A DNA stretch of 64,000 bases from Candidatus Bathyarchaeota archaeon (GTDB taxonomy: Archaea; Thermoproteota; Bathyarchaeia; Bathyarchaeales; Bathycorpusculaceae), in the NCBI GenBank assembly GCA_963815095.1, contig CAWFFH010000003.1, forward strand, positions 416,001-480,000, in the 5' to 3' direction. This document shows positions 1 to 64,000 of the stretch, piece after piece; the stretch's first letter is position 1; the number at the start of each line of letters is the position of its first letter. The position numbers and the translations under genes are program-made. Below the pieces are notes generated by a model that worked only from the letters and a program-made list of their open reading frames with translations, was not told the DNA's origin and searched no databases.

Positions 1-564
1 AACTCGAACGTAGTTGGGCGGCAACTTCATACTGCCAGTCAACAATGATATGGCCTCGTCGTGCCCAAAGAGCTTCAAACAGTAATCGACAAACCATGTT
101 GGATGGTAAGTTTGGAGGCTGATTTTTTCTGCGTCACTTGCCGATTCGATTATTGGCTCAATTTTTTTGGTAAGCAAAAAGCCCAAAACGGGTTCGATTT
201 CGCGCATGGTTTGCCAGCCCAATATAGCTCTGCCCATGCTTGCGATGCTTTCGGCTTCTTTTAGGTTCATTTTTTCCCAGTTTTTTACAACGCGAGTCTG
301 GTAAACGTACAAGCGAAGGAAAGCTTGGATTCCCATGGTATATTCGCCTATTTTTTTAGGCTCGACCACAACATTTACGAATTTATCAATGAGATTTTTT
401 CGCCGTTCAGTCTCAACCACTAAACCATATGCAAAACGTATTGCACTTGGATCTTTTACGCCAAGCTGTTTTACTGTTTTCATCAATGCTGAACGCTCGT
501 TGAGTCGGCGCATTTCTATCCAACTAAGAGTCTCTATAGCAACAGTCCAAGCGTCCCGCAACAA
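1..564 (-). CDS. RsmB/NOL1/NOP2/Sun-family RNA m5C methyltransferase, N-terminal part (runs off window)
   Basis: Manual translation from TTG at 564: LLRDAWTVAIETLSWIE...RFAYGLVVETERRKNLID...LRLYVYQ...YHPTWFVDYCLKLFG...PPNYVRV, resembling the NusB-like N-terminus and HPxW...xRVN segment of RsmB/Fmu. Not in the ORF track because it is open at the edge. Confidence 0.7.
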   Translation of the reverse strand, partial: MLRDAWTVAIETLSWIEMRRLNERSALMKTVKQLGVKDPSAIRFAYGLVVETERRKNLIDKFVNVVVEPKKIGEYTMGIQAFLRLYVYQTRVVKNWEKMNLKEAESIASMGRAILGWQTMREIEPVLGFLLTKKIEPIIESASDAEKISLQTYHPTWFVDYCLKLFGHDEAISLLTGSMKLPPNYVRV

Positions 565-898
565 ATCAGTTCACAGCTATGAAAAACACAGGCATCCTAA
601 TAAGAATTCAAAAAAGAACGCAATGTTATTGCATGTTAACAGCGTATATCAAGAATAATTCGATCCTTTGATTGAGACAGCTCTAAAAAATCAGTCCAAG
701 TAAAAAAAGTAGACCGCCACCTATACATTATGCATAAAGTCCAAATCAGCTAAACAGACCCTATTACAATCCTAAGGAATGATTTTTTGAGGTTTTTGGC
801 TGTAAATTATGGTACTTTATACATTGGATAATTTGGGGTTTTTTAGTCACTAAGGTTTTTAGTCTCTATGTTCCTTATAGGAGCTAAGGTTAACTGGG

Positions 899-3619
899 AT
901 GGCGCGTACTCTCTTAGATTTCTGGATAAGCGAACAACCTAAACCTGCCGTTAAAGTGGAGGTTAAGGCGCAAGCGCCAGCTGAACCTATCAAAGTTAAG
1001 GAACTGGCAGTGGTTAAACACAAGAAACGCGGCCAGCGACAACCTTATCCACCAGTTTGCCCCGAAAACCTATCTCCCTCCTATTTTGTCTCAGCATCTT
1101 ATGATGGACGCCAAAAGAAGGCGATAATCAAACTCTACGAGCCGGAATCGGGTCAAATTTATTTTTGGTATGACAACACGGGTCACAAACCATATTGTTT
1201 AACCAATCTTACACCTTACGAACTAAACAAAATCGAAGGCTTAACTCATCATGAAGGCTTTGACAGTCTTGAAGTCACTGAAAGATACGACCCCCTCAAG
1301 AACCAGACGGTTAAAGTTACAAAAATAATTGCTAAGGACCCCTTGGCAATCGGCGGCAGACCGCAGGGAACAATCCGAGATATCGTTCCAGAAAATTACC
1401 CTCGAGTCTGCGATACCTACATCGAACCATCAGATATCAAGATTTGGGAATCCAAAATCAAGTACTACCAATCATACATCTACGATAAGCAACTGCAGCC
1501 CGGCATGATTTACGAAGTGAAAGACGGCAATTTAGTGCCCAAGGTGCTTGAGGAAGCAACTGAGAACCTCAACAAAATCAGAAGCCTGTTCAAGGAATGC
1601 ACTGAGGAGGAACGCGAGTATGCGGAGATGTGGGCTAAACTTCTCGAGTATCCTGCGCCCAAGTTCCGCCGGGCAGCCATTGATATCGAAGTTCTGTCGC
1701 CTCTATCGACGAGAATGCCCGATGCGCGTGAAGGCGCCTGCCCAGTGATTGCCTGCTCAGTTTACAGTTCAGACGGTGAAAAAAGAGTACTTGTTCTCAG
1801 ACGCGAGGGCATGCGTGAGGGTAACGTACACTTAGCATCTGACATTGAAGTCGAGTATTGCGAAACCGAAGAAGAACTTCTTCGCAAAGTGTTCGATGTC
1901 TTGTGCGATTACCCCTTCATTTTAACTTTTAACGGCGACGACTTTGACCTCCGATACTTAGCTCACAGAGCCGCAAATCTGGGCTTCAGTAAACACGATA
2001 TTCCTGTGGAAATCGGCAAACGGACATGCAGCCTTAGATACGGAATCCACATCGATCTCTACAAGTTCTTCTTCAACCGCAGCATCCAAATCTATGCCTA
2101 CGGTGGACGTTACAAAGATGTAAGTCTTGGAGACGTAGGCAACGCGCTTTTAGGCGTAGAAAAAATTCATTTAGAAAAAACGTTCGGCGATCTCAATTAT
2201 AGTGAACTGGCAGCTTATTGTATGCGCGACTCAGAAATCACGTATAGACTGACGAGTTTTGAAGACGACAGCGCCATGAAACTCATCCTGGTGCTCTCTA
2301 GAATCAGTAGTATGCCTATGGAGGATGTGAGCCGCCAGGGAGTCAGCCGCTGGATACGCAACTTTATGCATCGTGAACACCGCAAACGCGGCATGCTTAT
2401 TCCCAATGGCGAAGACATCTTAACCAAGAAGGGCAAAACCACCTCTACCGCCGTGATTAAGGGCAAAAAGTACAAGGGCGCAATAGTTGTGGAGCCCACA
2501 CCCGGCATTCATTTTAACGTGGCAGTTATGGACTTTCCGAGCCTGTACCCTTCAATCATTAAAGTCTGGAATCTAGGTTACCAGTCCATTTGCTGCGAAC
2601 ATCCCGGCTGCAGAAGCCATATGATTCCTGACACTCCCCATTGGTCCTGCACTGAGAAACGCGCATTAGAAAGTCTGCTGATAGGTTCGCTACGGGATCT
2701 GCGTGTGCGCTGGTACAAGAGCCGCGCTAAAGACAAATCGCTGCCGCCTGAACTGCGAAGTTGGTACAACATCACGCAGGGAGCGCTGAAAGTCATTTTG
2801 AACGCGAGCTACGGCGTTTTCGGCGCAGACAGCTTTGACCTCTACTGTCCGCCAGTCGCTGAAGCCACAGCCGCCATTGGACGCTATAGCATCACCCAAA
2901 TCCTCAATCACGCCAAAACCGTGGGCATTCAAGTACTCTACGGAGACACTGACAGTTTATTCCTCAAAAATCCCACCAAAGAACAAATTGAAGACGTCGT
3001 CCACTACACCGAACATGAACTGGGCATGGGTATTGACGTCGACAAAACATATCGTTATGCGGTTTTTAGTTCTCGAAAGAAAAACTACCTAGGCGTCCTC
3101 GAAGACGGCACAGTTGACGTTAAAGGGTTAACAGGCAAGAAAAAACACATACCGAACTTCATCAAAGGCGCCTTCAACATGATGAAAGACAGGCTGGCAA
3201 AAGTGAAGAACCCTGAAGACTTCGAGAAAGCCAGAAAAGACATAGCTAACATAGTACGCGAACGCTACAACATCCTTAAACGACGCGAATGGGGCGACAT
3301 GAGCGAACTCGCCTTCCACGTAGTTTTAGGCGACGAAGTTGCAAGCTACACTAAAACGACGCCCCAGCATGTGAAAGCCGCTAAAATTCTGCAAGCAAGC
3401 GGCAAGGAACTACGTGCAGGCGATCTGATAAGCTTCGTTAAAGTCAACAGCAACAAAGACCACGTAAAACCTGTCGAGCTGGCATCAAGAAACGAAGTAG
3501 ACGTTGACAAGTACATAGCGTATTTGCAAGCCACTTTTGATCAGGTTTTAGATGCTTTGGGCTTAAATTTCGAGGAGATTATCGGGTTAACTAGGCTTGA
3601 AAGTTTCCTTGGAGCTTAA
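899..3619 (+). CDS. polB: Family B DNA polymerase (PolB1-like)
   Basis: Exonuclease motifs DIE and FNGDDFD; polymerase motifs DFPSLYPSII, KVILNASYG, YGDTDS, KKNY; 906 aa; no intein visible. Confidence 0.96.
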   Translation: MARTLLDFWISEQPKPAVKVEVKAQAPAEPIKVKELAVVKHKKRGQRQPYPPVCPENLSPSYFVSASYDGRQKKAIIKLYEPESGQIYFWYDNTGHKPYCLTNLTPYELNKIEGLTHHEGFDSLEVTERYDPLKNQTVKVTKIIAKDPLAIGGRPQGTIRDIVPENYPRVCDTYIEPSDIKIWESKIKYYQSYIYDKQLQPGMIYEVKDGNLVPKVLEEATENLNKIRSLFKECTEEEREYAEMWAKLLEYPAPKFRRAAIDIEVLSPLSTRMPDAREGACPVIACSVYSSDGEKRVLVLRREGMREGNVHLASDIEVEYCETEEELLRKVFDVLCDYPFILTFNGDDFDLRYLAHRAANLGFSKHDIPVEIGKRTCSLRYGIHIDLYKFFFNRSIQIYAYGGRYKDVSLGDVGNALLGVEKIHLEKTFGDLNYSELAAYCMRDSEITYRLTSFEDDSAMKLILVLSRISSMPMEDVSRQGVSRWIRNFMHREHRKRGMLIPNGEDILTKKGKTTSTAVIKGKKYKGAIVVEPTPGIHFNVAVMDFPSLYPSIIKVWNLGYQSICCEHPGCRSHMIPDTPHWSCTEKRALESLLIGSLRDLRVRWYKSRAKDKSLPPELRSWYNITQGALKVILNASYGVFGADSFDLYCPPVAEATAAIGRYSITQILNHAKTVGIQVLYGDTDSLFLKNPTKEQIEDVVHYTEHELGMGIDVDKTYRYAVFSSRKKNYLGVLEDGTVDVKGLTGKKKHIPNFIKGAFNMMKDRLAKVKNPEDFEKARKDIANIVRERYNILKRREWGDMSELAFHVVLGDEVASYTKTTPQHVKAAKILQASGKELRAGDLISFVKVNSNKDHVKPVELASRNEVDVDKYIAYLQATFDQVLDALGLNFEEIIGLTRLESFLGA

Positions 3620-3623
3620 AAGG

Positions 3624-4514
3624 TCATAAAAGGTTAATTATTGCTCCGAGCAATGTGAAGAGAGCAACTATAATCGCGATTATCATAACTATTTTGCGTT
3701 CAGTTAACGGACGATGATAACATATTATTGTAACCAAACTTTTTCGAGCATCAGAGCTGAGTTTTGTGCCGTCGAATTTGACTCCAGCCCGTTTGTGAGT
3801 GAAGAATACAGCAAGCAGGATGATTGATGAATTAAAGATGAAGGGCAAAATGGAAATTAACAAGTCAACTTTTAAGTCCGAAATTACTGCGAACGATGCT
3901 ACGGTTATTCCAATGGCAAATGAACCTGCGTTGCCAACGAAAATCTTACCTCGCACGTTAAAGTACGCTAAAATTAACCAAAAGAATAACGGTCCAACCA
4001 TAAGGATATATGAGGAGGAAAACGATATCAATCCCAAAATGACTATGGCTGGGCAAATGGTTTCTAATCCGTTTAAGCCACCAAGTTGGTTAACGGTGTT
4101 TGTTACTATCATAACAATAAAGGGGACAATAAGGAAGACGTAGTATGCACCAAAATGCAAGGATCCTAAAAAGGGAATGAAAATGGAAGTTCTTATGGCA
4201 CCAATCTGTAGACCTTCAAATACATAATACATAAGTGGAAGAGCTGCGATCAAAGGCATGAACGCTTTATAGCGCCACTTTAAATCCATAAAATCGTCAA
4301 GAAGGCCCATAAACCCGCCGAATAGCACACATACAGCCAATGTTAAAGCTGCAGAGACACCATTCACTGAAGTATCCATGCCTAAAGTAAAGATTCTGTT
4401 TAAGAAATAAATCGAGAAAAGATAAATTGTAGTGGTTAGGACAAAAAGAACACCTAAACCATTGGGAATTAAAGGCCGACCAACTTTATGCTGGTCGGGA
4501 ACCTTTGGAAACAC
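3624..4514 (-). CDS. UDP-GlcNAc:dolichol-phosphate GlcNAc-1-phosphotransferase (MraY/GPT family, AglH-like)
   Basis: Polytopic membrane protein with GLLDD, NTVNQLGGLNGLE and IFVGNAGS motifs; directly downstream of aglB. Confidence 0.85.
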   Translation of the reverse strand: MFPKVPDQHKVGRPLIPNGLGVLFVLTTTIYLFSIYFLNRIFTLGMDTSVNGVSAALTLAVCVLFGGFMGLLDDFMDLKWRYKAFMPLIAALPLMYYVFEGLQIGAIRTSIFIPFLGSLHFGAYYVFLIVPFIVMIVTNTVNQLGGLNGLETICPAIVILGLISFSSSYILMVGPLFFWLILAYFNVRGKIFVGNAGSFAIGITVASFAVISDLKVDLLISILPFIFNSSIILLAVFFTHKRAGVKFDGTKLSSDARKSLVTIICYHRPLTERKIVMIIAIIVALFTLLGAIINLL

Positions 4515-4530
4515 TGCTTCTCTGCCTACC

Positions 4531-6816
4531 CTAAGACGAAGGTGGAGTTATACCGTGTGCTGCATCGTATGCTGCCCAGTCAATTGAGTAGATTGCAACT
4601 AGCGGAACCAAGCCACCATATTGGCCTGGAGAAGCATCTATTCCAGCGATTTCTGCTACCTGGAAGTAGGTCGGCACTGTCGTTGTTTGATCCGGTGACA
4701 CAGTTATTTGTCCTCCAGCAGATACAGCTTCGCAATATTGGACTTCTGCATAGTTCATAAGTTCAAATACTGTGCAGTTTAAGCCTTGGTCGTTCCATTG
4801 CCACCTTCCCGTTGTTGGATCACTGGAGCCGAAAGTGGTTTCGTCTGTCCATGCGGTTGCATTGTTCATGAAACCTTCACTTATCAATCTATCCTTAGCT
4901 TGTCCAGAGATTCTTGCCATCCAAACCCATTTGCCTTCATCGCCGTATCCAGCTGGGCCTGCAGTATAACTTCCGGTGCTTGATTGAGAGATTTGAAGAA
5001 CTGTGAAGACCGCGATATATTGTGTACGTGACTGGCCATAGCTGCTGAGCATTGCCATCGATTGGTTCTCATTACCCATGAATATGAATCCATCGTTCTC
5101 TATTTGAGTGGCGTTTTGTGTAGTGTTATCCGCTATACTGGTAACGTTTCCAAGGTCACTTAACCAGTTTCCATAGTCCCACCACATGACAACAGCAGTA
5201 TCCGAGGAAATGTGACTCTGCATATAATGTATCGCGTCAAGCCAAGCGCTTACTGGCTGGGCAAGACTTGCTCCACCTACTGGAAGGCTGGAAGCTTGAA
5301 TTGCAGTTGGTACGTAAGCTTGGTTGATAGCTCGGGGCATTCCGCCTGTTTGTGGTGAAAAGGCCAAGGTTGATGCTAGCATCATAAAGATTATGAAGAC
5401 TGCGACACCGCTGTATTCTTTACTTACACGTGGCATTCTACGTTTTGATTTGGCAAGATTTTTTGGCACTTCCTGAAGTAGAGTGAAGAATGGTTTTAGC
5501 ACGCTGATTAGCCCTATACCCGCTATTATGGCAAACGCAGGTGCAAAGAGGACAAGCAGCCGAATCATGGAAGATGCAAAGTAGAGTCCGGTTGCCGCGA
5601 ATAGTAGCAAGAAGATATTTCGGTTAGTAGGATTCCTCAGAACGAAATATAGACCTACTATGAAGAATAGAATAGCTACACCGAATTCTATGTAGAGGTT
5701 TCCCCATCCAGAGATTCTCTGTTCTGCGACTGAATCGACAAGAGGCGAAGCAGCCCGAATAAATGGGTCTAAAACTGTTACGAATTTACCTGTTATTCCG
5801 CCAAGTTTGTCGGTTAATGCTAGACCAGCAAAACCGCCAATGATTACTACCATTGACCCAATTGCCAATGACAGTTTGGTTTTCATGGATATGTTGTTTC
5901 GCAGAATCTCCGCAACTATTAGCACGATAAAGACTGCTGCTACGGGGAGGATTGCACCTGAAATTAGGTAGCTGAGCGATATGTAGGGAACTTTTGTTCC
6001 TACAAACAATGCTAAGCCGAAAGTTATGCTGTAGTTAACGAGCATTCTTGGAGTGTATCTCTTTAGTAGAACCAAAACAAAGACAAACAGAACTGACAGA
6101 GCAATCAGATAGTATGCTGCGCCCCATCCTGAGATGAAATAAGCCAAAGCGCCACCCGCACCTAGCGAGTACAATAATGAGGCGCGCATGGACCTGTGGC
6201 TATCCAAGGACCTCAGGAACAGGAATATGAACAGAACTAATCCGAGTACACCAGGTACTTCGGTATCAAAGAAGCCCAGAGAGCTTCTCTGTAAAAATGA
6301 AGGAGCCAACGCAAGGAATAACGCTGCAAAGAGACCTACTGCTTTTCCACCCATGTCTTTACCTACAAAGTAGAGAATTAGAACTGACACCACTGCTACA
6401 AGAGCTGGGAATATTGCGGTGTAGGTCATTAGATCTATGTTTGCGCCGAAGAATGTTACAACTTGAAATGTTGCTGCAGCTAGCATGGGTAAGCCTGGCA
6501 GTGAAGTCGACATGTCTAATCCAGCTGGATACCATTTCTGCATGTTAATCCAAGCGGTTGGCCAGTAGGGTGAAAGTAAACCGTTAGACACCATATGCTG
6601 TGTTATGCTGAACTGATAGTAGGGATCAAACTCATTTAAGAGAGAAGTTCCACTTGAGAGGCTTTCCCAACGTAGTGGGAGAACACGGATAGTAAATGTG
6701 ATAAAGAGAATTACAATTAACGCTGCAAAAGCAATGATTGTACCATGGCTTACCTGAATTTTTAGCCTGCTAAAGATAGATAAATTACCAAGTCGTTCTC
6801 TAATTCCTTCGCCCAC
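4531..6816 (-). CDS. aglB: Oligosaccharyltransferase AglB (STT3 family)
   Basis: EFDPYY, GFFDTE, SVAEQ and WWDYG motifs, DNTT after WWDYG, many TM helices. Confidence 0.95.
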   Translation of the reverse strand: MGEGIRERLGNLSIFSRLKIQVSHGTIIAFAALIVILFITFTIRVLPLRWESLSSGTSLLNEFDPYYQFSITQHMVSNGLLSPYWPTAWINMQKWYPAGLDMSTSLPGLPMLAAATFQVVTFFGANIDLMTYTAIFPALVAVVSVLILYFVGKDMGGKAVGLFAALFLALAPSFLQRSSLGFFDTEVPGVLGLVLFIFLFLRSLDSHRSMRASLLYSLGAGGALAYFISGWGAAYYLIALSVLFVFVLVLLKRYTPRMLVNYSITFGLALFVGTKVPYISLSYLISGAILPVAAVFIVLIVAEILRNNISMKTKLSLAIGSMVVIIGGFAGLALTDKLGGITGKFVTVLDPFIRAASPLVDSVAEQRISGWGNLYIEFGVAILFFIVGLYFVLRNPTNRNIFLLLFAATGLYFASSMIRLLVLFAPAFAIIAGIGLISVLKPFFTLLQEVPKNLAKSKRRMPRVSKEYSGVAVFIIFMMLASTLAFSPQTGGMPRAINQAYVPTAIQASSLPVGGASLAQPVSAWLDAIHYMQSHISSDTAVVMWWDYGNWLSDLGNVTSIADNTTQNATQIENDGFIFMGNENQSMAMLSSYGQSRTQYIAVFTVLQISQSSTGSYTAGPAGYGDEGKWVWMARISGQAKDRLISEGFMNNATAWTDETTFGSSDPTTGRWQWNDQGLNCTVFELMNYAEVQYCEAVSAGGQITVSPDQTTTVPTYFQVAEIAGIDASPGQYGGLVPLVAIYSIDWAAYDAAHGITPPSS

Positions 6817-7016
6817 TTTAAGCCATCTCTTCCGAATGTATATTGCGATTGTACTATTTTACACATTGGCGATTTATTTATGGCTTTCCAAAAGCTAGAT
6901 AAATGGCTTCAAGCGGATTTGAGTAATTAGTTACATGGCCATAACTTAAAAGTCAACACCTATCAACTATTTGCAACCAAAACCCTACAAGAGGATCAAC
7001 AATAGGCGATCTATTC

Positions 7017-7187
7017 TCAGCGTTTGCTTAAGGGTTTAACTTCCACATCCATAGGCATCAAAGATAGTTTTCTGCTGCATTTTGGACATTTTCCACCGTG
7101 TTGAGCTATAATTTCGTCTGGCGGTTTAAGGTCTTTGCCTTCATACAAAACATGCTTGCAATCATGGCAAATAACGCGTTGCGGCAT
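7017..7187 (-). CDS. Small Zn-ribbon protein (56 aa), not in ORF track
   Basis: Manual translation MPQRVICHDCKHVLYEGKDLKPPDEIIAQHGGKCPKCSRKLSLMPMDVEVKPLSKR*; two CxxC pairs; GAGGT Shine-Dalgarno upstream of the ATG. Confidence 0.8.
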   Translation of the reverse strand: MPQRVICHDCKHVLYEGKDLKPPDEIIAQHGGKCPKCSRKLSLMPMDVEVKPLSKR

Positions 7188-7326
7188 CCCAAATACCTCA
7201 ATATTAGCATGGATAGGGCGTATTTATTAGTTGCTAAAAATTCTAGGAGCCAACTTTCCTTATGCCCTCACTGTAAAGCTTTTAATTTCAAATACATTGG
7301 AATGTTAGATTGTGGTTTAACAGAGT

Positions 7327-9405
7327 TTGGAAAAATACACTTTAGTCATTACAGAAAAGCCTGATGCCGCAAACCGGATAGCCGAGGCGTTGGATGTTGA
7401 TGGAAAACCGAAAAAAGCATTCTGCAACGGCGTTCCATATTATCAAGCGTATCGAGATGGCAATATTGTCGTCGTTCCAGCGTTGGGACACTTATACACT
7501 ATCAAAAGCAAACAGAAAGGGCGAGGCTACCCGATTTTTGATTATCAGTGGGTTCCAAGATACCAAGCTGAGCGAAAAGCTTCAAGGATTCGGGTTTGGT
7601 TAAAAATCATTGCTCAACTAGCTAAAGACGCCGAGTGGTTTGTGGATGCTTGCGACTTTGATATTGAAGGCAGCATCATAGGCTACACCATCCTAAAGTA
7701 CGCATGCGGCAGCAAAGAAGCCGCAGCCAAACGAATGAAATACTCCACTCTAACAAAAGAAGAACTCCAAGAATCCTACGCTCACCTACAATCAAATTTA
7801 GATTTTGCTCTCGTTGAGGCAGGATTAACTCGTCACGAAGTAGACTGGTTATATGGCATTAACCTGTCGCGTGCCTTAACGCAAGCTGCCCAAAACAGTA
7901 GCGGGCAATACGCAACGCTCAGCACAGGCAGAGTTCAGGGACCAACGTTGGGATTTCTTGAATCCCGCGAAAAAACCATAAACAGCTTCATTCCAACACC
8001 TTACTGGAGATTAATTGCAAAAGTAATCGTAAACGACATCCTTCTCGAATTTGAATATGAGAAAACACTCGAAAACAAGGCACAAGCGACGGCAATTAAA
8101 GATTCTTGCAAAGCCAAGGAAGGTCAAATAGAAACGGTAGAAACAAAAGAATTTTTGCAGAACCCACCCGTACCTTTTGAACTTGGAGCGGTACAAGGTG
8201 AAGCTTACCGATTATTCAAGTACAACCCCATGCGCACCTCAAGCATTCTCCAACATCTGTATTTGGATGCTTTGATTTCTTATCCCCGAACTAGCAGCCA
8301 AAAGCTTCCGCCCACAATCGGTTACAAAAACATACTCAAAAAACTGGGAAAAGCGTCTGCATACGCTAAACAGGCAACTGAACTACTCTCAAAATCTGCA
8401 TTGAAGCCTAACGAGGGGAAAAAATTTGATGCTGCTCACCCAGCAATTTATCCCACTGGAAACTTACCTCAAAAACCCCTCGAAACCGCTGAAAAAAACA
8501 TCTTTGATTTGGTTGTTAAACGGTTTTTAGCTGTTTTTGGCGAACCTGCAATTCGTCAAAGCATAAACGTCACCTTAGGCATCAATGGCAACCTTTTCCA
8601 TTTGAATGCCGCTCGAACGTTGATGGAGGGGTGGCTTCGATTCTACACTCCATACGTTCAGTTGAAGGATTCTGTTCTGCCGCCTCTAACTGAAGGACAA
8701 AAAGTCACTGTTAAACAAGTAAGCATAAGTGAGCAATTTACTAAGCCTCCCCCACGATACAACCCAAGCACGTTACTTTTGAAAATGGAGAAAGAAGAAA
8801 TCGGAACCAAAGCAACAAGAGCAGCCATCATCCAAACCCTCATCGACCGCAAATACCTAAGCGGCACAGCCAGCCTAACCATCAGCGAATTAGGCACAGA
8901 AGTCATCGAAGTCCTCTCAAAATATTGCCCAACTGTTGTCTCTCCGGAACTAACCCGAAAACTTGAGGAAGAAATGAACCAAATCCAGCAGGGCAACCAG
9001 ACAAAACAAAACGTTCTGCAAAACGCCATTGAAACCCTAAAACTAGTCACATCGGAGCTTAAGGAAAAAGAAGCGGTCATAGGTGCCCAATTAAGCCAGC
9101 CACTACAAAAATCGAGGCTTGACGAAAGAACTGTTGGATCATGCCCAAAATGCAGCGATGGAAAATTAGTGATTTTGCACTCCAAAAAAACTGGCAAACG
9201 CTTTGTCGGCTGCACAAACTATTTCAAAGAAACAAAATGCGATAATACTTTTCCTCTTCCTCAAACTGGCACTGTTAAACCGTTGAGCAGTGCCTGCGTT
9301 AGCTGTGGCTCACCTATAGTAGCTGTGTATCTAAGGGGAAGGCACCTTTGGAAGCTATGCCTCAATCCAAATTGCCCATCAAAAAAACCAAAAAGTGAAA
9401 AGTAA
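7327..9405 (+). CDS. topA: Type IA DNA topoisomerase
   Basis: TOPRIM ITEKP, DACDFDIEG, STGRVQGP, catalytic SYPRT, IGTKATR, C-terminal Cys4 Zn-ribbons. Confidence 0.95.
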   Translation: MEKYTLVITEKPDAANRIAEALDVDGKPKKAFCNGVPYYQAYRDGNIVVVPALGHLYTIKSKQKGRGYPIFDYQWVPRYQAERKASRIRVWLKIIAQLAKDAEWFVDACDFDIEGSIIGYTILKYACGSKEAAAKRMKYSTLTKEELQESYAHLQSNLDFALVEAGLTRHEVDWLYGINLSRALTQAAQNSSGQYATLSTGRVQGPTLGFLESREKTINSFIPTPYWRLIAKVIVNDILLEFEYEKTLENKAQATAIKDSCKAKEGQIETVETKEFLQNPPVPFELGAVQGEAYRLFKYNPMRTSSILQHLYLDALISYPRTSSQKLPPTIGYKNILKKLGKASAYAKQATELLSKSALKPNEGKKFDAAHPAIYPTGNLPQKPLETAEKNIFDLVVKRFLAVFGEPAIRQSINVTLGINGNLFHLNAARTLMEGWLRFYTPYVQLKDSVLPPLTEGQKVTVKQVSISEQFTKPPPRYNPSTLLLKMEKEEIGTKATRAAIIQTLIDRKYLSGTASLTISELGTEVIEVLSKYCPTVVSPELTRKLEEEMNQIQQGNQTKQNVLQNAIETLKLVTSELKEKEAVIGAQLSQPLQKSRLDERTVGSCPKCSDGKLVILHSKKTGKRFVGCTNYFKETKCDNTFPLPQTGTVKPLSSACVSCGSPIVAVYLRGRHLWKLCLNPNCPSKKPKSEK

Positions 9406-9523
9406 ATTCTAAATTTTTTGAGAGGAGCAAATTTTTGTTTTACAGAATAATTGGTCTTCTCAGAGAAATATTTAACACACTCACGGTTCCAATTAACTAC
9501 CAAGCCCGCTTGGAGTTACCTGC

Positions 9524-10951
9524 ATGAGCATCCTTAGCCACGACACATTCTGGAATGCAGTCATCTCCCTGCCGATGACAAAAAAGATGCTTCGAATGTC
9601 GCTAAAAAAATGCAGTAAATGCGGCAGAACCGTATTGGAAGCCGCACTTGATGATTACGCAGGTAAAACCAACCTCAAATGCGACAAATGTAGCGGTTTG
9701 TACTCGCAAGTTATTGGTTTTTGGGTTGAATTTCTAAGAAGAACTCTTAACATTAAACGGGAAAAAGTTGAAAAACTCCTCGTCGACCCCTACGCGAGAA
9801 AAGCAGTCATAAACCTGACAAAATCATTCGCTTATATTGGCATAAAAAAACCCATCTCGATCTATGCACCTTTCCTTGTGGTTTGGGATTTCACTCACCA
9901 ATGCAATCTACAATGCAAACATTGCTACTCTAACAGCGGCAAAGCCCAAGAAGGAGAATTGACCACCGAACAAGCTTTGGAGGTTGTGGATCAGATTGCA
10001 GACGCCGGTGTTATAGCCTTAGCATTTTCAGGCGGAGAACCCTTAACCCGAAAAGACTTCTTTGAAGTAGCACGTCACGCCGCCGACCGTGGACTCTACG
10101 TGTCAGTCGCTTCAAATGGAACCTTACTTACGAAAGAAAACGTGCAAAAGCTAAAGCAAGCCAAAGTTAATTACCTCGACGTTAGCATCGATGGCGCTAC
10201 CGCCAAAACCCATGACGATTTCAGAGGTGTCCCCGGCACATTTGATAAAGCAGTTGCGGGCCTGAAAAACTGCGTAGAAGCAGACTTATGTGTCTGCATC
10301 GCAACGACAGTGGGCAAAAATAACATGACAGAATTACCTGCCATCATAGATTTAGCTGAAGAAATACACGCGGAAAGATTTACTTACTTCAACTTTATCC
10401 CAACAGGACGAGGCAAAGCTCATTTTGATCAAGACCTCTCACCTCAAGAACGAGAAAACGTCATGCACTACTTGCTAAATCGTATGTCATCAGGGTGCAA
10501 AACCACCATACTTACCACTGCACCCCAGCTAGCGCGAGTGGCATTGCAGTGTCAGGGTCCAGCTGGAACAGGCGACGTAACCATGTCCATGGCACACATG
10601 CAAACCGTCAGGATAACCAAAAAAGCCGTCCCTCTTGCCGATTTTATCGGGGGATGTGGTGCTGGAAGATTATATTGTTCACTCTCTCCGCAAGGCGACG
10701 TTCACCCATGCGTCTTCCTGCCTGTGAATGTTGGCAACTTGAAAACCGAAAAGTTCCAAGATATCTGGCTAAATGCCCCACTCTTCAAAGCTTTCCGCAA
10801 CAGAGCAAACCTCAAAGGCTCATGTGGAAAATGCGATTACAAATTCATTTGTGGCGGCTGCAGGGCACGCTCAGCAGCGTATCATAACGGTGACATGTTG
10901 AATGGTGACCCAGGCTGCCTTCAAGGAGTGAAAGGTGCAAAAAATGTCTAA
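9524..10951 (+). CDS. Radical SAM/SPASM protein (AhbD/NirJ/PqqE-like) with extra N-terminal Cys4 region
   Basis: CNLQCKHC, FSGGEP, SIDG; SPASM cysteines CGAG...PC...CGKCDYKFICGGCR...DPGC; N-terminal CSKC...CDKC. Confidence 0.9.
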   Translation: MSILSHDTFWNAVISLPMTKKMLRMSLKKCSKCGRTVLEAALDDYAGKTNLKCDKCSGLYSQVIGFWVEFLRRTLNIKREKVEKLLVDPYARKAVINLTKSFAYIGIKKPISIYAPFLVVWDFTHQCNLQCKHCYSNSGKAQEGELTTEQALEVVDQIADAGVIALAFSGGEPLTRKDFFEVARHAADRGLYVSVASNGTLLTKENVQKLKQAKVNYLDVSIDGATAKTHDDFRGVPGTFDKAVAGLKNCVEADLCVCIATTVGKNNMTELPAIIDLAEEIHAERFTYFNFIPTGRGKAHFDQDLSPQERENVMHYLLNRMSSGCKTTILTTAPQLARVALQCQGPAGTGDVTMSMAHMQTVRITKKAVPLADFIGGCGAGRLYCSLSPQGDVHPCVFLPVNVGNLKTEKFQDIWLNAPLFKAFRNRANLKGSCGKCDYKFICGGCRARSAAYHNGDMLNGDPGCLQGVKGAKNV

Positions 10952-11906
10952 CTCCGCAAAGAAAACGGTTAAAATTTTCCGTGCCAAAGACGACATAAGC
11001 GATATCGTTAAGGAAGCTGTGGCAAATTCTGGCTTACGTGGGAAACACTCGATTTTTATTAAACCAAACCTGAGCCACCCAGAGTACTTGCCCGGTGTTG
11101 TAACCTGTCCAGATTTAATGCGGCAGTTGGTTGGTTTGCTGCGGGATGGAAACAGTAAAGTCATCGTGGGTGAATCCAACGGGTTCAACTATCCCTGCTG
11201 GACGGCCTTTGATAAAACCGGCGCCCAAGCAGCCGTCAAAGCCGCAGGCGGCACGGTCATCAACCTCTCAGAAGACAAGCTAGTCGAAGTCAAATTCCAA
11301 AACAACACACCGCTGAAGCGGCTGTTTTTACCCAAAACCATCCTTGACGCCGACGCCGTTGTCGATTTGCCGTTAATGAAGACGCATGAATTCATGGCTT
11401 ACAGCGGCGCAATCAAAAACCTCTTCGGCTGCGTACCCAGCAACAAACGCATCTACCTGCATCCGTACCTGCCAGAAGTCATGTACCGGCTGTATAGCTT
11501 ATTCAAGCCTCAGTTAACGATTATGGATGCCAGAACAGGCATTGAAGGCAATGGCCCCACAAAAGGTAAACCCGTCAAAATGGGATTAATGTTAATAGGC
11601 AATGATGCGTTGGCTTTAGACATAACCGCTGCTAAAGTTATGATGCTAGATTGGAAGGAAACTTACCTCAACTTCATCGCCAAAAAAACAGGGTTGCTTG
11701 AAGAAGAAATCCAAGTCGAGGGGGTATCAGTATCTGAGGTAGAACACAGGTTTGAGCCGCCCAGAATCGATTTGCCCGTTAAAGCGCAAATGATAGTTTA
11801 CCAGCATGAGTATTTAACGAAGGTGCTTTTCTGCTCTTTGGACATTGTTAAGCTGTTCCAGAAGGTAACTATGGCATACAGGGGCAACCCCGTTGAAATA
11901 GGCTAA
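10944..11906 (+). CDS. DUF362-family protein
   Basis: IKPNL, VGES, LPLMKTH...GAIKNLFG and GIEGNGP motifs; ATG at 10944 overlaps the end of the upstream rSAM gene. Confidence 0.8.
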   Translation: MSNSAKKTVKIFRAKDDISDIVKEAVANSGLRGKHSIFIKPNLSHPEYLPGVVTCPDLMRQLVGLLRDGNSKVIVGESNGFNYPCWTAFDKTGAQAAVKAAGGTVINLSEDKLVEVKFQNNTPLKRLFLPKTILDADAVVDLPLMKTHEFMAYSGAIKNLFGCVPSNKRIYLHPYLPEVMYRLYSLFKPQLTIMDARTGIEGNGPTKGKPVKMGLMLIGNDALALDITAAKVMMLDWKETYLNFIAKKTGLLEEEIQVEGVSVSEVEHRFEPPRIDLPVKAQMIVYQHEYLTKVLFCSLDIVKLFQKVTMAYRGNPVEIG

Positions 11907-13099
11907 CTTAAAGCTTCGTCGTAAACTTTCAGTGTATCCTTAATTACGATGCGCCAATCATAGTTTTCCACAATTGTTTTCCGAGCCAGCGCACCCATTT
12001 CCTCTGCAAAAGCTGGATGCTCAAGCAAATAAAGTATTTTTTCGCTGAACTGCCGTGAATTGAAGGGTGCAACCAAAAACCCATTTTTACCACTGTCGAT
12101 GGTTTCGGGAATGCCACCAATGGTAGTTGTCACCACAGGCAAACCTGTTGAGAGTGCTTCCAAAACAGCGAAAGGATGATGTTCATAGAAGGTCGAGAAT
12201 GCAAAAACATCGGCGGCTTGATAGAGTTTAGGCAGCTTCTTGTCAGGATAGTAACCTGTAAAGATTATGTTGTCTTTTACTCCAAGTTTTTCTGCATGTG
12301 CGAGAAGTCTATTCATTTCGTCGCTTTGCCCCTTGCCCGAAATTATGAATTTGGCGTTTGGGAAACGTTTTACGACGGCAGGCATGCTTTCGACAAGTGT
12401 GAACAATCCTTTTCGAGCATAGAGGCGTCCGACTGAGACTATAGCTAAATCATCGGGGTTGAAGCCTAGCTCCTCTTTGACTTTGCGCTTATCGACGGAT
12501 GGCTTAAACTTGTTTACGTCAACACCGTTATGGATAACCCGTACCTTGCTTTCAGGAATCTTGTAATAATTCGTTAGCTCCCACTTCGTAAAATGACTAA
12601 CAGCGATAATCTTTCTCGCTCGCTTAAGCATACCTTCCTCAAAAAACCGTAAAAACCAGTTAAAACTCACCAAAAACTTTTCGTTCGCGTTTATCCGGCT
12701 ATAGGGTTCGCCGCGGATAGCTTCAGCCTCGCCCTTCCAAGTGGAGTGGACGGTGCAAACAAGCGTTTTGCCAAAGTTTGGCGGAACCGCAAAATTCGGC
12801 GTCAAGGGCAGTTGGGGGTGAGTAATGTCAACGTTGGCTGTGTTTCGAACGCTTTGGAGTTTGCGGTTACTGGCGGCTGCAAGCATAAACGATTTTACTA
12901 TGGGAATTTTTGGGATTTTTAGGAAAGAAACGTCAAGTTGTGGGTTGACTTGGATGTCTTGGGCTTGGTTTGACCCAGTAATCACGTAGATTTTGTAGCC
13001 GTTTTTGAGAAGTTCATTGGAAAGATAGTAGACGTAGGCGCCTGTTCCCCCTGATAGCGGCCAATATTCAGGCGAGATAAAGCAGACTTTATGCGCCAT
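11903..13099 (-). CDS. Glycosyltransferase family 4 (GT-B)
   Basis: EYWPLSGG, IHNGVD, GRLYARKG, E-x7-E motif (EHHPFAVLEA). Confidence 0.92.
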   Translation of the reverse strand: MAHKVCFISPEYWPLSGGTGAYVYYLSNELLKNGYKIYVITGSNQAQDIQVNPQLDVSFLKIPKIPIVKSFMLAAASNRKLQSVRNTANVDITHPQLPLTPNFAVPPNFGKTLVCTVHSTWKGEAEAIRGEPYSRINANEKFLVSFNWFLRFFEEGMLKRARKIIAVSHFTKWELTNYYKIPESKVRVIHNGVDVNKFKPSVDKRKVKEELGFNPDDLAIVSVGRLYARKGLFTLVESMPAVVKRFPNAKFIISGKGQSDEMNRLLAHAEKLGVKDNIIFTGYYPDKKLPKLYQAADVFAFSTFYEHHPFAVLEALSTGLPVVTTTIGGIPETIDSGKNGFLVAPFNSRQFSEKILYLLEHPAFAEEMGALARKTIVENYDWRIVIKDTLKVYDEALS

Positions 13100-14089
13100 T
13101 TACTTATCTCTCCCAATTAGGTATTTTGAGGTTGTTACTACTGCGCCGACAAACCAAGCTGTTGCCCTCACAAAGTAAAGCACCACCAACCGCAAAGCGA
13201 CCCAGTCTTGAAACTTGACTGAAAGCTTCACGGCAGAATAAACATAATAAACAAACATCCCCAATAATATTAACCCAGAAACAATCCACAACAACCTCAA
13301 CAGCGGCACAATACCTACAAGCAAAAACACAACTATACCCAAAAGCAACACAGGCTGAATATTCATGCCAACATCCGTAATCTCATCACCCCGAGCTAAG
13401 CTTCCATGTTTGAAGTAGAGTTTGAGGGTGTTTTTGCCATACTGCAGCTGTTGACGATAAAACGCTCGAAGCGTGGGACGGTTAAAATGATAACAAACCG
13501 CACTTGGCTCGTAAGCAATCTTGTAGCCTTTGTCGCTTAAGCGAAAGCCCAGGTCGGTGTCGTATTGGCTGGGCAGATTCTCGTCCCATCCACCCGCTTC
13601 CTCTATGACTGCTTTTTTGAGGAGCAGGTTCATGGTAGCTATGCGACCAGTAAATTTACCTATGCGGCGGTAGCGGTTTTTGAGTTCGTACCCGATGCTT
13701 CTTGCCCATGGGTTCTCGCGGTTCCACGTTTCGATACTCCCACTGACACCTGCCACCTTCGGCTCTGCAAGGTGTGGTGCAAGTTTGTTTAGCCAGTTGC
13801 CTTCAATTTTGGCATCGGCGTCTATGAAACCCAAAACAGGATGGGCGGCGATTTTCATGGCATAATTGTATGCCGCAGGAGCATTTAGGCGAATGGAAAC
13901 CACTTTAATTGGAAATTTCTCGGCAATTTTGACTGTGGCATCTTTGGAGCCGCCGTCCATAACTATGACTTCAAAAAAATCAGCAGGATAATTCAAAGCG
14001 AGAATGGATTTGAGACATTCTTCTATTGTGTCTTGGCTGTTATAGGCTGCCACAATAATCGAAACTTTGGGAAATGTGCCCTCAGCCAC
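13100..14089 (-). CDS. Glycosyltransferase family 2 with C-terminal TM helices
   Basis: VSIIVAAYN, DGGSKD, DAD, GGWDE. Likely start is GTG at 14089, since the longer ORF overlaps the upstream gene. Confidence 0.9.
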   Translation of the reverse strand: MAEGTFPKVSIIVAAYNSQDTIEECLKSILALNYPADFFEVIVMDGGSKDATVKIAEKFPIKVVSIRLNAPAAYNYAMKIAAHPVLGFIDADAKIEGNWLNKLAPHLAEPKVAGVSGSIETWNRENPWARSIGYELKNRYRRIGKFTGRIATMNLLLKKAVIEEAGGWDENLPSQYDTDLGFRLSDKGYKIAYEPSAVCYHFNRPTLRAFYRQQLQYGKNTLKLYFKHGSLARGDEITDVGMNIQPVLLLGIVVFLLVGIVPLLRLLWIVSGLILLGMFVYYVYSAVKLSVKFQDWVALRLVVLYFVRATAWFVGAVVTTSKYLIGRDK

Positions 14090-14093
14090 TTTG

Positions 14094-14792
14094 CTATCCC
14101 CTGAAACGAGCAAGCATAATCGAATAGAGGATTTTGGAGCCATCCCATGCTGGGTCAACGCCTGAGTGCCCATATGTTCGCTGCTCAAAACTAATCGGCA
14201 CCTCAGCTACTCGAAAGCCTGCCTTAACGGTCTTAACAAGCATTTCCGATTCTATTTCATATTCACGTGCGTATAACTTTTGTTTTTTTAGAACTTCACA
14301 CTTCATGGCGCGGTAACCTGATTGGGAATCGGTGACAGCGACTCCTGTGAAGACTTTGATTAAGTAATTGAAGACTCTAACGCCAAAAGCATTGAGTTTT
14401 CGCGCTGCAACCTGTTTTTGATTCAAATACCTTGAGCCGATAACAAGATCTGCCTTGTCTTCAAGAACAGGCTTCAAAACTTCTCGAAGTTCTTCAGGTC
14501 GATGTGAGCCGTCAGAGTCAATGGTTATTATTATGTCCCCTTTAGCTTTGGCAAAACCTGCGCGGAGCACGTATCCTTTGCCCAAGTGCTGTTTTAAACT
14601 GTAGAGTCTCACATCACGCTTTCCGGCAACATCAAAAGACCGATCATGAGAACAGTCATCAATGACTATTATCTCGTAGTTTAAGCCGATTTGCCGCATA
14701 GTTTTTTTTGTGCGGTCGATAATGTTGCCTATGGTTAATTCCTCGTTGTAGACGGGAATTATGACGGAAAGCAGCATTTCCCTTGGGCTCAT
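14094..14792 (-). CDS. Glycosyltransferase family 2, dolichol-phosphate-sugar synthase (DPM1-like)
   Basis: SVIIPVYNE, DDCSHD, GKG, DSDGSH, GSR, TDSQSGYR, EIESEM. Confidence 0.9.
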   Translation of the reverse strand: MSPREMLLSVIIPVYNEELTIGNIIDRTKKTMRQIGLNYEIIVIDDCSHDRSFDVAGKRDVRLYSLKQHLGKGYVLRAGFAKAKGDIIITIDSDGSHRPEELREVLKPVLEDKADLVIGSRYLNQKQVAARKLNAFGVRVFNYLIKVFTGVAVTDSQSGYRAMKCEVLKKQKLYAREYEIESEMLVKTVKAGFRVAEVPISFEQRTYGHSGVDPAWDGSKILYSIMLARFRG

Positions 14793-14817
14793 TTTATTTA
14801 AGAAGCCAATGGAAGAA

Positions 14818-14826
14818 CTTATAAAG
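14818..14826. promoter_or_regulatory. Probable bidirectional TATA box between the GT operon and the membrane protein/cobD-like operon
   Basis: CTTATAAAG reads TATA-like on both strands, about 26 nt before the ATG at 14792 (leaderless spacing). Confidence 0.45.
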
Positions 14827-14875
14827 TTTGGCTACCCCAACCTTGTTAGCAATTGAAGGGCAGTTTGAACTTAAA

Positions 14876-15430
14876 ATGCAACCCACATTGAAAATTAAAG
14901 TTGAAGGTGACCGAAAGGTTTGGTTTTCCATGTGGTTTTTGGGAGCAATTGTCACTTTCGGCATCGCGTTTTTCCCTATGTTTTACCGTCTAGTTGAAGG
15001 CAGGAACAGGCATTCTCGCAACGAAGTAGAGTTTGAAGAGCAAATTGCAGCTTACTTACACAATCATGGGAAGGAACCGCCAACAAAAACTGAACAGTTC
15101 AAAATGATGAATTCGAAATTGTGGGCAGCCAGCATAATTCTAATTGTGCCAGTTTTCGTTATAGCGTATTTGTTGTCCAAAGATTTGGCGGTTCATGAAC
15201 GCAACCAAGATGCCTTCCTCGCCGCGGCTCTACCAGAACGAATTTTCATGCCCCAGACGATACCAATAAAAACTTATGCAATAATAACCATAGTGACATT
15301 GGGCGTTGGTGGAGTATACTGGCTCTATAAAGTCGTCAACCTGTATAACGCCCACTTTAAGGCACACTTACAAATACAAAAAGAAATGATTAGGCTGATG
15401 GAGGAAGAAACCGTTGTCAAGCAACTGTAA
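14876..15430 (+). CDS. Membrane protein with three short internal repeats (DUF4234-like)
   Basis: Three hydrophobic segments each ending in a His (..YRLVEGRNRH, ..YLLSKDLAVH, ..YKVVNLYNAH); ATG at 14876 preferred over TTG 14828; overlaps the next gene. Confidence 0.6.
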   Translation: MQPTLKIKVEGDRKVWFSMWFLGAIVTFGIAFFPMFYRLVEGRNRHSRNEVEFEEQIAAYLHNHGKEPPTKTEQFKMMNSKLWAASIILIVPVFVIAYLLSKDLAVHERNQDAFLAAALPERIFMPQTIPIKTYAIITIVTLGVGGVYWLYKVVNLYNAHFKAHLQIQKEMIRLMEEETVVKQL

Positions 15431-16532
15431 AAAACGCAGATTCGTAAGCCACGGTGGAGACATTTGGGGGTTTAGCAGAAAATACAACCTTCCCCTCGAA
15501 GATGTGCTTGAATTTAGCGGACCTATAAACTTCCTTGGTCCGTCGCCAAAAGCTGTGGAAGCAGTAAAGCAAAACGCAAAGCTCATTCGTTATTATCCTG
15601 ACCCCAACCCAGTCGAGTTCAAAGAGCAAATCGCCAAGTATGTGGGCAACGGGGTGGAAGAGGAAAACATCCTTTTAGGCAACGGCTCAATTGAACTCAT
15701 CTACATGATTACAGAGATTTTGCCCAAAGGCTTCAAAGCACTGATTCCCATACCCTCATTTTCAGAGTATGAAAAAGCAACTCTGCGTGTCGGTGGCGAG
15801 CCAATTTTTGTGCAGCAACCCGAAAACTTTGCATTAGAAACAGAAAAAATCAAAAAAGCTGTAACCGACGACACAAAAATCATATGCATCTGCAACCCGC
15901 ACAGTCCCTCAGGAACCCTCTACCACAAAGAAGAGCTCTTAGACCTCGTGGAGTTCTGTAACAAAAAAGACATCATCTTTAGCGTAGACGAGAACTACAT
16001 TGAGTTTGCCAATGAGAGCTTAAACAATACGTTGGCGGGGTTTGTGAAGGATTATGAGAACCTCTTTGTTATTCGCTCTGTCACAAAATTCTATGGCATG
16101 GCAGGCATACGCTTCGGCTACGCAATCGCAGCTGGAAACCTCATCGACAAGCTTGAAACAATGCGGCAACCATGGAGCATCAACGGTTTAGCAGATTCAG
16201 TTACGCTTGCAGCCTTCAACGACACCGAATTCATAGAGAATACCAAGCAAATCATCGCCAAAGAACGAACCGCTCTTGCCAAGAGCCTAAGCCAAATCGA
16301 AGGTTTGCATGTTTACCCATCCGTAACCAACTTTCTGCTCGTAAAAATCAACAACCCTAAACTTACTTCCACCATGCTAAAAGAACTATTAGCAAAAGAA
16401 CGCATACTAATCCGTGACTGCTGCACATTCATGGGCTTAGACGACCATTACTTCCGAGTCACCGTCCGCTCAGCCAAAGACAACCAGAAACTAACAGAAA
16501 CAATAAAGCAAATACTAAACAAAATTAACTAA
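15414..16532 (+). CDS. cobD: L-threonine-O-3-phosphate decarboxylase-like PLP enzyme (CobD/HisC family)
   Basis: N-terminal HGG, EFSGPINFLGP, YPDP, GNGSIE, CNPHSPSG, RSVTKFYGMAGIRFGY, LIRDC; HGG start and IRDC favour CobD over HisC. Confidence 0.78.
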   Translation: MSSNCKKRRFVSHGGDIWGFSRKYNLPLEDVLEFSGPINFLGPSPKAVEAVKQNAKLIRYYPDPNPVEFKEQIAKYVGNGVEEENILLGNGSIELIYMITEILPKGFKALIPIPSFSEYEKATLRVGGEPIFVQQPENFALETEKIKKAVTDDTKIICICNPHSPSGTLYHKEELLDLVEFCNKKDIIFSVDENYIEFANESLNNTLAGFVKDYENLFVIRSVTKFYGMAGIRFGYAIAAGNLIDKLETMRQPWSINGLADSVTLAAFNDTEFIENTKQIIAKERTALAKSLSQIEGLHVYPSVTNFLLVKINNPKLTSTMLKELLAKERILIRDCCTFMGLDDHYFRVTVRSAKDNQKLTETIKQILNKIN

Positions 16533-16777
16533 GAAAATAGTTTCAACAAGAATTTTGGCACACATATTCTATTAGAGGTTCTATGTCGAAACTTTAGTGA
16601 GCATGTCTGTTTTGGCAATTTTTTGAGTTATTACCAGTTAATAGTTTGCTTTGATTGCTTATACCAGAAAACAGCAGAACCACTGGCAACTCTTCAGCCG
16701 GCATCTTGTTCCGTTAAAGCTATAAACTGCGCAAATAATCAAAAGCAACAACAAACGTCTACCTCAGAGGCAAAACC

Positions 16778-18205
16778 GTGCCCGCCAAACCCAAAAACAA
16801 GAATTCCAAACTCAAAACTGAAAACAACATCATCCTACTCATGACTACCGCTCCGCCCGAAAACGGCGCATGGTACTTGGGCAAACGGTTGCCACCCATT
16901 GGTTTGATGTATGTTGCATCGTCACTCGAAAAAGCAGGCTTCCAAGTTCAGATGCTCGACAACTACCTCATGAAAAAATCAACTGAAGAAGTTAAAGAGT
17001 TAATCACAAAAATCAACCCAGAAATTGTGGGGATAACTTGTGGCTCAGCAACTTACCCACGTTGCATAGAAACTGCGAAAGCCATCAAACAGGTAAAGCC
17101 CGACTGCAAGATTATAGTTGGCGGATGGCACGCATCTTACAAACCTGACAGTTTACTGGCTAACCCAGAAATTGACTATGTTGTTATGAGTGAAGGTGAA
17201 AAGGCAATCAGCGAGCTTGCAGCTGCCATCACAAGCGGCAACGAAAACCAAGCCCTAACTATACCCGGCGTCGCGTGCAAACGCAACAGCGAAAACATCA
17301 AAAACCCACCGAAATTGATCGATAACATGGACGAAATCCCTTATCCGGCAAGGCATCTTTTGCCACTTGAACTCTACGACCGAACAATAGAATATTTGGA
17401 TGCTAAACCAGCCGACGTTATGAGTATCTCACGGGGCTGTGTCTTTAACTGTGGCTTCTGCGAAACTCGCAAACTCTGGGGAAACGTCTGTCGAGGCTTT
17501 AGTCCGCAGAGGGTTATAGGCGAAATCCAAGACCTCCAGAAAAGATATGGCACCAAAGGCATCTACTTCATTAACGACAACTTTACGCTTAGAAAAAAAG
17601 AAACCATGGAACTCTGTAACTTAATGATTGAGAACAAGCTGGATTTAGAGTGGGTCTGCGACACACGGGTAGACCTTGTTAGTGATGAGCTATTGGCTTT
17701 GATGAGTAAAGCAGGATGCAAAACCATCTGGTTTGGCGTCGAATCAGCATCACCAAAAATCCTGCAGCATATTGGCAGAAATACAACTCCAGAACAGGTC
17801 GAAAAAGCTTTCAAACTATGCAAGAAATACGGAATAAAAACTGCCTGCTCATTCATGCTTGGCTTACCCGACGAAACATTGGCAGATATGGAAGCGTCCC
17901 TAAAATTCGCAAAGAAACTCAACCCCGACTGGTGCCAATTCAACACATTCATCGCATACCCCGACAGCAGACTCTACAATGAACTGCTAGAAAGTGGCAA
18001 ATACACTAAGTTGGACGAATTTTTGTTGAGCGTTAAAAGTGACCAATATAGTTACGAGGAATTGCAAGCGCTCCAGCGGCGCTTCTTTAAAGAATTCCAC
18101 ATGACGCCCAAACAGATCCTGAAGCGGATTAGACGCGAAGGTGCATTAAACTTCGCCAAACGCAGGCTCACTGGTGGCACAAGAAAGAGCACTGGAGTCG
18201 CCTAA
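16778..18205 (+). CDS. Cobalamin-binding radical SAM protein (paralog 1)
   Basis: PPIGLMYVAS, GGWH, SRGCVFNCGFC, DDNF-like NDNF, GVES. Confidence 0.92.
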   Translation: MPAKPKNKNSKLKTENNIILLMTTAPPENGAWYLGKRLPPIGLMYVASSLEKAGFQVQMLDNYLMKKSTEEVKELITKINPEIVGITCGSATYPRCIETAKAIKQVKPDCKIIVGGWHASYKPDSLLANPEIDYVVMSEGEKAISELAAAITSGNENQALTIPGVACKRNSENIKNPPKLIDNMDEIPYPARHLLPLELYDRTIEYLDAKPADVMSISRGCVFNCGFCETRKLWGNVCRGFSPQRVIGEIQDLQKRYGTKGIYFINDNFTLRKKETMELCNLMIENKLDLEWVCDTRVDLVSDELLALMSKAGCKTIWFGVESASPKILQHIGRNTTPEQVEKAFKLCKKYGIKTACSFMLGLPDETLADMEASLKFAKKLNPDWCQFNTFIAYPDSRLYNELLESGKYTKLDEFLLSVKSDQYSYEELQALQRRFFKEFHMTPKQILKRIRREGALNFAKRRLTGGTRKSTGVA

Positions 18206-18219
18206 AAGGGGAACTTTTT

Positions 18220-19305
18220 TTGCAGAAACGAAGGCTTGGCCGAACAAACCTTCAAGTCTCCATTGTTGGTTTTGGCGGAACATGGATATCCGAGCTAAGC
18301 ACCCATGAAGCGGTAAAGGTTGTCAAGAAAGCCTATGAGTTAGGCATCAACTTTTTTGACACAGCAAAACTAGATGGAGATAGCGAAGAAAAAATCGGGA
18401 CAGCACTGCTGGATGTAAGAGACAAATGTATAATCGCTACCAAGACGGGGTCAAGAACAAAAAAAGAATCACTCGAAGACTTCAAAAGCAGCCTGAAAAA
18501 ACTCAAAACTGACCGATTAGATATTATTCAGCTGCATGGGATAGACACCGATAAAACCCTGACAAAAGCTATGGGTTTAGATGGTTCATTGCAAACCTGC
18601 AAGGAAGCACGGAAACAGGGCTTAGTAGATTTTATCGGCATCACCGGGCACAAGCCGAAGGTTCTAGTTCGGGCAGTTGAGAGCGGCGAGTTTGACACGG
18701 TTCTGGTTCCTCTCAATGTTGTAACACGCCAAGCGTTAGAGGAACTGCTACCAGCCGCGAAAGCGCATGACGTGGGGGTTGTGGTAATGAAACCGCTATC
18801 AGCAAAAACGTCCACATTAATCACATGCCTCTACCAACCTTCTTTGTCGTTGGTTTCAGATGAGCCAGAACTAAAAGTTCTGTTAGGCGAAAACATAGAT
18901 AAGATGGTTAGCAGCGCATTACGATATGTCTTATCTCAGGACATCGCGACGGTTATTCCAGGGTTAAAATCCCTCAGAGAGGTTGAAGTCGCAGCTAAAA
19001 ATGGAGAAAAATACACTGGATTAAGCCAAGAAGAGCAAAAACGGTTTAACTTCAGCCTTGAACCAAATCATTGCAGAGACTGTGGAGAATGTCTCCCGTG
19101 TCCCCAAAACATCAACGTTGCCGCGATTCTACGGTTCCACACACTTTTTCAAGCTTATGGATTGAAGATTTGGGCTAAAAAATTATATAATGCTTTAGAA
19201 GTTAAAGCGCCCAATTGCACGGGGTGTGGTGAATGCGAAGAAAAATGCCCTTACCAATTGCCCATAGTAAGAATGTTGAATAAGGCTATGTTAGATTTCC
19301 AATAG
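18220..19305 (+). CDS. Aldo/keto reductase with C-terminal 4Fe-4S dicluster domain
   Basis: RRLGRT, FFDTA, ATK, SLKKLKTDRLDIIQLH; CRDCGECLPCP and CTGCGECEEKCP. Confidence 0.9.
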   Translation: MQKRRLGRTNLQVSIVGFGGTWISELSTHEAVKVVKKAYELGINFFDTAKLDGDSEEKIGTALLDVRDKCIIATKTGSRTKKESLEDFKSSLKKLKTDRLDIIQLHGIDTDKTLTKAMGLDGSLQTCKEARKQGLVDFIGITGHKPKVLVRAVESGEFDTVLVPLNVVTRQALEELLPAAKAHDVGVVVMKPLSAKTSTLITCLYQPSLSLVSDEPELKVLLGENIDKMVSSALRYVLSQDIATVIPGLKSLREVEVAAKNGEKYTGLSQEEQKRFNFSLEPNHCRDCGECLPCPQNINVAAILRFHTLFQAYGLKIWAKKLYNALEVKAPNCTGCGECEEKCPYQLPIVRMLNKAMLDFQ

Positions 19306-19318
19306 ATTGCTTTAACTA

Positions 19319-20131
19319 TTATTTTTTGGCTATCCAATAGCTCATTTCTGGGCTGCAAAGAAGCCTGTAAATGGGAAACAACGGATTTGGGATCCAGGTG
19401 GCATGCTGATAGTAATCGGTTCGTTTTGAAAATTCATAGCCTTCTTCTTTGAAAACTTGAGCTATGGCTTGGTGATTTAGTGCGTGTTCTTTTTTGTGCC
19501 AGTAATCTGATAGGGTGTAGTCGATTGTGGGAACTTTTAGGCCTATAAGTTGGAAGTATAAGCTGTTGATAACGGGGTTAGAGTGAAAGTAAATGTCTTT
19601 TATTAGGCTGGCGAGGTTGCTGGGCTCGTTTTTCCAGTATGAAGGAGATGCTTCATGATCGATATACATTACGCCGCCTTTCTTTAGGAACCCAGAGACG
19701 TTGTGGAGGGCGTTGACGTAGTCAGGCAGGTGATGCAGAACAGAATAAAAGGTTATAAGGTCAAATTTGCCCTCGCCAAAATTTAGTTCTTCTATTGGCG
19801 AGTTAATAATAGTTAATTTGTCGGAAAAATAGGTAGAATATTTTTTTTTGAGAGTCTGGCACATGTCGGGCGAAATATCTGTTGCTGTCACTCTGTAACC
19901 CATCTGCAAGAGTTTACCCGTTAGGTTGCCTGTGCCTGCGCCCACATCAAGCGCGTTTCTTTGGTTGTTTGTGATTTGCTGGTCTGTGGTTTTTAGTTTG
20001 GTGGTTATTCTTTTTTGTTCTTGTTTGCTGTAGACTTCTGGGTGGAGTTGTTCGTAGTATTTTGCTTCGAAGCGGTGGACTGTGACGTTTGCTTGGTGGA
20101 TTTGTTCTTGGAGGGTTGGTTGTTTTGGCAT
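19319..20131 (-). CDS. Class I SAM-dependent methyltransferase
   Basis: LDVGAGTG, DIS, FDLI, SVLHH, LKKGG; ATG at 20131 is the likely start. Confidence 0.88.
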   Translation of the reverse strand: MPKQPTLQEQIHQANVTVHRFEAKYYEQLHPEVYSKQEQKRITTKLKTTDQQITNNQRNALDVGAGTGNLTGKLLQMGYRVTATDISPDMCQTLKKKYSTYFSDKLTIINSPIEELNFGEGKFDLITFYSVLHHLPDYVNALHNVSGFLKKGGVMYIDHEASPSYWKNEPSNLASLIKDIYFHSNPVINSLYFQLIGLKVPTIDYTLSDYWHKKEHALNHQAIAQVFKEEGYEFSKRTDYYQHATWIPNPLFPIYRLLCSPEMSYWIAKK

Positions 20132-20266
20132 TTGGTTTTTTGCGCCTCCGGAGCAAAGGCTGAATGGCAATAAGTTGCGTTTTCGAATTAATATAGTTTG
20201 AAAATTAAAGTTTTAAGATTTTAAAAAGAAAATAAAGGAGGGAAAATTGTTTTCCCGTTGTATGGT

Positions 20267-23008
20267 TTATGGTCGTTTTCTGAGCATCAATAGAGCCAGA
20301 ACAATAGCTACTACAATGATTAGAACGAATAGACCAGCTATTGCGGGAACAAAGTACAAATCAGCTGAAGAGGACACTTGTGATGGTGCTGGTGTTGGTG
20401 TTGCTGCAGCTTCCATTACGTTGAATGCTGTTGTTGCGGTAGCTGGATAATAACCATTGGTTCCAGAGAAGGTTGCGACCACTTGATATGAACCTGCAAT
20501 GTCTGGTGTCCAAACCAAGTTGTATTGACCTGTTGCATCAGTTGTTGCTGTGCCAATGCTTCGATAGTTCCCGTTTGAGTCAAGAACGCTAATGTCGACG
20601 TCGACGCCTAAGAAGTTGGTTGGCAACGGTTTCTGCTGGTATAGGTACCCCATCCATTCACCCATGATCATGTCATTTGCGAGTGGAACACCGTTTGCGA
20701 AGCGTGATGCTAGCTGATCTTGCGTTGTGCCTGATGAAATGTCAGTGAGTGCACCTTTGATTACAACTGGTTGGCATGGTGCTGCGCCTAGATCTGGGGC
20801 TGAAACTGTCAAAGATGTGGGTCCTCTGCCCAGGGTGTAGATTTGGTTGTCAATGCCGTTGAAGAAGTTTGTGTATCCATCTGCTATTGCATAACTTACT
20901 GCGCCAAACTCGCCTGTATAGTCGTCTATGGTCCAGAGTTCAGCTCCGTTAGATGCATTGATGGCGCGGGTGAACGAGCCTTTGAAGATGGGTGTTTCGA
21001 TTGTATGTTCTGTAACAGCGATGTATAGTATTCCGTCGTCTAATCCATGACCGCCGACAGCTTGTATGAATCCAGGGTAATATCCTGGGGCTTGGTAACC
21101 ACTGTCGGTGTTATTTCCAGCAACATCGCCGTTGCCGTATGTCCAGTCAAGATTACCAGTTTTCAAATCGTAACAGTAGAGTATTCCACCGTATGCATAG
21201 CTGTATAGTTTACCAAATGCAAGTTGGCTGGCGATGTATGGGTAAATTGGGTTGCCAAAGTAGTCGAGTGCAGTTTGTGATGGCGAAGGACCCCATGCTG
21301 TTGAACCATCTGCTACATTATATGCGATAAAGTTTCGTGTTTCCTTGATTCCTTCAGCGAAGACTCCCACAGTTGGATCTAATCCACCATAGGTGATGCT
21401 TCTGTCCATTGGTACGCTAATTGTTCTCCACCATAAGGCTTGACCGAATGTTGCTGAATTCGGGTTTATGTCGACTTTGAAGTATGTGTAGTTTGCGTTA
21501 ACTAAAGAGCCGTCAGCGTTTGTTTGTCCAGTTAATGATGGATAAGACCCGTTTCTGCAAATCATGTAGTCACCATAAATAGCATTAAGAACAGTTGGAG
21601 TTCCAGACATAGTATTGCGCCAAGACCCTATAGTAACGTTCCAGCTGAAACGATTATCTCGGACATTGCTTGAATCAAATATGCTTCCATTGACTACTGA
21701 AGTTGATGTTGCGCTAGGGGGAGTTGATATAGTGCCACCAGTTGCATTATAGAGACTTGGTGAATTGCCTGAGTCACCTGGACGGAAGAAAGTCCCTTGC
21801 CAAAGTAGTGTTGAGTTCCATAAAGCCAAATTCCAGTCTGGATCTGCAGTAGTACCAAGGTTCTTCAAGACATATCTTAATTGTTCTCCGTTTGGACCCT
21901 GTACAATTGTTCCTGAAGGAACACCAGTAACATTGAACAGTGCATCGCCAGTATCTGCATCAAAGACTTGCGCAAAATTGTTAGTGCATAGAAGTGCCGG
22001 GTAAACACCATGTTGGTTACCGTTTTGGAGGTCCCAAATCATTGCAAAGTTTATAACTGGTACATCAGCACGCTGCCAGATGACTTGCCCTGTTCGCAGG
22101 TCAACGCATGTGGTTGGTCCAGCATTGGAACCTCTGAATGATAAGGGCGGATTATAATAGAGATGACCGTTGACAATGATTGGGTTTGTGTATCGTTGGC
22201 TGTAAGCAGAACCTTCAAAGTATGTATCGCCTTGAATTTCAAAGTTATTGCCGCCCACAACTCCTCCGGATTGGATTGGTTTTGTCCACATTACGTGGCT
22301 TGTAAGAGAACCAACTGCGTCACCTGGAAATCTCTGGACAAGTGAAGACATGCCAATGCCTGTAATGGTGCCAGCGCTAACAGCTGAGTTAACTGGTGAA
22401 CCTGTGCCTAGCCAATTAGAAGAAATTTTCCACCAATATGGGTTCTCCCCATAGATTGGGCGTGTCCAGTATTCAGTTGGAAGGGGATAGCTGTCAGGGT
22501 AAGTAGATATTGGGTCTTGTTGGACAACAAGTGTGGTGGTTGCAGTGCTTGGTAGATAAATGTCACCGAGATTTGTTGAATTTACTGGTTGGTCAACTCC
22601 TCCGACTGCCAGTGTTTGTCCACCGTAGACGAAGGTGATATTGTATGTGCCAACTTCCTCAGGGGTAAATTGAATTGTTTGGGCACCAGTGGTATCAAAG
22701 ATAGTATCATAATGCTTAACATCAGTTATGCCAGTAGGTGAAACGAAAGTAACCGTGTAATTATGGAACCGGTAAGTGTTTATTGCGGTTGAACCTGGTG
22801 GAGGTGCATTTCCAAGAAATGCGTACACTACTACTGTTTGACCTACTCCTGCAGTATGAGGCATTGCTTCTACAAGAGCATAAGTTGTAATTTGGTACGG
22901 TGGTGTATGTGCAGTGGTAGACGGTATCAGTAGAATTGATGCTCCAATCGATATTATTAAGATAAGTGCGATCGAAATAGCTGCTGTTTTATTTTTAGCA
23001 AATTGCAT
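20267..23008 (-). CDS. Large secreted, C-terminally anchored PQQ-like beta-propeller protein (paralog A)
   Basis: Signal peptide, Ig-like N-terminal part, D..TG...W blade motifs, Pro/Thr linker, TM helix, LRKRP tail; ATG at 23008 preceded by AAGGAG. Confidence 0.8.
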   Translation of the reverse strand: MQFAKNKTAAISIALILIISIGASILLIPSTTAHTPPYQITTYALVEAMPHTAGVGQTVVVYAFLGNAPPPGSTAINTYRFHNYTVTFVSPTGITDVKHYDTIFDTTGAQTIQFTPEEVGTYNITFVYGGQTLAVGGVDQPVNSTNLGDIYLPSTATTTLVVQQDPISTYPDSYPLPTEYWTRPIYGENPYWWKISSNWLGTGSPVNSAVSAGTITGIGMSSLVQRFPGDAVGSLTSHVMWTKPIQSGGVVGGNNFEIQGDTYFEGSAYSQRYTNPIIVNGHLYYNPPLSFRGSNAGPTTCVDLRTGQVIWQRADVPVINFAMIWDLQNGNQHGVYPALLCTNNFAQVFDADTGDALFNVTGVPSGTIVQGPNGEQLRYVLKNLGTTADPDWNLALWNSTLLWQGTFFRPGDSGNSPSLYNATGGTISTPPSATSTSVVNGSIFDSSNVRDNRFSWNVTIGSWRNTMSGTPTVLNAIYGDYMICRNGSYPSLTGQTNADGSLVNANYTYFKVDINPNSATFGQALWWRTISVPMDRSITYGGLDPTVGVFAEGIKETRNFIAYNVADGSTAWGPSPSQTALDYFGNPIYPYIASQLAFGKLYSYAYGGILYCYDLKTGNLDWTYGNGDVAGNNTDSGYQAPGYYPGFIQAVGGHGLDDGILYIAVTEHTIETPIFKGSFTRAINASNGAELWTIDDYTGEFGAVSYAIADGYTNFFNGIDNQIYTLGRGPTSLTVSAPDLGAAPCQPVVIKGALTDISSGTTQDQLASRFANGVPLANDMIMGEWMGYLYQQKPLPTNFLGVDVDISVLDSNGNYRSIGTATTDATGQYNLVWTPDIAGSYQVVATFSGTNGYYPATATTAFNVMEAAATPTPAPSQVSSSADLYFVPAIAGLFVLIIVVAIVLALLMLRKRP

Positions 23009-23229
23009 TTTTTTCTTTTCTCCTTTTAAGTTTATAGTCAATAAAATGGCTAATTTGCTAATAAAGTTATTCCCAATCCACAATATACCCTCAAATCAAA
23101 ACAAAAAAAGACATTATCTACATTATATTTAAAAATAAATAAATATATAGTGTAAATATTGATAAATAGTGTGGAAATATTTAATCAAAAACAAAAAAAA
23201 TTAGGGATAGAATAAGGCTATTTAGCCGA

Positions 23230-25953
23230 TTAGGGTCGTCGTCTTAGCATCATCATAAGTATGACGCCAATTATGACAATCACTATTATGATTGCTATTG
23301 CTGAGGACAGAATGTATGTGTCAGTCATTGTTGCCGGTGGTACTGGCGAGGGACTTGCAGTTGGGTGTTCTACGGCAACGTTCATGGATGTTACAGCGTT
23401 AGATGACCAGTAACCGTTCGTTCCTGCAAAGGATGCATAGACAGTGTAGTCACCCGCAATGTTTGGGGGGGTCCAAGTGTAGTGGTATAAGCCGTTTGCG
23501 TTCGTTGTTGCGTCGCCTATGTGGACAGTGTTGCCGTTTGGATCGACAGCATCAATTGATACTGGGACACCAACGAAATCAGTTGGGAATGGTTTCTGCT
23601 GATAGACGTATCCCATCCAATTTGCCATGCTAGCGTCGGATGATACTGGTACGCCATTGGGGAAATTGGCTGCCTGCTGGGTCTGTGTGGTGCCTGCCGC
23701 AATGTCCGTCACGGTACCTTGAATCACAACGCCGGTGCCTGCTTCTATAGCTGTTTGAGGCGCCTGTACAGTGACTTGACTTGGGCCTCTACCTACAACG
23801 TAAATTTGGTTGCTATAACCGTTGAACCATGTTGAGTAGCCATCAGCCATAGCATAACTCATAGCAAAGAATTCGCCTACGTAGGAGTTGAGTGTCCAGA
23901 TTTCTGTTCCATCTGTTGCATTGATTGCTCGGCTTAAAGCGCCCTTGAAAATTGGTGTTGTAACTGTGTGTTCTGTTGTGACTGTATAAAGAACTCCGTT
24001 ACCAACCGCATTTATGAATGTTGGATAAACGCCGTAAGCATTTGAGAAGCCCGCTTTAGTGCTATTGCCTACTCCACCGTTTCCGTAAGTCCATAGAAGG
24101 TTACCGGTTTTTAGGTCATAGGTGTAGAGTATGCCACCGAATTGGACGCTGTACAGTTTGCCATTGTCTGTGACGCCATTAATGTACGGTAAGGCTGGGT
24201 TTCCATAGTAGTCAAAAGCAGTTTGAGAAGGTGTGGGACCCCAGATTTTTGCACCAGTATCTAAGTTGTATCCGACCCACTGCATTGTTTCCTTGTATGC
24301 TTCGGTGAATACGCGTGATTGGAAGTCCACTGGTCCGTCTATTATAGTGATGTTTTGTGATGTTGCTGGAACCGTGTTCCACCATAATACTTGACCCACT
24401 GTGCCTCTTGATGCGTTAAGATTTACAGCAAAATATGTGTATGGAGCTGAGCTTGTTGTACCGAATTGACTTGTCGCTAGTCCCGGCATTGTGCCGTTTT
24501 CGCAGAGTAGTATATCACCGTAGTTAGCTGCAACGACTGAGAAACCTGCACTTGGAGGTCCTCCAAATGGCGAGGGTATCGTTGGTATAGTACTGGCCCA
24601 AGATGCTGAAACGTTGTAGTCATAGCGGGTTGCGGCACCTCCATCTACTGTACCACTGATTGTTGGGCTTAATGCTGCTCCTCCTGAATCGACGAAACCG
24701 GATCCTGACCAGAGGTTACTTGAGTTCCATTGAAGTAAACGCCAATTTGGTGCACTGGGTGTTCCTGCATTTGTTATTACGTATCTTAATTGTTCGCCCC
24801 ATGGACCCATAACTGGGCCAGAGACTGCTGCTCCTGCTGGTGAACCGCCACCGAATAGTCCTCCTCCTGAAGGTACATTAGTGACGTTGAAGATGGGGTC
24901 GCCTGAGTCTGCGTCGAAGCATTGTGCGAAATTAGCGGTTGCTAGGATTGCTGGGTAAACTCCGTGCTGGTTAGGGTCTTGAACGTCCCAGATTAAAGCA
25001 AAAGATAATGCGGGTACATCATTGCGTGACCAAAGCATTTGTCCAGTTTGAAGGTCGACACAGTCAGTTGGTCCGTAAGTTTTGACTGCTGAGAAGATAC
25101 CTTCAACTCCTGTAAATGATCTTGGTTCGGTGTAGTAGAGTTTGCCGTTGACTATTATTGGATTTGTGTATCTTTGATTGTATGCTGATCCTTCAAAGTT
25201 TGTGTCTCCTTGAATAGCAAAATTGTTTCCTCCAGCAACTCCTCCAGATTGCAGTGACTTAGTCCACATAATGTGGCCGGTAAGTGGCCCAATTGCGTCG
25301 CCGGGGTTTCGCATAGCCCATGCATTAGTCCAAACTCCGTAGCCTGCTGCACCTGTGCCTAGCCAATTAGATGATATTGACCACCAATTGGTGTTTTCAC
25401 CGTAAATTGGGCGAGTCCAATATTCTGTTGGCAACGGATAGCTGGATATCGATCCGGGAACGGCTTCTTGCTGGACTGTTATTGTGGTAGATGCTTGGCT
25501 TGGTAGATAGGTGTCGTTAACTAATTCTGAAGTGGTCGGATGGCTGTATGTGTTAAATGCTTGTCCAGGGAAGTTAAAGGTGAAAGTGTATACGCCTACT
25601 GCTGTTGGAGTATATGCGTAGAATTGGGACGAAGTGGTATCTTTAACAATGGGAAAATCGTGTTCTTCTGTTGTTCCGTCAGGTTTTGTAATAGTAAGGT
25701 TGTAGTTGTGGAATCTATAGTCATTTGATAATGCTATGGTTGGGTCAAATGTTTTGTCAAGCCACATTATAACGCTCGCTTGCTGACCTACGCCAATAGG
25801 GTTAGGTGCCACATTGATGTAAGCAAATGTTGGAATGTTCCAAGGCGGTGTATGTGCATTTGTTGAGGGAATAAGAATTGTTGAAGCAGTCATAGATACT
25901 ATAAGCAATATAGCGATTGCAATTGCTACAGATCTAGTTTTACCTATGTTCAT
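23230..25953 (-). CDS. Large secreted, C-terminally anchored PQQ-like beta-propeller protein (paralog B)
   Basis: Same architecture and conserved blocks as paralog A (PLPTEYWTRPIYGEN, HIMWTK, FEGSAY, EHT..TPIFKG); ATG at 25953 preceded by AAGGAG. Confidence 0.8.
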   Translation of the reverse strand: MNIGKTRSVAIAIAILLIVSMTASTILIPSTNAHTPPWNIPTFAYINVAPNPIGVGQQASVIMWLDKTFDPTIALSNDYRFHNYNLTITKPDGTTEEHDFPIVKDTTSSQFYAYTPTAVGVYTFTFNFPGQAFNTYSHPTTSELVNDTYLPSQASTTITVQQEAVPGSISSYPLPTEYWTRPIYGENTNWWSISSNWLGTGAAGYGVWTNAWAMRNPGDAIGPLTGHIMWTKSLQSGGVAGGNNFAIQGDTNFEGSAYNQRYTNPIIVNGKLYYTEPRSFTGVEGIFSAVKTYGPTDCVDLQTGQMLWSRNDVPALSFALIWDVQDPNQHGVYPAILATANFAQCFDADSGDPIFNVTNVPSGGGLFGGGSPAGAAVSGPVMGPWGEQLRYVITNAGTPSAPNWRLLQWNSSNLWSGSGFVDSGGAALSPTISGTVDGGAATRYDYNVSASWASTIPTIPSPFGGPPSAGFSVVAANYGDILLCENGTMPGLATSQFGTTSSAPYTYFAVNLNASRGTVGQVLWWNTVPATSQNITIIDGPVDFQSRVFTEAYKETMQWVGYNLDTGAKIWGPTPSQTAFDYYGNPALPYINGVTDNGKLYSVQFGGILYTYDLKTGNLLWTYGNGGVGNSTKAGFSNAYGVYPTFINAVGNGVLYTVTTEHTVTTPIFKGALSRAINATDGTEIWTLNSYVGEFFAMSYAMADGYSTWFNGYSNQIYVVGRGPSQVTVQAPQTAIEAGTGVVIQGTVTDIAAGTTQTQQAANFPNGVPVSSDASMANWMGYVYQQKPFPTDFVGVPVSIDAVDPNGNTVHIGDATTNANGLYHYTWTPPNIAGDYTVYASFAGTNGYWSSNAVTSMNVAVEHPTASPSPVPPATMTDTYILSSAIAIIIVIVIIGVILMMMLRRRP

Positions 25954-26161
25954 TTTTTTCTTTTCTCCTTCAATTTTATGCAAAACTTATGCAAATATTT
26001 ATTTTCAAGCTAGGTATATTTAGCCTTTTTCTTTTCACCACCAAATAACTCCATAATTTGCATTATTACCCAAAATAATCTATAAAATTTGTATAAGAAA
26101 GCTTTATTACCAAAATTTTAGTTGTGGCTCATAATATATTTAATGTTCAAGGGTACCCCAA

Positions 26162-27196
26162 GTGGCTCCAGCGAAAATAGATGAAACTGATGCGAAAATA
26201 CTGAAGATGCTGCTAGCTGAATCTCGGACCAGTTTTACAGATATTGCTCGCGAATGCAAAATTACCGTTGGCGCTGTTCGAATGCGCTATAAACGCCTGT
26301 GGAAGGAGGGCATAATTAATGGCGAAGTAACCTTGGTTAACCCTCACTGCCTTGGTTATCGACACATAATAGACCTAGGCATTATAACTGAAAACGGATC
26401 TGAAAAAGACGTTGCCATTTACTTAGAAAGTAAACCCTACATCTCTGAGGTTGTTGCTCATTTTGGAAAATACAATTTTTATGGAAAAGTAGCTTTACGC
26501 GACCTAAACAAGTTGTCGGAGATAATCGAAGATTTAGAGTCAAACCATAAAATCAAACGGGTAGAGGCTTTGATTTGGTCTGAAGCCATAAATGTTGAAT
26601 ACCCACAAAACTTAATTCTTAAACCTCTCAAACACGTTGGGCACGAAAAAAACAGAAGACCAATGTTAACTAATCTGGATCAGCCCCCTATAGAAATCGA
26701 TGAATTGGATAGAAAAATAGCGATTATTCTTTCAAGAAAATCCCGCACTCCCTTCAGCAAAATTGCATATCAATTAGATGTTTCAACAAAGACTGTGATA
26801 CAAAGATACAAAAAACTTCGAGAAAATTTGTTGACGCTTTCAACTATAACACTTGATTTAAATAAGATTGGATATGGGGCGCTAGCAAACCTTTACATAA
26901 AAATATCAAATAGAAGCAAATTAACAGAGATTTACAGCCAACTGCTTCAGATTCCAAACGTCATAGTTATCATTAGGCTCATCGGCGGCTACGACTTGTA
27001 TGTAGCAGCTGTTCTGGAAGATTTTGATGATATGTTCCAAATAACGGAGCAAATCAGTAAAATTGACGACATAGAAAAACCTGACATCTACATTTCTCCA
27101 ATGATGCCATCGTGGCCTCTAAACTTGTTTCCTTCGCTAATAGAGAATGCTACAATGCCGAAATATTGGACAAAAGAATCAAATATTAAAACATAA
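26162..27196 (+). CDS. Tandem (double) Lrp/AsnC-family transcriptional regulator
   Basis: Two HTH units (IDETDAKILKML..SRTSFTDIA and IDELDRKIAIIL..SRTPFSKIA), each followed by a RAM-like domain (G.YN/G.YD). Confidence 0.88.
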   Translation: MAPAKIDETDAKILKMLLAESRTSFTDIARECKITVGAVRMRYKRLWKEGIINGEVTLVNPHCLGYRHIIDLGIITENGSEKDVAIYLESKPYISEVVAHFGKYNFYGKVALRDLNKLSEIIEDLESNHKIKRVEALIWSEAINVEYPQNLILKPLKHVGHEKNRRPMLTNLDQPPIEIDELDRKIAIILSRKSRTPFSKIAYQLDVSTKTVIQRYKKLRENLLTLSTITLDLNKIGYGALANLYIKISNRSKLTEIYSQLLQIPNVIVIIRLIGGYDLYVAAVLEDFDDMFQITEQISKIDDIEKPDIYISPMMPSWPLNLFPSLIENATMPKYWTKESNIKT

Positions 27197-27341
27197 GAAC
27201 GTTTGAACAATGCTTTGCAAGTTTAATAAGATCTTTTTAGAAAATTTTGCCTTTCTCTTTAGATTTAGTCTTTTTTGCGTTTAAGGCGAAACATTTAAGC
27301 ACCAATCGCATCCTTTTTTGAGATTAAACAGTGAAACAGTA

Positions 27342-28727
27342 ATGAAACCTCACGTAACCTTAGTTAACCCTGCTGCTCCAGTTGGCGCCGCAATGCACAT
27401 GCCTTTTGCACTACTTGGCTTGGGATATTTGGCTGCTGTTTTAGAGAAAAACAACTACAAAGTTGATGTAATCGACTGCCAAGTATTGAAGCTCTCTTTT
27501 GAAGATTTTAAAAACGAGATAAGTAAACGCCAACCAGACATTGTTGGAGTAACTTCATCGACATTGACTTATCAGACAGCTTTAAAGCTAGTTAGGATTG
27601 CAAGGGAAGCTTGCCCAAACTGTATAACAATCGCTGGAGGCTCCCACGTGACTTTTTGGGATGACCAAGCACTCGAAGAGTGCCCTGAACTCGACATTGT
27701 CGTTAGAAGAGAAGGCGAGAATACAATGTTGGAGTTGGTGCAGCGAATCGAGGCGGACAAGAGTTACGATGATGTCTTGGGCACGACCAGCCAGAAAGAA
27801 GGCAAAATCGTTAGGAACCCAGACAGGCCCTACATTGAAGATTTGGATAGCTTGCCGTTTCCAGCGCGTCATTTGTGGCCGATGGAGAAGTTCCGCGAAC
27901 TAGAAGATATTCTCTACTTGGCCTCTAGCAGAGGCTGTGTATATTGGTGCGAGTTCTGCACAACTGTAAGGATGCATGGACGCAAGTATCGTATGCGAAG
28001 CCCAAAAAACGTTGTGGATGAAATAGAGCAACTCCACAAGACGTATGGAATTAATAAGTTCACGTTCTGCGACGACGCATTTACGGTAGACCAGCCAAGA
28101 ACGGAATCGATTTGTAACGAAATTCTACAGCGTGGACTGAAGATTGAGTGGAATTGTGGCACACGCGTTGACATGTTAACAAAAGATCTACTTGCGAAAA
28201 TGAAGGCGGCGGGATGTATTTCAGTATGGTTCGGTGTTGAATCAGGAACTCAGCAGGTTTTGGATGCCATGAAAAAAGGCATTTCCCCTGAACTTACAAT
28301 GAAGGTTTTGGGTTGGGTACGAGAGGCGGGTTTGCAGCCTGTACCAAACGTTATCCTTGGTTTCCCAGGCGAAACAAAAGAAAGCGCGTGGAAAACAATC
28401 AAATTCGTGGAAAAAGTGTCTCCTGACGCAGTGGGTTTCTACAATGTCGCTACACCGTTTCCGGGTACTCCCATGTACGATTTGGTTAAGGAGAAGGGTT
28501 GGATGCGAGTAACCGATTTTGATATGTACGACACAACCAAACCCATTTTTGAGACCCCACAACTTAGCATGAAAGAACTTGGCAAACTGCGAGAAGGCGC
28601 ATTCCATCACTATTACCTTCGCAGAGCATATTTCCTCGATAAAAGAAGGCGTTTTAAGTTGTCTACAGCTTTGATTGTTGGGGTGCATTTGATTGCAAAC
28701 ATTAAACTTAAGCTCAGAAGAAAATAA
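27342..28727 (+). CDS. Cobalamin-binding radical SAM protein (paralog 2)
   Basis: LGLGYLAAVL, GGSH, SRGCVYWCEFC, DDAF, GVESG, PFPGT. Confidence 0.92.
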   Translation: MKPHVTLVNPAAPVGAAMHMPFALLGLGYLAAVLEKNNYKVDVIDCQVLKLSFEDFKNEISKRQPDIVGVTSSTLTYQTALKLVRIAREACPNCITIAGGSHVTFWDDQALEECPELDIVVRREGENTMLELVQRIEADKSYDDVLGTTSQKEGKIVRNPDRPYIEDLDSLPFPARHLWPMEKFRELEDILYLASSRGCVYWCEFCTTVRMHGRKYRMRSPKNVVDEIEQLHKTYGINKFTFCDDAFTVDQPRTESICNEILQRGLKIEWNCGTRVDMLTKDLLAKMKAAGCISVWFGVESGTQQVLDAMKKGISPELTMKVLGWVREAGLQPVPNVILGFPGETKESAWKTIKFVEKVSPDAVGFYNVATPFPGTPMYDLVKEKGWMRVTDFDMYDTTKPIFETPQLSMKELGKLREGAFHHYYLRRAYFLDKRRRFKLSTALIVGVHLIANIKLKLRRK

Positions 28728-28765
28728 AGCGTCAAACAGCATGTTCCAAAGCTGGAACATTATCT

Positions 28766-29212
28766 CTAATGTTTGGGTTTCTTCCTAAAACGTAGCGCTT
28801 CAAATAGGAAAATAACTGCGGCAACTACTGTTACTACTGTTAACAACCAGAATGCTCCCTCAACGGAAGCTCCCACAATCAAATGTGGAATCAAAATGGC
28901 TATTTCGGCAATTAAGACGCCTACGAAGATGAAACCGAAGATTGCAAAGTTGGGGATAAGGTTTTTTCCGAACCAAACATATCCTTTCATTCCTATTTTT
29001 TCTTTAATAACATAGTTGCCATATGAATCTTTGACAACTAAACCGAGGTCAATGAGTTTTTGGAGGTTTCTGTAAGCGACACTTGGACTGCTGAGGTTGG
29101 CTCCACGCATCAAATCACGAGGGCCAACTGGCTTGCCGACTTTGACTAGGTAAAGGTAGGTTTGGAAGGTTGTTGCATTAAGTTCTTCCTCAGGTTCCAA
29201 GCCGAGCACCAA
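28766..29212 (-). CDS. Membrane-anchored winged-helix DNA-binding protein
   Basis: N-terminal wHTH (GPRDLMRGANLSSPSVAYRNLQKL..LGLV.K) plus two C-terminal TM helices; paralog of 50542..51027. Confidence 0.75.
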   Translation of the reverse strand: MVLGLEPEEELNATTFQTYLYLVKVGKPVGPRDLMRGANLSSPSVAYRNLQKLIDLGLVVKDSYGNYVIKEKIGMKGYVWFGKNLIPNFAIFGFIFVGVLIAEIAILIPHLIVGASVEGAFWLLTVVTVVAAVIFLFEALRFRKKPKH

Positions 29213-29443
29213 TGCATCAATTAGCAGGGTTGCCCTTAAAAAACCAAGCTATCTTGCAAAAAATTAGAAGCAGTCTTAAGAAGAAAATTTGAGTCAACTT
29301 TAAGCAAAATACATTTAAAGCGCAATCAATTTAGCCTCAAACAAAAAGCAAAATTTTTTTCAAATAATCGTGTGTAGACGGTTTACCGTAATTGATATTA
29401 ACCGTTTACCCAAAGTATCTCGAAAGCAAAAGCGTGGGTACTC

Positions 29444-30448
29444 TTGGAGATAAACGTCTTAAATGTACTAATTGCCTTAATCGTGCTGGTTTTAGCCATC
29501 TTGTTAGATTTGGTACTTGGCGACCCCTCACCCAACTACCCTAACAGGTGGGTTTTCAAGCTTCACCCAACGGTTTTGATGGGGCAGTTTACCAAGAAAA
29601 TTGAGCCCTACTTCAAAAACAAAGACGCAAAAACAGAAAAATTCCTCGGCATCTTACTCGGTTTAACTGTTATTGCAGCATTTGCACTTCCAGTTTTCTT
29701 CGGGTTATGGGCAATCTACACATTCAGTCCATTCTGCATCAACATCTTTGTATACGGTTTCATCGCCGTAATCCTAGTAAAAATGACAATTTGCATTAAA
29801 CTTGAGACAGATTGGGCAAAAGCGGCAGCCAAAGCCATCGACGAAAGCAATTTGCCTGAAGCCAAAAAATATAGTCATTTTTCGAGACGAGAATCCAAAG
29901 ACTTAAACGGCCCCCAGATGGGCAGTGCAGTTATTGAATCCATGTCTGAAAACCTAATCGACTTTAAACTCTCTCCCATGATGTCCTTTTCGCTCTTCGG
30001 CGTTACAGGCGCAATTGCGTTTCGAGCTATAAACACCCTTGATGGCATGGTCGGCTTCAAAACCAAAGAACACATCAATACTGGATGGTTTAGCGCTAAC
30101 CTTGATAACTTTGTAAACTTCATTCCAACGCGACTTACAGCTTTGCTGATGATTGTTGCGGCAGTACTCCTACGCATGGACGCGAAGAACGCTTGGAGAA
30201 TCGCACACAGAGATCACAAAAAAACTCCCAGCCGCAACCATGGTTGGCCAATGGGTGCAGTGGCTGGCGCGCTTAGGATTCAGTTGGAGAAACCTGGACA
30301 ATACATTCTTGGCGATGCACAAGAACCGCTGACTGGAGACAAGATTTTGGGTGCGTTGCGAATTCGCGATGTAACGATTATATTGTGGGGGCTACTTTGC
30401 GTTGCCGTCATTGTGCTTGTTCGGCTGTTTTGGTTTATGCCGATTTAG
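29444..30448 (+). CDS. cbiB: Adenosylcobinamide-phosphate synthase CbiB
   Basis: DLVLGDP, HP, IESMSENLID, RAINTLDGMVG, LD..NFIPTRL, SRNHGWP, LEKPGQY. Confidence 0.92.
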   Translation: MEINVLNVLIALIVLVLAILLDLVLGDPSPNYPNRWVFKLHPTVLMGQFTKKIEPYFKNKDAKTEKFLGILLGLTVIAAFALPVFFGLWAIYTFSPFCINIFVYGFIAVILVKMTICIKLETDWAKAAAKAIDESNLPEAKKYSHFSRRESKDLNGPQMGSAVIESMSENLIDFKLSPMMSFSLFGVTGAIAFRAINTLDGMVGFKTKEHINTGWFSANLDNFVNFIPTRLTALLMIVAAVLLRMDAKNAWRIAHRDHKKTPSRNHGWPMGAVAGALRIQLEKPGQYILGDAQEPLTGDKILGALRIRDVTIILWGLLCVAVIVLVRLFWFMPI

Positions 30449-30489
30449 TGGAAAGTTTTAATCAAGCAACGGGGTATTCTGACTAAGAA

Positions 30490-31944
30490 GTGCCACTGAT
30501 GCGTGTTTGTCTCATTAATCCGCCGCGAATTCAGCCTAAAGCATGGGGAAAACCCAACGTTTTTCCACCCATCGCCATGGCTTCAGTTGCAGCAGTCCTC
30601 GAAAAAAACCACATCGTATCCATAATTGATTCTCCAACAGAGGGTTGGGAAAACCTGCTTGAACTTGATGAAACCAAATATCGGGTCGGTTTGAGTGCAG
30701 AAACTATCGCGGAAAGGGTCGCAAAGTGGAACCCCGAAGTTGTGGGATTGGAGATTCCCTTTTCAGGCTGGTCCAGAACCGCTTTTGAAGTTGCAGCCAC
30801 AGCAAAAAAAGTAAATCCAAACATCAAAGTCGTTCTGTTTGGCTTGCATCCTTCATCTCGCCCAGAGGATTGCCTGCAGAACGAGAACGTGGATTTTGTC
30901 GTAATTGGTGAACCAGAAAACACCATGTCCGAATTAGTTGATGCGTTAGCGGAAGAAAAACGGGATTTCAAAGTTATCGATGGTTTAGGTTTCAGAGAAA
31001 AAGGCAAACCAATTCTAACCAAGAAGCGTGCGGTAATTGAAGACTTGGATTCGCTGCCATTTCCCGCAAGACACCTACTTCCAATGAATGTTTACGCACA
31101 AGCCGTTAGACAGAACCCGCTACGAGGAGAAATCCACAAACCATACACCATAGTCATCACAAGCAGAGGCTGCCCCTACAACTGTGTTTTCTGCTCAAAC
31201 TGCATCGTCTGGGGCAAAAAGTGGCGTCCACGGAGCCCAAAAAATGTTGTTGACGAAATCGAGCAAGTTATCAAAACTTTTGGGATAGCGCAAATTGACT
31301 TTTCCGATGATAACATGACACTTGATAAGGAGCGGATGATTCAGATTTGCGATTTAATCGTTGAGCGCAGCTTGAAGTTTGAGTGGTTTACGCCCAACGG
31401 CATCAGAGCCGACACACTTGATGAGTCACTTTTGCGGAAGATGAAGGCTGCAGGCTGCAAAAAAATCCGCATTGCCCCTGAGTCGGGGGTGCAGCGAATC
31501 GTGAACGATGTCATCAAGAAAAACTTGGATCTCAAAACTGTTGAACAGGCGGTGGTTTTATGCAAGAAAGTCGGCATCAAAGTTGGCTGTTTCTTTGTCA
31601 TCGGTTTAATCGGCGAAACCAAAGCCGACATTGAAGAAACAATCAATTTCGCTTACAAACTCAAAGGGTTAGGCGCGGACACCTTTATCTTCAGCATCGC
31701 CATGCCCCTCTACGGAACTGCATTTTACGAGCAGGCAAAACAAAAGGGCTTTTTGCGGGAAGGTTTCTGCGACTACGCGTTGGCAGCGACCGAGCCACAA
31801 GTTGAAACGCCTGAATGGTCGGCAAAGGATTTGCAGGAGTTGTGTATGAAGGCGAATTTGGTTAACCCAACATTTACCCGCTCCAAAATTATCAGAGCCG
31901 TGAAGAACCCGAAGAAAACCCTTAAAGTTCTGCTGAAGAAATAG
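30490..31944 (+). CDS. Cobalamin-binding radical SAM protein (paralog 3)
   Basis: LINPP, PPIAMASVAAVL, GLHPS, SRGCPYNCVFC, DDNM, PESG. Confidence 0.92.
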   Translation: MPLMRVCLINPPRIQPKAWGKPNVFPPIAMASVAAVLEKNHIVSIIDSPTEGWENLLELDETKYRVGLSAETIAERVAKWNPEVVGLEIPFSGWSRTAFEVAATAKKVNPNIKVVLFGLHPSSRPEDCLQNENVDFVVIGEPENTMSELVDALAEEKRDFKVIDGLGFREKGKPILTKKRAVIEDLDSLPFPARHLLPMNVYAQAVRQNPLRGEIHKPYTIVITSRGCPYNCVFCSNCIVWGKKWRPRSPKNVVDEIEQVIKTFGIAQIDFSDDNMTLDKERMIQICDLIVERSLKFEWFTPNGIRADTLDESLLRKMKAAGCKKIRIAPESGVQRIVNDVIKKNLDLKTVEQAVVLCKKVGIKVGCFFVIGLIGETKADIEETINFAYKLKGLGADTFIFSIAMPLYGTAFYEQAKQKGFLREGFCDYALAATEPQVETPEWSAKDLQELCMKANLVNPTFTRSKIIRAVKNPKKTLKVLLKK

Positions 31945-32001
31945 AGGGTCAGTTTTGGGCTTCGCAAGTTTTATTACAATGCCCAGTTTTCCTAATTAGA
32001 C

Positions 32002-32268
32002 ATGAACAGTTTTTTCAAGAAAATACTGATTATTATCAAGGTTGTGGGTCAAGTTTTGTTCTTGTATGGTTTGCTCGCGTGGCTTTACGGCGTAATTATA
32101 CAATTAACTAATCCCAGTTACCTTCCCCTTCCGATATCGCATCTTTTTCTTTGGCTAAGAACTGACACTTTTACCATTGCGATGTTCATTCTAAGCGCTG
32201 TGGGCTTCTTTTTTTGGCGAGTGGTCACGGAATTTTTTAAACTACAAGAAAAGAAAGCTAACGCTTAA
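32002..32268 (+). CDS. Small two-TM membrane protein
   Basis: 88 aa, two hydrophobic helices, TATA-like TTTATTA about 25 nt upstream. Confidence 0.6.
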   Translation: MNSFFKKILIIIKVVGQVLFLYGLLAWLYGVIIQLTNPSYLPLPISHLFLWLRTDTFTIAMFILSAVGFFFWRVVTEFFKLQEKKANA

Positions 32269-33125
32269 CCACTCCTTTTCTTTCTCAAAGCAAAATAGGC
32301 AAACACAGCAACAAAACATCCGACCATAACCACTAAACCCGTAAGAACTCCAACATCTAAAACGGGCTGGGCAGGTTTGGGAAGCGCAGTCGGGGTCGGG
32401 GGCATTGGAGTTGGCGTTGGCTCGGCAACTATGAATTTGACGTAGTTGGAGTAGCCAGGGTTTCCTGCAAGATCATTTGCTTGGATGGAAATGCTGTGTT
32501 CACCTATGGGTAGATCGGTTAAAGTGGTGTTTTGGGCTGGTAAAGTTACGGTTCTGTTGCTATCAAAGGTAACAGTAAACGGCGCGGTTGGTTCGCTTAA
32601 AAAGACGTTTAAGGGAACATCGCCAAAATAGGTTTGGTTGATTTGAGGCGCCTGTACAGTTATGTTTGGAGGGGTTGCATCCAAAACAAAATCGGGCGCC
32701 GAGGGGTCGACCGTGAAGTAAATCGTGTCGACGTAGGAGTGAAGGTTACTGAAGATAAAATCTGTGTGCATTGAGATCGACAAGGTGTGCAATCCTTCTG
32801 AAAGCTCAAGCAACTGTACCTGTCCGCGAGCTAAGCTAACAACGTGCAGTTCGCGTGGGTTGATAATGGAGAAGGGCATTGGTGCAGTTAGAGTGCCGTC
32901 TAGTGTGTAGTTGAGGGACAGGTGCGAACCTATGCCAACTGCAACGGAGTAGTTGAAGAGGATGTTTTTTGTGTTGTATCTTGTGTTGACTGGGCTATAG
33001 ACGGTGACGCCGTCAGAGAGGTAAACTGGCCCCACAATGTTTCCCAAAACAGGTTGAAGCCCAATCAGCAATAAACCAAAAAGAACCACTGTAAACGCGG
33101 TTATCCTGCTTGACTGTCGATTCAT
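32265..33125 (-). CDS. Secreted Ig-like domain protein with Pro-rich linker and C-terminal TM anchor
   Basis: Signal peptide; two repeats of the L..G.H.(L/I)SI type; DATPP, ANDLAGN; PTPTP linker, TM helix, RKKR tail. Confidence 0.7.
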   Translation of the reverse strand: MNRQSSRITAFTVVLFGLLLIGLQPVLGNIVGPVYLSDGVTVYSPVNTRYNTKNILFNYSVAVGIGSHLSLNYTLDGTLTAPMPFSIINPRELHVVSLARGQVQLLELSEGLHTLSISMHTDFIFSNLHSYVDTIYFTVDPSAPDFVLDATPPNITVQAPQINQTYFGDVPLNVFLSEPTAPFTVTFDSNRTVTLPAQNTTLTDLPIGEHSISIQANDLAGNPGYSNYVKFIVAEPTPTPMPPTPTALPKPAQPVLDVGVLTGLVVMVGCFVAVFAYFALRKKRSG

Positions 33126-33246
33126 GATTAACCCTAATTGTTAATGCAACAATCTGACTTTTAGCTCTCCCAGAGGAACAGATTGTTCCCCAAAAAGAAC
33201 ACCTCCACCACTCCAAAAGAAAGATTCAAATTCGATTTCAATAGGC

Positions 33247-34797
33247 TCAGAAAATTATTAGTTTCCCGTTTATGAGCACCATTTCAACATTTATGTCCTT
33301 GATTTTTTCAGGCGCAACCACATACGGGTCCGAGGAAAGAATTGCTAAGTCTGCTAGTTTTCCTTCTTCAATTGAACCCTTCACTTTTTCTTCGCCCGAC
33401 GAGTAAGCTGCATCCAAAGCGTACATACGTAAAGCTTCATCTACACTCAAGCGTTGTTCAGGAAACGCTGCCCGCAAAACAACTTCTTGCACTCCAAGCA
33501 GAGGGCTGAGGGGTTCCATGGGGCAATCGGACCCAGCCACAACCTTCACGCCCGCGTTGAGGAGGGTTTTGAGGGGATGTAACCATCTTGCTCGTTCCAA
33601 ACCGAGACGTTGGGTAGCTGACCAAACTGAAAATTCCGTAGAAATAACCTTGGGCTGAATTGAAACAATCGCTTTCTGTTTTGCAAGACGCTTAACTAAG
33701 CCTTCATTTAATACTGCAGCTTGCTCGATTCGGAAACGAACATTACTTTTTGGGGTTTGATCAATTACGTTTAGGGTAGTGTCGATTGCTCTGTCGCCCA
33801 TCGCCAGTATGATTGGTTGAACCCCAGCCGCCAAAACTTGTCTAACCGAAGCCGCCAACCCTTCCTTAGTGCAGAGTAGTTTGCCGCGATTGTTTGGCTC
33901 GTCACTGTAAGGCTTCTCTAACGCGGCTTCTTTAGAATCCAAGTACCCGTCAGCTGCAATCGTAACGCCGCCAACTCGCAACACTGAAAAATCATTTGTT
34001 TTGAAACCGACTATTTTCTCTAAGAGTTCTATCGGAACTACCACGTTAACTCTGAAAGGCAACCTGCCCATTGCATGCAAATTCTGGATAATTGCAAGCT
34101 CAACTTCAGACAACACCAGCCAATGCACACTGGTTATGCCAGCTTGGGAGATTTTTTGGGACGCTAATGCCGTTGCCTCCAAAAGTTCAGCGCCTGTGGG
34201 TTCAGGAACAGCTTGCCAGATTAAGCTAGTTGCGGCATCTTGGAAGATACCTGTTAATTCGCCTGTTGCGGGGTTTTTATCGATGCCACCGCTTTTAGGC
34301 ATGAGGGTTTGCTTTGTTACACCTGCTAGTTGGAGAGCTTTGGTGTTTACTGCGCAAATCATTGCAGCTTCGTGATAGAGGATAACTGGGTTGTTTGGCG
34401 CAGCTGTATCTAAGTCTGAAGTTGTAGGCATTCGCTTTTCTTTAAAGCGATTCTGATTCCATCCGCGACCAATAATCCACTTGCCCGCAACCACTTGTAC
34501 AACTTTTTCTTTCAGGAGGCTTTGCAAGTCGCCGATGGATGATGCGCTGGTTAAGTCTAGCCACATTAAGCATCTGCCGAAGTCTGCAACGTGTATGTGC
34601 GTGTCGATTAAGCCGGGAATAACTGTTTTCCCTTCAAAGTTTAACACTTTTGTGTTTTCGCCGATTAACTTTGATATTTGTTTGGTGGTCCCGACTTTGA
34701 TAATTTTGTTTTTTGTGATGGCGAGGGCTTGGGCTGTAGGTTGCTTGGGGTTCATTGTTTTGATGTTTGTGTTGATGAGTGCCAAGTCCGCTGACAA
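33247..34797 (-). CDS. YtcJ-like amidohydrolase (Amidohydro_3) with degenerate metal ligands
   Basis: PGLIDTHIH, GRGW, GSDCP, GSIEEGKLAD; the expected HAxGD and RIEH read LAMGD and RIEQ. Confidence 0.85.
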   Translation of the reverse strand: MSADLALINTNIKTMNPKQPTAQALAITKNKIIKVGTTKQISKLIGENTKVLNFEGKTVIPGLIDTHIHVADFGRCLMWLDLTSASSIGDLQSLLKEKVVQVVAGKWIIGRGWNQNRFKEKRMPTTSDLDTAAPNNPVILYHEAAMICAVNTKALQLAGVTKQTLMPKSGGIDKNPATGELTGIFQDAATSLIWQAVPEPTGAELLEATALASQKISQAGITSVHWLVLSEVELAIIQNLHAMGRLPFRVNVVVPIELLEKIVGFKTNDFSVLRVGGVTIAADGYLDSKEAALEKPYSDEPNNRGKLLCTKEGLAASVRQVLAAGVQPIILAMGDRAIDTTLNVIDQTPKSNVRFRIEQAAVLNEGLVKRLAKQKAIVSIQPKVISTEFSVWSATQRLGLERARWLHPLKTLLNAGVKVVAGSDCPMEPLSPLLGVQEVVLRAAFPEQRLSVDEALRMYALDAAYSSGEEKVKGSIEEGKLADLAILSSDPYVVAPEKIKDINVEMVLINGKLIIF

Positions 34798-34957
34798 GTT
34801 ACTTTTTCTCCATGTTATTGGGGTGTTAATGGGCTAGTTGAATGCTTTAAGTAAAAAGTCTTGCGTTCCCAAGCGCTTTCTACGGTTTTGTGGTTATCTG
34901 CAAAACACATAATAGTTCCAACAGGCGTTTTTTGAATACTAAAGTCGGGGAACCAAC

Positions 34958-36418
34958 GTGAAAGCCCACGTAACACTTGTAAATCCACCATACCCAGTCG
35001 AAGCGCCGCAAGCAATCTTTCTGCCCTTAGGTATTGGTTACTTGACAGCGGTACTGGAAGAACAAGGGTACACCGTAGACGTGGTGGATTGCCAAACAAC
35101 TCATCCAACACAAAAAGAACTAGAAGAGAAGTTTCGCAGTTTAAACCCTAACATTATTGGCGTAACATCCGCCACACTCACGTACAATCCAGCACTCGAC
35201 ATTCTCAAAGCCGCAAAATCGGCGTTGCCAAACGTTTTAACAATGATTGGCGGTCCACATGTCACAGTAATGGATCAAGAAACCTTCACAGAAAGCAACA
35301 ACGTCGACATCGTTGTTCGCAGCGAGGGCGAGCAAACTATGCTGGAACTTGCGCGCCTTGTTTCTGAGGGCAACCTCAAAAACCTCAACCAAGTCTTAGG
35401 CATAACCTTCCAGAGCAACGGCAAAGTGTTCCGCAATCCTGACCGCCCATTCATGGTAGATATTGATTCGCTTCCTTACCCCTCCCATAAACACTTTGAT
35501 GTAGGCAAATACAAAATCCTCAACCGAACCTACCTACCGATAATCACCAGCCGCGGATGTCCCTTCAACTGTGCCTTCTGTGCAGGATACAAAATGTGCG
35601 GCAGAGGCTTCCGAGCACGCAGCCCCAAAAAAGTCGTAGACGAACTCGAGTGGCTGCGTGACGAATTCGGGGGAGGCGCGTTTGCCTTCTACGACGACAC
35701 CTTCACCTTCGATGTGAATAGAGCAATTGCTATCTGCGACGAAATGAAAAAACGCAAGTTCGATTTGCCCTGGGATTGCCGAACAAGAGTCGATAAAGTC
35801 TCCAAAGAACTCTTAACAAAGTTGCGGAACAGCGGCTGCCAACTGGTCCACTTCGGTGTTGAATCGGGCAATCAGCAAATGCTGAATTTGATGCGTAAAG
35901 GCACCACTGTCGAGCAAAACGCCCAGGCCATCAAATGGGCAAAAGAAGCAGGCATATCCGTCGCCATATCATTAGTCATCGGCTACCCCACAGAAACGCC
36001 CGAACAACTGCAGCAAACAATCGACTTCACCTACAAAACCAAACCAGACTACGTTTACATGTGCGAAGCAGTTCCTTACCCTGGTACGGAGCTCTACGAT
36101 TATGCGAAGAGTTTAGGTTTAGAGTTAGCCAAAGATTGGAGCCAATATCACGAGCAAACCCAAGTCTTCGAAAACAAATTATTACCGTTGGAGAAGCTAA
36201 ACCAAACAAAGAAAGACTTCTACGACCACTACCTATCCCCAACTTTCTACCTTCGCAAAAAAATGAAAGGCGACTTCTACAGTCAAATCATGGCACGCAG
36301 CGCCTTAAACCACATCGTTGCAAACAATAGCTTCGCCCGATGGTCATTAAGAAGACTATATCATCCCAAGAAGAGCCCAGGTGGACACAGCACATCCAGC
36401 AAGCAGCAAGGAGCCTAA
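34958..36418 (+). CDS. Cobalamin-binding radical SAM protein (paralog 4)
   Basis: LVNPP, PLGIGYL, GGPH, SRGCPFNCAFC, DDTF, GVESG, PYPGT. Confidence 0.92.
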   Translation: MKAHVTLVNPPYPVEAPQAIFLPLGIGYLTAVLEEQGYTVDVVDCQTTHPTQKELEEKFRSLNPNIIGVTSATLTYNPALDILKAAKSALPNVLTMIGGPHVTVMDQETFTESNNVDIVVRSEGEQTMLELARLVSEGNLKNLNQVLGITFQSNGKVFRNPDRPFMVDIDSLPYPSHKHFDVGKYKILNRTYLPIITSRGCPFNCAFCAGYKMCGRGFRARSPKKVVDELEWLRDEFGGGAFAFYDDTFTFDVNRAIAICDEMKKRKFDLPWDCRTRVDKVSKELLTKLRNSGCQLVHFGVESGNQQMLNLMRKGTTVEQNAQAIKWAKEAGISVAISLVIGYPTETPEQLQQTIDFTYKTKPDYVYMCEAVPYPGTELYDYAKSLGLELAKDWSQYHEQTQVFENKLLPLEKLNQTKKDFYDHYLSPTFYLRKKMKGDFYSQIMARSALNHIVANNSFARWSLRRLYHPKKSPGGHSTSSKQQGA

Positions 36419-36421
36419 AGT

Positions 36422-37123
36422 TTGGTTTCCATCTCAGGAATTAGATACTTACTCACCCATCCGCATCAACTCAAATGGCTTATTACAAGAGAGATTCATT
36501 TTGGTCAACGGAAAAAAAGCAAACGTAAATGGGTCGAGTGGCAAAAATACGACGCCAATTTGCATATTATCATGATGGAGGAGCACGCTGACATCTTAAG
36601 CGTGAATACCTTAAACGTTGACCGCATCAAAATCTTCAAAGATATAGTCAACGGCATCGGTAGCGGTCTGCGGATTTTGGATGTTGGCTGCGGGGATGGC
36701 GTGATTAGCGAACCACTTGTAAAGATGGGGCATTTTGTTGCAGCGGTAGATTTGCCCACGGTTGCCACTTCTTCTCATAAATGCAATGTTTCTTCTATCA
36801 TGGCAGGTGATGCGGAAACCTTAGCTTTTGGAAACGCAACGTTTGATTTGGTAATTGCATCTGAAGTTCTCGAACACTTGTGGGCGCCTGAGAACTTCAT
36901 AACCGAAGCGTACCGAACACTAAAACCCCGTGGCTACTTGATAATTGAAACCCCCGAAGGAATAGAAGGGTTAAATTATGATTCTCATATGAATTTTTAC
37001 ACAGTTGAAAAATTAGAAAAAATGTTAGGGCCAAAATTCAAAGTGAAAAAAATTGAGCGGTTAGCTGCAACTGGTTCCGCTCAAACGCCAACAATCATTG
37101 TCTTCTTCGAGAAAACCCCTTAG
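36422..37123 (+). CDS. Class I SAM-dependent methyltransferase
   Basis: ILDVGCGDG, FDLV, SEVLEH, LKPRG; starts 3 nt after the rSAM stop. Confidence 0.85.
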   Translation: MVSISGIRYLLTHPHQLKWLITREIHFGQRKKSKRKWVEWQKYDANLHIIMMEEHADILSVNTLNVDRIKIFKDIVNGIGSGLRILDVGCGDGVISEPLVKMGHFVAAVDLPTVATSSHKCNVSSIMAGDAETLAFGNATFDLVIASEVLEHLWAPENFITEAYRTLKPRGYLIIETPEGIEGLNYDSHMNFYTVEKLEKMLGPKFKVKKIERLAATGSAQTPTIIVFFEKTP

Positions 37124-39642
37124 AGTGGGCTTGGTCGTTGTTTTCCTTTTTTGAGTCTCTGACTAAAATAGGCAAGCGTAATGAGAGCCAGTGCAACAAT
37201 CGCAGCAATGAGTCCAATCACCACAGTTGAAGATGGTGCATTCCCATCTATTACTGGTGGCGAGACAGCTATGTTGGTTATTTGGTCTGCGAAACAATAC
37301 ACGTTCCAGTTGTGGTTTCCAATGTATAGTCTACCGTTGGCGATAGTAGGCGAGGACCAACTGCCTGAGGGGGTTAGGTAGCTGGCAAGTTTTGAGCCGT
37401 TGTTGTTGGCGTCAAGGATGTATACGTGGCGTTGGCTGGTCATCATGTAGATTTTACCATCAGCATACGAAGGCGAAGAGTAGAGTTCGTCACCTGTAAA
37501 GAAGCTCCAGTTTGTTTTTCCATTTGTCGCGTTTATAGATGTCATACTGAACTTGTCAATTATGTATAATTGACCGTTAACGTAGATTGGAGATGAAACA
37601 ATAAATTCGTCTGCGCCTGGGTCACGGAAAGTCCAAACAATTGCGCCAGTCACCGAATTAATACCAAAGTATGTTCGCAGGTCAGCGGATGCAAACACCA
37701 TGCCATTTGCAACGGACGGGGATCCTATCATTTCTGTGCCACCCGTAAATTGATACTCATAGGGTAGTTGCTGTTCCCAAAGTAATGCACCAGTGGCAGC
37801 GTCAAGTTTGTAGAGTGCACCTGAATAGGGTTCTTCTGATGTGAAGTAAACTCCACCGCTGTCAATTGCTGGGGAAGATAAGATGGGCCCGCCTGTAGTG
37901 TAATTCCAAATGATGTTGCCTGTGTTTGCGTCAAGAGCATACATTTTACCATCTAATGAGCCAACATAGACTATCCCGTTTACCACTGCTGGCGAGGACT
38001 TAAGCACAAACGACCCGTAAGTGTAGGGTAAGTCGCCGTTCACAAAGGTCTTCCAATCGAGCATTCCATTGTAAGCGTCTAGGCAGTAAACGTACCCGTC
38101 GTCGCCTCCTGTGTAAACTTTGCCGTTTGAAATGGCGGGAGAGGATACTTGGGAGTCTTGAGTGGTGTAGCTCCAGATGAAGGCGCCGCTGAATGCGCCG
38201 ATGGCGTAGATGTTCTTGTCTTGAGAACCCACGTAGACTATGCCGTTTACAACGCTGGGTGAAGAAATAACGGAGCCGTTGGTTGCGAACGTCCAAGATA
38301 AGGATAGGTTTGTTGGACCCACTTGGGCGGTGGAGGAGTGTGTTGGGTCGGCTCTCCACATGGACCAGTCGCTGATTGGAATGTTGTCGGTGCCTATGGC
38401 CCAAACCTGGTTGAAGCTGTTATATTCGCTTCCTGAAATGGCGTCAACGGCATCAGTTACGGTGCCGGGAATAAGGTAGAGGTGACCATATGCTACGGCC
38501 ACAGATTCTCTTGGAGCCAACGCTTCGATTGGAAGCTTCCAGTTAAGTTGTCCTGTATAAGCGTTCAAGCAGGCGAACTCAGAGGTTCCGACAACGCCGC
38601 CATATTGCGCGATTTCCCCAGTTGTTGCGTAGATTTTGCCGTCTGCAACTGTCGGGTACCCAGGCCAAAGAAGGGTGCCTGGACCTTGATATTTCCATGT
38701 AAGCTGACCCGTTGCTGTGTTGATGGCGTAGAGATTTCCATCTTTGTTGAGTTCATATACATTGCCGTATGCAACCGCCGCACCTGTAGTGAAGTAGCCG
38801 TCAGCTGTGCCTGGCGAATAAATCCACAATATTTTGCCATCAGTCGCGTTGAAACAGTACATCGTGTTGTCGTCAGTTCCTCCCCTAAAAAATTTTCCAT
38901 CAGAATAAGTGCCGTCAAAAATCATTGGACCTTTCGTCAGGGTAGTCCACACAACTGAACCTGTTTTGGCGTTAAGCGCGATTTGCTGGTTCTCAAAAGA
39001 ACCAGGAAAAACCAAGCCACCGCCGTAAGTAGTTCCTATTCCTGTTCTGCCGCCGCCAGGAACATATGTTCTCCAAACTAAAGTTGGCGGCTGTGAGGTG
39101 TCAGCAAAACTCCAGCCTTCAGTGAAGGAGTCAACTTTTATGTAGAACATTTTTTCTTCAGGGCTGTAAACGTTGGCACTGAAAATACCAGTATCCTCGC
39201 AGAAAGCTGAGCTGGTCCAGAGTATTTTGCCTGTTAGCGGGTCAAGGCAGCTGCTTTCTACAACCATGTGAGAATCGTCGATTTTGTAGGCAATGGGCCA
39301 AGTTTTATTCATTGGAATGTCAGTCTTCCATGCTTGCTCTCCGGTTTGTCCGTTCAACGCCACAACGGAGGTGTTTGTGCCTACAAAAATCATCCCGTCA
39401 AAGGCTGAGAGATAAGTTTGGATGCCCGAAACGTTAGCTTTCCAAAGTATGGCTGAGGTATCAGGGGCAGGTCCAGCTGAGAAACGTGAGAAGGAAGAGT
39501 CACCCATGAACTGGGGCCACTCGTATTGGAGCAGATTCGAGTTATTTGATGCTAAATCGACGCTTGCTTGGGCACTTACAAGGTTTGGGTTTGAATGTAA
39601 GGTAACAACTGCTGAAACTGATGAAACAAGCAATAACGCCAA
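37120..39642 (-). CDS. Secreted double PQQ/BamB-like beta-propeller protein with C-terminal TM anchor (true start probably upstream)
   Basis: Many SSP.V.NG.VYVGS.D..YA.DA.TG...W repeats; two W..(F/W).(G/A)D..(F/H)S starts (WPQFMGD, WSMWRAD) mark two propellers; reading frame stays open upstream to 39699. Confidence 0.85.
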   Translation of the reverse strand: MALLLVSSVSAVVTLHSNPNLVSAQASVDLASNNSNLLQYEWPQFMGDSSFSRFSAGPAPDTSAILWKANVSGIQTYLSAFDGMIFVGTNTSVVALNGQTGEQAWKTDIPMNKTWPIAYKIDDSHMVVESSCLDPLTGKILWTSSAFCEDTGIFSANVYSPEEKMFYIKVDSFTEGWSFADTSQPPTLVWRTYVPGGGRTGIGTTYGGGLVFPGSFENQQIALNAKTGSVVWTTLTKGPMIFDGTYSDGKFFRGGTDDNTMYCFNATDGKILWIYSPGTADGYFTTGAAVAYGNVYELNKDGNLYAINTATGQLTWKYQGPGTLLWPGYPTVADGKIYATTGEIAQYGGVVGTSEFACLNAYTGQLNWKLPIEALAPRESVAVAYGHLYLIPGTVTDAVDAISGSEYNSFNQVWAIGTDNIPISDWSMWRADPTHSSTAQVGPTNLSLSWTFATNGSVISSPSVVNGIVYVGSQDKNIYAIGAFSGAFIWSYTTQDSQVSSPAISNGKVYTGGDDGYVYCLDAYNGMLDWKTFVNGDLPYTYGSFVLKSSPAVVNGIVYVGSLDGKMYALDANTGNIIWNYTTGGPILSSPAIDSGGVYFTSEEPYSGALYKLDAATGALLWEQQLPYEYQFTGGTEMIGSPSVANGMVFASADLRTYFGINSVTGAIVWTFRDPGADEFIVSSPIYVNGQLYIIDKFSMTSINATNGKTNWSFFTGDELYSSPSYADGKIYMMTSQRHVYILDANNNGSKLASYLTPSGSWSSPTIANGRLYIGNHNWNVYCFADQITNIAVSPPVIDGNAPSSTVVIGLIAAIVALALITLAYFSQRLKKGKQRPSPL

Positions 39643-39880
39643 GACAAGTGTGACTTTTAGTTTGATTTGCGTTGAGTCTTTGCCCCCAAGAATGAGTGTC
39701 TATGGTTCTATTTCACTATAAACTTTACGGAAACACTAAATTTCTAAGTATTAACTTAAAATTACAGGACAAATTGCAAAGTTGACTAACAAAACCAAAA
39801 AAGCCCGAACCGCACAATCTTTTTTAAGACCAAAGGAACCCTTAAAGTAAACATGATACGGAGCTTGAGGGGATTTTACT

Positions 39881-40960
39881 TTGACAGATGAAGCTGGTCC
39901 ATTACTTATGACTTCTTGGAGATCAACTGGAGCATGCAACGCACGGTGCTTATACTGCAATGTTGATTCAACAGGCAAACATGCACCAAGAGAGATGACA
40001 ACTCAAGAAGCCTTCCATCTAGTCGATGAAGTCAAAAGCTTTGGCGTACGATGGTTTGGCATAAAAGGCGGTGAACCCTTAACACGACCAGACATTTTTG
40101 AAATAGTCACCTACGCCAAAAATAAAGGTTTAAACGTATGTCTCCTGACCAACGGGGTTTTCGTTGACGGAAAAATATATGACAACTTGGTCAAAAACCA
40201 AGTTTGGACATCAGTTAGCATCGATGGACCTGAGGAAATAAACGATCAATTACGCGGGAAAGGTTCATACAAGAAAGCGTTAGCTGCTATAGAAAAATTG
40301 TCTGCAGGCAAAATCCTAAACGGCCTAGCTTGCGCCATCACAACCATTAACTACCAACACTTAGACCATGTTGCTGATTTAGCTGATAAGTATCACGCGA
40401 ATTTTGTTTGGTACAATCATTTAGTGCCCAGTGGAAGGGCAAAGTCAACCATGGAGTTGACACCTACCCCTGAACAGTACGAGTGGGTGCTAAACCACAT
40501 TTGGGATATAACCGAGAAGTATAAGGGCAAATTTGAAGTGCACGTGCACTGTCCACACTTTGCACGAGTTGTAAAACAAAGAATCCCGGAGGACGAGTTT
40601 AACCTCTGGTATAAAAAGGAGTTCCATGGCAAATGCACCTACTTTGCGTTTGGTGGCTACCTTAGCGTTACCGAAAACGGGGATTTAATACCCTGCTTCT
40701 ACACTGACCTGCAACCCTCCGAGCCTATGATGCTCGGAAACATTCGCGATAAAAGCCTAAGTACCGCCTGGAAAGAAATTAAACAATCAACCTATTATAA
40801 CAAATTCCAAGACCGAAACGTGCTGAAAGGGAAATGCGGCGTATGCGAGTACAGAGAAATCTGTGGCGGATGCAGAAACCGAGCCTACGCCTACACGGGC
40901 GATATAACGGAATCTGACCCAGCATGCGCCTACATACCTCTAGCTCTTAGAAAAAAATGA
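39881..40960 (+). CDS. Radical SAM/SPASM protein (NirJ/Ahb-like)
   Basis: CNARCLYC, GGEP, SIDG, PSGRA, KCT...PC...CGVCEYREICGGCR...DPAC. Confidence 0.9.
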   Translation: MTDEAGPLLMTSWRSTGACNARCLYCNVDSTGKHAPREMTTQEAFHLVDEVKSFGVRWFGIKGGEPLTRPDIFEIVTYAKNKGLNVCLLTNGVFVDGKIYDNLVKNQVWTSVSIDGPEEINDQLRGKGSYKKALAAIEKLSAGKILNGLACAITTINYQHLDHVADLADKYHANFVWYNHLVPSGRAKSTMELTPTPEQYEWVLNHIWDITEKYKGKFEVHVHCPHFARVVKQRIPEDEFNLWYKKEFHGKCTYFAFGGYLSVTENGDLIPCFYTDLQPSEPMMLGNIRDKSLSTAWKEIKQSTYYNKFQDRNVLKGKCGVCEYREICGGCRNRAYAYTGDITESDPACAYIPLALRKK

Positions 40961-40971
40961 TTTAAGGTATT

Positions 40972-42366
40972 GTGATGAATGCAACCAAAACAAAAGTAGC
41001 CCTGATAACTCCACCAGTTTTAGAAAAGGTTGCGCATCACCCACTTTTTCCGCCGCTCGGCTTAGCTTACATGGCGGCGGTTCTGGAGCAGAATGGTTTT
41101 GAAGTAAAAATCATTGATTCACCTGTCTTAGATTTTGACCACCAGAAAATCAAAGCGGAACTCGAAGCTTACCAGCCATCTATGGTTGGGATTGGCTCTA
41201 TGACTCCAACTATTGAGTCAGCGCTGAAATGTGCAAAGATAGCAAAAGAAGTTGACCCAGACGCCCAAGTCATAATGGGTGGACCACACGCTACTTTTGC
41301 AGACACAGAAATTTTAACCAACGAGAAAGCTGTCGATGTCATAGTTCGGGGTGAAGGAGAAGAGACAATCGTTGAATTAGCCAAACAAACATCCCTAAAT
41401 GACACAAAAGGGATAAGCTTTCGCAAAAACAACCAAATAATCAAAACAGGCACCCGGCAATTCATCCAAAACCTCGATAATCTACCAAGACCAGCGTACA
41501 AGTATCTTCCAATGAAAAAATACAACATCACAGGACGCAACCTTCTTCCAATCATCAGCAGCAGAGGCTGCCCCTTCCAATGTCCCTTCTGCGTTGCCAC
41601 ACAAATGTTTGGGGCACAGTTCAGAGCCCGAAGCCCAAAAAACGTTCTGGATGAACTAGAATGGCTTAGAGATGAGTATGGTGCGGAAGGCATAGCGTTC
41701 CAAGATGACACATTAACTTTCGATAAAAAACGTACAGTTGACATATGCGACGGCATAATTGAAAGAAAAATCAATTTACCTTGGGGCTGCGGAACCCGCG
41801 CAGACGTAGTTACTAAAGAAGTCTTAGCCAAAATGAGTAAAGCACACTGCAACGAAACTATGTTTGGTGTAGAGGCGGGTTGCCAACGAATGCGTGACGT
41901 ACTCAAAAAGAGGGTTTCAACTGAACAAATTGAGAACGCAATTAAATGGACAAAAGAAGCAGGAATATTTGTGACCGTATCAGTCATTTTGGGTTATCCT
42001 GGCGAAACAAAAGAAACCCTGCAAGAAACACTCGATTTTGTTCGCAAAGTCGAACCCGATGATGTCTGGCTATGCCATGCAACACCATATCCGGGAACTT
42101 GCTTGCGAGAGATTGTTGAGAAGAACGGATGGAAGATGTCGGATAAATGGGAACTCTACAACACTATGAACCCCATCTTTGAGGATCCAGCCTTGCCAGC
42201 TAAAGAAATCGCTGAAATGCGCAAGTGCTTCTACAACAAATTCTACTCCCCAAAGTATATCATGCGGCAAGCAGTGAAAGGATACCTGAAAGGGAATTTG
42301 TATAGCAAAATAATGACCCGAACCGCAGCAAACTATATGCTTTGGCGAGCAAAAACTCGAATTTAA
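40972..42366 (+). CDS. Cobalamin-binding radical SAM protein (paralog 5)
   Basis: PPLGLAYMAAVL, GGPH, SRGCPFQCPFC, DDT, GVEAG, PYPGT. Confidence 0.92.
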   Translation: MMNATKTKVALITPPVLEKVAHHPLFPPLGLAYMAAVLEQNGFEVKIIDSPVLDFDHQKIKAELEAYQPSMVGIGSMTPTIESALKCAKIAKEVDPDAQVIMGGPHATFADTEILTNEKAVDVIVRGEGEETIVELAKQTSLNDTKGISFRKNNQIIKTGTRQFIQNLDNLPRPAYKYLPMKKYNITGRNLLPIISSRGCPFQCPFCVATQMFGAQFRARSPKNVLDELEWLRDEYGAEGIAFQDDTLTFDKKRTVDICDGIIERKINLPWGCGTRADVVTKEVLAKMSKAHCNETMFGVEAGCQRMRDVLKKRVSTEQIENAIKWTKEAGIFVTVSVILGYPGETKETLQETLDFVRKVEPDDVWLCHATPYPGTCLREIVEKNGWKMSDKWELYNTMNPIFEDPALPAKEIAEMRKCFYNKFYSPKYIMRQAVKGYLKGNLYSKIMTRTAANYMLWRAKTRI

Positions 42367-42579
42367 CTTGTAAACCAAAAAAAGATATTTCTATTTTTTA
42401 AAGGTTTGCTGAGGCTCTGGCGCATTCTTTTTAGGAGAAAAGAAATGCAAATGCTAATTTCGATTGCAATAGGGATAGCACTTGTTAATTTAGCTAAAGC
42501 CTTCTCAGCCCTTATTTTTTCTCTATCAATATTTAGACTAAAAAAGGGGAAGAGATTGATTGACAGGATGTCAAAACCT

Positions 42580-45273
42580 CTATGCACGCTTCCTAACCAT
42601 CAAGATTAGGATTGCACCGATTACGACTATTGCGACAATTATTGCTCCTGACAGAGGCACGAAGTACTGTTCAGTCATCGTTATGGGCACGGTTGGAGCT
42701 GGAGTAGAGGTTGCTGGAGCGTCTAAAACGTTAAAGACCGTCTCTTGGTAGGATGGCCAATATCCGTTAGTGCCTCCGAAAGCTGCGATCACTTGATATG
42801 TACCGGGTATATCTGGTTTCCAGACTAAGTTGAAGTTGCCTTTTGAATCGGTTGTTGCAGTGCCTATGTTTCTGTAGTTACCGTTTGCATCGACCACACT
42901 GATTCCGACATCAACACCTTTGAAGTTGCTTGGCAATGGTTGTTGTTGGTAAACGTAGCTCATCCAGTCGTTCATGCTTGCATCAGATGATAAGGGTATG
43001 CCGTTGGGGAATCTTGCTGCTTGTTCAGTCTTTATTGCGCCTGCGGAGATATCTGTTACTGCACCTTCGATAACTACGTTACCGCCCATTGTTGAGCATT
43101 TGGGTCCTGCTTGCACTGTTAAAGTACTAGGTCCTCTGCCTAGGGTGTAAATTTGGTGGTCGTAGCTGTTAAAGAAGTTGGTGTAACCATCTGCGATTGC
43201 GAGGCTTGGTCCACTGAATTCACCTGTTGCTGAGGGTATAGTCCAGATTTCTGTTCCATCTGTTGCGTTGATTGCGCGGTTTAATGCTCCTTTGTATATG
43301 GGTGTTTCGAATGTGTGTTCTGACGTTATAGTGTATACTACTCCGTTACCTATGGCGTTGATGAAAGTTGGATACGGTCCTGGAACTTGGAAGCCGCTGT
43401 TTGTGTTGTTGCCAAGGGTGTTTCCGTTTCCGTATGTCCACAGTACATTTCCGGTTGCCATGTCGTAGCAGTAGAGTACGCCTGAGTATGCAGCACTGTA
43501 GCATCGACCGTAGGCGATGACGTTAGATAGTGAGCCGGGTCCGTTGCTGCCGTAATAGTCTAGTGCCGGTTGAGGATCTGATATCTTGATAAGTGCACCG
43601 GTATGCAGGTTGAAGAATACGAATTGCTGAGTCTGTCTATAGGATTCACAGAAGTAACCTGAGGGGTCGAGCCCAGCGTATGAGACTGTGGTGATGTTGC
43701 CTGCTGGCCAGTTGACGTTGTTCCTCCATAGCACTTGACCTATTGGGCCTTTTGAAGCGTTGAGGTTAACAGCGAAGTAGGTGTAATAAGTGGGTGTAGA
43801 CGCGGCATAGCCTAGTGATGGGGTTGAGCCGTTTCTGCAGAGTAGAAGGTCACCATAAACTGCGCCTAGTACCGTTGGTGCAGGGCTCATTGTGTTTCGC
43901 CATGATATTGATTGGTTCTGAGTCGTTGGGTTTAGCCAGTCATACATCAAAGCTCTGCTTGCAGGAATATTGGTTACCGAAGTTGTTACCGGTGTGAGTA
44001 CGGTTGTTGCTATTCCGTTGACATATTGTATTGATGACACGTTTGTTGTTGTGGTTGTGGTAACAGTCTGGAGAGTAAGTGCCCCCATAACTGCTTGACT
44101 CCAAAATCTGCTTGAATTCCAAGAACTCAAGTAGTAGTCAGGGTTTGAGGTAGTGCCGTTGTTGTAGAGAACGTATCTTATCTGCTCACCGCTAGGTCCG
44201 ATTACGGTTGTTCCTGTGGGAACTTGGGTGACGTTGAATACACTGTTACCAGTATATGCATCAAAAACGTTTGCAAAGTTGCTTGTACAAAGGAATGCTG
44301 GTCGAGTTCCGTGGTAGTCGGGGGTATCCATGTCCTGTATGTAACCAAACGACATTGCTGGAAGGTCAGTTCGGCTCCAAATTGTTTCGCCTGTAACTAA
44401 GTCAACACATACTAATGGTCCGGCTGTGCCAGTAGCGGATAAAGGTTCTTTGTAGTAGATTCTTCCGTCAAGAATTATAGGGTTTACGTATCTTTGAGAG
44501 TAGGCGGTACCTTCAAACCATGTATCTCCGGGATCTGTTGAGAGCAGACCACCGACAACTCCTCCAATTTGACCCTCTGGCTTAGTCCACATAATGTGCG
44601 CCGTTTGAGAACCAACTGCGTCTGGTGCAAATTGTCGTTGATTTGGTCCGTTGGAGCCACCATATCCAGGCATTCCGGTTCCTAACCAGTTTGAACTAAT
44701 CGACCACCACATACTGTTTTCGCCGAAGATGGGTCGAGTCCAGAATTCGGTCGGAAGTGGAGATGCGGGTAGACCTACGATTTGTTCTTGTTGAACCGTT
44801 AGGGTTGTTGTTGCAGTGCTGGGTAAGAAGGTGTCATTGATGTATGCAGAGGTAGGTGAGTGTGAGTAGTCATTGACTTTTTGTCCGGGGAAGCTGAATG
44901 TCAGGTTATAGGTGCCAATTTGGTCTGGCGTGAAGTAGAAGATTTGGTTTGAGGTGGTGTCCACAACTGTTTCGACTATTTGTGTAGATTCGGTGCCGTC
45001 GGGGGCTGTGATGACAAGTTGGTAATTGTGGAATCTGTAGTCGTTTGATATTAGTTCATCAGGATAAGTTGGGGTGAGGAATGTGTATACTGGTTCTCGC
45101 TGTCCAACGCCAATTGGGTTGATTGTAGCATAAATGTGTGCAAATACTGGTATGTCAGTCCAAGGGGGTGTATGCGCTGTAGTACTCGGTAAAAGTAACG
45201 TAGAAGCTCCGATTGAAACAATTAGCAATATCGAAATCGATATTGCTATAGTTCTAGAATTATGTTTTAGCAT
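42580..45273 (-). CDS. Large secreted, C-terminally anchored PQQ-like beta-propeller protein (paralog C)
   Basis: Same conserved blocks as paralogs A and B (PLPTEFWTRPIFGEN, HIMWTK, FEGTAYSQRY, EHTFETPIYKG); AAGGAG SD; VRKRA tail. Confidence 0.8.
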   Translation of the reverse strand: MLKHNSRTIAISISILLIVSIGASTLLLPSTTAHTPPWTDIPVFAHIYATINPIGVGQREPVYTFLTPTYPDELISNDYRFHNYQLVITAPDGTESTQIVETVVDTTSNQIFYFTPDQIGTYNLTFSFPGQKVNDYSHSPTSAYINDTFLPSTATTTLTVQQEQIVGLPASPLPTEFWTRPIFGENSMWWSISSNWLGTGMPGYGGSNGPNQRQFAPDAVGSQTAHIMWTKPEGQIGGVVGGLLSTDPGDTWFEGTAYSQRYVNPIILDGRIYYKEPLSATGTAGPLVCVDLVTGETIWSRTDLPAMSFGYIQDMDTPDYHGTRPAFLCTSNFANVFDAYTGNSVFNVTQVPTGTTVIGPSGEQIRYVLYNNGTTSNPDYYLSSWNSSRFWSQAVMGALTLQTVTTTTTTNVSSIQYVNGIATTVLTPVTTSVTNIPASRALMYDWLNPTTQNQSISWRNTMSPAPTVLGAVYGDLLLCRNGSTPSLGYAASTPTYYTYFAVNLNASKGPIGQVLWRNNVNWPAGNITTVSYAGLDPSGYFCESYRQTQQFVFFNLHTGALIKISDPQPALDYYGSNGPGSLSNVIAYGRCYSAAYSGVLYCYDMATGNVLWTYGNGNTLGNNTNSGFQVPGPYPTFINAIGNGVVYTITSEHTFETPIYKGALNRAINATDGTEIWTIPSATGEFSGPSLAIADGYTNFFNSYDHQIYTLGRGPSTLTVQAGPKCSTMGGNVVIEGAVTDISAGAIKTEQAARFPNGIPLSSDASMNDWMSYVYQQQPLPSNFKGVDVGISVVDANGNYRNIGTATTDSKGNFNLVWKPDIPGTYQVIAAFGGTNGYWPSYQETVFNVLDAPATSTPAPTVPITMTEQYFVPLSGAIIVAIVVIGAILILMVRKRA

Positions 45274-45532
45274 TTTTCTTTCTCCTTAAGTTACTGTCTA
45301 TCTCAGATTAGACCTTATAAGAAGGATTGGAAAGTGGCCACTGACTACAGAAACAGCGAAAAAATAAATTAATGTCCTTCTTTACAGGATTTTTGGGAAA
45401 TTTTCTAATCCGTTTGTACCCAAATAATTAAGGAGTAGCAGCTATAAAATGACGGATATTTTTTTGTGCTATTACGGAAACTTTATTACATTATCGAGCG
45501 GTTTTTAAAACAACATCAAGAGGAAACTTTAG

Positions 45533-46816
45533 ATGACAAAAACCTCTGAAGCTTACGGTACTCGAGAAAACTGGCCACCCTACACCTACAGGGATTACCC
45601 AGGCATACAACCTGAAGCATACGAATCTTTCATGAAATTCCTGGACACCGAAAACACTTCAGGCCGCTTAATGGAATTGCAACCGTGGGTTTCGGTTTGC
45701 GATAGCAGATGCGCATTTTGCTATTTCCCGACCACTGCATCGAGCAAAGTTCAGATTGGACCCTACCTTGATTTACTTAAAAAAGAACTCGGCATGTACG
45801 CTAAAACCAAGTACGTGAAGACAAGTGTGTTTGATGAGATAGTTCTGGGTGGTGGAACCCCTAGCGTTTTAAGTGCAGAGCAGATTATTGATTTAATCGA
45901 TTTCTGCAAAGCGAACTTTAACACTAGCAAAGAATACTTCATCAAAGTCACGGGTTCTTCAAAGACATTGGCGCTTCCAAAAATTGATAAACTGGCGGAA
46001 TATGGTGTTTACCAAATGGACATGGGTGCACAAACTTTTGATGATAAACTACGCAAAGCACTATGCCTGCCTGATAGCGCTGCCGATGTCGAGAGAGCTA
46101 TAAAGCATGCAAGAAAACTTGGGTTAGTAGTCTGCGTTGACCTCATGTACAACTTGCCAGGGCAAACCATGGAAAGTTGGGTAGACACACTTAAGAAAAC
46201 AATCGAGTTGGACGCAGAAGTTGACGCTTACTCTTTACATGTGGACCCTGGAACAATCCTTGAAAAAATGATTAAGAGCGATCAATCTCCACCGCAAGGC
46301 GACGCGGAATACGAGAAACAAATGTTCCTTACCGGCCACAAAATGCTCACAGAAGCAGGCTACAAAGCAGTTGGACACGACCGCTACAGTCGAGTTGAGT
46401 GGCACATGCGTGAAAACTGTCTCAACGGTTGGCCTTGGGGAGGCATACTTACCACAGGAGCAGGATGCTTTATGGGTTACCTCCAAAAGTTCTCCTACTC
46501 CAACATTGAAAACATCAACAATTACATGGAGACCGTAAAATCTGGAAAACTACCCATCAGTCGACTCTCAGAATCAACAAACGAAGACATGATGCGACGA
46601 ACAATGACACGACTATACTTGCGACTGCCTGTCAATAAAAAAGAGTTCATGGAAAAATTCTGCACTACCCCAGAAAAAGTGTTCCCAAATCAACTGCAAA
46701 AACTAAAAGAAAAAGGCTTAATTGAAATTGACGAAAAAGAAGTCCGCCTCACCAAGCTCGGCGAAGTGTGGAAAGGTAACATTGCGTGGGAATTTGCACC
46801 TAACCATGCAAAATAA
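45533..46816 (+). CDS. HemN-like radical SAM protein (HemN/HemW/class C methyltransferase clade)
   Basis: CDSRCAFC, LGGGTPS, GAQTF, DLMYNLPGQT, G.GA-like TGAG, C-terminal RLT..G (HemN_C). Confidence 0.85.
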   Translation: MTKTSEAYGTRENWPPYTYRDYPGIQPEAYESFMKFLDTENTSGRLMELQPWVSVCDSRCAFCYFPTTASSKVQIGPYLDLLKKELGMYAKTKYVKTSVFDEIVLGGGTPSVLSAEQIIDLIDFCKANFNTSKEYFIKVTGSSKTLALPKIDKLAEYGVYQMDMGAQTFDDKLRKALCLPDSAADVERAIKHARKLGLVVCVDLMYNLPGQTMESWVDTLKKTIELDAEVDAYSLHVDPGTILEKMIKSDQSPPQGDAEYEKQMFLTGHKMLTEAGYKAVGHDRYSRVEWHMRENCLNGWPWGGILTTGAGCFMGYLQKFSYSNIENINNYMETVKSGKLPISRLSESTNEDMMRRTMTRLYLRLPVNKKEFMEKFCTTPEKVFPNQLQKLKEKGLIEIDEKEVRLTKLGEVWKGNIAWEFAPNHAK

Positions 46817-46920
46817 TTCCTTATTTTAAATATCTTCTCTTTTAGTTTGCAAAGATAAATCTGCTTAGAATATACTTTTTTGACTTAAAAAACAAAAAAG
46901 AAAGAGAAGATGGGAATTTT

Positions 46921-47577
46921 TTAGTGCCTCTGTGGCTGAAGACCATACCAGGTCATTACTTTGGCCAATATAGGCACAATTACACCTAAGGCAATACCCG
47001 GCACGAACGCAATGATGAAGGCATTTACAGGGTCTGCTGCCCAGCTTCCTACCGCCATATCGCGTGATGGTTTTAGTGAGATGGTATAGTTCATGTATGC
47101 TTGGATGATTGCAACTATTATTGAAGCGGTTAAGCCTGCGCCTAGCATGCGTTTGAAGTTTGTTGAACCGTTGGTTAGTGATCCAGCGATGTAACCGATT
47201 ATGATAGCGTTGACCATAAAGAAGAGTATGCTTATGTCACCGTAAAAGTTGTATGCTGGAGATGAACCCGCGTAGTATCCAGTGTAGAGTCCTGCTGTAG
47301 CAACGTAGTACATGCCGCCCATAATGAAGCCTGCTGCGCCACCTGCCCATTTATTCCAAAGTAAGCCAAGCACTAATGGAATGCCGAGTACAATCATTTG
47401 AGCAAAGCCTTGTGTTAGAATGACACCGATAGTACCAGCTAAGCCAGACACGCCAAGTACGGCGTGAGATCCGCTTGGGTTTACATAGATTGCGAGAACG
47501 TAGATAAGGAGCACTAGAATCAGTGGTATGACTATGCCGAAGAGTATGTCTGCAAGTTTAAATTTTGGTGTTTCCAA
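46921..47577 (-). CDS. Integral membrane protein, possibly ECF S-component-like
   Basis: 218 aa, about 6 TM helices, Gly/Ala-rich LGLLWNKWAGGAAGFIMG segment resembling S-component helices. Confidence 0.45.
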   Translation of the reverse strand: METPKFKLADILFGIVIPLILVLLIYVLAIYVNPSGSHAVLGVSGLAGTIGVILTQGFAQMIVLGIPLVLGLLWNKWAGGAAGFIMGGMYYVATAGLYTGYYAGSSPAYNFYGDISILFFMVNAIIIGYIAGSLTNGSTNFKRMLGAGLTASIIVAIIQAYMNYTISLKPSRDMAVGSWAADPVNAFIIAFVPGIALGVIVPILAKVMTWYGLQPQRH

Positions 47578-47866
47578 TTTTTATCCCTTTTAATTATTTT
47601 ACATTGCGGCGTGAATATAAGCTTAATGCTTGCAAGAGTGGCATAAAATTGTTTTAGCCACTTTAAACTAACATTACAAGTACTTGGATAAGAAAAAACA
47701 CACAAATCAAGCTCAGCTAAGCCAACAGTTGCCTCTTTCAGAATAATTACTTTTAAAAAATGACTGATTTCAAAGATTAATTTACTTCTAAAAAATGAAA
47801 AAATAAAAAAACAAAGGCACATGGATAAACCATGTGTTAATCGGGTTTATTTTTTAGGCTTTTAGA

Positions 47867-49156
47867 TTAATGGCGTGATGCACATATGATGCCTGATAGT
47901 GGCAGTCTTGAGGGACAGACATAGGAGCATGTTCCACATGCTATGCAGTCTTTAACCCATAGTTTCTCAGCTTTCTCAAAGTCGCCTTTCATTATTGCGT
48001 TGTATAGCATTACGGGGTGCAGTCGTACTGGACATGATGCAATGCAGTTTGAACAGTGGATGCATGCAGTTTGCTTTGGTTCTTTCTTGTGCTTGCTTTT
48101 TGCGAATACGATGATGCTTGAAGTGCGTTTAGTTATTGGAGCATCGGTTGTTGGGATAGAGTTACCCATCATTACTCCGCCGACTACTACTTGTTTGAGG
48201 TCGTTTTTGTCCACATTGTTTGCGCCGATGATATCGCTTATTGGAGTGCCTATTTTGACAAGCAAGTTTTTGGGTTCTTTGACATCGCCATTAATAGTTG
48301 TGACTCTGGAGATTAATGGTTCACCTTCGAAAACTGCATTAGCGATTGCGTTTAAGGTTGCAACGTTTTGCACTATAGTTCCCATTTCGTATGAGCGTTT
48401 GCCTGGAGGTGTTTCATAACCTAAAATTGCTTTTTGAAGAACGCTCGCGTCTCCTTGCTGGTAAGTTAAGTGTTTCGCGACAACTTCTGTGTCTGGTTCT
48501 TTGCTGAAAGCTTCTTGGAGTTTAGGAATGGCTTCTACTTTGCTAACTTTGGTGGCAACGATGACTTTTGGGTTTCCCAAGAGTTTACGTACAACACGGA
48601 CACCTCGTACAAGGTTCGCAGTTTTCTCAATCATCAGTCTTTCGTCTGCGGTATCGTATGGTTCACCTTCGGCAGCGTTTACAATGAGGGTTTTAATGGG
48701 TTTGTCCTGGGGCACAGCAAGCTTTACGCTTGTTGGGAAGCCTGCACCGCCTAAGCCGATAATGCCTGCTTCACGGATGCGTTTAAGCAGCACGTCGTTG
48801 GGTGTTTTTGCGAGGTCAGCTTCTGCAATGGGTGTTAGGGTTTTGTCTTTGGTTTTTTTGTTGTCGTTTTCAATCCAGATGGCTTCAGAGCATTCTGAGT
48901 AGCAACTGTTGTATACGTCGGCGATTTTTGTGACTTTCCCAGAGATTGGGCTGTGGACAGGTGCGCTGATGCGTTCTTTTGAGTCTGCAATTTTCTGACC
49001 CATTGCTACGACGTCACCAACAGCAACAATGGGTTTGTTGTTTGCCCCGGGTTGCTGGTTGGTTAAGACTATGGCGATTTTTGGGTCAGGAAAGACTTCG
49101 ATGGGTGTTATTCTTGCTTTCTCTTTGTGTTCTTTTATATTTACAAGGTTTGCCAT
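47867..49156 (-). CDS. rnfC: RnfC/PduS-family flavo-iron-sulfur protein
   Basis: GD.V..GQKIA, PVHSPISG, AGIIGLGGAGFPT, NAAEGEPY, NVAT, SLBB region, CIHCSNCIASCP and CIACGTCSYVCP. Confidence 0.88.
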   Translation of the reverse strand: MANLVNIKEHKEKARITPIEVFPDPKIAIVLTNQQPGANNKPIVAVGDVVAMGQKIADSKERISAPVHSPISGKVTKIADVYNSCYSECSEAIWIENDNKKTKDKTLTPIAEADLAKTPNDVLLKRIREAGIIGLGGAGFPTSVKLAVPQDKPIKTLIVNAAEGEPYDTADERLMIEKTANLVRGVRVVRKLLGNPKVIVATKVSKVEAIPKLQEAFSKEPDTEVVAKHLTYQQGDASVLQKAILGYETPPGKRSYEMGTIVQNVATLNAIANAVFEGEPLISRVTTINGDVKEPKNLLVKIGTPISDIIGANNVDKNDLKQVVVGGVMMGNSIPTTDAPITKRTSSIIVFAKSKHKKEPKQTACIHCSNCIASCPVRLHPVMLYNAIMKGDFEKAEKLWVKDCIACGTCSYVCPSRLPLSGIICASRH

Positions 49157-49161
49157 TTTGT

Positions 49162-50328
49162 TCATCTCCCAAAGGATTTGTGAATTCCCACACGGTCAAG
49201 AAGCGGTACCGTCAAGTTCATAATAAGCAATGCTAGCAGGGCGCCTCCGAAGAAGTTCATGTATGTCTGTATCAAGATTGTTAGTAAAGCTAAGCCGACG
49301 CCAAAGATGATTTGTCCCATGCCTGTGAATGGAGTTGTTGCAGGGTCGGTTGCCATGAAGAAGCCCAAAAAGATTGAGCTACCGATGAAAAGTTCAAAGA
49401 GCAACCTGACTGTTAGGTCTGTGTCTCCGAAAGCGGTGGCAAATATTAGAGACATGATAGCAATGGATACGAAGTAAGATAGAGTGATTCTCCATTTGAC
49501 GTATTTGCGAGCAACGACAAAGAATGCGATACCAACGATGATTACTGCTAAGGCTGAAGCGCCACCTGTCCAACCGTGGAACTTGTCAAGGATCATAAGC
49601 GAGTTTACGTCACCAAGACTAGCTCCTGGGTTAGAATAGCATCCTTGCAGGTAGGTTGTGAAAGAAGCTAAGCCATTAGTGCCTAAAGGTGTGGCTCCCC
49701 CACCAATTGGACCTGAAAGTAAAGGCACTCCTAAACCTCCCTCAGTGAATGCTGCAAAGTGATCTTTTGCCAAAAAGACGCTGCCTATGAAGGGTAGCAG
49801 AACTATGAATTTAGCGGCTGCTGCTGGATTGACGAGTTTTCTGCCTGCTAATCCTTGGAGTTTTTTGAAGACTACAAGACCAAGCAATGAGATAATTGCG
49901 ACGTACAAGAATGCGTTGGGAGCAGTTAATGTGTCGATTGGCATTACATCGGTTGCTTGAGCCATTGATGGAACACCAAGCGAGTATGAAAGTGTAACAA
50001 TTAAGCCAAAGACTGCTGCGGACCATGTGTTCATTTGTGAGTCAGAAGCTACTTTACTGATTAACGCATCTGCACCAACGGCTACACCGATAGCGATAAG
50101 CGCATTGATGATCACTATCATGCCCAACGGCATTTGCCAAACATTTGTCAGACCCATTGTAGATATCTGTGAGTCTGTTGGTGCACTGACTGACCACCAG
50201 AGGGCTGCTGAGATAACAGTGATTATCAAGAGAGAAATGAATGTGTATTGCATGAGGCGATTCTTTGACATTGTACCGGTTATGTGAGGTGCTGGTTTTA
50301 CAACTAGGTCTTTTGATGATTCACTCAT
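49162..50328 (-). CDS. rnfD: RnfD/NqrB-family membrane subunit
   Basis: N-terminal PAPH, K...G......NPA, GATPL (FMN-Thr site), FFMATDPATTP, LIMNL.VPLLD...FG. Confidence 0.88.
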   Translation of the reverse strand: MSESSKDLVVKPAPHITGTMSKNRLMQYTFISLLIITVISAALWWSVSAPTDSQISTMGLTNVWQMPLGMIVIINALIAIGVAVGADALISKVASDSQMNTWSAAVFGLIVTLSYSLGVPSMAQATDVMPIDTLTAPNAFLYVAIISLLGLVVFKKLQGLAGRKLVNPAAAAKFIVLLPFIGSVFLAKDHFAAFTEGGLGVPLLSGPIGGGATPLGTNGLASFTTYLQGCYSNPGASLGDVNSLMILDKFHGWTGGASALAVIIVGIAFFVVARKYVKWRITLSYFVSIAIMSLIFATAFGDTDLTVRLLFELFIGSSIFLGFFMATDPATTPFTGMGQIIFGVGLALLTILIQTYMNFFGGALLALLIMNLTVPLLDRVGIHKSFGR

Positions 50329-50541
50329 TTTGTTAACCTTCTTTTAAATAAAGAGGTTAATCTTTGTCTGATATATTAAACTCTTTCGGAGTCGTACATT
50401 TTTTCATAATCTGAGCAAAAACTAAGAAATCTTGAAAAGTTCTAACCATATTTTCATTTTAAACACACACGTGCACCCAAACTTCCACATTAAGGTCTGA
50501 TCGAGGAAAGCGTAATTTGGATAAAGCTAATACCTAAGAAA

Positions 50542-51027
50542 ATGCAACCTATCTTTGCTGAGGACTCAACTGTGCCTAAAGAAAGCCACGAAGAACTTGA
50601 AGGATTAACCTTGGAGGTGTACTTGCATGCAGTAAAAAAGGGCAAACCAGTCGGTCCCCGAGACGTCATGAAAGGCGCCAACCTTAGCAGCCCGAGCGTG
50701 GCGTATAGGCACCTGCAGAAACTTGAAGACGAAGGATACCTGGTGAAAAACGAGTATGGAGAATACACAGTTAAGCGCAAAGCACACCTCAAAGGCTACG
50801 TTTGGCTTGGACGTCACTTAATACCGAAAATGTGGCTCTATGCTCTGATTTTTCTCTCTATTTTTGTTGTTGAACTCTTTATTTTAGTAATTCATTTTCC
50901 TGTGGAAACTGAGGAATTCAAAGTTTTCTTCTTGCTATTAATGGGAATTACTGCTTTAGCAATGGCAGTTTTCGCCATCGAAGGGTTCCAACAGAATAAA
51001 CAAAAAAACAAAACAGCAACTGAATAA
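50542..51027 (+). CDS. Membrane-anchored winged-helix DNA-binding protein
   Basis: GPRDVMKGANLSSPSVAYRHLQKL plus two TM helices; paralog of 28766..29212. Confidence 0.75.
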   Translation: MQPIFAEDSTVPKESHEELEGLTLEVYLHAVKKGKPVGPRDVMKGANLSSPSVAYRHLQKLEDEGYLVKNEYGEYTVKRKAHLKGYVWLGRHLIPKMWLYALIFLSIFVVELFILVIHFPVETEEFKVFFLLLMGITALAMAVFAIEGFQQNKQKNKTATE

Positions 51028-51151
51028 ACATCTAAAGTTCAAAAACCGCTGCAAAAAGGTTGCTTACTGCGTTTTAGAGCAAAAAATGAAAAATCAATTT
51101 TTTAGAGGAAGTTTTATATCGCTTCACCGATTTTATCTTGACTTGATTTAA

Positions 51152-52258
51152 ATGAATCCAATCACAGCCCCATTGTTTATGGTTGTTTGGCGGTGTACCC
51201 GCAATTGTGTGGGCAGTTGCACCTATTGCAGTTTCATTAAAGAATACGCTAAAGACCAAGAGTTGAGCACTGAACAAGCCAAGCATATGGTTGATGAAAT
51301 GGCAGAGTTCGGTTCACAATGGTTAGGCATCAGCGGCGGCGAACCCCTGATTCGACCTGACATTTGGGAAGTTATCGAATACGCAGAGAAAAAGCACAAC
51401 ATGCAAGTCAGTTTGATTACAAGCGGTTATGCATGGGACGAAAAACGCTTTGATCTGCTCCGAAAATATAATGTACATACCGCAATCAGCATTGACGGTG
51501 ACAAAGAATCAAACGACAAAATCAGACGCAAAGGCGGCTATGATCAAGCAATAAACGCCATGGAAAAACTCAGCAGCGTTGGCCTACTCGACTGCTTAGT
51601 CACAACCATGACCAAATTTAACATTGACAAGATGGCACACCCCGCAATGCTCGCAGAGAAATACAAAGCCCGCATGCTAGTTTACCACAACCTCGTCCCC
51701 GTTGGCAGAGCCGGAGAACACATGGAAGACATCGCCCCAACCGCCGACCAATACGAAACAGCATTCAACGAAATCTACGACATCCAAAGAAGACTCTACG
51801 GCAAAGTCAAAGTCAACGTCTACGCACCATTCTACGCACGCATCGTACGCCAAAAAAACCCAGCAGACTTCTGGCAATGGTACAACGAAGGCTACCTGGG
51901 TAAATGCACCATCGGCGGCAACTATATCGGCATAACAGAAAACGGCGACTATCGAAGCTGCGGCTTCCACGAAGGCTACCGCATCGGCAACGTCAAAGAA
52001 ACAAAACTACGCACCGCATGGGAACAACTCCAAAAAAGCGAACTACACCTAAAACTACGCGACAAAAACAACCTCAAAGGCAGATGCGGCGTATGCGAAT
52101 ACCGAGAAATCTGCGGCGGATGCAGAACACGCGCAGAATTCTACACTGGAGATCTCTTTGAATCAGACCCAGCATGCAACTACATACCCAAAATCCTGCG
52201 GGAAGACCCCAAAGCACTCGAAGCACTACGCAAAAACCCAATGGGAAAAGTGCAATAA
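51152..52258 (+). CDS. Radical SAM/SPASM protein (paralog of 39881..40960)
   Basis: CTRNCVGSCTYC, SGGEP, SIDG, PVGRA, CGVCEYREICGGCR...DPAC. Confidence 0.9.
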   Translation: MNPITAPLFMVVWRCTRNCVGSCTYCSFIKEYAKDQELSTEQAKHMVDEMAEFGSQWLGISGGEPLIRPDIWEVIEYAEKKHNMQVSLITSGYAWDEKRFDLLRKYNVHTAISIDGDKESNDKIRRKGGYDQAINAMEKLSSVGLLDCLVTTMTKFNIDKMAHPAMLAEKYKARMLVYHNLVPVGRAGEHMEDIAPTADQYETAFNEIYDIQRRLYGKVKVNVYAPFYARIVRQKNPADFWQWYNEGYLGKCTIGGNYIGITENGDYRSCGFHEGYRIGNVKETKLRTAWEQLQKSELHLKLRDKNNLKGRCGVCEYREICGGCRTRAEFYTGDLFESDPACNYIPKILREDPKALEALRKNPMGKVQ

Positions 52259-52950
52259 ATCAACCAATTTTTTACCCAACTCAGATCTCTTTTTAACTAG
52301 AGAGATTCTAATAAAACAAAAAAACCTCTTTAGGTTTTTTGACCAAAAAACCGCAATGCATACAACGGCAATCATGGCCCAGAACTTATAGTTCCACAAA
52401 AAAACTCAACATATCCCACACACCCACACCACCAACATTACAAACCAATAAAGCAGTGTAAACCAACCCCCCAACCCGCAAAGCACAACTCCAAACCCTC
52501 AAACGCCTATTCTCTCTCACGCCTGGCCTGCTCCAAACTATTAACATACATACCTATACGCCGATACTCAGCCCAACGCTTAAGGTTACTATGCTTTTTT
52601 AAATCAAAAATCCTCCCAAACACGACAAAACACATCCAAAACAGGGCAAAACACGCCAAAAAACGACAAAGTAGGGAACCGAAAAAAACCCAAAAACAAC
52701 CCCTTAACCAAAAACCACCCCAAACAAGCCATATCCAACACCCCAAAACCCCATTTACAACAGACACATTCATCATAAATTGGAACATTCCGCCAAATTT
52801 TACCAAACAAAACATAACATTTCACACATCAAACCACACTTTTTGTCACACGCACAAAAACCCAAAAAACAGCATGCAGCAAAAAATGTATTCAGACATG
52901 CAGCAGAAAGGTTATTATTTCTAACAAGTTCACACGTAACATTGGAGAAT
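52259..52950. repeat. Long A/C-rich low-complexity intergenic region
   Basis: About 700 bp without a credible ORF; 54 of the 60 bases at 52681-52740 are A or C; degenerate CnAn runs. Confidence 0.7.
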
Positions 52951-52956
52951 ATAATC

Positions 52957-53718
52957 GTGCCTTTAGCATTTATTATTGGAACTGCTGGTTCGGGCAAATC
53001 CCTCTTTACAGCAGCTTTTGCAGAATGGCTAAAAATGAGCAAGCAAGATGTTGCTGTAGTCAATTTGGATCCAGGTGTATTAAAGCTACCCTATCAACCT
53101 GACGTTGACGTTCGTAACTACGTCGAGGTTGGCGACATTATGGAGAAGTACGGTTTAGGTCCCAATGGCGCTTTGGTTATGGCTGCTGACTTAATCGCTG
53201 ATGAGATTGAAAATTTAACAAGGGACATTGAAGAAGCTCACGCCGACATCGTCTTGGTTGATACTCCGGGTCAAATGGAACTTTTCGCTTTTCGCGCAAG
53301 TGGACCATATATCGTAAATGAGTTAACAAAAGATCCTAAAGCCTTAATCTACCTCTTTGACGCGGTCTTCTCGGTTAACCCATTAAACTACGTTTCAAAC
53401 ATGTTCCTAGCTGCAGCAGTTTACAACAGGTTTTTCCAACCACAGGTACATTTGCTTTCAAAAAGCGACTTAATTCCAAAGAAAGAAGTGCAAGCAATCG
53501 CAGATTGGTCCGCAAACACCAATTCACTAGAAGATGCAATTGAACAGAAACTTGAAGGAACAAAACGCCTATTTAGCCGCAACATGATGCAAGCCATCAA
53601 CAAGCTGGGCTTACAGTTCCATTTAATGCCTGTGTCATCTAAAACAAACGAAGGCATGGTAAACGTAAACACGCTACTCGAACGCATTCTCAACGAAGGA
53701 GAAAAATACACAACCTAA
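52957..53718 (+). CDS. GPN-loop GTPase
   Basis: GTAGSGKS, NLDPG, GLGPNG, DTPGQME, SKSD; GTG at 52957 is the likely start. Confidence 0.93.
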   Translation: MPLAFIIGTAGSGKSLFTAAFAEWLKMSKQDVAVVNLDPGVLKLPYQPDVDVRNYVEVGDIMEKYGLGPNGALVMAADLIADEIENLTRDIEEAHADIVLVDTPGQMELFAFRASGPYIVNELTKDPKALIYLFDAVFSVNPLNYVSNMFLAAAVYNRFFQPQVHLLSKSDLIPKKEVQAIADWSANTNSLEDAIEQKLEGTKRLFSRNMMQAINKLGLQFHLMPVSSKTNEGMVNVNTLLERILNEGEKYTT

Positions 53719-54341
53719 ACACTAATCAGTGACCAGCTTGCCGCAAACGCGCCGCGCTTAGCCTTCAACGCCGAATCTCCACCCGCAATAATGATAACAT
53801 CATCATCCTGAGGAGTTAACTCTTTTAGAATTAGACTTGCAGCTTCAGGATACTGCTTCGAAATAGAATCGCTCACAGATTCGATGCATAAATGCCCCTT
53901 CTTAAAAACAATAATTAGAGCTTTGCGTGCGCCTGCAATGATGGCTGCATCACGCTGGTCAATCCCAGACTTCACTTTTTGCCCACTTTTCTTAACTAAA
54001 AAAGCAAAGTTAAATTCAGATGCAAATAACTCCGACTTTGGAATCTCAACACGTTTAGGGAAAATTTCTTCGAATTGCTGCCAAATCTCTAAACCTTTCT
54101 TTGTCAGGAAACAACCTTCTTTTGAGGTTTCAATCAAACCTGCTTCTTTGAACCTACTAATTATTGTACGCACTGCGCCATCGCCTACATTCAGCTTCTC
54201 GGCCAGTTTATTTCTACCTAAAGGCTTCTGAGCCAAAAGCTCCAACGCATAAAACAAATGAAATATAGTGAAAGTTGTCGAAGGGCCTGGAGCCTTTTTC
54301 CCAGCTATTTGCTGCATGAACTTCTTGAGGGATATCGCCAT
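53715..54341 (-). CDS. HTH protein of DUF4443/DUF2111 type
   Basis: GRNKLAEKLNVGDGAVRTII HTH and GIDQRDAAIIAGA motif. Confidence 0.65.
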   Translation of the reverse strand: MAISLKKFMQQIAGKKAPGPSTTFTIFHLFYALELLAQKPLGRNKLAEKLNVGDGAVRTIISRFKEAGLIETSKEGCFLTKKGLEIWQQFEEIFPKRVEIPKSELFASEFNFAFLVKKSGQKVKSGIDQRDAAIIAGARKALIIVFKKGHLCIESVSDSISKQYPEAASLILKELTPQDDDVIIIAGGDSALKAKRGAFAASWSLISV

Positions 54342-54402
54342 GTTTTACACTATCTTAGTTAAGCGTTAGCTGGGTTTTTATAACTTATCAAAACAACGCG
54401 CC

Positions 54403-54780
54403 TTAACCTTTGTAGGCAACAACAGAAACCTCGACGAGGGCGCCCGACTTGAGTTCAACTCCAACCGTGGCCCGAGCAGGGAACTCCTCCTCAAAGTATT
54501 TGGCATATTCACGATTGAACTCATCAAACAACGTCATTGAAAACAAGTAAATGGTGGACTGGACTACGTCTTTTAGGCTGTAACCATCGGCTTCCAAAAT
54601 AGATCTAAGGTTCGCCATAACTTGTCGCGTCTGTTCAGTGATGCCCTTGGCAACAATTTTGCCCTCTTTCGGGTCAATAGCTAACTGTCCAGAAACAAAT
54701 AAGAATTTGTCCGCTTGCACTGCTTGACTGTATGGACCGATTGGTTTTGGAGCATTTTGGCTTGACACTATTTTTTTCAT
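54403..54780 (-). CDS. ridA: RidA/YjgF family deaminase
   Basis: APKPIGPYSQA, SGQL, N..Y..YF...FPAR, VE; ATG at 54780. Confidence 0.92.
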   Translation of the reverse strand: MKKIVSSQNAPKPIGPYSQAVQADKFLFVSGQLAIDPKEGKIVAKGITEQTRQVMANLRSILEADGYSLKDVVQSTIYLFSMTLFDEFNREYAKYFEEEFPARATVGVELKSGALVEVSVVAYKG

Positions 54781-54942
54781 ACTTTCCCTTCGTTGTTGTG
54801 CTATTTTGAAGTTAAAATGGTTTCTGCATTGTCGCATTGCTAAAATAATTGATGATTAGATGTCTGTGTTGTCGAAAGCCTTTTAAGAAAAACGTCAGGT
54901 TACTATGCCTATTACACGATTGAACGGAAAAGAGAGATCCTA

Positions 54943-56121
54943 ATGAAAAAAAACGGAAAATATTTGTTTACATCCGAGTCAGTTGGAGAAGGTCACCCAG
55001 ATAAAGTTGCAGACCAAATTTCCGACAGTGTTTTAGACTGTATTTTTACAGTCGACTCAAAGGCAAGAGTCGACTGCGAAACATTGGTAATGCAGGGCAC
55101 CGTCATGATCACGGGGCAAATAACAACCTGCACCTACGTCGACATCCCAAAAGTTGTCCGCCAAACCCTCAAAGAAATCGGCTTCGACAACGCCAAAGAC
55201 GGCTTAGACTGGGAAACCTGCGGCATTCTAGTCTCATTAACTGCACAATCCCCAGACATTTCGATGGGCGTAACTGAATCTAAGGATCACGAGCAAGGCG
55301 CTGGAGACCAGGGCATGGTTTTCGGCTACGCAACAAACGAAACAAAAGAACTCATGCCACTACCAATCATGTTAGCTCATAAACTTGTGAAACGTTTAGC
55401 TGACTGCAGAAAACAAAAAATTATGCCTTATCTACGTCCAGACTGCAAATCCCAAGTCACCATAGAATACGAGAATGGAAAGCCAAAATGCGTAAAAACA
55501 GTCGTAATAGCAGCCCAAAACAACGGAACCTGCGACGCTGCTACATTAAAGGAAGACATAGTTGAAAAAGTTATTAAAAACGTTATACCAGCAAACCTCA
55601 TTGCAGAAGACATAAAATACGTCATAAACGGAACAGGCAGATTCGTCATCGGCGGAACCCTAGCAGACTCAGGATTAACAGGCAGAAAAATCATCGTTGA
55701 CACCTACGGCGGAGTCGGAAGCCACGGAGGCGGATGCTTCAGCGGCAAAGACCCATCAAAAGTAGACCGAAGCGGCTGCTACATGGCAAGATACATCGCC
55801 AAAAACATCGTTGCCTCAGGCTTAGCTGACCAATGCGAAATCCAAATATCCTACGCAATCGGAGTTGCACAACCAATCTCAGTTTTGGTAAACACCTACG
55901 AAACAGGCAAACTCTCCGACGAAAAAATCATGGAATTAGTACTGAAGCACTTTGACATGAGACCCAAAGCAATCATCGAACAACTAAACCTGCTAAGACC
56001 CATCTACAAAAAAACAGCGGTTTTCGGTCACTTTGGCAGAGAGGACATGGACTTTCCATGGGAAAAGACCGATAAGGCTGAACAGCTCAAAAAAGAGCTG
56101 GAAAAAACCAAAAAAGCCTAA
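54943..56121 (+). CDS. metK: Methionine adenosyltransferase, bacterial/eukaryotic type
   Basis: [56 protein letters not shown]. Confidence 0.96.
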
Positions 56122-56167
56122 TTTTTCCTTTTTTAAATTTTATTTTTGTTTGAGTATCATTCTGCAG

Positions 56168-56980
56168 CTAATCTATAACCACTCCACCGCTTGTCTCAAT
56201 CAAAACGGCAAGTTCCTTCGCTGCTTTAACGAGTCTTTCAGATGGAAGTTGGTCTTGGCTTGCAATTATTGTTAAGTGGACTTCAACATGAGGCTTGTTC
56301 TCTGTTCGCATAGGATGCGACTTCACGTAAACTCCTTGGTTATCACTCATCACTTTGTCGATTAACGGCGCGAGACGGGACTCGAAGATATTATCGGCGA
56401 ATATGCTTTTCTCACAAAAAACATTATTGCCGACAGTTTGCTTAATCAGAGGTGCTATGGTTTCATTAAAAATCGCTTCCGTTTCTACAGGCACTCCAGG
56501 CAGAGCAAACAAAATCGTTCCCTCAATATCAACCCGGACAGCTGGCGCAGTTCCAACTGGATTGTTAACCGCCGTGGTTTTTTCGGGCAGAGTTGCCATT
56601 TTGACTCTAGGAGGGTTTAACTCAATTTCTGTTGGAAACCCTCGTTTTTTGGCGTATTCTACACATTTTTGCTTGACTACGGTGAGGGCTTTTTGGTTTA
56701 CTTCAAGTTTGCGGTTTAACGCTTTGGCGATACCTTGGAGTGTTTTGTCGTCGAAGGTGGGTCCTAATCCTCCTGTTGTGATTACGAATTGAGGTTTTCG
56801 AGCTATGGATTCGTTGACGGCAGCAGCGATCTCGGGTACGGTATCTTGGATTACTATTATCCGTTTGACGTTTGCCCCAATGTGAGTAGCTTGTTTGGAT
56901 AAGTAGTGTGCGTTTGTGTCTTTTACTTTGCCTATAAGCAACTCGTTGCCTATGCAGATTATCTCAACGTCTACTGTCGT
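56168..56980 (-). CDS. CinA-like molybdopterin-binding domain protein (start codon uncertain)
   Basis: EIICIGNELLIG..DTN, TTGGLGPTFDD, NPVGTAP, LPGVP.E; the conserved N-terminal strand lies upstream of the ORF-track start. Confidence 0.82.
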   Translation of the reverse strand, partial: TTVDVEIICIGNELLIGKVKDTNAHYLSKQATHIGANVKRIIVIQDTVPEIAAAVNESIARKPQFVITTGGLGPTFDDKTLQGIAKALNRKLEVNQKALTVVKQKCVEYAKKRGFPTEIELNPPRVKMATLPEKTTAVNNPVGTAPAVRVDIEGTILFALPGVPVETEAIFNETIAPLIKQTVGNNVFCEKSIFADNIFESRLAPLIDKVMSDNQGVYVKSHPMRTENKPHVEVHLTIIASQDQLPSERLVKAAKELAVLIETSGGVVID

Positions 56981-57107
56981 GCATATTCCTCTATGAGAAT
57001 TAGGAAGCGTTGTTTTTCTTTTATACCGTTTGCTCGGCTATTGTCTAAATATCGTTTTAGGCGTTTGCTGCAATATTCTTTTATTGCTCTTTAAAGCCTG
57101 TTACTCT

Positions 57108-57512
57108 ATGCATGAATGGGCACTCGCAGAAGCAATCCTCACTTCGGCCAAACAAGTGGCTGAGCGGGAAAACCTCAAGGAAGTCACAGAAGTCACCATT
57201 AAAGTTGGTGAGCTTCAGCAGGTTGAGCCGCCAATTTTGCGTTTTGCACTCTCTCAGATGAAGCCCGACATTTTCAAGAATACTAAATTCCGAATTTTGA
57301 AATCGAAGTCAAAACTCAAATGCAGGGTTTGCGGAACCACTTGGATGTTTAGCTTTAAAAAACTAGACAAAGCCACTGCTGAGGCAATTCATTTTGTACC
57401 TGAGGCAGCACACAGCTTTATTAAATGTCCCAAATGTGGCAGTCCTGATTTTGAAATCGTCAGCGGACGCGGTGTTTGGCTTGAAGATGTAAAAGGAGTT
57501 AAATTAGCTTGA
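57108..57512 (+). CDS. hypA: Hydrogenase nickel incorporation protein HypA
   Basis: MHE start at 57108, GELQQV, CRVC...CPKC, EIVSGRG; Thermococcales-type IHFVPE insertion. Confidence 0.93.
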   Translation: MHEWALAEAILTSAKQVAERENLKEVTEVTIKVGELQQVEPPILRFALSQMKPDIFKNTKFRILKSKSKLKCRVCGTTWMFSFKKLDKATAEAIHFVPEAAHSFIKCPKCGSPDFEIVSGRGVWLEDVKGVKLA

Positions 57513-58264
57513 TTGACCCGCGGACGAGCGTTATTAACGATCGTTTAGCGCGGATAACCCGAATTATCGCAGTTTCAAGCGGCAAAGGCGGCGTGGGCAA
57601 AAGCATGGTCGCCACAACTTTGGCACTCTCCCTTGCCAAAGAAGGAAGCAAAGTCGGCCTCTTTGATTTAGATTTTACAGGACCCTCAACTCACATAATT
57701 ATAGGAGCCGCAGCAAATGTACAACCTAAAGAGGACAAGGGAATCGTGCCGTCCCAAGTTGAGGGTTTAGCCTACATGTCACTTGTCTATTTTGTCGGAG
57801 ACAACCCTGCGCCGTTACGGGGATCCGACATTTCAAATGCCCTCATCGAGTTGTTATCGGTTACTCAATGGGGTACCCTTGATTTCCTTATCATCGATAT
57901 GCCGCCTGGAATCGGTGATGCAGTTTTGGATTTGGTGCGGTTAGTTGACCGGTTGGAATTTTTGATTATTACTACACCTTCGCTTTTGGCTTTTGAAGTG
58001 GTCAAAAAGCAGGTGGCGCTGCTTTGCGAGCTTAAGATGCCTATAATTGGGGTTATTGAGAATATGAAGATCGACAAGGCAAACTGCGTTAAGTTAGAAA
58101 TAGAAAAACTGGGGCTAAAATATCTTGGCGCTATCCCATATGACCCAAAAGTGGAAGAAGCAATCGGCAATCCAGCGAAACTATTGGAGACAGCTGTTGG
58201 CAGAGCACTGCCTCAAATTAATAAAACTGCAAAACCGAAAAAAGTGACTTCAAATGGTTTGTAG
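57509..58264 (+). CDS. Mrp/MinD-family ATPase, probably the ATPase-type HypB
   Basis: SGKGGVGKS, DLDFTGP, DMPPG, ENM; lacks the ApbC CxxC; IDPR N-terminus; overlaps the hypA stop. Confidence 0.8.
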   Translation: MIDPRTSVINDRLARITRIIAVSSGKGGVGKSMVATTLALSLAKEGSKVGLFDLDFTGPSTHIIIGAAANVQPKEDKGIVPSQVEGLAYMSLVYFVGDNPAPLRGSDISNALIELLSVTQWGTLDFLIIDMPPGIGDAVLDLVRLVDRLEFLIITTPSLLAFEVVKKQVALLCELKMPIIGVIENMKIDKANCVKLEIEKLGLKYLGAIPYDPKVEEAIGNPAKLLETAVGRALPQINKTAKPKKVTSNGL

Positions 58265-58988
58265 AGCGGTTATTTTTGATTACATCGGCACTTTGGTTAA
58301 TTGTAGAAACTACTCTATGCAGGACTCTGAACAAAAACTCCACAATGCATTGGTAGCCGAAGGCCTTAGAGTTGATAAAAATAGGTTTTTAGCCGCCTAC
58401 AATATTTCGCATGAGAAATACCGCAAAGAACGTTACGAACAATTGCGAGAGGTAACAAACGCGATTTGGGTCGCCGAAGCATTAACCAATTTAGGTCTTG
58501 AGGTCTCGGCGGATGATAACCGCGTTAAGGCTGCATTGAACATTTTTTTTCAAGACTTCATAGACACCCTAGAGCTAAGAGAAGGTGCAAAAAAACTAAT
58601 ATGCCAAGCTAAAGAACAGGGTAAGGTGGGTTTAATCTCTAACTTCACCCATGCACCCGTCATTTATAAAAGTCTAAGAAAAGTTGGGATTAGCGAGTTT
58701 TTTAATGTAGTTGTGGTTTCGGATGAGGTTGGGTGGCGAAAACCCAGTTCTTACATTTTCCAAGATGCACTTAATCGACTTCAAATCCCAGCGAGCGAAG
58801 CAGTTTACATCGGCGACAGTCCCATCGAAGATATCAAAGGCGCCAAAGCAGCAGGGTTAAGAACCATCTTTGTTCCATCACAATTCTACATACTTAAAGA
58901 CCTAAAAGAAAGCAAACAAGAACCAAACTTTATCACAAAAGACCTAACAACAGTTTCAAAGAACCTAAATCGGATTCTTACTAACTGA
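58254..58988 (+). CDS. HAD-superfamily hydrolase
   Basis: FDYIGTL, ISN, KP, IGDS...DIKGA. Confidence 0.88.
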   Translation: MVCRAVIFDYIGTLVNCRNYSMQDSEQKLHNALVAEGLRVDKNRFLAAYNISHEKYRKERYEQLREVTNAIWVAEALTNLGLEVSADDNRVKAALNIFFQDFIDTLELREGAKKLICQAKEQGKVGLISNFTHAPVIYKSLRKVGISEFFNVVVVSDEVGWRKPSSYIFQDALNRLQIPASEAVYIGDSPIEDIKGAKAAGLRTIFVPSQFYILKDLKESKQEPNFITKDLTTVSKNLNRILTN

Positions 58989-59057
58989 ACCTCAAGTCCG
59001 CCGGCGAGTGGTTGCATTTCTAAAATTGGAGGTTGCCAAAAGTTACAGGCCACTTTG

Positions 59058-60377
59058 CTATGGCGTCAGTCTAACCCTATCGCGCGGATAAAGGGTTACT
59101 TCTCTGATGTTCTTGTTTCCAGTTAGAATCATGGTTAACCTTTCAAGTCCTAGTCCCCATCCTGCGTGGGGTGGCATGCCGTAGTCGTATGCTTGCAGAT
59201 GACATTTGAATGATTCAGGATTCAAGCCCTTTTCTTTGAGCCTTTGGATTAGTTGGTCTTTTTGGGCTATTCTTTCCCCACCGGAAACCAATTCAATGTA
59301 ACGCCACATTAAATCGAACCCTTCACAGACTTCAGGTTTGTCTTCGCGTGGTTTAATGTAGAAAGCTTTTGCATGAGTGGGCCAATTTGTTATGAAATAG
59401 AAGAACGGGTAAAGTTTGCCTAATACCCGAAAAGCCTCAGTTGGGATATCTTCGCCCCAAGGAATTGTTACGCCTTGCGCTTTGAGGTCTTCGAGGACTT
59501 GGTCGTATGTTAAGCGTTTGAAAGGGATTTCTGGTACCTCAAACTTGTACCCAAGTACCGACAACTCGCTGGCGCATTTCTCTTTTACAACAGTGCAGGC
59601 GTAGTGAATGGCTTGTTCAAGAAGCGCCATAACATCGGTGGCATTAGCAAAGGCTGCTTCAATGTCGACTGAGGTAAACTCACTTAAGTGTCTTCTTGTG
59701 TGGGATTCTTCGGCGCGGAAGAACGGTCCAACTTCAAAGACTTTCTCAAAACTGAGCGTTAATTCTTCTTTGTAGAGCTGAGGGCTCTGAGCAAGATAGG
59801 CTTTTTGCCCAAAATAATCGACGCTAAAAAGTTCTGCGCCGCCTTCTGTAGCAGAAGCGATGATACGTGGAGTATGAACTTCCAAAAAATCTTTCTTGAA
59901 GAGAAAGCTGCGGATTGCTTCAAGTGCTGTATGTTGAACTTTGAAAGTGGCTAAACTGTGTTCTTGGGTGAGGTCAAGAGGTCTTGCATCTAATCTTGAT
60001 TCGATTAGAGCGGGGGTTTTGCCGGTGATGTCAATGGGAAGCTGCTCCGTTGCTATGTTAAAAATCTTGAAGGCACTTGGAATTACTTCGATGCCTCTTG
60101 GAGTCATGTTGGTTTTTTTAACATTTCCCTTAACGCCTATGCTGAATCTTTTTTGAAGAAGGTCAGATTTAGCTAAAACTTCAGGAGCGATTCTTTTTTT
60201 GGGGATGGTTAATTGGATTGTTCCTTCGCGATCCTGCATTATAATAAAGCGGATTCCGCCAAGGTCACGGATATCTTGGACCCAACCAAAAAGTGTGACT
60301 TCTTGACCGTCAATTTCAGGGGTTATTTGGCTTGTATAGTGAGTTCTAACATAATCGCCGATAGAGTCCAAGTTCAT
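59058..60377 (-). CDS. aspS: Aspartyl-tRNA synthetase, archaeal type
   Basis: OB-fold GWV..IRDLGG, TEGG, LAQSPQLYK, FRAE, GMPPHAGWGLGLER, PRD. Confidence 0.95.
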   Translation of the reverse strand: MNLDSIGDYVRTHYTSQITPEIDGQEVTLFGWVQDIRDLGGIRFIIMQDREGTIQLTIPKKRIAPEVLAKSDLLQKRFSIGVKGNVKKTNMTPRGIEVIPSAFKIFNIATEQLPIDITGKTPALIESRLDARPLDLTQEHSLATFKVQHTALEAIRSFLFKKDFLEVHTPRIIASATEGGAELFSVDYFGQKAYLAQSPQLYKEELTLSFEKVFEVGPFFRAEESHTRRHLSEFTSVDIEAAFANATDVMALLEQAIHYACTVVKEKCASELSVLGYKFEVPEIPFKRLTYDQVLEDLKAQGVTIPWGEDIPTEAFRVLGKLYPFFYFITNWPTHAKAFYIKPREDKPEVCEGFDLMWRYIELVSGGERIAQKDQLIQRLKEKGLNPESFKCHLQAYDYGMPPHAGWGLGLERLTMILTGNKNIREVTLYPRDRVRLTP

Positions 60378-60391
60378 GCTTTTTTGCCAAC

Positions 60392-60901
60392 CTAATCTGC
60401 AATTTCAACGCGTAAGGACATCTTGCGTACTTTACTGGCAATTTCCTTTAAAGCTTTAAGGTCAAAGGGTAGCTGTGCGCCACGTTTCCTCTTGAGAATT
60501 ACCCGTGTTTCAGTGGTTCCGTCTGGAATCCAGATGGTGTTGATGGTCAAAATGCTGAAGGGTATAAAGAGGTCTTCGAGGAATTTGCGGTCGTCAACGC
60601 CATGCTCGAGGACGCGGACGTTTTTGCCTGTTTCGTCACCGAGGGTCTTAACGATTTTACCGCCGTAACCTAAAAGTTTAGGGACATCTCCATGTCCGAC
60701 GAGGATGGCTAAGGTTTTTTCAACCTCAACTGCCTTGTAGAAGCAGACGTTTTGCAGGGAAGGATACTTTTCTTCCAGGGAGAGCAGTATGCGGGCGACC
60801 TTCAGGTCTATTTCGCTGATTTCGCCAGCTTTGACTTTGGCTGAACATTTTTGGCATAGTATGCCGCTTTTTAGGCAGAAACTGCATAGTTCTGTTTTCA
60901 T
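60392..60901 (-). CDS. Archaeal NusA-like KH-domain protein with N-terminal Cys4 motif
   Basis: CSFCLKSGILCQKC; KH GxxG loop LGYGGKIVK; ATG at 60901. Confidence 0.7.
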   Translation of the reverse strand: MKTELCSFCLKSGILCQKCSAKVKAGEISEIDLKVARILLSLEEKYPSLQNVCFYKAVEVEKTLAILVGHGDVPKLLGYGGKIVKTLGDETGKNVRVLEHGVDDRKFLEDLFIPFSILTINTIWIPDGTTETRVILKRKRGAQLPFDLKALKEIASKVRKMSLRVEIAD

Positions 60902-60946
60902 TTGGTGTCGTTTTTCCTGCAAAGAAGGAGTTTAGCTTTACGTGAT

Positions 60947-61234
60947 TTACCTTATCAGTGTGATTTCTATTGTGCTAACATTGGTTGCTGTATTGCCTTC
61001 CTCTTGGTCTTGTGGAAGGAATTGGTCTGTTCCGATGCTGATGCTTTTTATTTTTGCATCAGGTAGGAATCTGTGTCTGACAACTTCAGCTACATCGATC
61101 GCTCGGCTGATTGATCTGCCGCGTGCTTTAATGCTGACTTCTTTTGCGCCGCCGTGGAAGAACGTGATGCACGCGAGGACATAGTTCATTATTGGTTTTT
61201 TGCCAATCAAGACTGCACTGGCGTCTTCCGTCAC
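60947..61234 (-). CDS. albA: DNA/RNA-binding protein Alba
   Basis: [34 protein letters not shown]; GTG at 61234 is the likely start. Confidence 0.95.
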
Positions 61235-61537
61235 GGTTCCGCTTAACTCCTGGTTTACTTTAGTAGCTTGACTTAAGCTTTTTTTCAAAATAAATACATT
61301 GTGGTGTTTAGTTTGTGTTATTGCAGAAGGCAAATTCGATCGTTTTGGCTAAAAGAGGACTTGATTTTTAAAGGATTTTGATGAAGGACACATTCAGTAG
61401 AACCATGCGCGCAACGTCAGGAATTATTTTCTGTTTCTAAGATTGTTAATGTGACAGCATGTAAGCTGTTTAGCAGTCATATTCTTAAGCAAGTATACAA
61501 CTATTGTAAAGGTTTAACTTAACAAAACACCACATAA

Positions 61538-62005
61538 GTGACCAAATTGGAACCATTAACTAAACGTTCAATCCAACTCTTAAAAACTCTCTACGAAAAA
61601 GGCAAATCTACAAACACCTACACCCTTAGAGTAAAACAAGACGAACTATCAAACCAATTAGGAGTAAGCAGACAAGCACTAAACGTACATTTACGCAAAC
61701 TCAAAAACAGAGGATACATCCGAACAGGAAGAGGCTTCATTGATGTTACTGAAAAAGGTTTAAGCGCCCTTGGTGTATCCACAACACCCGCCTTCATACT
61801 CCTAAAAGTTTCACCCATCAAACGCATCCACGTTTATGAGCAAATCCATGAACTTGCTGTTTCCAGAGCTTTCCGCATTGCAGGCGAAGTTGACGCACTG
61901 ATCATTGTTGAGCGAGAGAACTTGGATGAAATATTAAAAAAACTCTACAGCATCGATGGAATTGAGGATACACGCTCTTACGTTACCATTGAAGTAATCA
62001 AGTAG
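61538..62005 (+). CDS. Lrp/AsnC-like transcriptional regulator
   Basis: wHTH (QDELSNQLGVSRQALNVHLRKL..GYI) plus C-terminal IAGEVD...IDGIEDT RAM-like domain. Confidence 0.8.
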   Translation: MTKLEPLTKRSIQLLKTLYEKGKSTNTYTLRVKQDELSNQLGVSRQALNVHLRKLKNRGYIRTGRGFIDVTEKGLSALGVSTTPAFILLKVSPIKRIHVYEQIHELAVSRAFRIAGEVDALIIVERENLDEILKKLYSIDGIEDTRSYVTIEVIK

Positions 62006-62107
62006 GCGATGGTTTTATCTTCAGTACAATAAGTCCAAGTTTAGACAAAAGGTATATTTGATACTTAAACATCAAAGAGTTAGCCAAAACGGAAGGTTTA
62101 CAATAAA

Positions 62108-62269
62108 ATGCCAATATTAGATCCAGTAAAAAAAGCCATAGCACAAGAACACCGCTTATACATGAAAATCTGTCGAGACTGTGGCTCACGTAATGCGGCA
62201 ACCGCAATAAAATGCAGAAAGTGCAAGGGCAAGAACCTGCGCTGGAAGAAACGAGAAATAGTAAAGTAA
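62108..62269 (+). CDS. rpl40e: 50S ribosomal protein L40e (53 aa), not in ORF track
   Basis: Manual translation MPILDPVKKAIAQEHRLYMKICRDCGSRNAATAIKCRKCKGKNLRWKKREIVK*; ICR.C..RN...A.KCRKC...LR.K signature. Confidence 0.93.
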   Translation: MPILDPVKKAIAQEHRLYMKICRDCGSRNAATAIKCRKCKGKNLRWKKREIVK

Positions 62270-62473
62270 CCAGTTTTACTTTTCTTTTACATAATTATGC
62301 GTAAGGGAAGCAGATTTCTAGCCCGCTATTTTTTTGTTGCCGTTTGCATAAGGCATCGAATGTCTACATTCTAGTTACCGCTAAAACATCAATAGACCTA
62401 CCGCTCGTAGGGTTGATGGCAAAATTATAAAGGGATGCCCACACACTATCTTAGTAACCGGTGAATATTGATT

Positions 62474-62845
62474 ATGAGCAAAAACGAAATCGCCGTAACC
62501 TACGAACCATTCCAAGAAATCGTGATAATGGAAAAAACCCGTTTTAACAGTCCAGAAGACATCGCGCGGTTCACTTCCGTCATAGCAGGAGGTAAACTAG
62601 CAGGGCTTTACTGGGTTGACGGCGTAGTCTTTCTATATTTCCCGCTAACAGCTTCAACGGCCATAGTTGCTAAGGAACTGCTTGAGAAACACAAGGTCTA
62701 TTGGACCTTTGTCGGCTACGCAATGATGCCAAAGTACATGCCAATTATTGAAACTAAAGAAAAAATGATTGTGCCCGTAGTTGAGATATCATCTGACCCA
62801 ACTCTAAAAGCAGTTGCTCGCTGGTTAAAAGAATTAAAAGAATAA
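62474..62845 (+). CDS. Hypothetical protein
   Basis: Plausible globular ORF with TTATAAA upstream; no family recognised. Confidence 0.6.
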   Translation: MSKNEIAVTYEPFQEIVIMEKTRFNSPEDIARFTSVIAGGKLAGLYWVDGVVFLYFPLTASTAIVAKELLEKHKVYWTFVGYAMMPKYMPIIETKEKMIVPVVEISSDPTLKAVARWLKELKE

Positions 62846-62866
62846 ATCCGCCCTTGAGGCTAAGTT

Positions 62867-63253
62867 TTGCCTAAGATAGTATTCAAAGGCACAGTTTTTT
62901 CAGGCGAGGGCAACGGAAAAAAATTTGTGGCGCTGCCATGGTTTAAGCGGCAGGTTGAGGAAAAGTTGAGTTTTTCTCCTTATTTGGGAACCTTAAACGT
63001 GCATTTGCTTGGAAAAGAAGTTGAGAAGCGAGTACTGCTTGAGACTACAGGGAGTATAACGGTTAAGCCGCAAACAGGTTACTATTCGGGATTACTTTTC
63101 AAAGCAACCATCGATTCCTTGGAGTGTACAGTTGTAATTCCAGTAATGCCCAATTACCCACGCGATGTTTTGGAGGTTATTGCACCCGTTTATCTACGTG
63201 GCAGCCTCAAGTTGGTGGATGGCAGCTTGGTAGAGGTTTCCGTTAACGTTTAG
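62867..63253 (+). CDS. ribK: CTP-dependent riboflavin kinase
   Basis: G.VFSGEGNG, PYLGTLN, EVIAPVYLR..L.L.DG. Confidence 0.88.
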   Translation: MPKIVFKGTVFSGEGNGKKFVALPWFKRQVEEKLSFSPYLGTLNVHLLGKEVEKRVLLETTGSITVKPQTGYYSGLLFKATIDSLECTVVIPVMPNYPRDVLEVIAPVYLRGSLKLVDGSLVEVSVNV

Positions 63254-64000
63254 GGCCATTTGCTTTTTTGAACGCTTCCATGTATTCGTCTCGGCAACCA
63301 GCTTTTTTCAGGTATGCACCATAAGTTACTAGCGCTTTCATAGCTCGTGCTGCATCTTCGGGCGATTCAAACGAGGGTACGCCGAGTTTGTCAAAGCGTG
63401 CGCGGGTGTATAGGGCCATTTCTGTTTCGCCGATGTCGCACATGACGAAGGGTTTGGTATAGTTTTCTGCAACTTTGACTATGCCGTCGATGTATACTTC
63501 TCTGAGTCCTGGCATGTGATGAAGCCCGAGAAGGATTATGCCATGGATAGTGGGGTCCTGGAACATCAGGTCACCAGCCATAACAAACATTTCATCGGTT
63601 ACGGAACCTGTGAGGTCCACTGGGTTTGAGGTTGCGGCGATTTTTAGGATGATGTTTTGGTCTTTGAGTTCTTGGAATTTCTGAAACGTTTCTTCGCTGA
63701 AACGTTCCACTGTCAAACCTAAGGCTTCGCATTCGTCAACAGTCATGACACCGGGTCCGCCTGCGTCGGTTAAGATGCCGATGTTTTTGCCATTGGCTGG
63801 CGGCTGCATCGCTAAGGCTTTGCCTATGTCAAAGAACTCCTCCATGTCGCGTGCTCTGATGATTCCGCCCTGCTTGAACGCGGCGTCGTAGATTTTGTCT
63901 GAGCCTGCGATGGCGCCGGTGTGGGATGCCGCTGCTCTTGCACCTGCAGCACTTCTGCCCGACTTAATTATGACGACGGGTTTTTTGCAAGTTACCTTCT
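63243..64000 (-). CDS. ADP-forming acetate/acyl-CoA ligase alpha subunit, C-terminal part (runs off window)
   Basis: KSGRS..GARAAASHTGAIAG near the window end, LTDAGGPGV, NPVDLTG, PEDAARA. Confidence 0.9.
   Translation of the reverse strand, partial: KVTCKKPVVIIKSGRSAAGARAAASHTGAIAGSDKIYDAAFKQGGIIRARDMEEFFDIGKALAMQPPANGKNIGILTDAGGPGVMTVDECEALGLTVERFSEETFQKFQELKDQNIILKIAATSNPVDLTGSVTDEMFVMAGDLMFQDPTIHGIILLGLHHMPGLREVYIDGIVKVAENYTKPFVMCDIGETEMALYTRARFDKLGVPSFESPEDAARAMKALVTYGAYLKKAGCRDEYMEAFKKANGPKR

Follow-up and report, generated by a model that had tools for sequence, protein, structure and literature searches.

The question raised by this locus is whether nine radical SAM genes within 43 kb of an archaeal genome form a unit and, if so, what that unit makes. 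The window, the whole 64,000-nucleotide stretch analysed here, comes from a Candidatus Bathyarchaeota archaeon. A sequence-only reading had described positions 9524-52258 as one modification system, whose product could be a modified lipid, a glycan on surface proteins or a new cofactor.

Density and conservation of the radical SAM genes

Pfam and NCBIfam models recovered the entire gene list of that reading, including two class I methyltransferases, a DUF362 protein and three glycosyltransferases. Within 9524-52258 they identify nine radical SAM genes (five B12-binding, three SPASM, one HemN-like), each with exactly one CxxxCxxC motif; all nine score below the curated cut-offs of the NCBIfam models. 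The five B12-binding enzymes, each with B12-binding and Radical_SAM domains and all on the plus strand, belong to orthogroups 1 (16778-18205), 2 (27318-28727), 3 (30490-31944), 4 (34958-36418) and 5 (40972-42366). In the tree they fall into four starred orthogroup clades, with a starred inner branch splitting the two copies that share a clade. These clades also contain members from other lineages, and orthogroup 1 forms a 100/100 clade with sequences from genomes G013, G011 and G041. The B12 radical SAM paralogs of the cluster are old, distinct orthogroups; the genome holds about 15 such paralogs.

PF04055 matches number 50 across the 2.69-Mb genome, which gives an expectation of 0.8 per 43 kb, against nine seen. 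The sequence-only reading had allowed that similar densities might occur genome-wide, but no other 43-kb stretch exceeds four matches, the number found in the second-densest. When 50 points were placed uniformly 20,000 times and the maximum per 43 kb was taken, a maximum of nine occurred in 0 of the 20,000 placements and a maximum of eight in eleven.

Nor are the orthologs scattered: the cluster is kept together in relatives of three lineages. In our synteny comparison, the radical SAM orthologs, all nine of them, are retained with most of their partners in the same-genus genomes G013 and G011; in G040, from a different family, the cluster genes are reshuffled yet together; and in G041, which represents a third Bathy-6 lineage, there is a compact 21-kb core, where the orthogroup 2 enzyme stays next to CbiB2. 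The anchor gene of the conserved core is a single-copy Amidohydro_3 metal hydrolase (33247-34797, minus strand). Among 42 loci of at least 18 kb surveyed around its orthologs, all 42 have a B12 radical SAM gene, 39 have SPASM_B within 10 kb of the amidohydrolase, 38 have CbiB2, and 37 have a PQQ propeller match within 10 kb. The data support a conserved unit rather than a chance pile-up.

The extent of this unit differs from the original description. The borders at 9524 and 52258 are wrong, as the island resumes beyond the window, on the upstream side of a stretch of housekeeping genes; the window contains most, not all, of the proposed Bathy-6 biosynthetic island. In relatives the cluster abuts genes for another tetraether synthase (Tes2, a second copy), a second UbiA prenyltransferase (UbiA2), CobS2/CobY-like proteins and CobT, CobS and CobZ. 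In this genome (G000) the same genes are found further upstream, 20-33 kb outside the window, the island being split by a run of about 30 kb, mostly of housekeeping genes. Some supposed members drop out: the RnfC/RnfD pair, the third SPASM gene and MetK (which does lie 2.7 kb downstream of the cluster) show genus-level linkage or none elsewhere. In G041, 33 kb separate the core from a module of orthogroup 1, the Fe-S aldo/keto reductase and the methyltransferase MT2, and neither RnfC/D nor SPASM_C occurs within 100 kb of that core, so not all parts need to act jointly.

Such loose linkage (the distant modules and absent RnfC/D and SPASM_C in G041, the interrupted island in G000) would suit a mosaic without a common product, in which paralog-rich families and cobamide genes occupy a plastic region and each operon serves its own substrate. 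The many paralogs in the genome (the B12 radical SAM enzymes, 19 surface-protein copies, numerous GT4 and GT2 genes) point the same way, as does the emphasis on gene-family expansion and gene transfer in the accessible part of a Bathy-6 study (PMC11697101). We nevertheless regard a mosaic as quite improbable, given a radical SAM density far above chance, a gene set that stays together despite rearrangement in two families and a third lineage, and the common phyletic pattern of the second Tes, CobS and CbiB copies.

Tetraether-lipid genes and the predicted product

Two of the adjoining genes belong to lipid-forming families. Tes2 scores 462.1 against NF045702 (cut-off 450) and matches the GDGT-MAS structure (PDB 7tol) at 3.6e-113; UbiA2 is closest to DGGGP synthase models, with scores below their cut-offs. 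CobS2 and a CobY-like gene are flanked by the Tes2-UbiA2-epimerase operon on one side and the Gms-like operon on the other. Tes2 lies within 5.4 kb of CobS2 in 20/20 CobS2-bearing genomes, in two different gene orders, and a SPASM_A ortholog lies within 7 kb of CobS2 in 15 of the 20; of the other five, four have the two genes on separate contigs, and G000 has them 39.6 kb apart. CarS adjoins the island block in G000 and is within 40 kb of it in G013; none was found in the examined stretches of G011, G040 and G041.

SPASM_A (9524-10951, plus strand) is a Gms-like radical SAM/SPASM protein, in which an AhbD-like core (residues 118-466; TIGR04545, 308 bits, cut-off 500) follows a 117-aa Cys-rich N-terminal extension. 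Of 151 Bathyarchaeia genomes, 91 encode a full-length homolog. Gms, the GMGT synthase, has the same core behind an extension of about 100 aa, and the likeness of the two is one of architecture. The accessible part of the Gms study (PMC11214058) uses this architecture to recognise Gms, shows AhbD-like enzymes with the extension acting on lipids, often places gms near the B12 radical SAM genes gmm and grs, and reports several Gmm2 copies in many Bathyarchaeota. GDGT desaturation by a Bathyarchaeota B12 radical SAM enzyme has also been described (bioRxiv 10.1101/2025.10.20.683597). Architecture, family labels and neighbourhood suggest a possible tie of the cluster to Gms, Gmm, Grs and Ted.

With Tes2 and UbiA2 adjoining and SPASM_A of Gms architecture, a modified tetraether lipid is now the best supported of the three products originally offered. 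We give a probability of about one half to a lineage-specific Bathy-6 island whose main task would be making and tailoring membrane-spanning tetraether lipids, with late cobamide genes alongside. In this scheme, which is drawn throughout from gene families and neighbourhood, UbiA2 and Tes2 would supply or handle the tetraether core, and SPASM_A may cross-link lipid chains. The five B12 radical SAM enzymes could methylate, cyclise or desaturate unactivated carbons of the tails or backbone, the kinds of reaction described for the characterised enzymes Gmm, Grs and Ted and for GDGT methylases. Further steps would fall to SPASM_B, SPASM_C, the HemN-like enzyme, the Fe-S aldo/keto reductase and the two methyltransferases. 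The island of this soil archaeon gives testable gene candidates for unexplained archaeal lipid chemistry.

These candidate tailoring genes are closely packed. The DUF362 gene (10935-11906, plus; PF04015, 5.4e-49) overlaps SPASM_A by 17 bases and stays adjacent to it in relatives; its product has a weak match to LarA, which is in the same Pfam clan. SPASM_B (39881-40960, plus; Pfam and NCBIfam) is AhbD/NirJ-like without the N-terminal extension and ends 11 bases before orthogroup 5, and SPASM_C (51152-52258, plus) is its paralog at 46% identity. The HemN-like enzyme (45533-46816, plus) has a HemN_C domain and scores 181 bits against ChuW/HutW (cut-off 400). The aldo/keto reductase (18220-19305, plus), with a C-terminal 4Fe-4S dicluster domain, is the single copy in the genome and is paired with orthogroup 1 in G013, G011, G007 and G041. 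MT1 (19319-20170, minus; Pfam and NCBIfam) and MT2 (36422-37123, plus; 3 bases 3′ of orthogroup 4) are class I SAM methyltransferases.

Counting against the lipid reading, this gene-family flavour (AhbD/NirJ, BchE, ChuW/HemN) would also fit tetrapyrrole chemistry. The best NCBIfam models of the nine enzymes are AhbD, BchE or ChuW, one gene excepted (P-methyltransferase), and there are second copies of four late cobamide enzymes; the island might accordingly make a tetrapyrrole-derived cofactor, a corrinoid or siroheme-type ring tailored by the radical SAM enzymes and given a modified side loop by CbiB2, CobD2, CobY and CobS2. We consider this very improbable: all the model scores are far below cut-off, the BchE-like label is applied to B12 radical SAM enzymes generically, the island has no ring-forming tetrapyrrole gene, no AhbA/B-type decarboxylase was found in the genome, and N-terminally extended AhbD-like enzymes act on lipids (accessible part of PMC11214058). 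AhbA and AhbD reach cut-off nowhere in the genome; the Ahb heme pathway is absent, and the AhbD-like genes therefore require a different job, a point in favour of the lipid reading.

Second paralogs of late cobamide genes

The co-location of B12 radical SAM and late cobamide genes extends beyond what the sequence-only reading could see, since CobT, CobS, CobY-like and CobZ genes are part of the same island in relatives. The CobD-like and CbiB genes that it named are present, but both are second paralogs rather than sole copies. CobD2 (15414-16532, plus) is a PLP enzyme of the threonine-phosphate decarboxylase family (PDB 1lc5, 3.3e-45) that scores 289.8 against TIGR01140 (cut-off 290.55); its paralog is next to CbiB1 at G000:C3:13891-14856. 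CbiB2 (29444-30448, plus; 41 bases before orthogroup 3), a divergent member of the adenosylcobinamide-phosphate synthase family, scores 232.5 against TIGR00380, versus 306.2 for CbiB1 (cut-off 165.9). CobT (403.6 bits, cut-off 240) and CobS1 (163.5, cut-off 110) pass, CobS2 barely passes (110.9), and CobZ (126.4, cut-off 152.5) and the two CobY-like genes fall short of theirs.

Among 151 Bathyarchaeia genomes, CobS2 occurs in 20, Tes2 in 21 and CbiB2 in 21, all in families f1 and f7 only, and most of these genomes also have a housekeeping copy (CobS 20/20, Tes 19/21, CbiB 18/21). Each of these second copies (Tes2, CobS2 and CbiB2) has diverged more than its housekeeping counterpart, and the three follow one phyletic pattern. 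What the analysis establishes is which gene families are present, that they are conserved as a unit, their paralogy and their phyletic pattern.

For a tetraether-lipid island, CbiB2 and CobD2, with the nearby CobT, CobS, CobY-like and CobZ, would complete or salvage a cobamide that could feed the B12-dependent enzymes. This leaves without explanation both the amidohydrolase-CbiB2 link and the presence of divergent second CobD, CbiB, CobY and CobS beside the housekeeping copies that most genomes keep, and CobS2, sitting between the Tes2 operon and the Gms-like one, is placed more as would suit a product-forming enzyme than a supplier of cofactor. The Cob paralogs might instead form the product itself, a phospho-aminopropanol lipid head group or a lipid-tethered corrinoid. 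CobD2 would yield an amino-alcohol phosphate, the CobY-like protein would activate it with GMP, possibly as an N-acyl form made by CbiB2, and CobS2 would transfer it onto a hydroxyl of the lipid or glycolipid that UbiA2, Tes2 and the glycosyltransferases produce; the head-group version would be a Kennedy-like route from B12-loop enzymes. The common phyletic pattern, the retained housekeeping copies, the constant position of CobS2 and the CobY-like gene near Tes2, and the fixed linkage of CobD2 with three glycosyltransferases and a membrane protein in all lineages seen argue for this. A precedent appears in the accessible part of a study of the Campylobacter jejuni capsule, where a serine-phosphate decarboxylase supplies sugar-acid amidation (PMC12409886).

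Arguing the other way, CbiB2 scores above the equivalog cut-off for CbiB, and CobS2 narrowly makes its own; four genomes (G143, G016, G005 and G114) have CbiB2 and the housekeeping-type CobS1 no more than 1 kb apart, which fits ordinary cobamide work; and a lipid offers CbiB2 no evident carboxylate partner. We know of no homolog of CobS or CbiB that acts on anything but a corrinoid, and on this balance a product built by the Cob paralogs seems unlikely.

Glycosyltransferases, surface proteins and accessory genes

The gene preceding CobD2, in relatives as well as here, encodes a 200-aa membrane protein with three hydrophobic stretches (14828-15430, plus) and overlaps CobD2 by 17 bases. On the minus strand, a block of GT4 (11903-13099; Pfam and NCBIfam), GT2a (13100-14188) and GT2b (14094-14792) is retained in every lineage examined. 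MftF is the best model for GT2a, whose membership is rejected at 130 bits (cut-off 280); GT2b is similar to AglJ and other polyprenyl-phosphate hexose synthases (TIGR04182, 149 bits, cut-off 325). In a tetraether-lipid island these enzymes would assemble sugar head groups.

Five secreted, C-terminally anchored proteins, all encoded on the minus strand, are interspersed among the enzymes. Of the four propellers originally described, the 840-aa PQQ-repeat (BamB-like) double propeller (37120-39642; C-terminal anchor) matches PQQ_2 strongly (2e-70); it was rejected as a quinoprotein dehydrogenase (TIGR03075, 116.6, cut-off 480). The other three have weak PQQ_2 matches only: proteins of 938 aa (20267-23083; signal peptide, C-terminal membrane anchor), 917 aa (23230-25983) and 897 aa (42580-45273), which are members of a 19-copy family dispersed across the genome and not a cluster-specific part. 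In the clusters of relatives, their counterparts share no more than 27-48% identity with those of the window and thus do not count as stable partners. The fifth is a 286-aa protein (32265-33125) with a signal peptide, an HYR/Ig-like part and a C-terminal anchor.

The near-constant PQQ propeller by SPASM_B (37/42) is left without explanation by the lipid reading. The island might instead make a lipid-linked glycan for its anchored propeller and Ig-like proteins, with radical SAM enzymes modifying sugars and CobD2 and CbiB2 amidating a sugar acid with an amino-alcohol phosphate, as in the Campylobacter amidation of glucuronate (accessible part of PMC12409886). The interspersed surface proteins, the one-strand order of SPASM_B, PQQ propeller, a 384-aa gene and the HemN-like gene in G041, the AglJ likeness of GT2b, and AglB with an AglH-like gene at 3624-6816 are consistent with this. 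However, AglB adjacency was seen in G000 only, with intervening genes in G013 and G021; the island has no UDP-sugar dehydrogenase or other sugar-acid enzyme; the 900-aa proteins are unstable partners; and Tes2 and UbiA2 indicate a lipid. We judge a surface glycan decidedly improbable.

The electron-supply module is a stand-alone pair. The RnfC-like NADH/FMN/Fe-S protein (47867-49165, minus) is above cut-off (TIGR01945, 396.8, cut-off 245.95) and the RnfD-like membrane protein (49162-50328, minus) is below it (TIGR01946, 92.7, cut-off 207). No RnfA/E family genes were found in the genome, and an Rnf complex is rejected; within a tetraether-lipid island the pair may deliver electrons to Fe-S clusters.

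Of three regulators proposed, a tandem double Lrp/AsnC gene (26162-27196, plus; AsnC, 2.5e-30) stands, its identity as siroheme decarboxylase being rejected (AhbA, 36 bits, cut-off 140). The other two are small paralogs of 148 aa (28766-29212, minus) and 161 aa (50542-51027, plus), with weak winged-helix matches and two C-terminal membrane helices. A Bathyarchaeia-specific 218-aa polytopic membrane protein (46921-47577, minus), whose gene comes after the amidohydrolase in the compact core, had been called S-component-like; the sole basis for this is a language-model score of 0.86, and we treat it as a lead only. An 88-aa ORF with two hydrophobic stretches (32002-32268, plus), absent from the sequence-only list, has matches spanning at least 70% of its length in 12 related loci.

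Gene content, density, and conservation of the cluster

ORF listing and family scans bear out the inventory that the sequence-only reading gave for positions 9524-52258. There are nine radical SAM genes, each with one CxxxCxxC motif: three SPASM genes (SPASM_A, 9524-10951; SPASM_B, 39881-40960; SPASM_C, 51152-52258), five genes for B12-binding enzymes (orthogroups 1 to 5, at 16778-18205, 27318-28727, 30490-31944, 34958-36418, and 40972-42366), and one HemN-like gene (45533-46816). Family scans of the same interval also find two class I methyltransferases, an aldo/keto reductase with a 4Fe-4S tail, a DUF362 gene, three glycosyltransferases, CobD-like (15414-16532), CbiB (29444-30448), RnfC-like, and RnfD-like genes, four large secreted proteins, and three putative regulators. 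The cluster had also been described as bounded by housekeeping genes. This is true of the flanks themselves (PolB, an AglH-like gene, AglB, and a topoisomerase on the left; a GPN-loop ATPase, RidA, and a bacterial-type MetK on the right), but the island of which the cluster is part continues upstream, outside the window. The MetK of this archaeon (54943-56121, + strand) belongs to the bacterial type with three domains; it adjoins the right end of the cluster in genomes G011, G013, and G022 and was not seen in the G040 and G041 stretches.

Radical_SAM matches number 50 in the whole genome (G000; 2.69 Mb, 98% complete). The possibility that an equal density of radical SAM genes runs genome-wide fails: per 43 kb we observe nine genes against 0.8 expected, the next densest stretch has four, and a count of nine never arose in 20,000 uniform simulations. 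This genome encodes ~15 members of the B12 radical SAM family. All five window members join an N-terminal B12-binding domain (PF02310) to a radical SAM core (PF04055), and the tree places them in four starred orthogroup clades common to G013, G011, G040, and G041, so that they are not recent tandem duplicates. Orthogroups 4 and 5 are sister clades with a starred inner branch between them. A search of sequencing runs with window positions 27300-37200 gave seven soil DNA matches and no RNA match.

Nor are the orthologs scattered in relatives, the other possibility that had been raised: the gene set is kept together in the same genus and in G040 and G041. The same-genus genomes G013 and G011 have all nine radical SAM orthologs and most of the partners, with order kept, and large parts of the cluster are retained in G009, G022, and G021. 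In G040, from another family, the same genes lie together, reshuffled, with seven B12 enzymes.

The single-copy amidohydrolase (33247-34797) was used to scan species genomes and gave 64 loci, 57 of which have an ortholog at ≥44% identity. In the 42 of these 57 loci that are ≥18 kb, we counted neighbors at a distance of ≤10 kb from the amidohydrolase. A B12 radical SAM gene is present in all 42, SPASM_B in 39, the cluster's type of CbiB (hereafter CbiB2) in 38, a PQQ propeller match in 37, and the HemN-like gene in 22. A propeller gene is thus a constant neighbor of SPASM_B. Six amidohydrolase homologs at ≤38% identity (loci L096-L101) have no cluster genes nearby, and homologs of the aldo/keto reductase in the more distant genomes G030, G034, G038, and G035 (35-47% identity) lie outside such clusters.

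The core is compact (21 kb) in G041, which holds locus L082. Its order is CbiB2, a B12 enzyme, a membrane protein, the amidohydrolase, SPASM_B, a propeller, and an unknown gene, followed by the HemN-like gene, CobD2 (the CobD-like gene of the island), a membrane protein, three glycosyltransferases, DUF362, and SPASM_A. A second module, 33 kb from the core, comprises B12 orthogroup 1, the Fe-S reductase, the class I methyltransferase MT2, and three B12 enzymes. Neither RnfC/D nor SPASM_C occurs within the 100 kb examined in G041.

Likeness to tetraether-modifying systems

We put a probability of roughly one half on the best-supported reading, that the cluster, with a block of lipid and cobamide genes upstream of it, would form an island for tetraether-lipid tailoring beside genes for late cobamide steps, its functions being predicted from sequence. 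Such an island would be an extension of the known gms, gmm, grs type of cluster. In the available text of the paper that describes these genes, Gms (GMGT synthase) is recognized by its homology to AhbD and by an additional 100 aa at the N-terminus, annotated COG4001; gms is often clustered with the B12 radical SAM gene gmm and with grs, and Bathyarchaeota have many Gms homologs and several Gmm2 copies (PMC11214058).

SPASM_A has AhbD as its best NCBIfam model (308 bits over residues 118-466, below the cut-off of 500). At 475 aa the protein is above the minimum of 400 aa set for Gms, with its CxxxCxxC at residue 127 and an N-terminal extension of 117 aa; there is no Pfam match in residues 1-117, and homologs in other families align from residue ~11 to 20 on. 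SPASM_A is a candidate Gms by this architecture, the likeness being one of architecture and not of clade placement. Like the island, the gms-gmm-grs clusters combine an N-terminally extended AhbD-like SPASM enzyme with B12 radical SAM enzymes, and the host group, Bathyarchaeota, is the one noted there for its many Gms homologs (PMC11214058). Compared with them by architecture and neighborhood, the island is far larger: it has five to seven B12 enzymes, two more SPASM enzymes, and a HemN-like enzyme, and it adds second copies of Tes, UbiA, CobS, CobY, CbiB, and CobD, three to five glycosyltransferases, an amidohydrolase, DUF362, and surface propellers.

For the B12 enzymes, a Bathyarchaeota B12 radical SAM enzyme (Ted) desaturates GDGTs, and relatives methylate GDGTs (bioRxiv 10.1101/2025.10.20.683597). 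The solved structures nearest to the window enzymes are AprD4, QCMT (9ccb), OxsB, and TokK, at 7e-28 or weaker. The five enzymes share the cluster with the Gms-like gene, and Tes2, the Tes copy of the island, adjoins in relatives.

An AhbD-like core could also point to heme synthesis. Such a role is unlikely, since G000 has neither AhbA (best score 29.3 vs. a cut-off of 140) nor AhbD at cut-off (best score 355.7 vs. 500); the tetrapyrrole enzymes AhbC, AhbD, and NirJ were rejected on these scores, as was a siroheme decarboxylase identity for the double-Lrp gene (26162-27196). In the NCBIfam scan none of the nine radical SAM proteins reached the curated cut-off of any model. The five B12 enzymes score 161 to 251.5 bits on the anaerobic cyclase BchE (TIGR02026, cut-off 481.35), and the HemN-like protein 181.4, 128.4, and 154.5 bits on ChuW/HutW, HemN, and HemW (cut-offs 400, 324.95, and 205.4), so these identities were also set aside.

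Full-length SPASM_A homologs are found in 91 of 151 Bathyarchaeia genomes. In eight island-free genomes, the only other island gene found beside the homolog is a B12 radical SAM gene adjoining it in G061. Locus L119 (G106:C1:106001-126000), from an island-free genus belonging to the same family, has the Gms-like gene between MoCF and AspRS homologs, and MoCF and AspRS homologs are also neighbors at the right flank of the window; the shared neighbors suggest that this locus may be the one around which the island grew. Elsewhere in G000, the best AhbD-like core (355.7 bits) belongs to a 689-aa protein with an N-terminal part of ~340 aa (G000:C3:651757-653826), which makes this protein another candidate for a SPASM enzyme acting on lipids. 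At G000:C3:775378-776451, one in-frame TAG interrupts a SPASM_B/C paralog (44% identity), which is either a pseudogene or has a read-through codon.

The RnfC-like protein scores above the cut-off of the RnfC subfamily. The RnfD-like protein has an NQR2_RnfD_RnfE domain and is below the RnfD cut-off (92.7 vs. 207 bits). RnfA/E (PF02508) has no match in the 98% complete genome, with control matches in four reference genomes. A Rnf complex (RnfABCDGE) was rejected on these grounds; in contrast to it, the pair is a two-gene module. At G000:C3:612578-613882, an RnfD-like protein 47% identical to that of the window is fused to a 4Fe-4S dicluster domain, and a fusion of similar form lies inside the G040 cluster.

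Second copies of lipid and cobamide genes

When the flanks of the G041 core were annotated, cobamide loop genes were found on either side. The counterpart block in G000 is located 20-33 kb upstream of the window (C3:383304-395713) and reads, in order, CarS, CobY-like, CobS2, a GalE-like epimerase, UbiA2, Tes2, GT2 and GT4 paralogs, CobZ, CobT, CobS1, and a second CobY-like gene. The block touches the cluster in G011, G013, G040, and G041, and in G000 a ~30-kb run of mostly housekeeping genes separates the two. This insert between the island halves also has an ECF-type energy module (CbiQ/EcfT and two ABC ATPases; G000:C3:397605-400058).

Tes2 (G000:C3:387759-389234) scores 462.1 bits on the Tes equivalog model NF045702, reaching its cut-off of 450, and matches GDGT-MAS (PDB 7tol) at 3.6e-113. 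By model scores the island copies of Tes, CbiB, and CobS are the more divergent ones: 462, 232, and 111 bits, respectively, against 662 (661.6 for Tes1), 306, and 164 bits for the housekeeping copies. CbiB2 nevertheless reaches the TIGR00380 cut-off (232.5 vs. 165.9 bits), which places it in the CbiB family by score; its corrinoid activity is putative. CobD2 is just under the TIGR01140 cut-off (289.8 vs. 290.55 bits) and matches PDB 1lc5 at 3.3e-45. The CbiB and CobD-like genes of the cluster are second copies in G000, where CbiB1, with the higher score, has a CobD-like gene and a tetrapyrrole methylase as neighbors (G000:C3:12909-16199). The end of contig C9 (G000:C9:37700-54727) repeats the start of contig C3 (G000:C3:11100-30000) gene for gene, CbiB1/CobD pair included, and this is either an assembly overlap or a real duplication.

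Among 151 Bathyarchaeia genomes with ≥85% completeness, the CbiB2 type occurs in 21 (18 of which also have CbiB1), the CobS2 type in 20 and as one fragment (all with a second CobS), and the Tes2 type in 21 (19 of which also have the common Tes type). All three are confined to families f1 (genera g1, g18, g21, g22, and g23) and f7 (g16); outside these genera, among the 151 genomes, we find housekeeping types only. Compared with Tes1, Tes2 is thus more divergent, restricted to two families, and located beside CobS2, from which it is ≤5.4 kb away in 20 of 20 genomes. The SPASM_A ortholog is ≤7 kb from CobS2 in 15 of the 20, on other contigs in four, and 39.6 kb away in G000, and CobS2 is placed between the Tes2 and Gms-like operons. 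A homology search with CbiB2 gave at least 120 matches; all those listed are close relatives annotated CbiB (78-93% identity), and nothing among them bears on the origin of the paralog.

The families of cobamide nucleotide-loop assembly (CobD, CbiB, CobY, CobS, CobT, and CobZ) are all in the island, and CbiB2, CobS1, CobS2, and CobT reach their cut-offs. Unlike in the standard loop, four of the six island families are duplicated, the island CbiB and CobS copies are divergent, and CobD2 and CbiB2 lie apart, whereas the housekeeping CobD-like/CbiB1 pair is adjacent. The second copies could be either an unusually complete cofactor supply placed with its users or B12-loop chemistry re-used for lipids. 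A lower-ligand (Bza) reading was rejected: BzaD scores of 103-146 bits stay below the cut-off of 450, and the cluster is without a ThiC-like gene.

The second Cob copies keep open a product-forming role, in an amino-alcohol phosphate head group or a tether. Two Bathy-6 families would have copied CobD, CbiB, CobY, and CobS with UbiA and Tes and wired them into one island, where the Cob copies, no longer finishing B12, might equip a tetraether lipid or glycolipid with an amino-alcohol phosphate bridge, or else serve to tether a corrinoid at the membrane. We consider this unlikely; if true, it would be a new head-group or membrane-anchoring chemistry, and we know of no organism in which such chemistry has been described. 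Cj1436 of Campylobacter jejuni HS:2, which we take to be a CobD homolog, belongs to a system that offers an analogy. In the available text on this capsule amidation, an amino-acid-phosphate decarboxylase is also found among glycosyltransferase genes, and the amino-alcohol phosphate it makes is amide-linked to the capsule glucuronate carboxylate (Cj1436, Cj1438, and Cj1435); there, in contrast, the ligase is an ATP-dependent domain of Cj1438 and not a CbiB homolog (PMC12409886).

The literature searched gave no description of matched second copies of Tes, UbiA, CobS, CobY, CbiB, and CobD. The Bathy-6 genome paper reports, in its available parts, that genes for B12 radical SAM and PQQ-domain proteins are numerous and that B12 genes lie at three loci, and its text, supplementary figures aside, does not describe the island (PMC11697101).

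On the tetraether-lipid reading, the island supplies testable candidates: the Gms-like enzyme, the B12 enzymes of at least four old orthogroups, SPASM_B and SPASM_C, the HemN-like enzyme, and the second Tes. The heterologous systems used for Gms, Gmm, and Ted suit all of them, and they bear on which enzyme carries out the glycerol-backbone methylation that yields butanetriol tetraethers. In soils, peat, and sediments, Bathyarchaeia rank with the most abundant archaea; tetraether lipids are widely used environmental proxies, and to our knowledge only a few tetraether-modifying enzymes are known.

Small ORFs, surface proteins, and regulators

A screen of 53 mostly intergenic small ORFs (18-110 aa) found no precursor-like peptide, and a RiPP reading was rejected. 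It gave one clear conserved gene, a membrane ORF of 88 aa (32002-32268, + strand) that closely follows the third B12 enzyme, has two hydrophobic stretches, and gives good matches in 12 related loci. Two opposite-strand ORFs overlapping it (in seven and 12 loci) and a 27-aa ORF at 29370-29453 (in three loci) also passed the filter. The S-component-like protein has no Pfam match better than E = 0.016, and an ECF S component was rejected; its language-model likeness to Thia_YuaJ (0.86) is a lead only.

The propeller protein at 37120-39642 is not a PQQ-dependent dehydrogenase by score (116.6 bits vs. the TIGR03075 cut-off of 480.05). The three 900-aa surface proteins (20267-25983 and 42580-45273) have no NCBIfam match at an E-value of 1e-5 or better; they belong to a scattered 19-copy family with a signal peptide and a C-terminal anchor. 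Another copy, at G000:C3:198405-203507, lies beside two tandem double-Lrp genes, paralogs of the one at 26162-27196, a hint that the double-Lrp regulators go with the surface proteins. The genes at 28766-29212 and 50542-51027 encode paralogous small proteins that both show a weak winged-helix match and a pair of membrane helices at the C-terminus, and they belong to a six-member family in G000.
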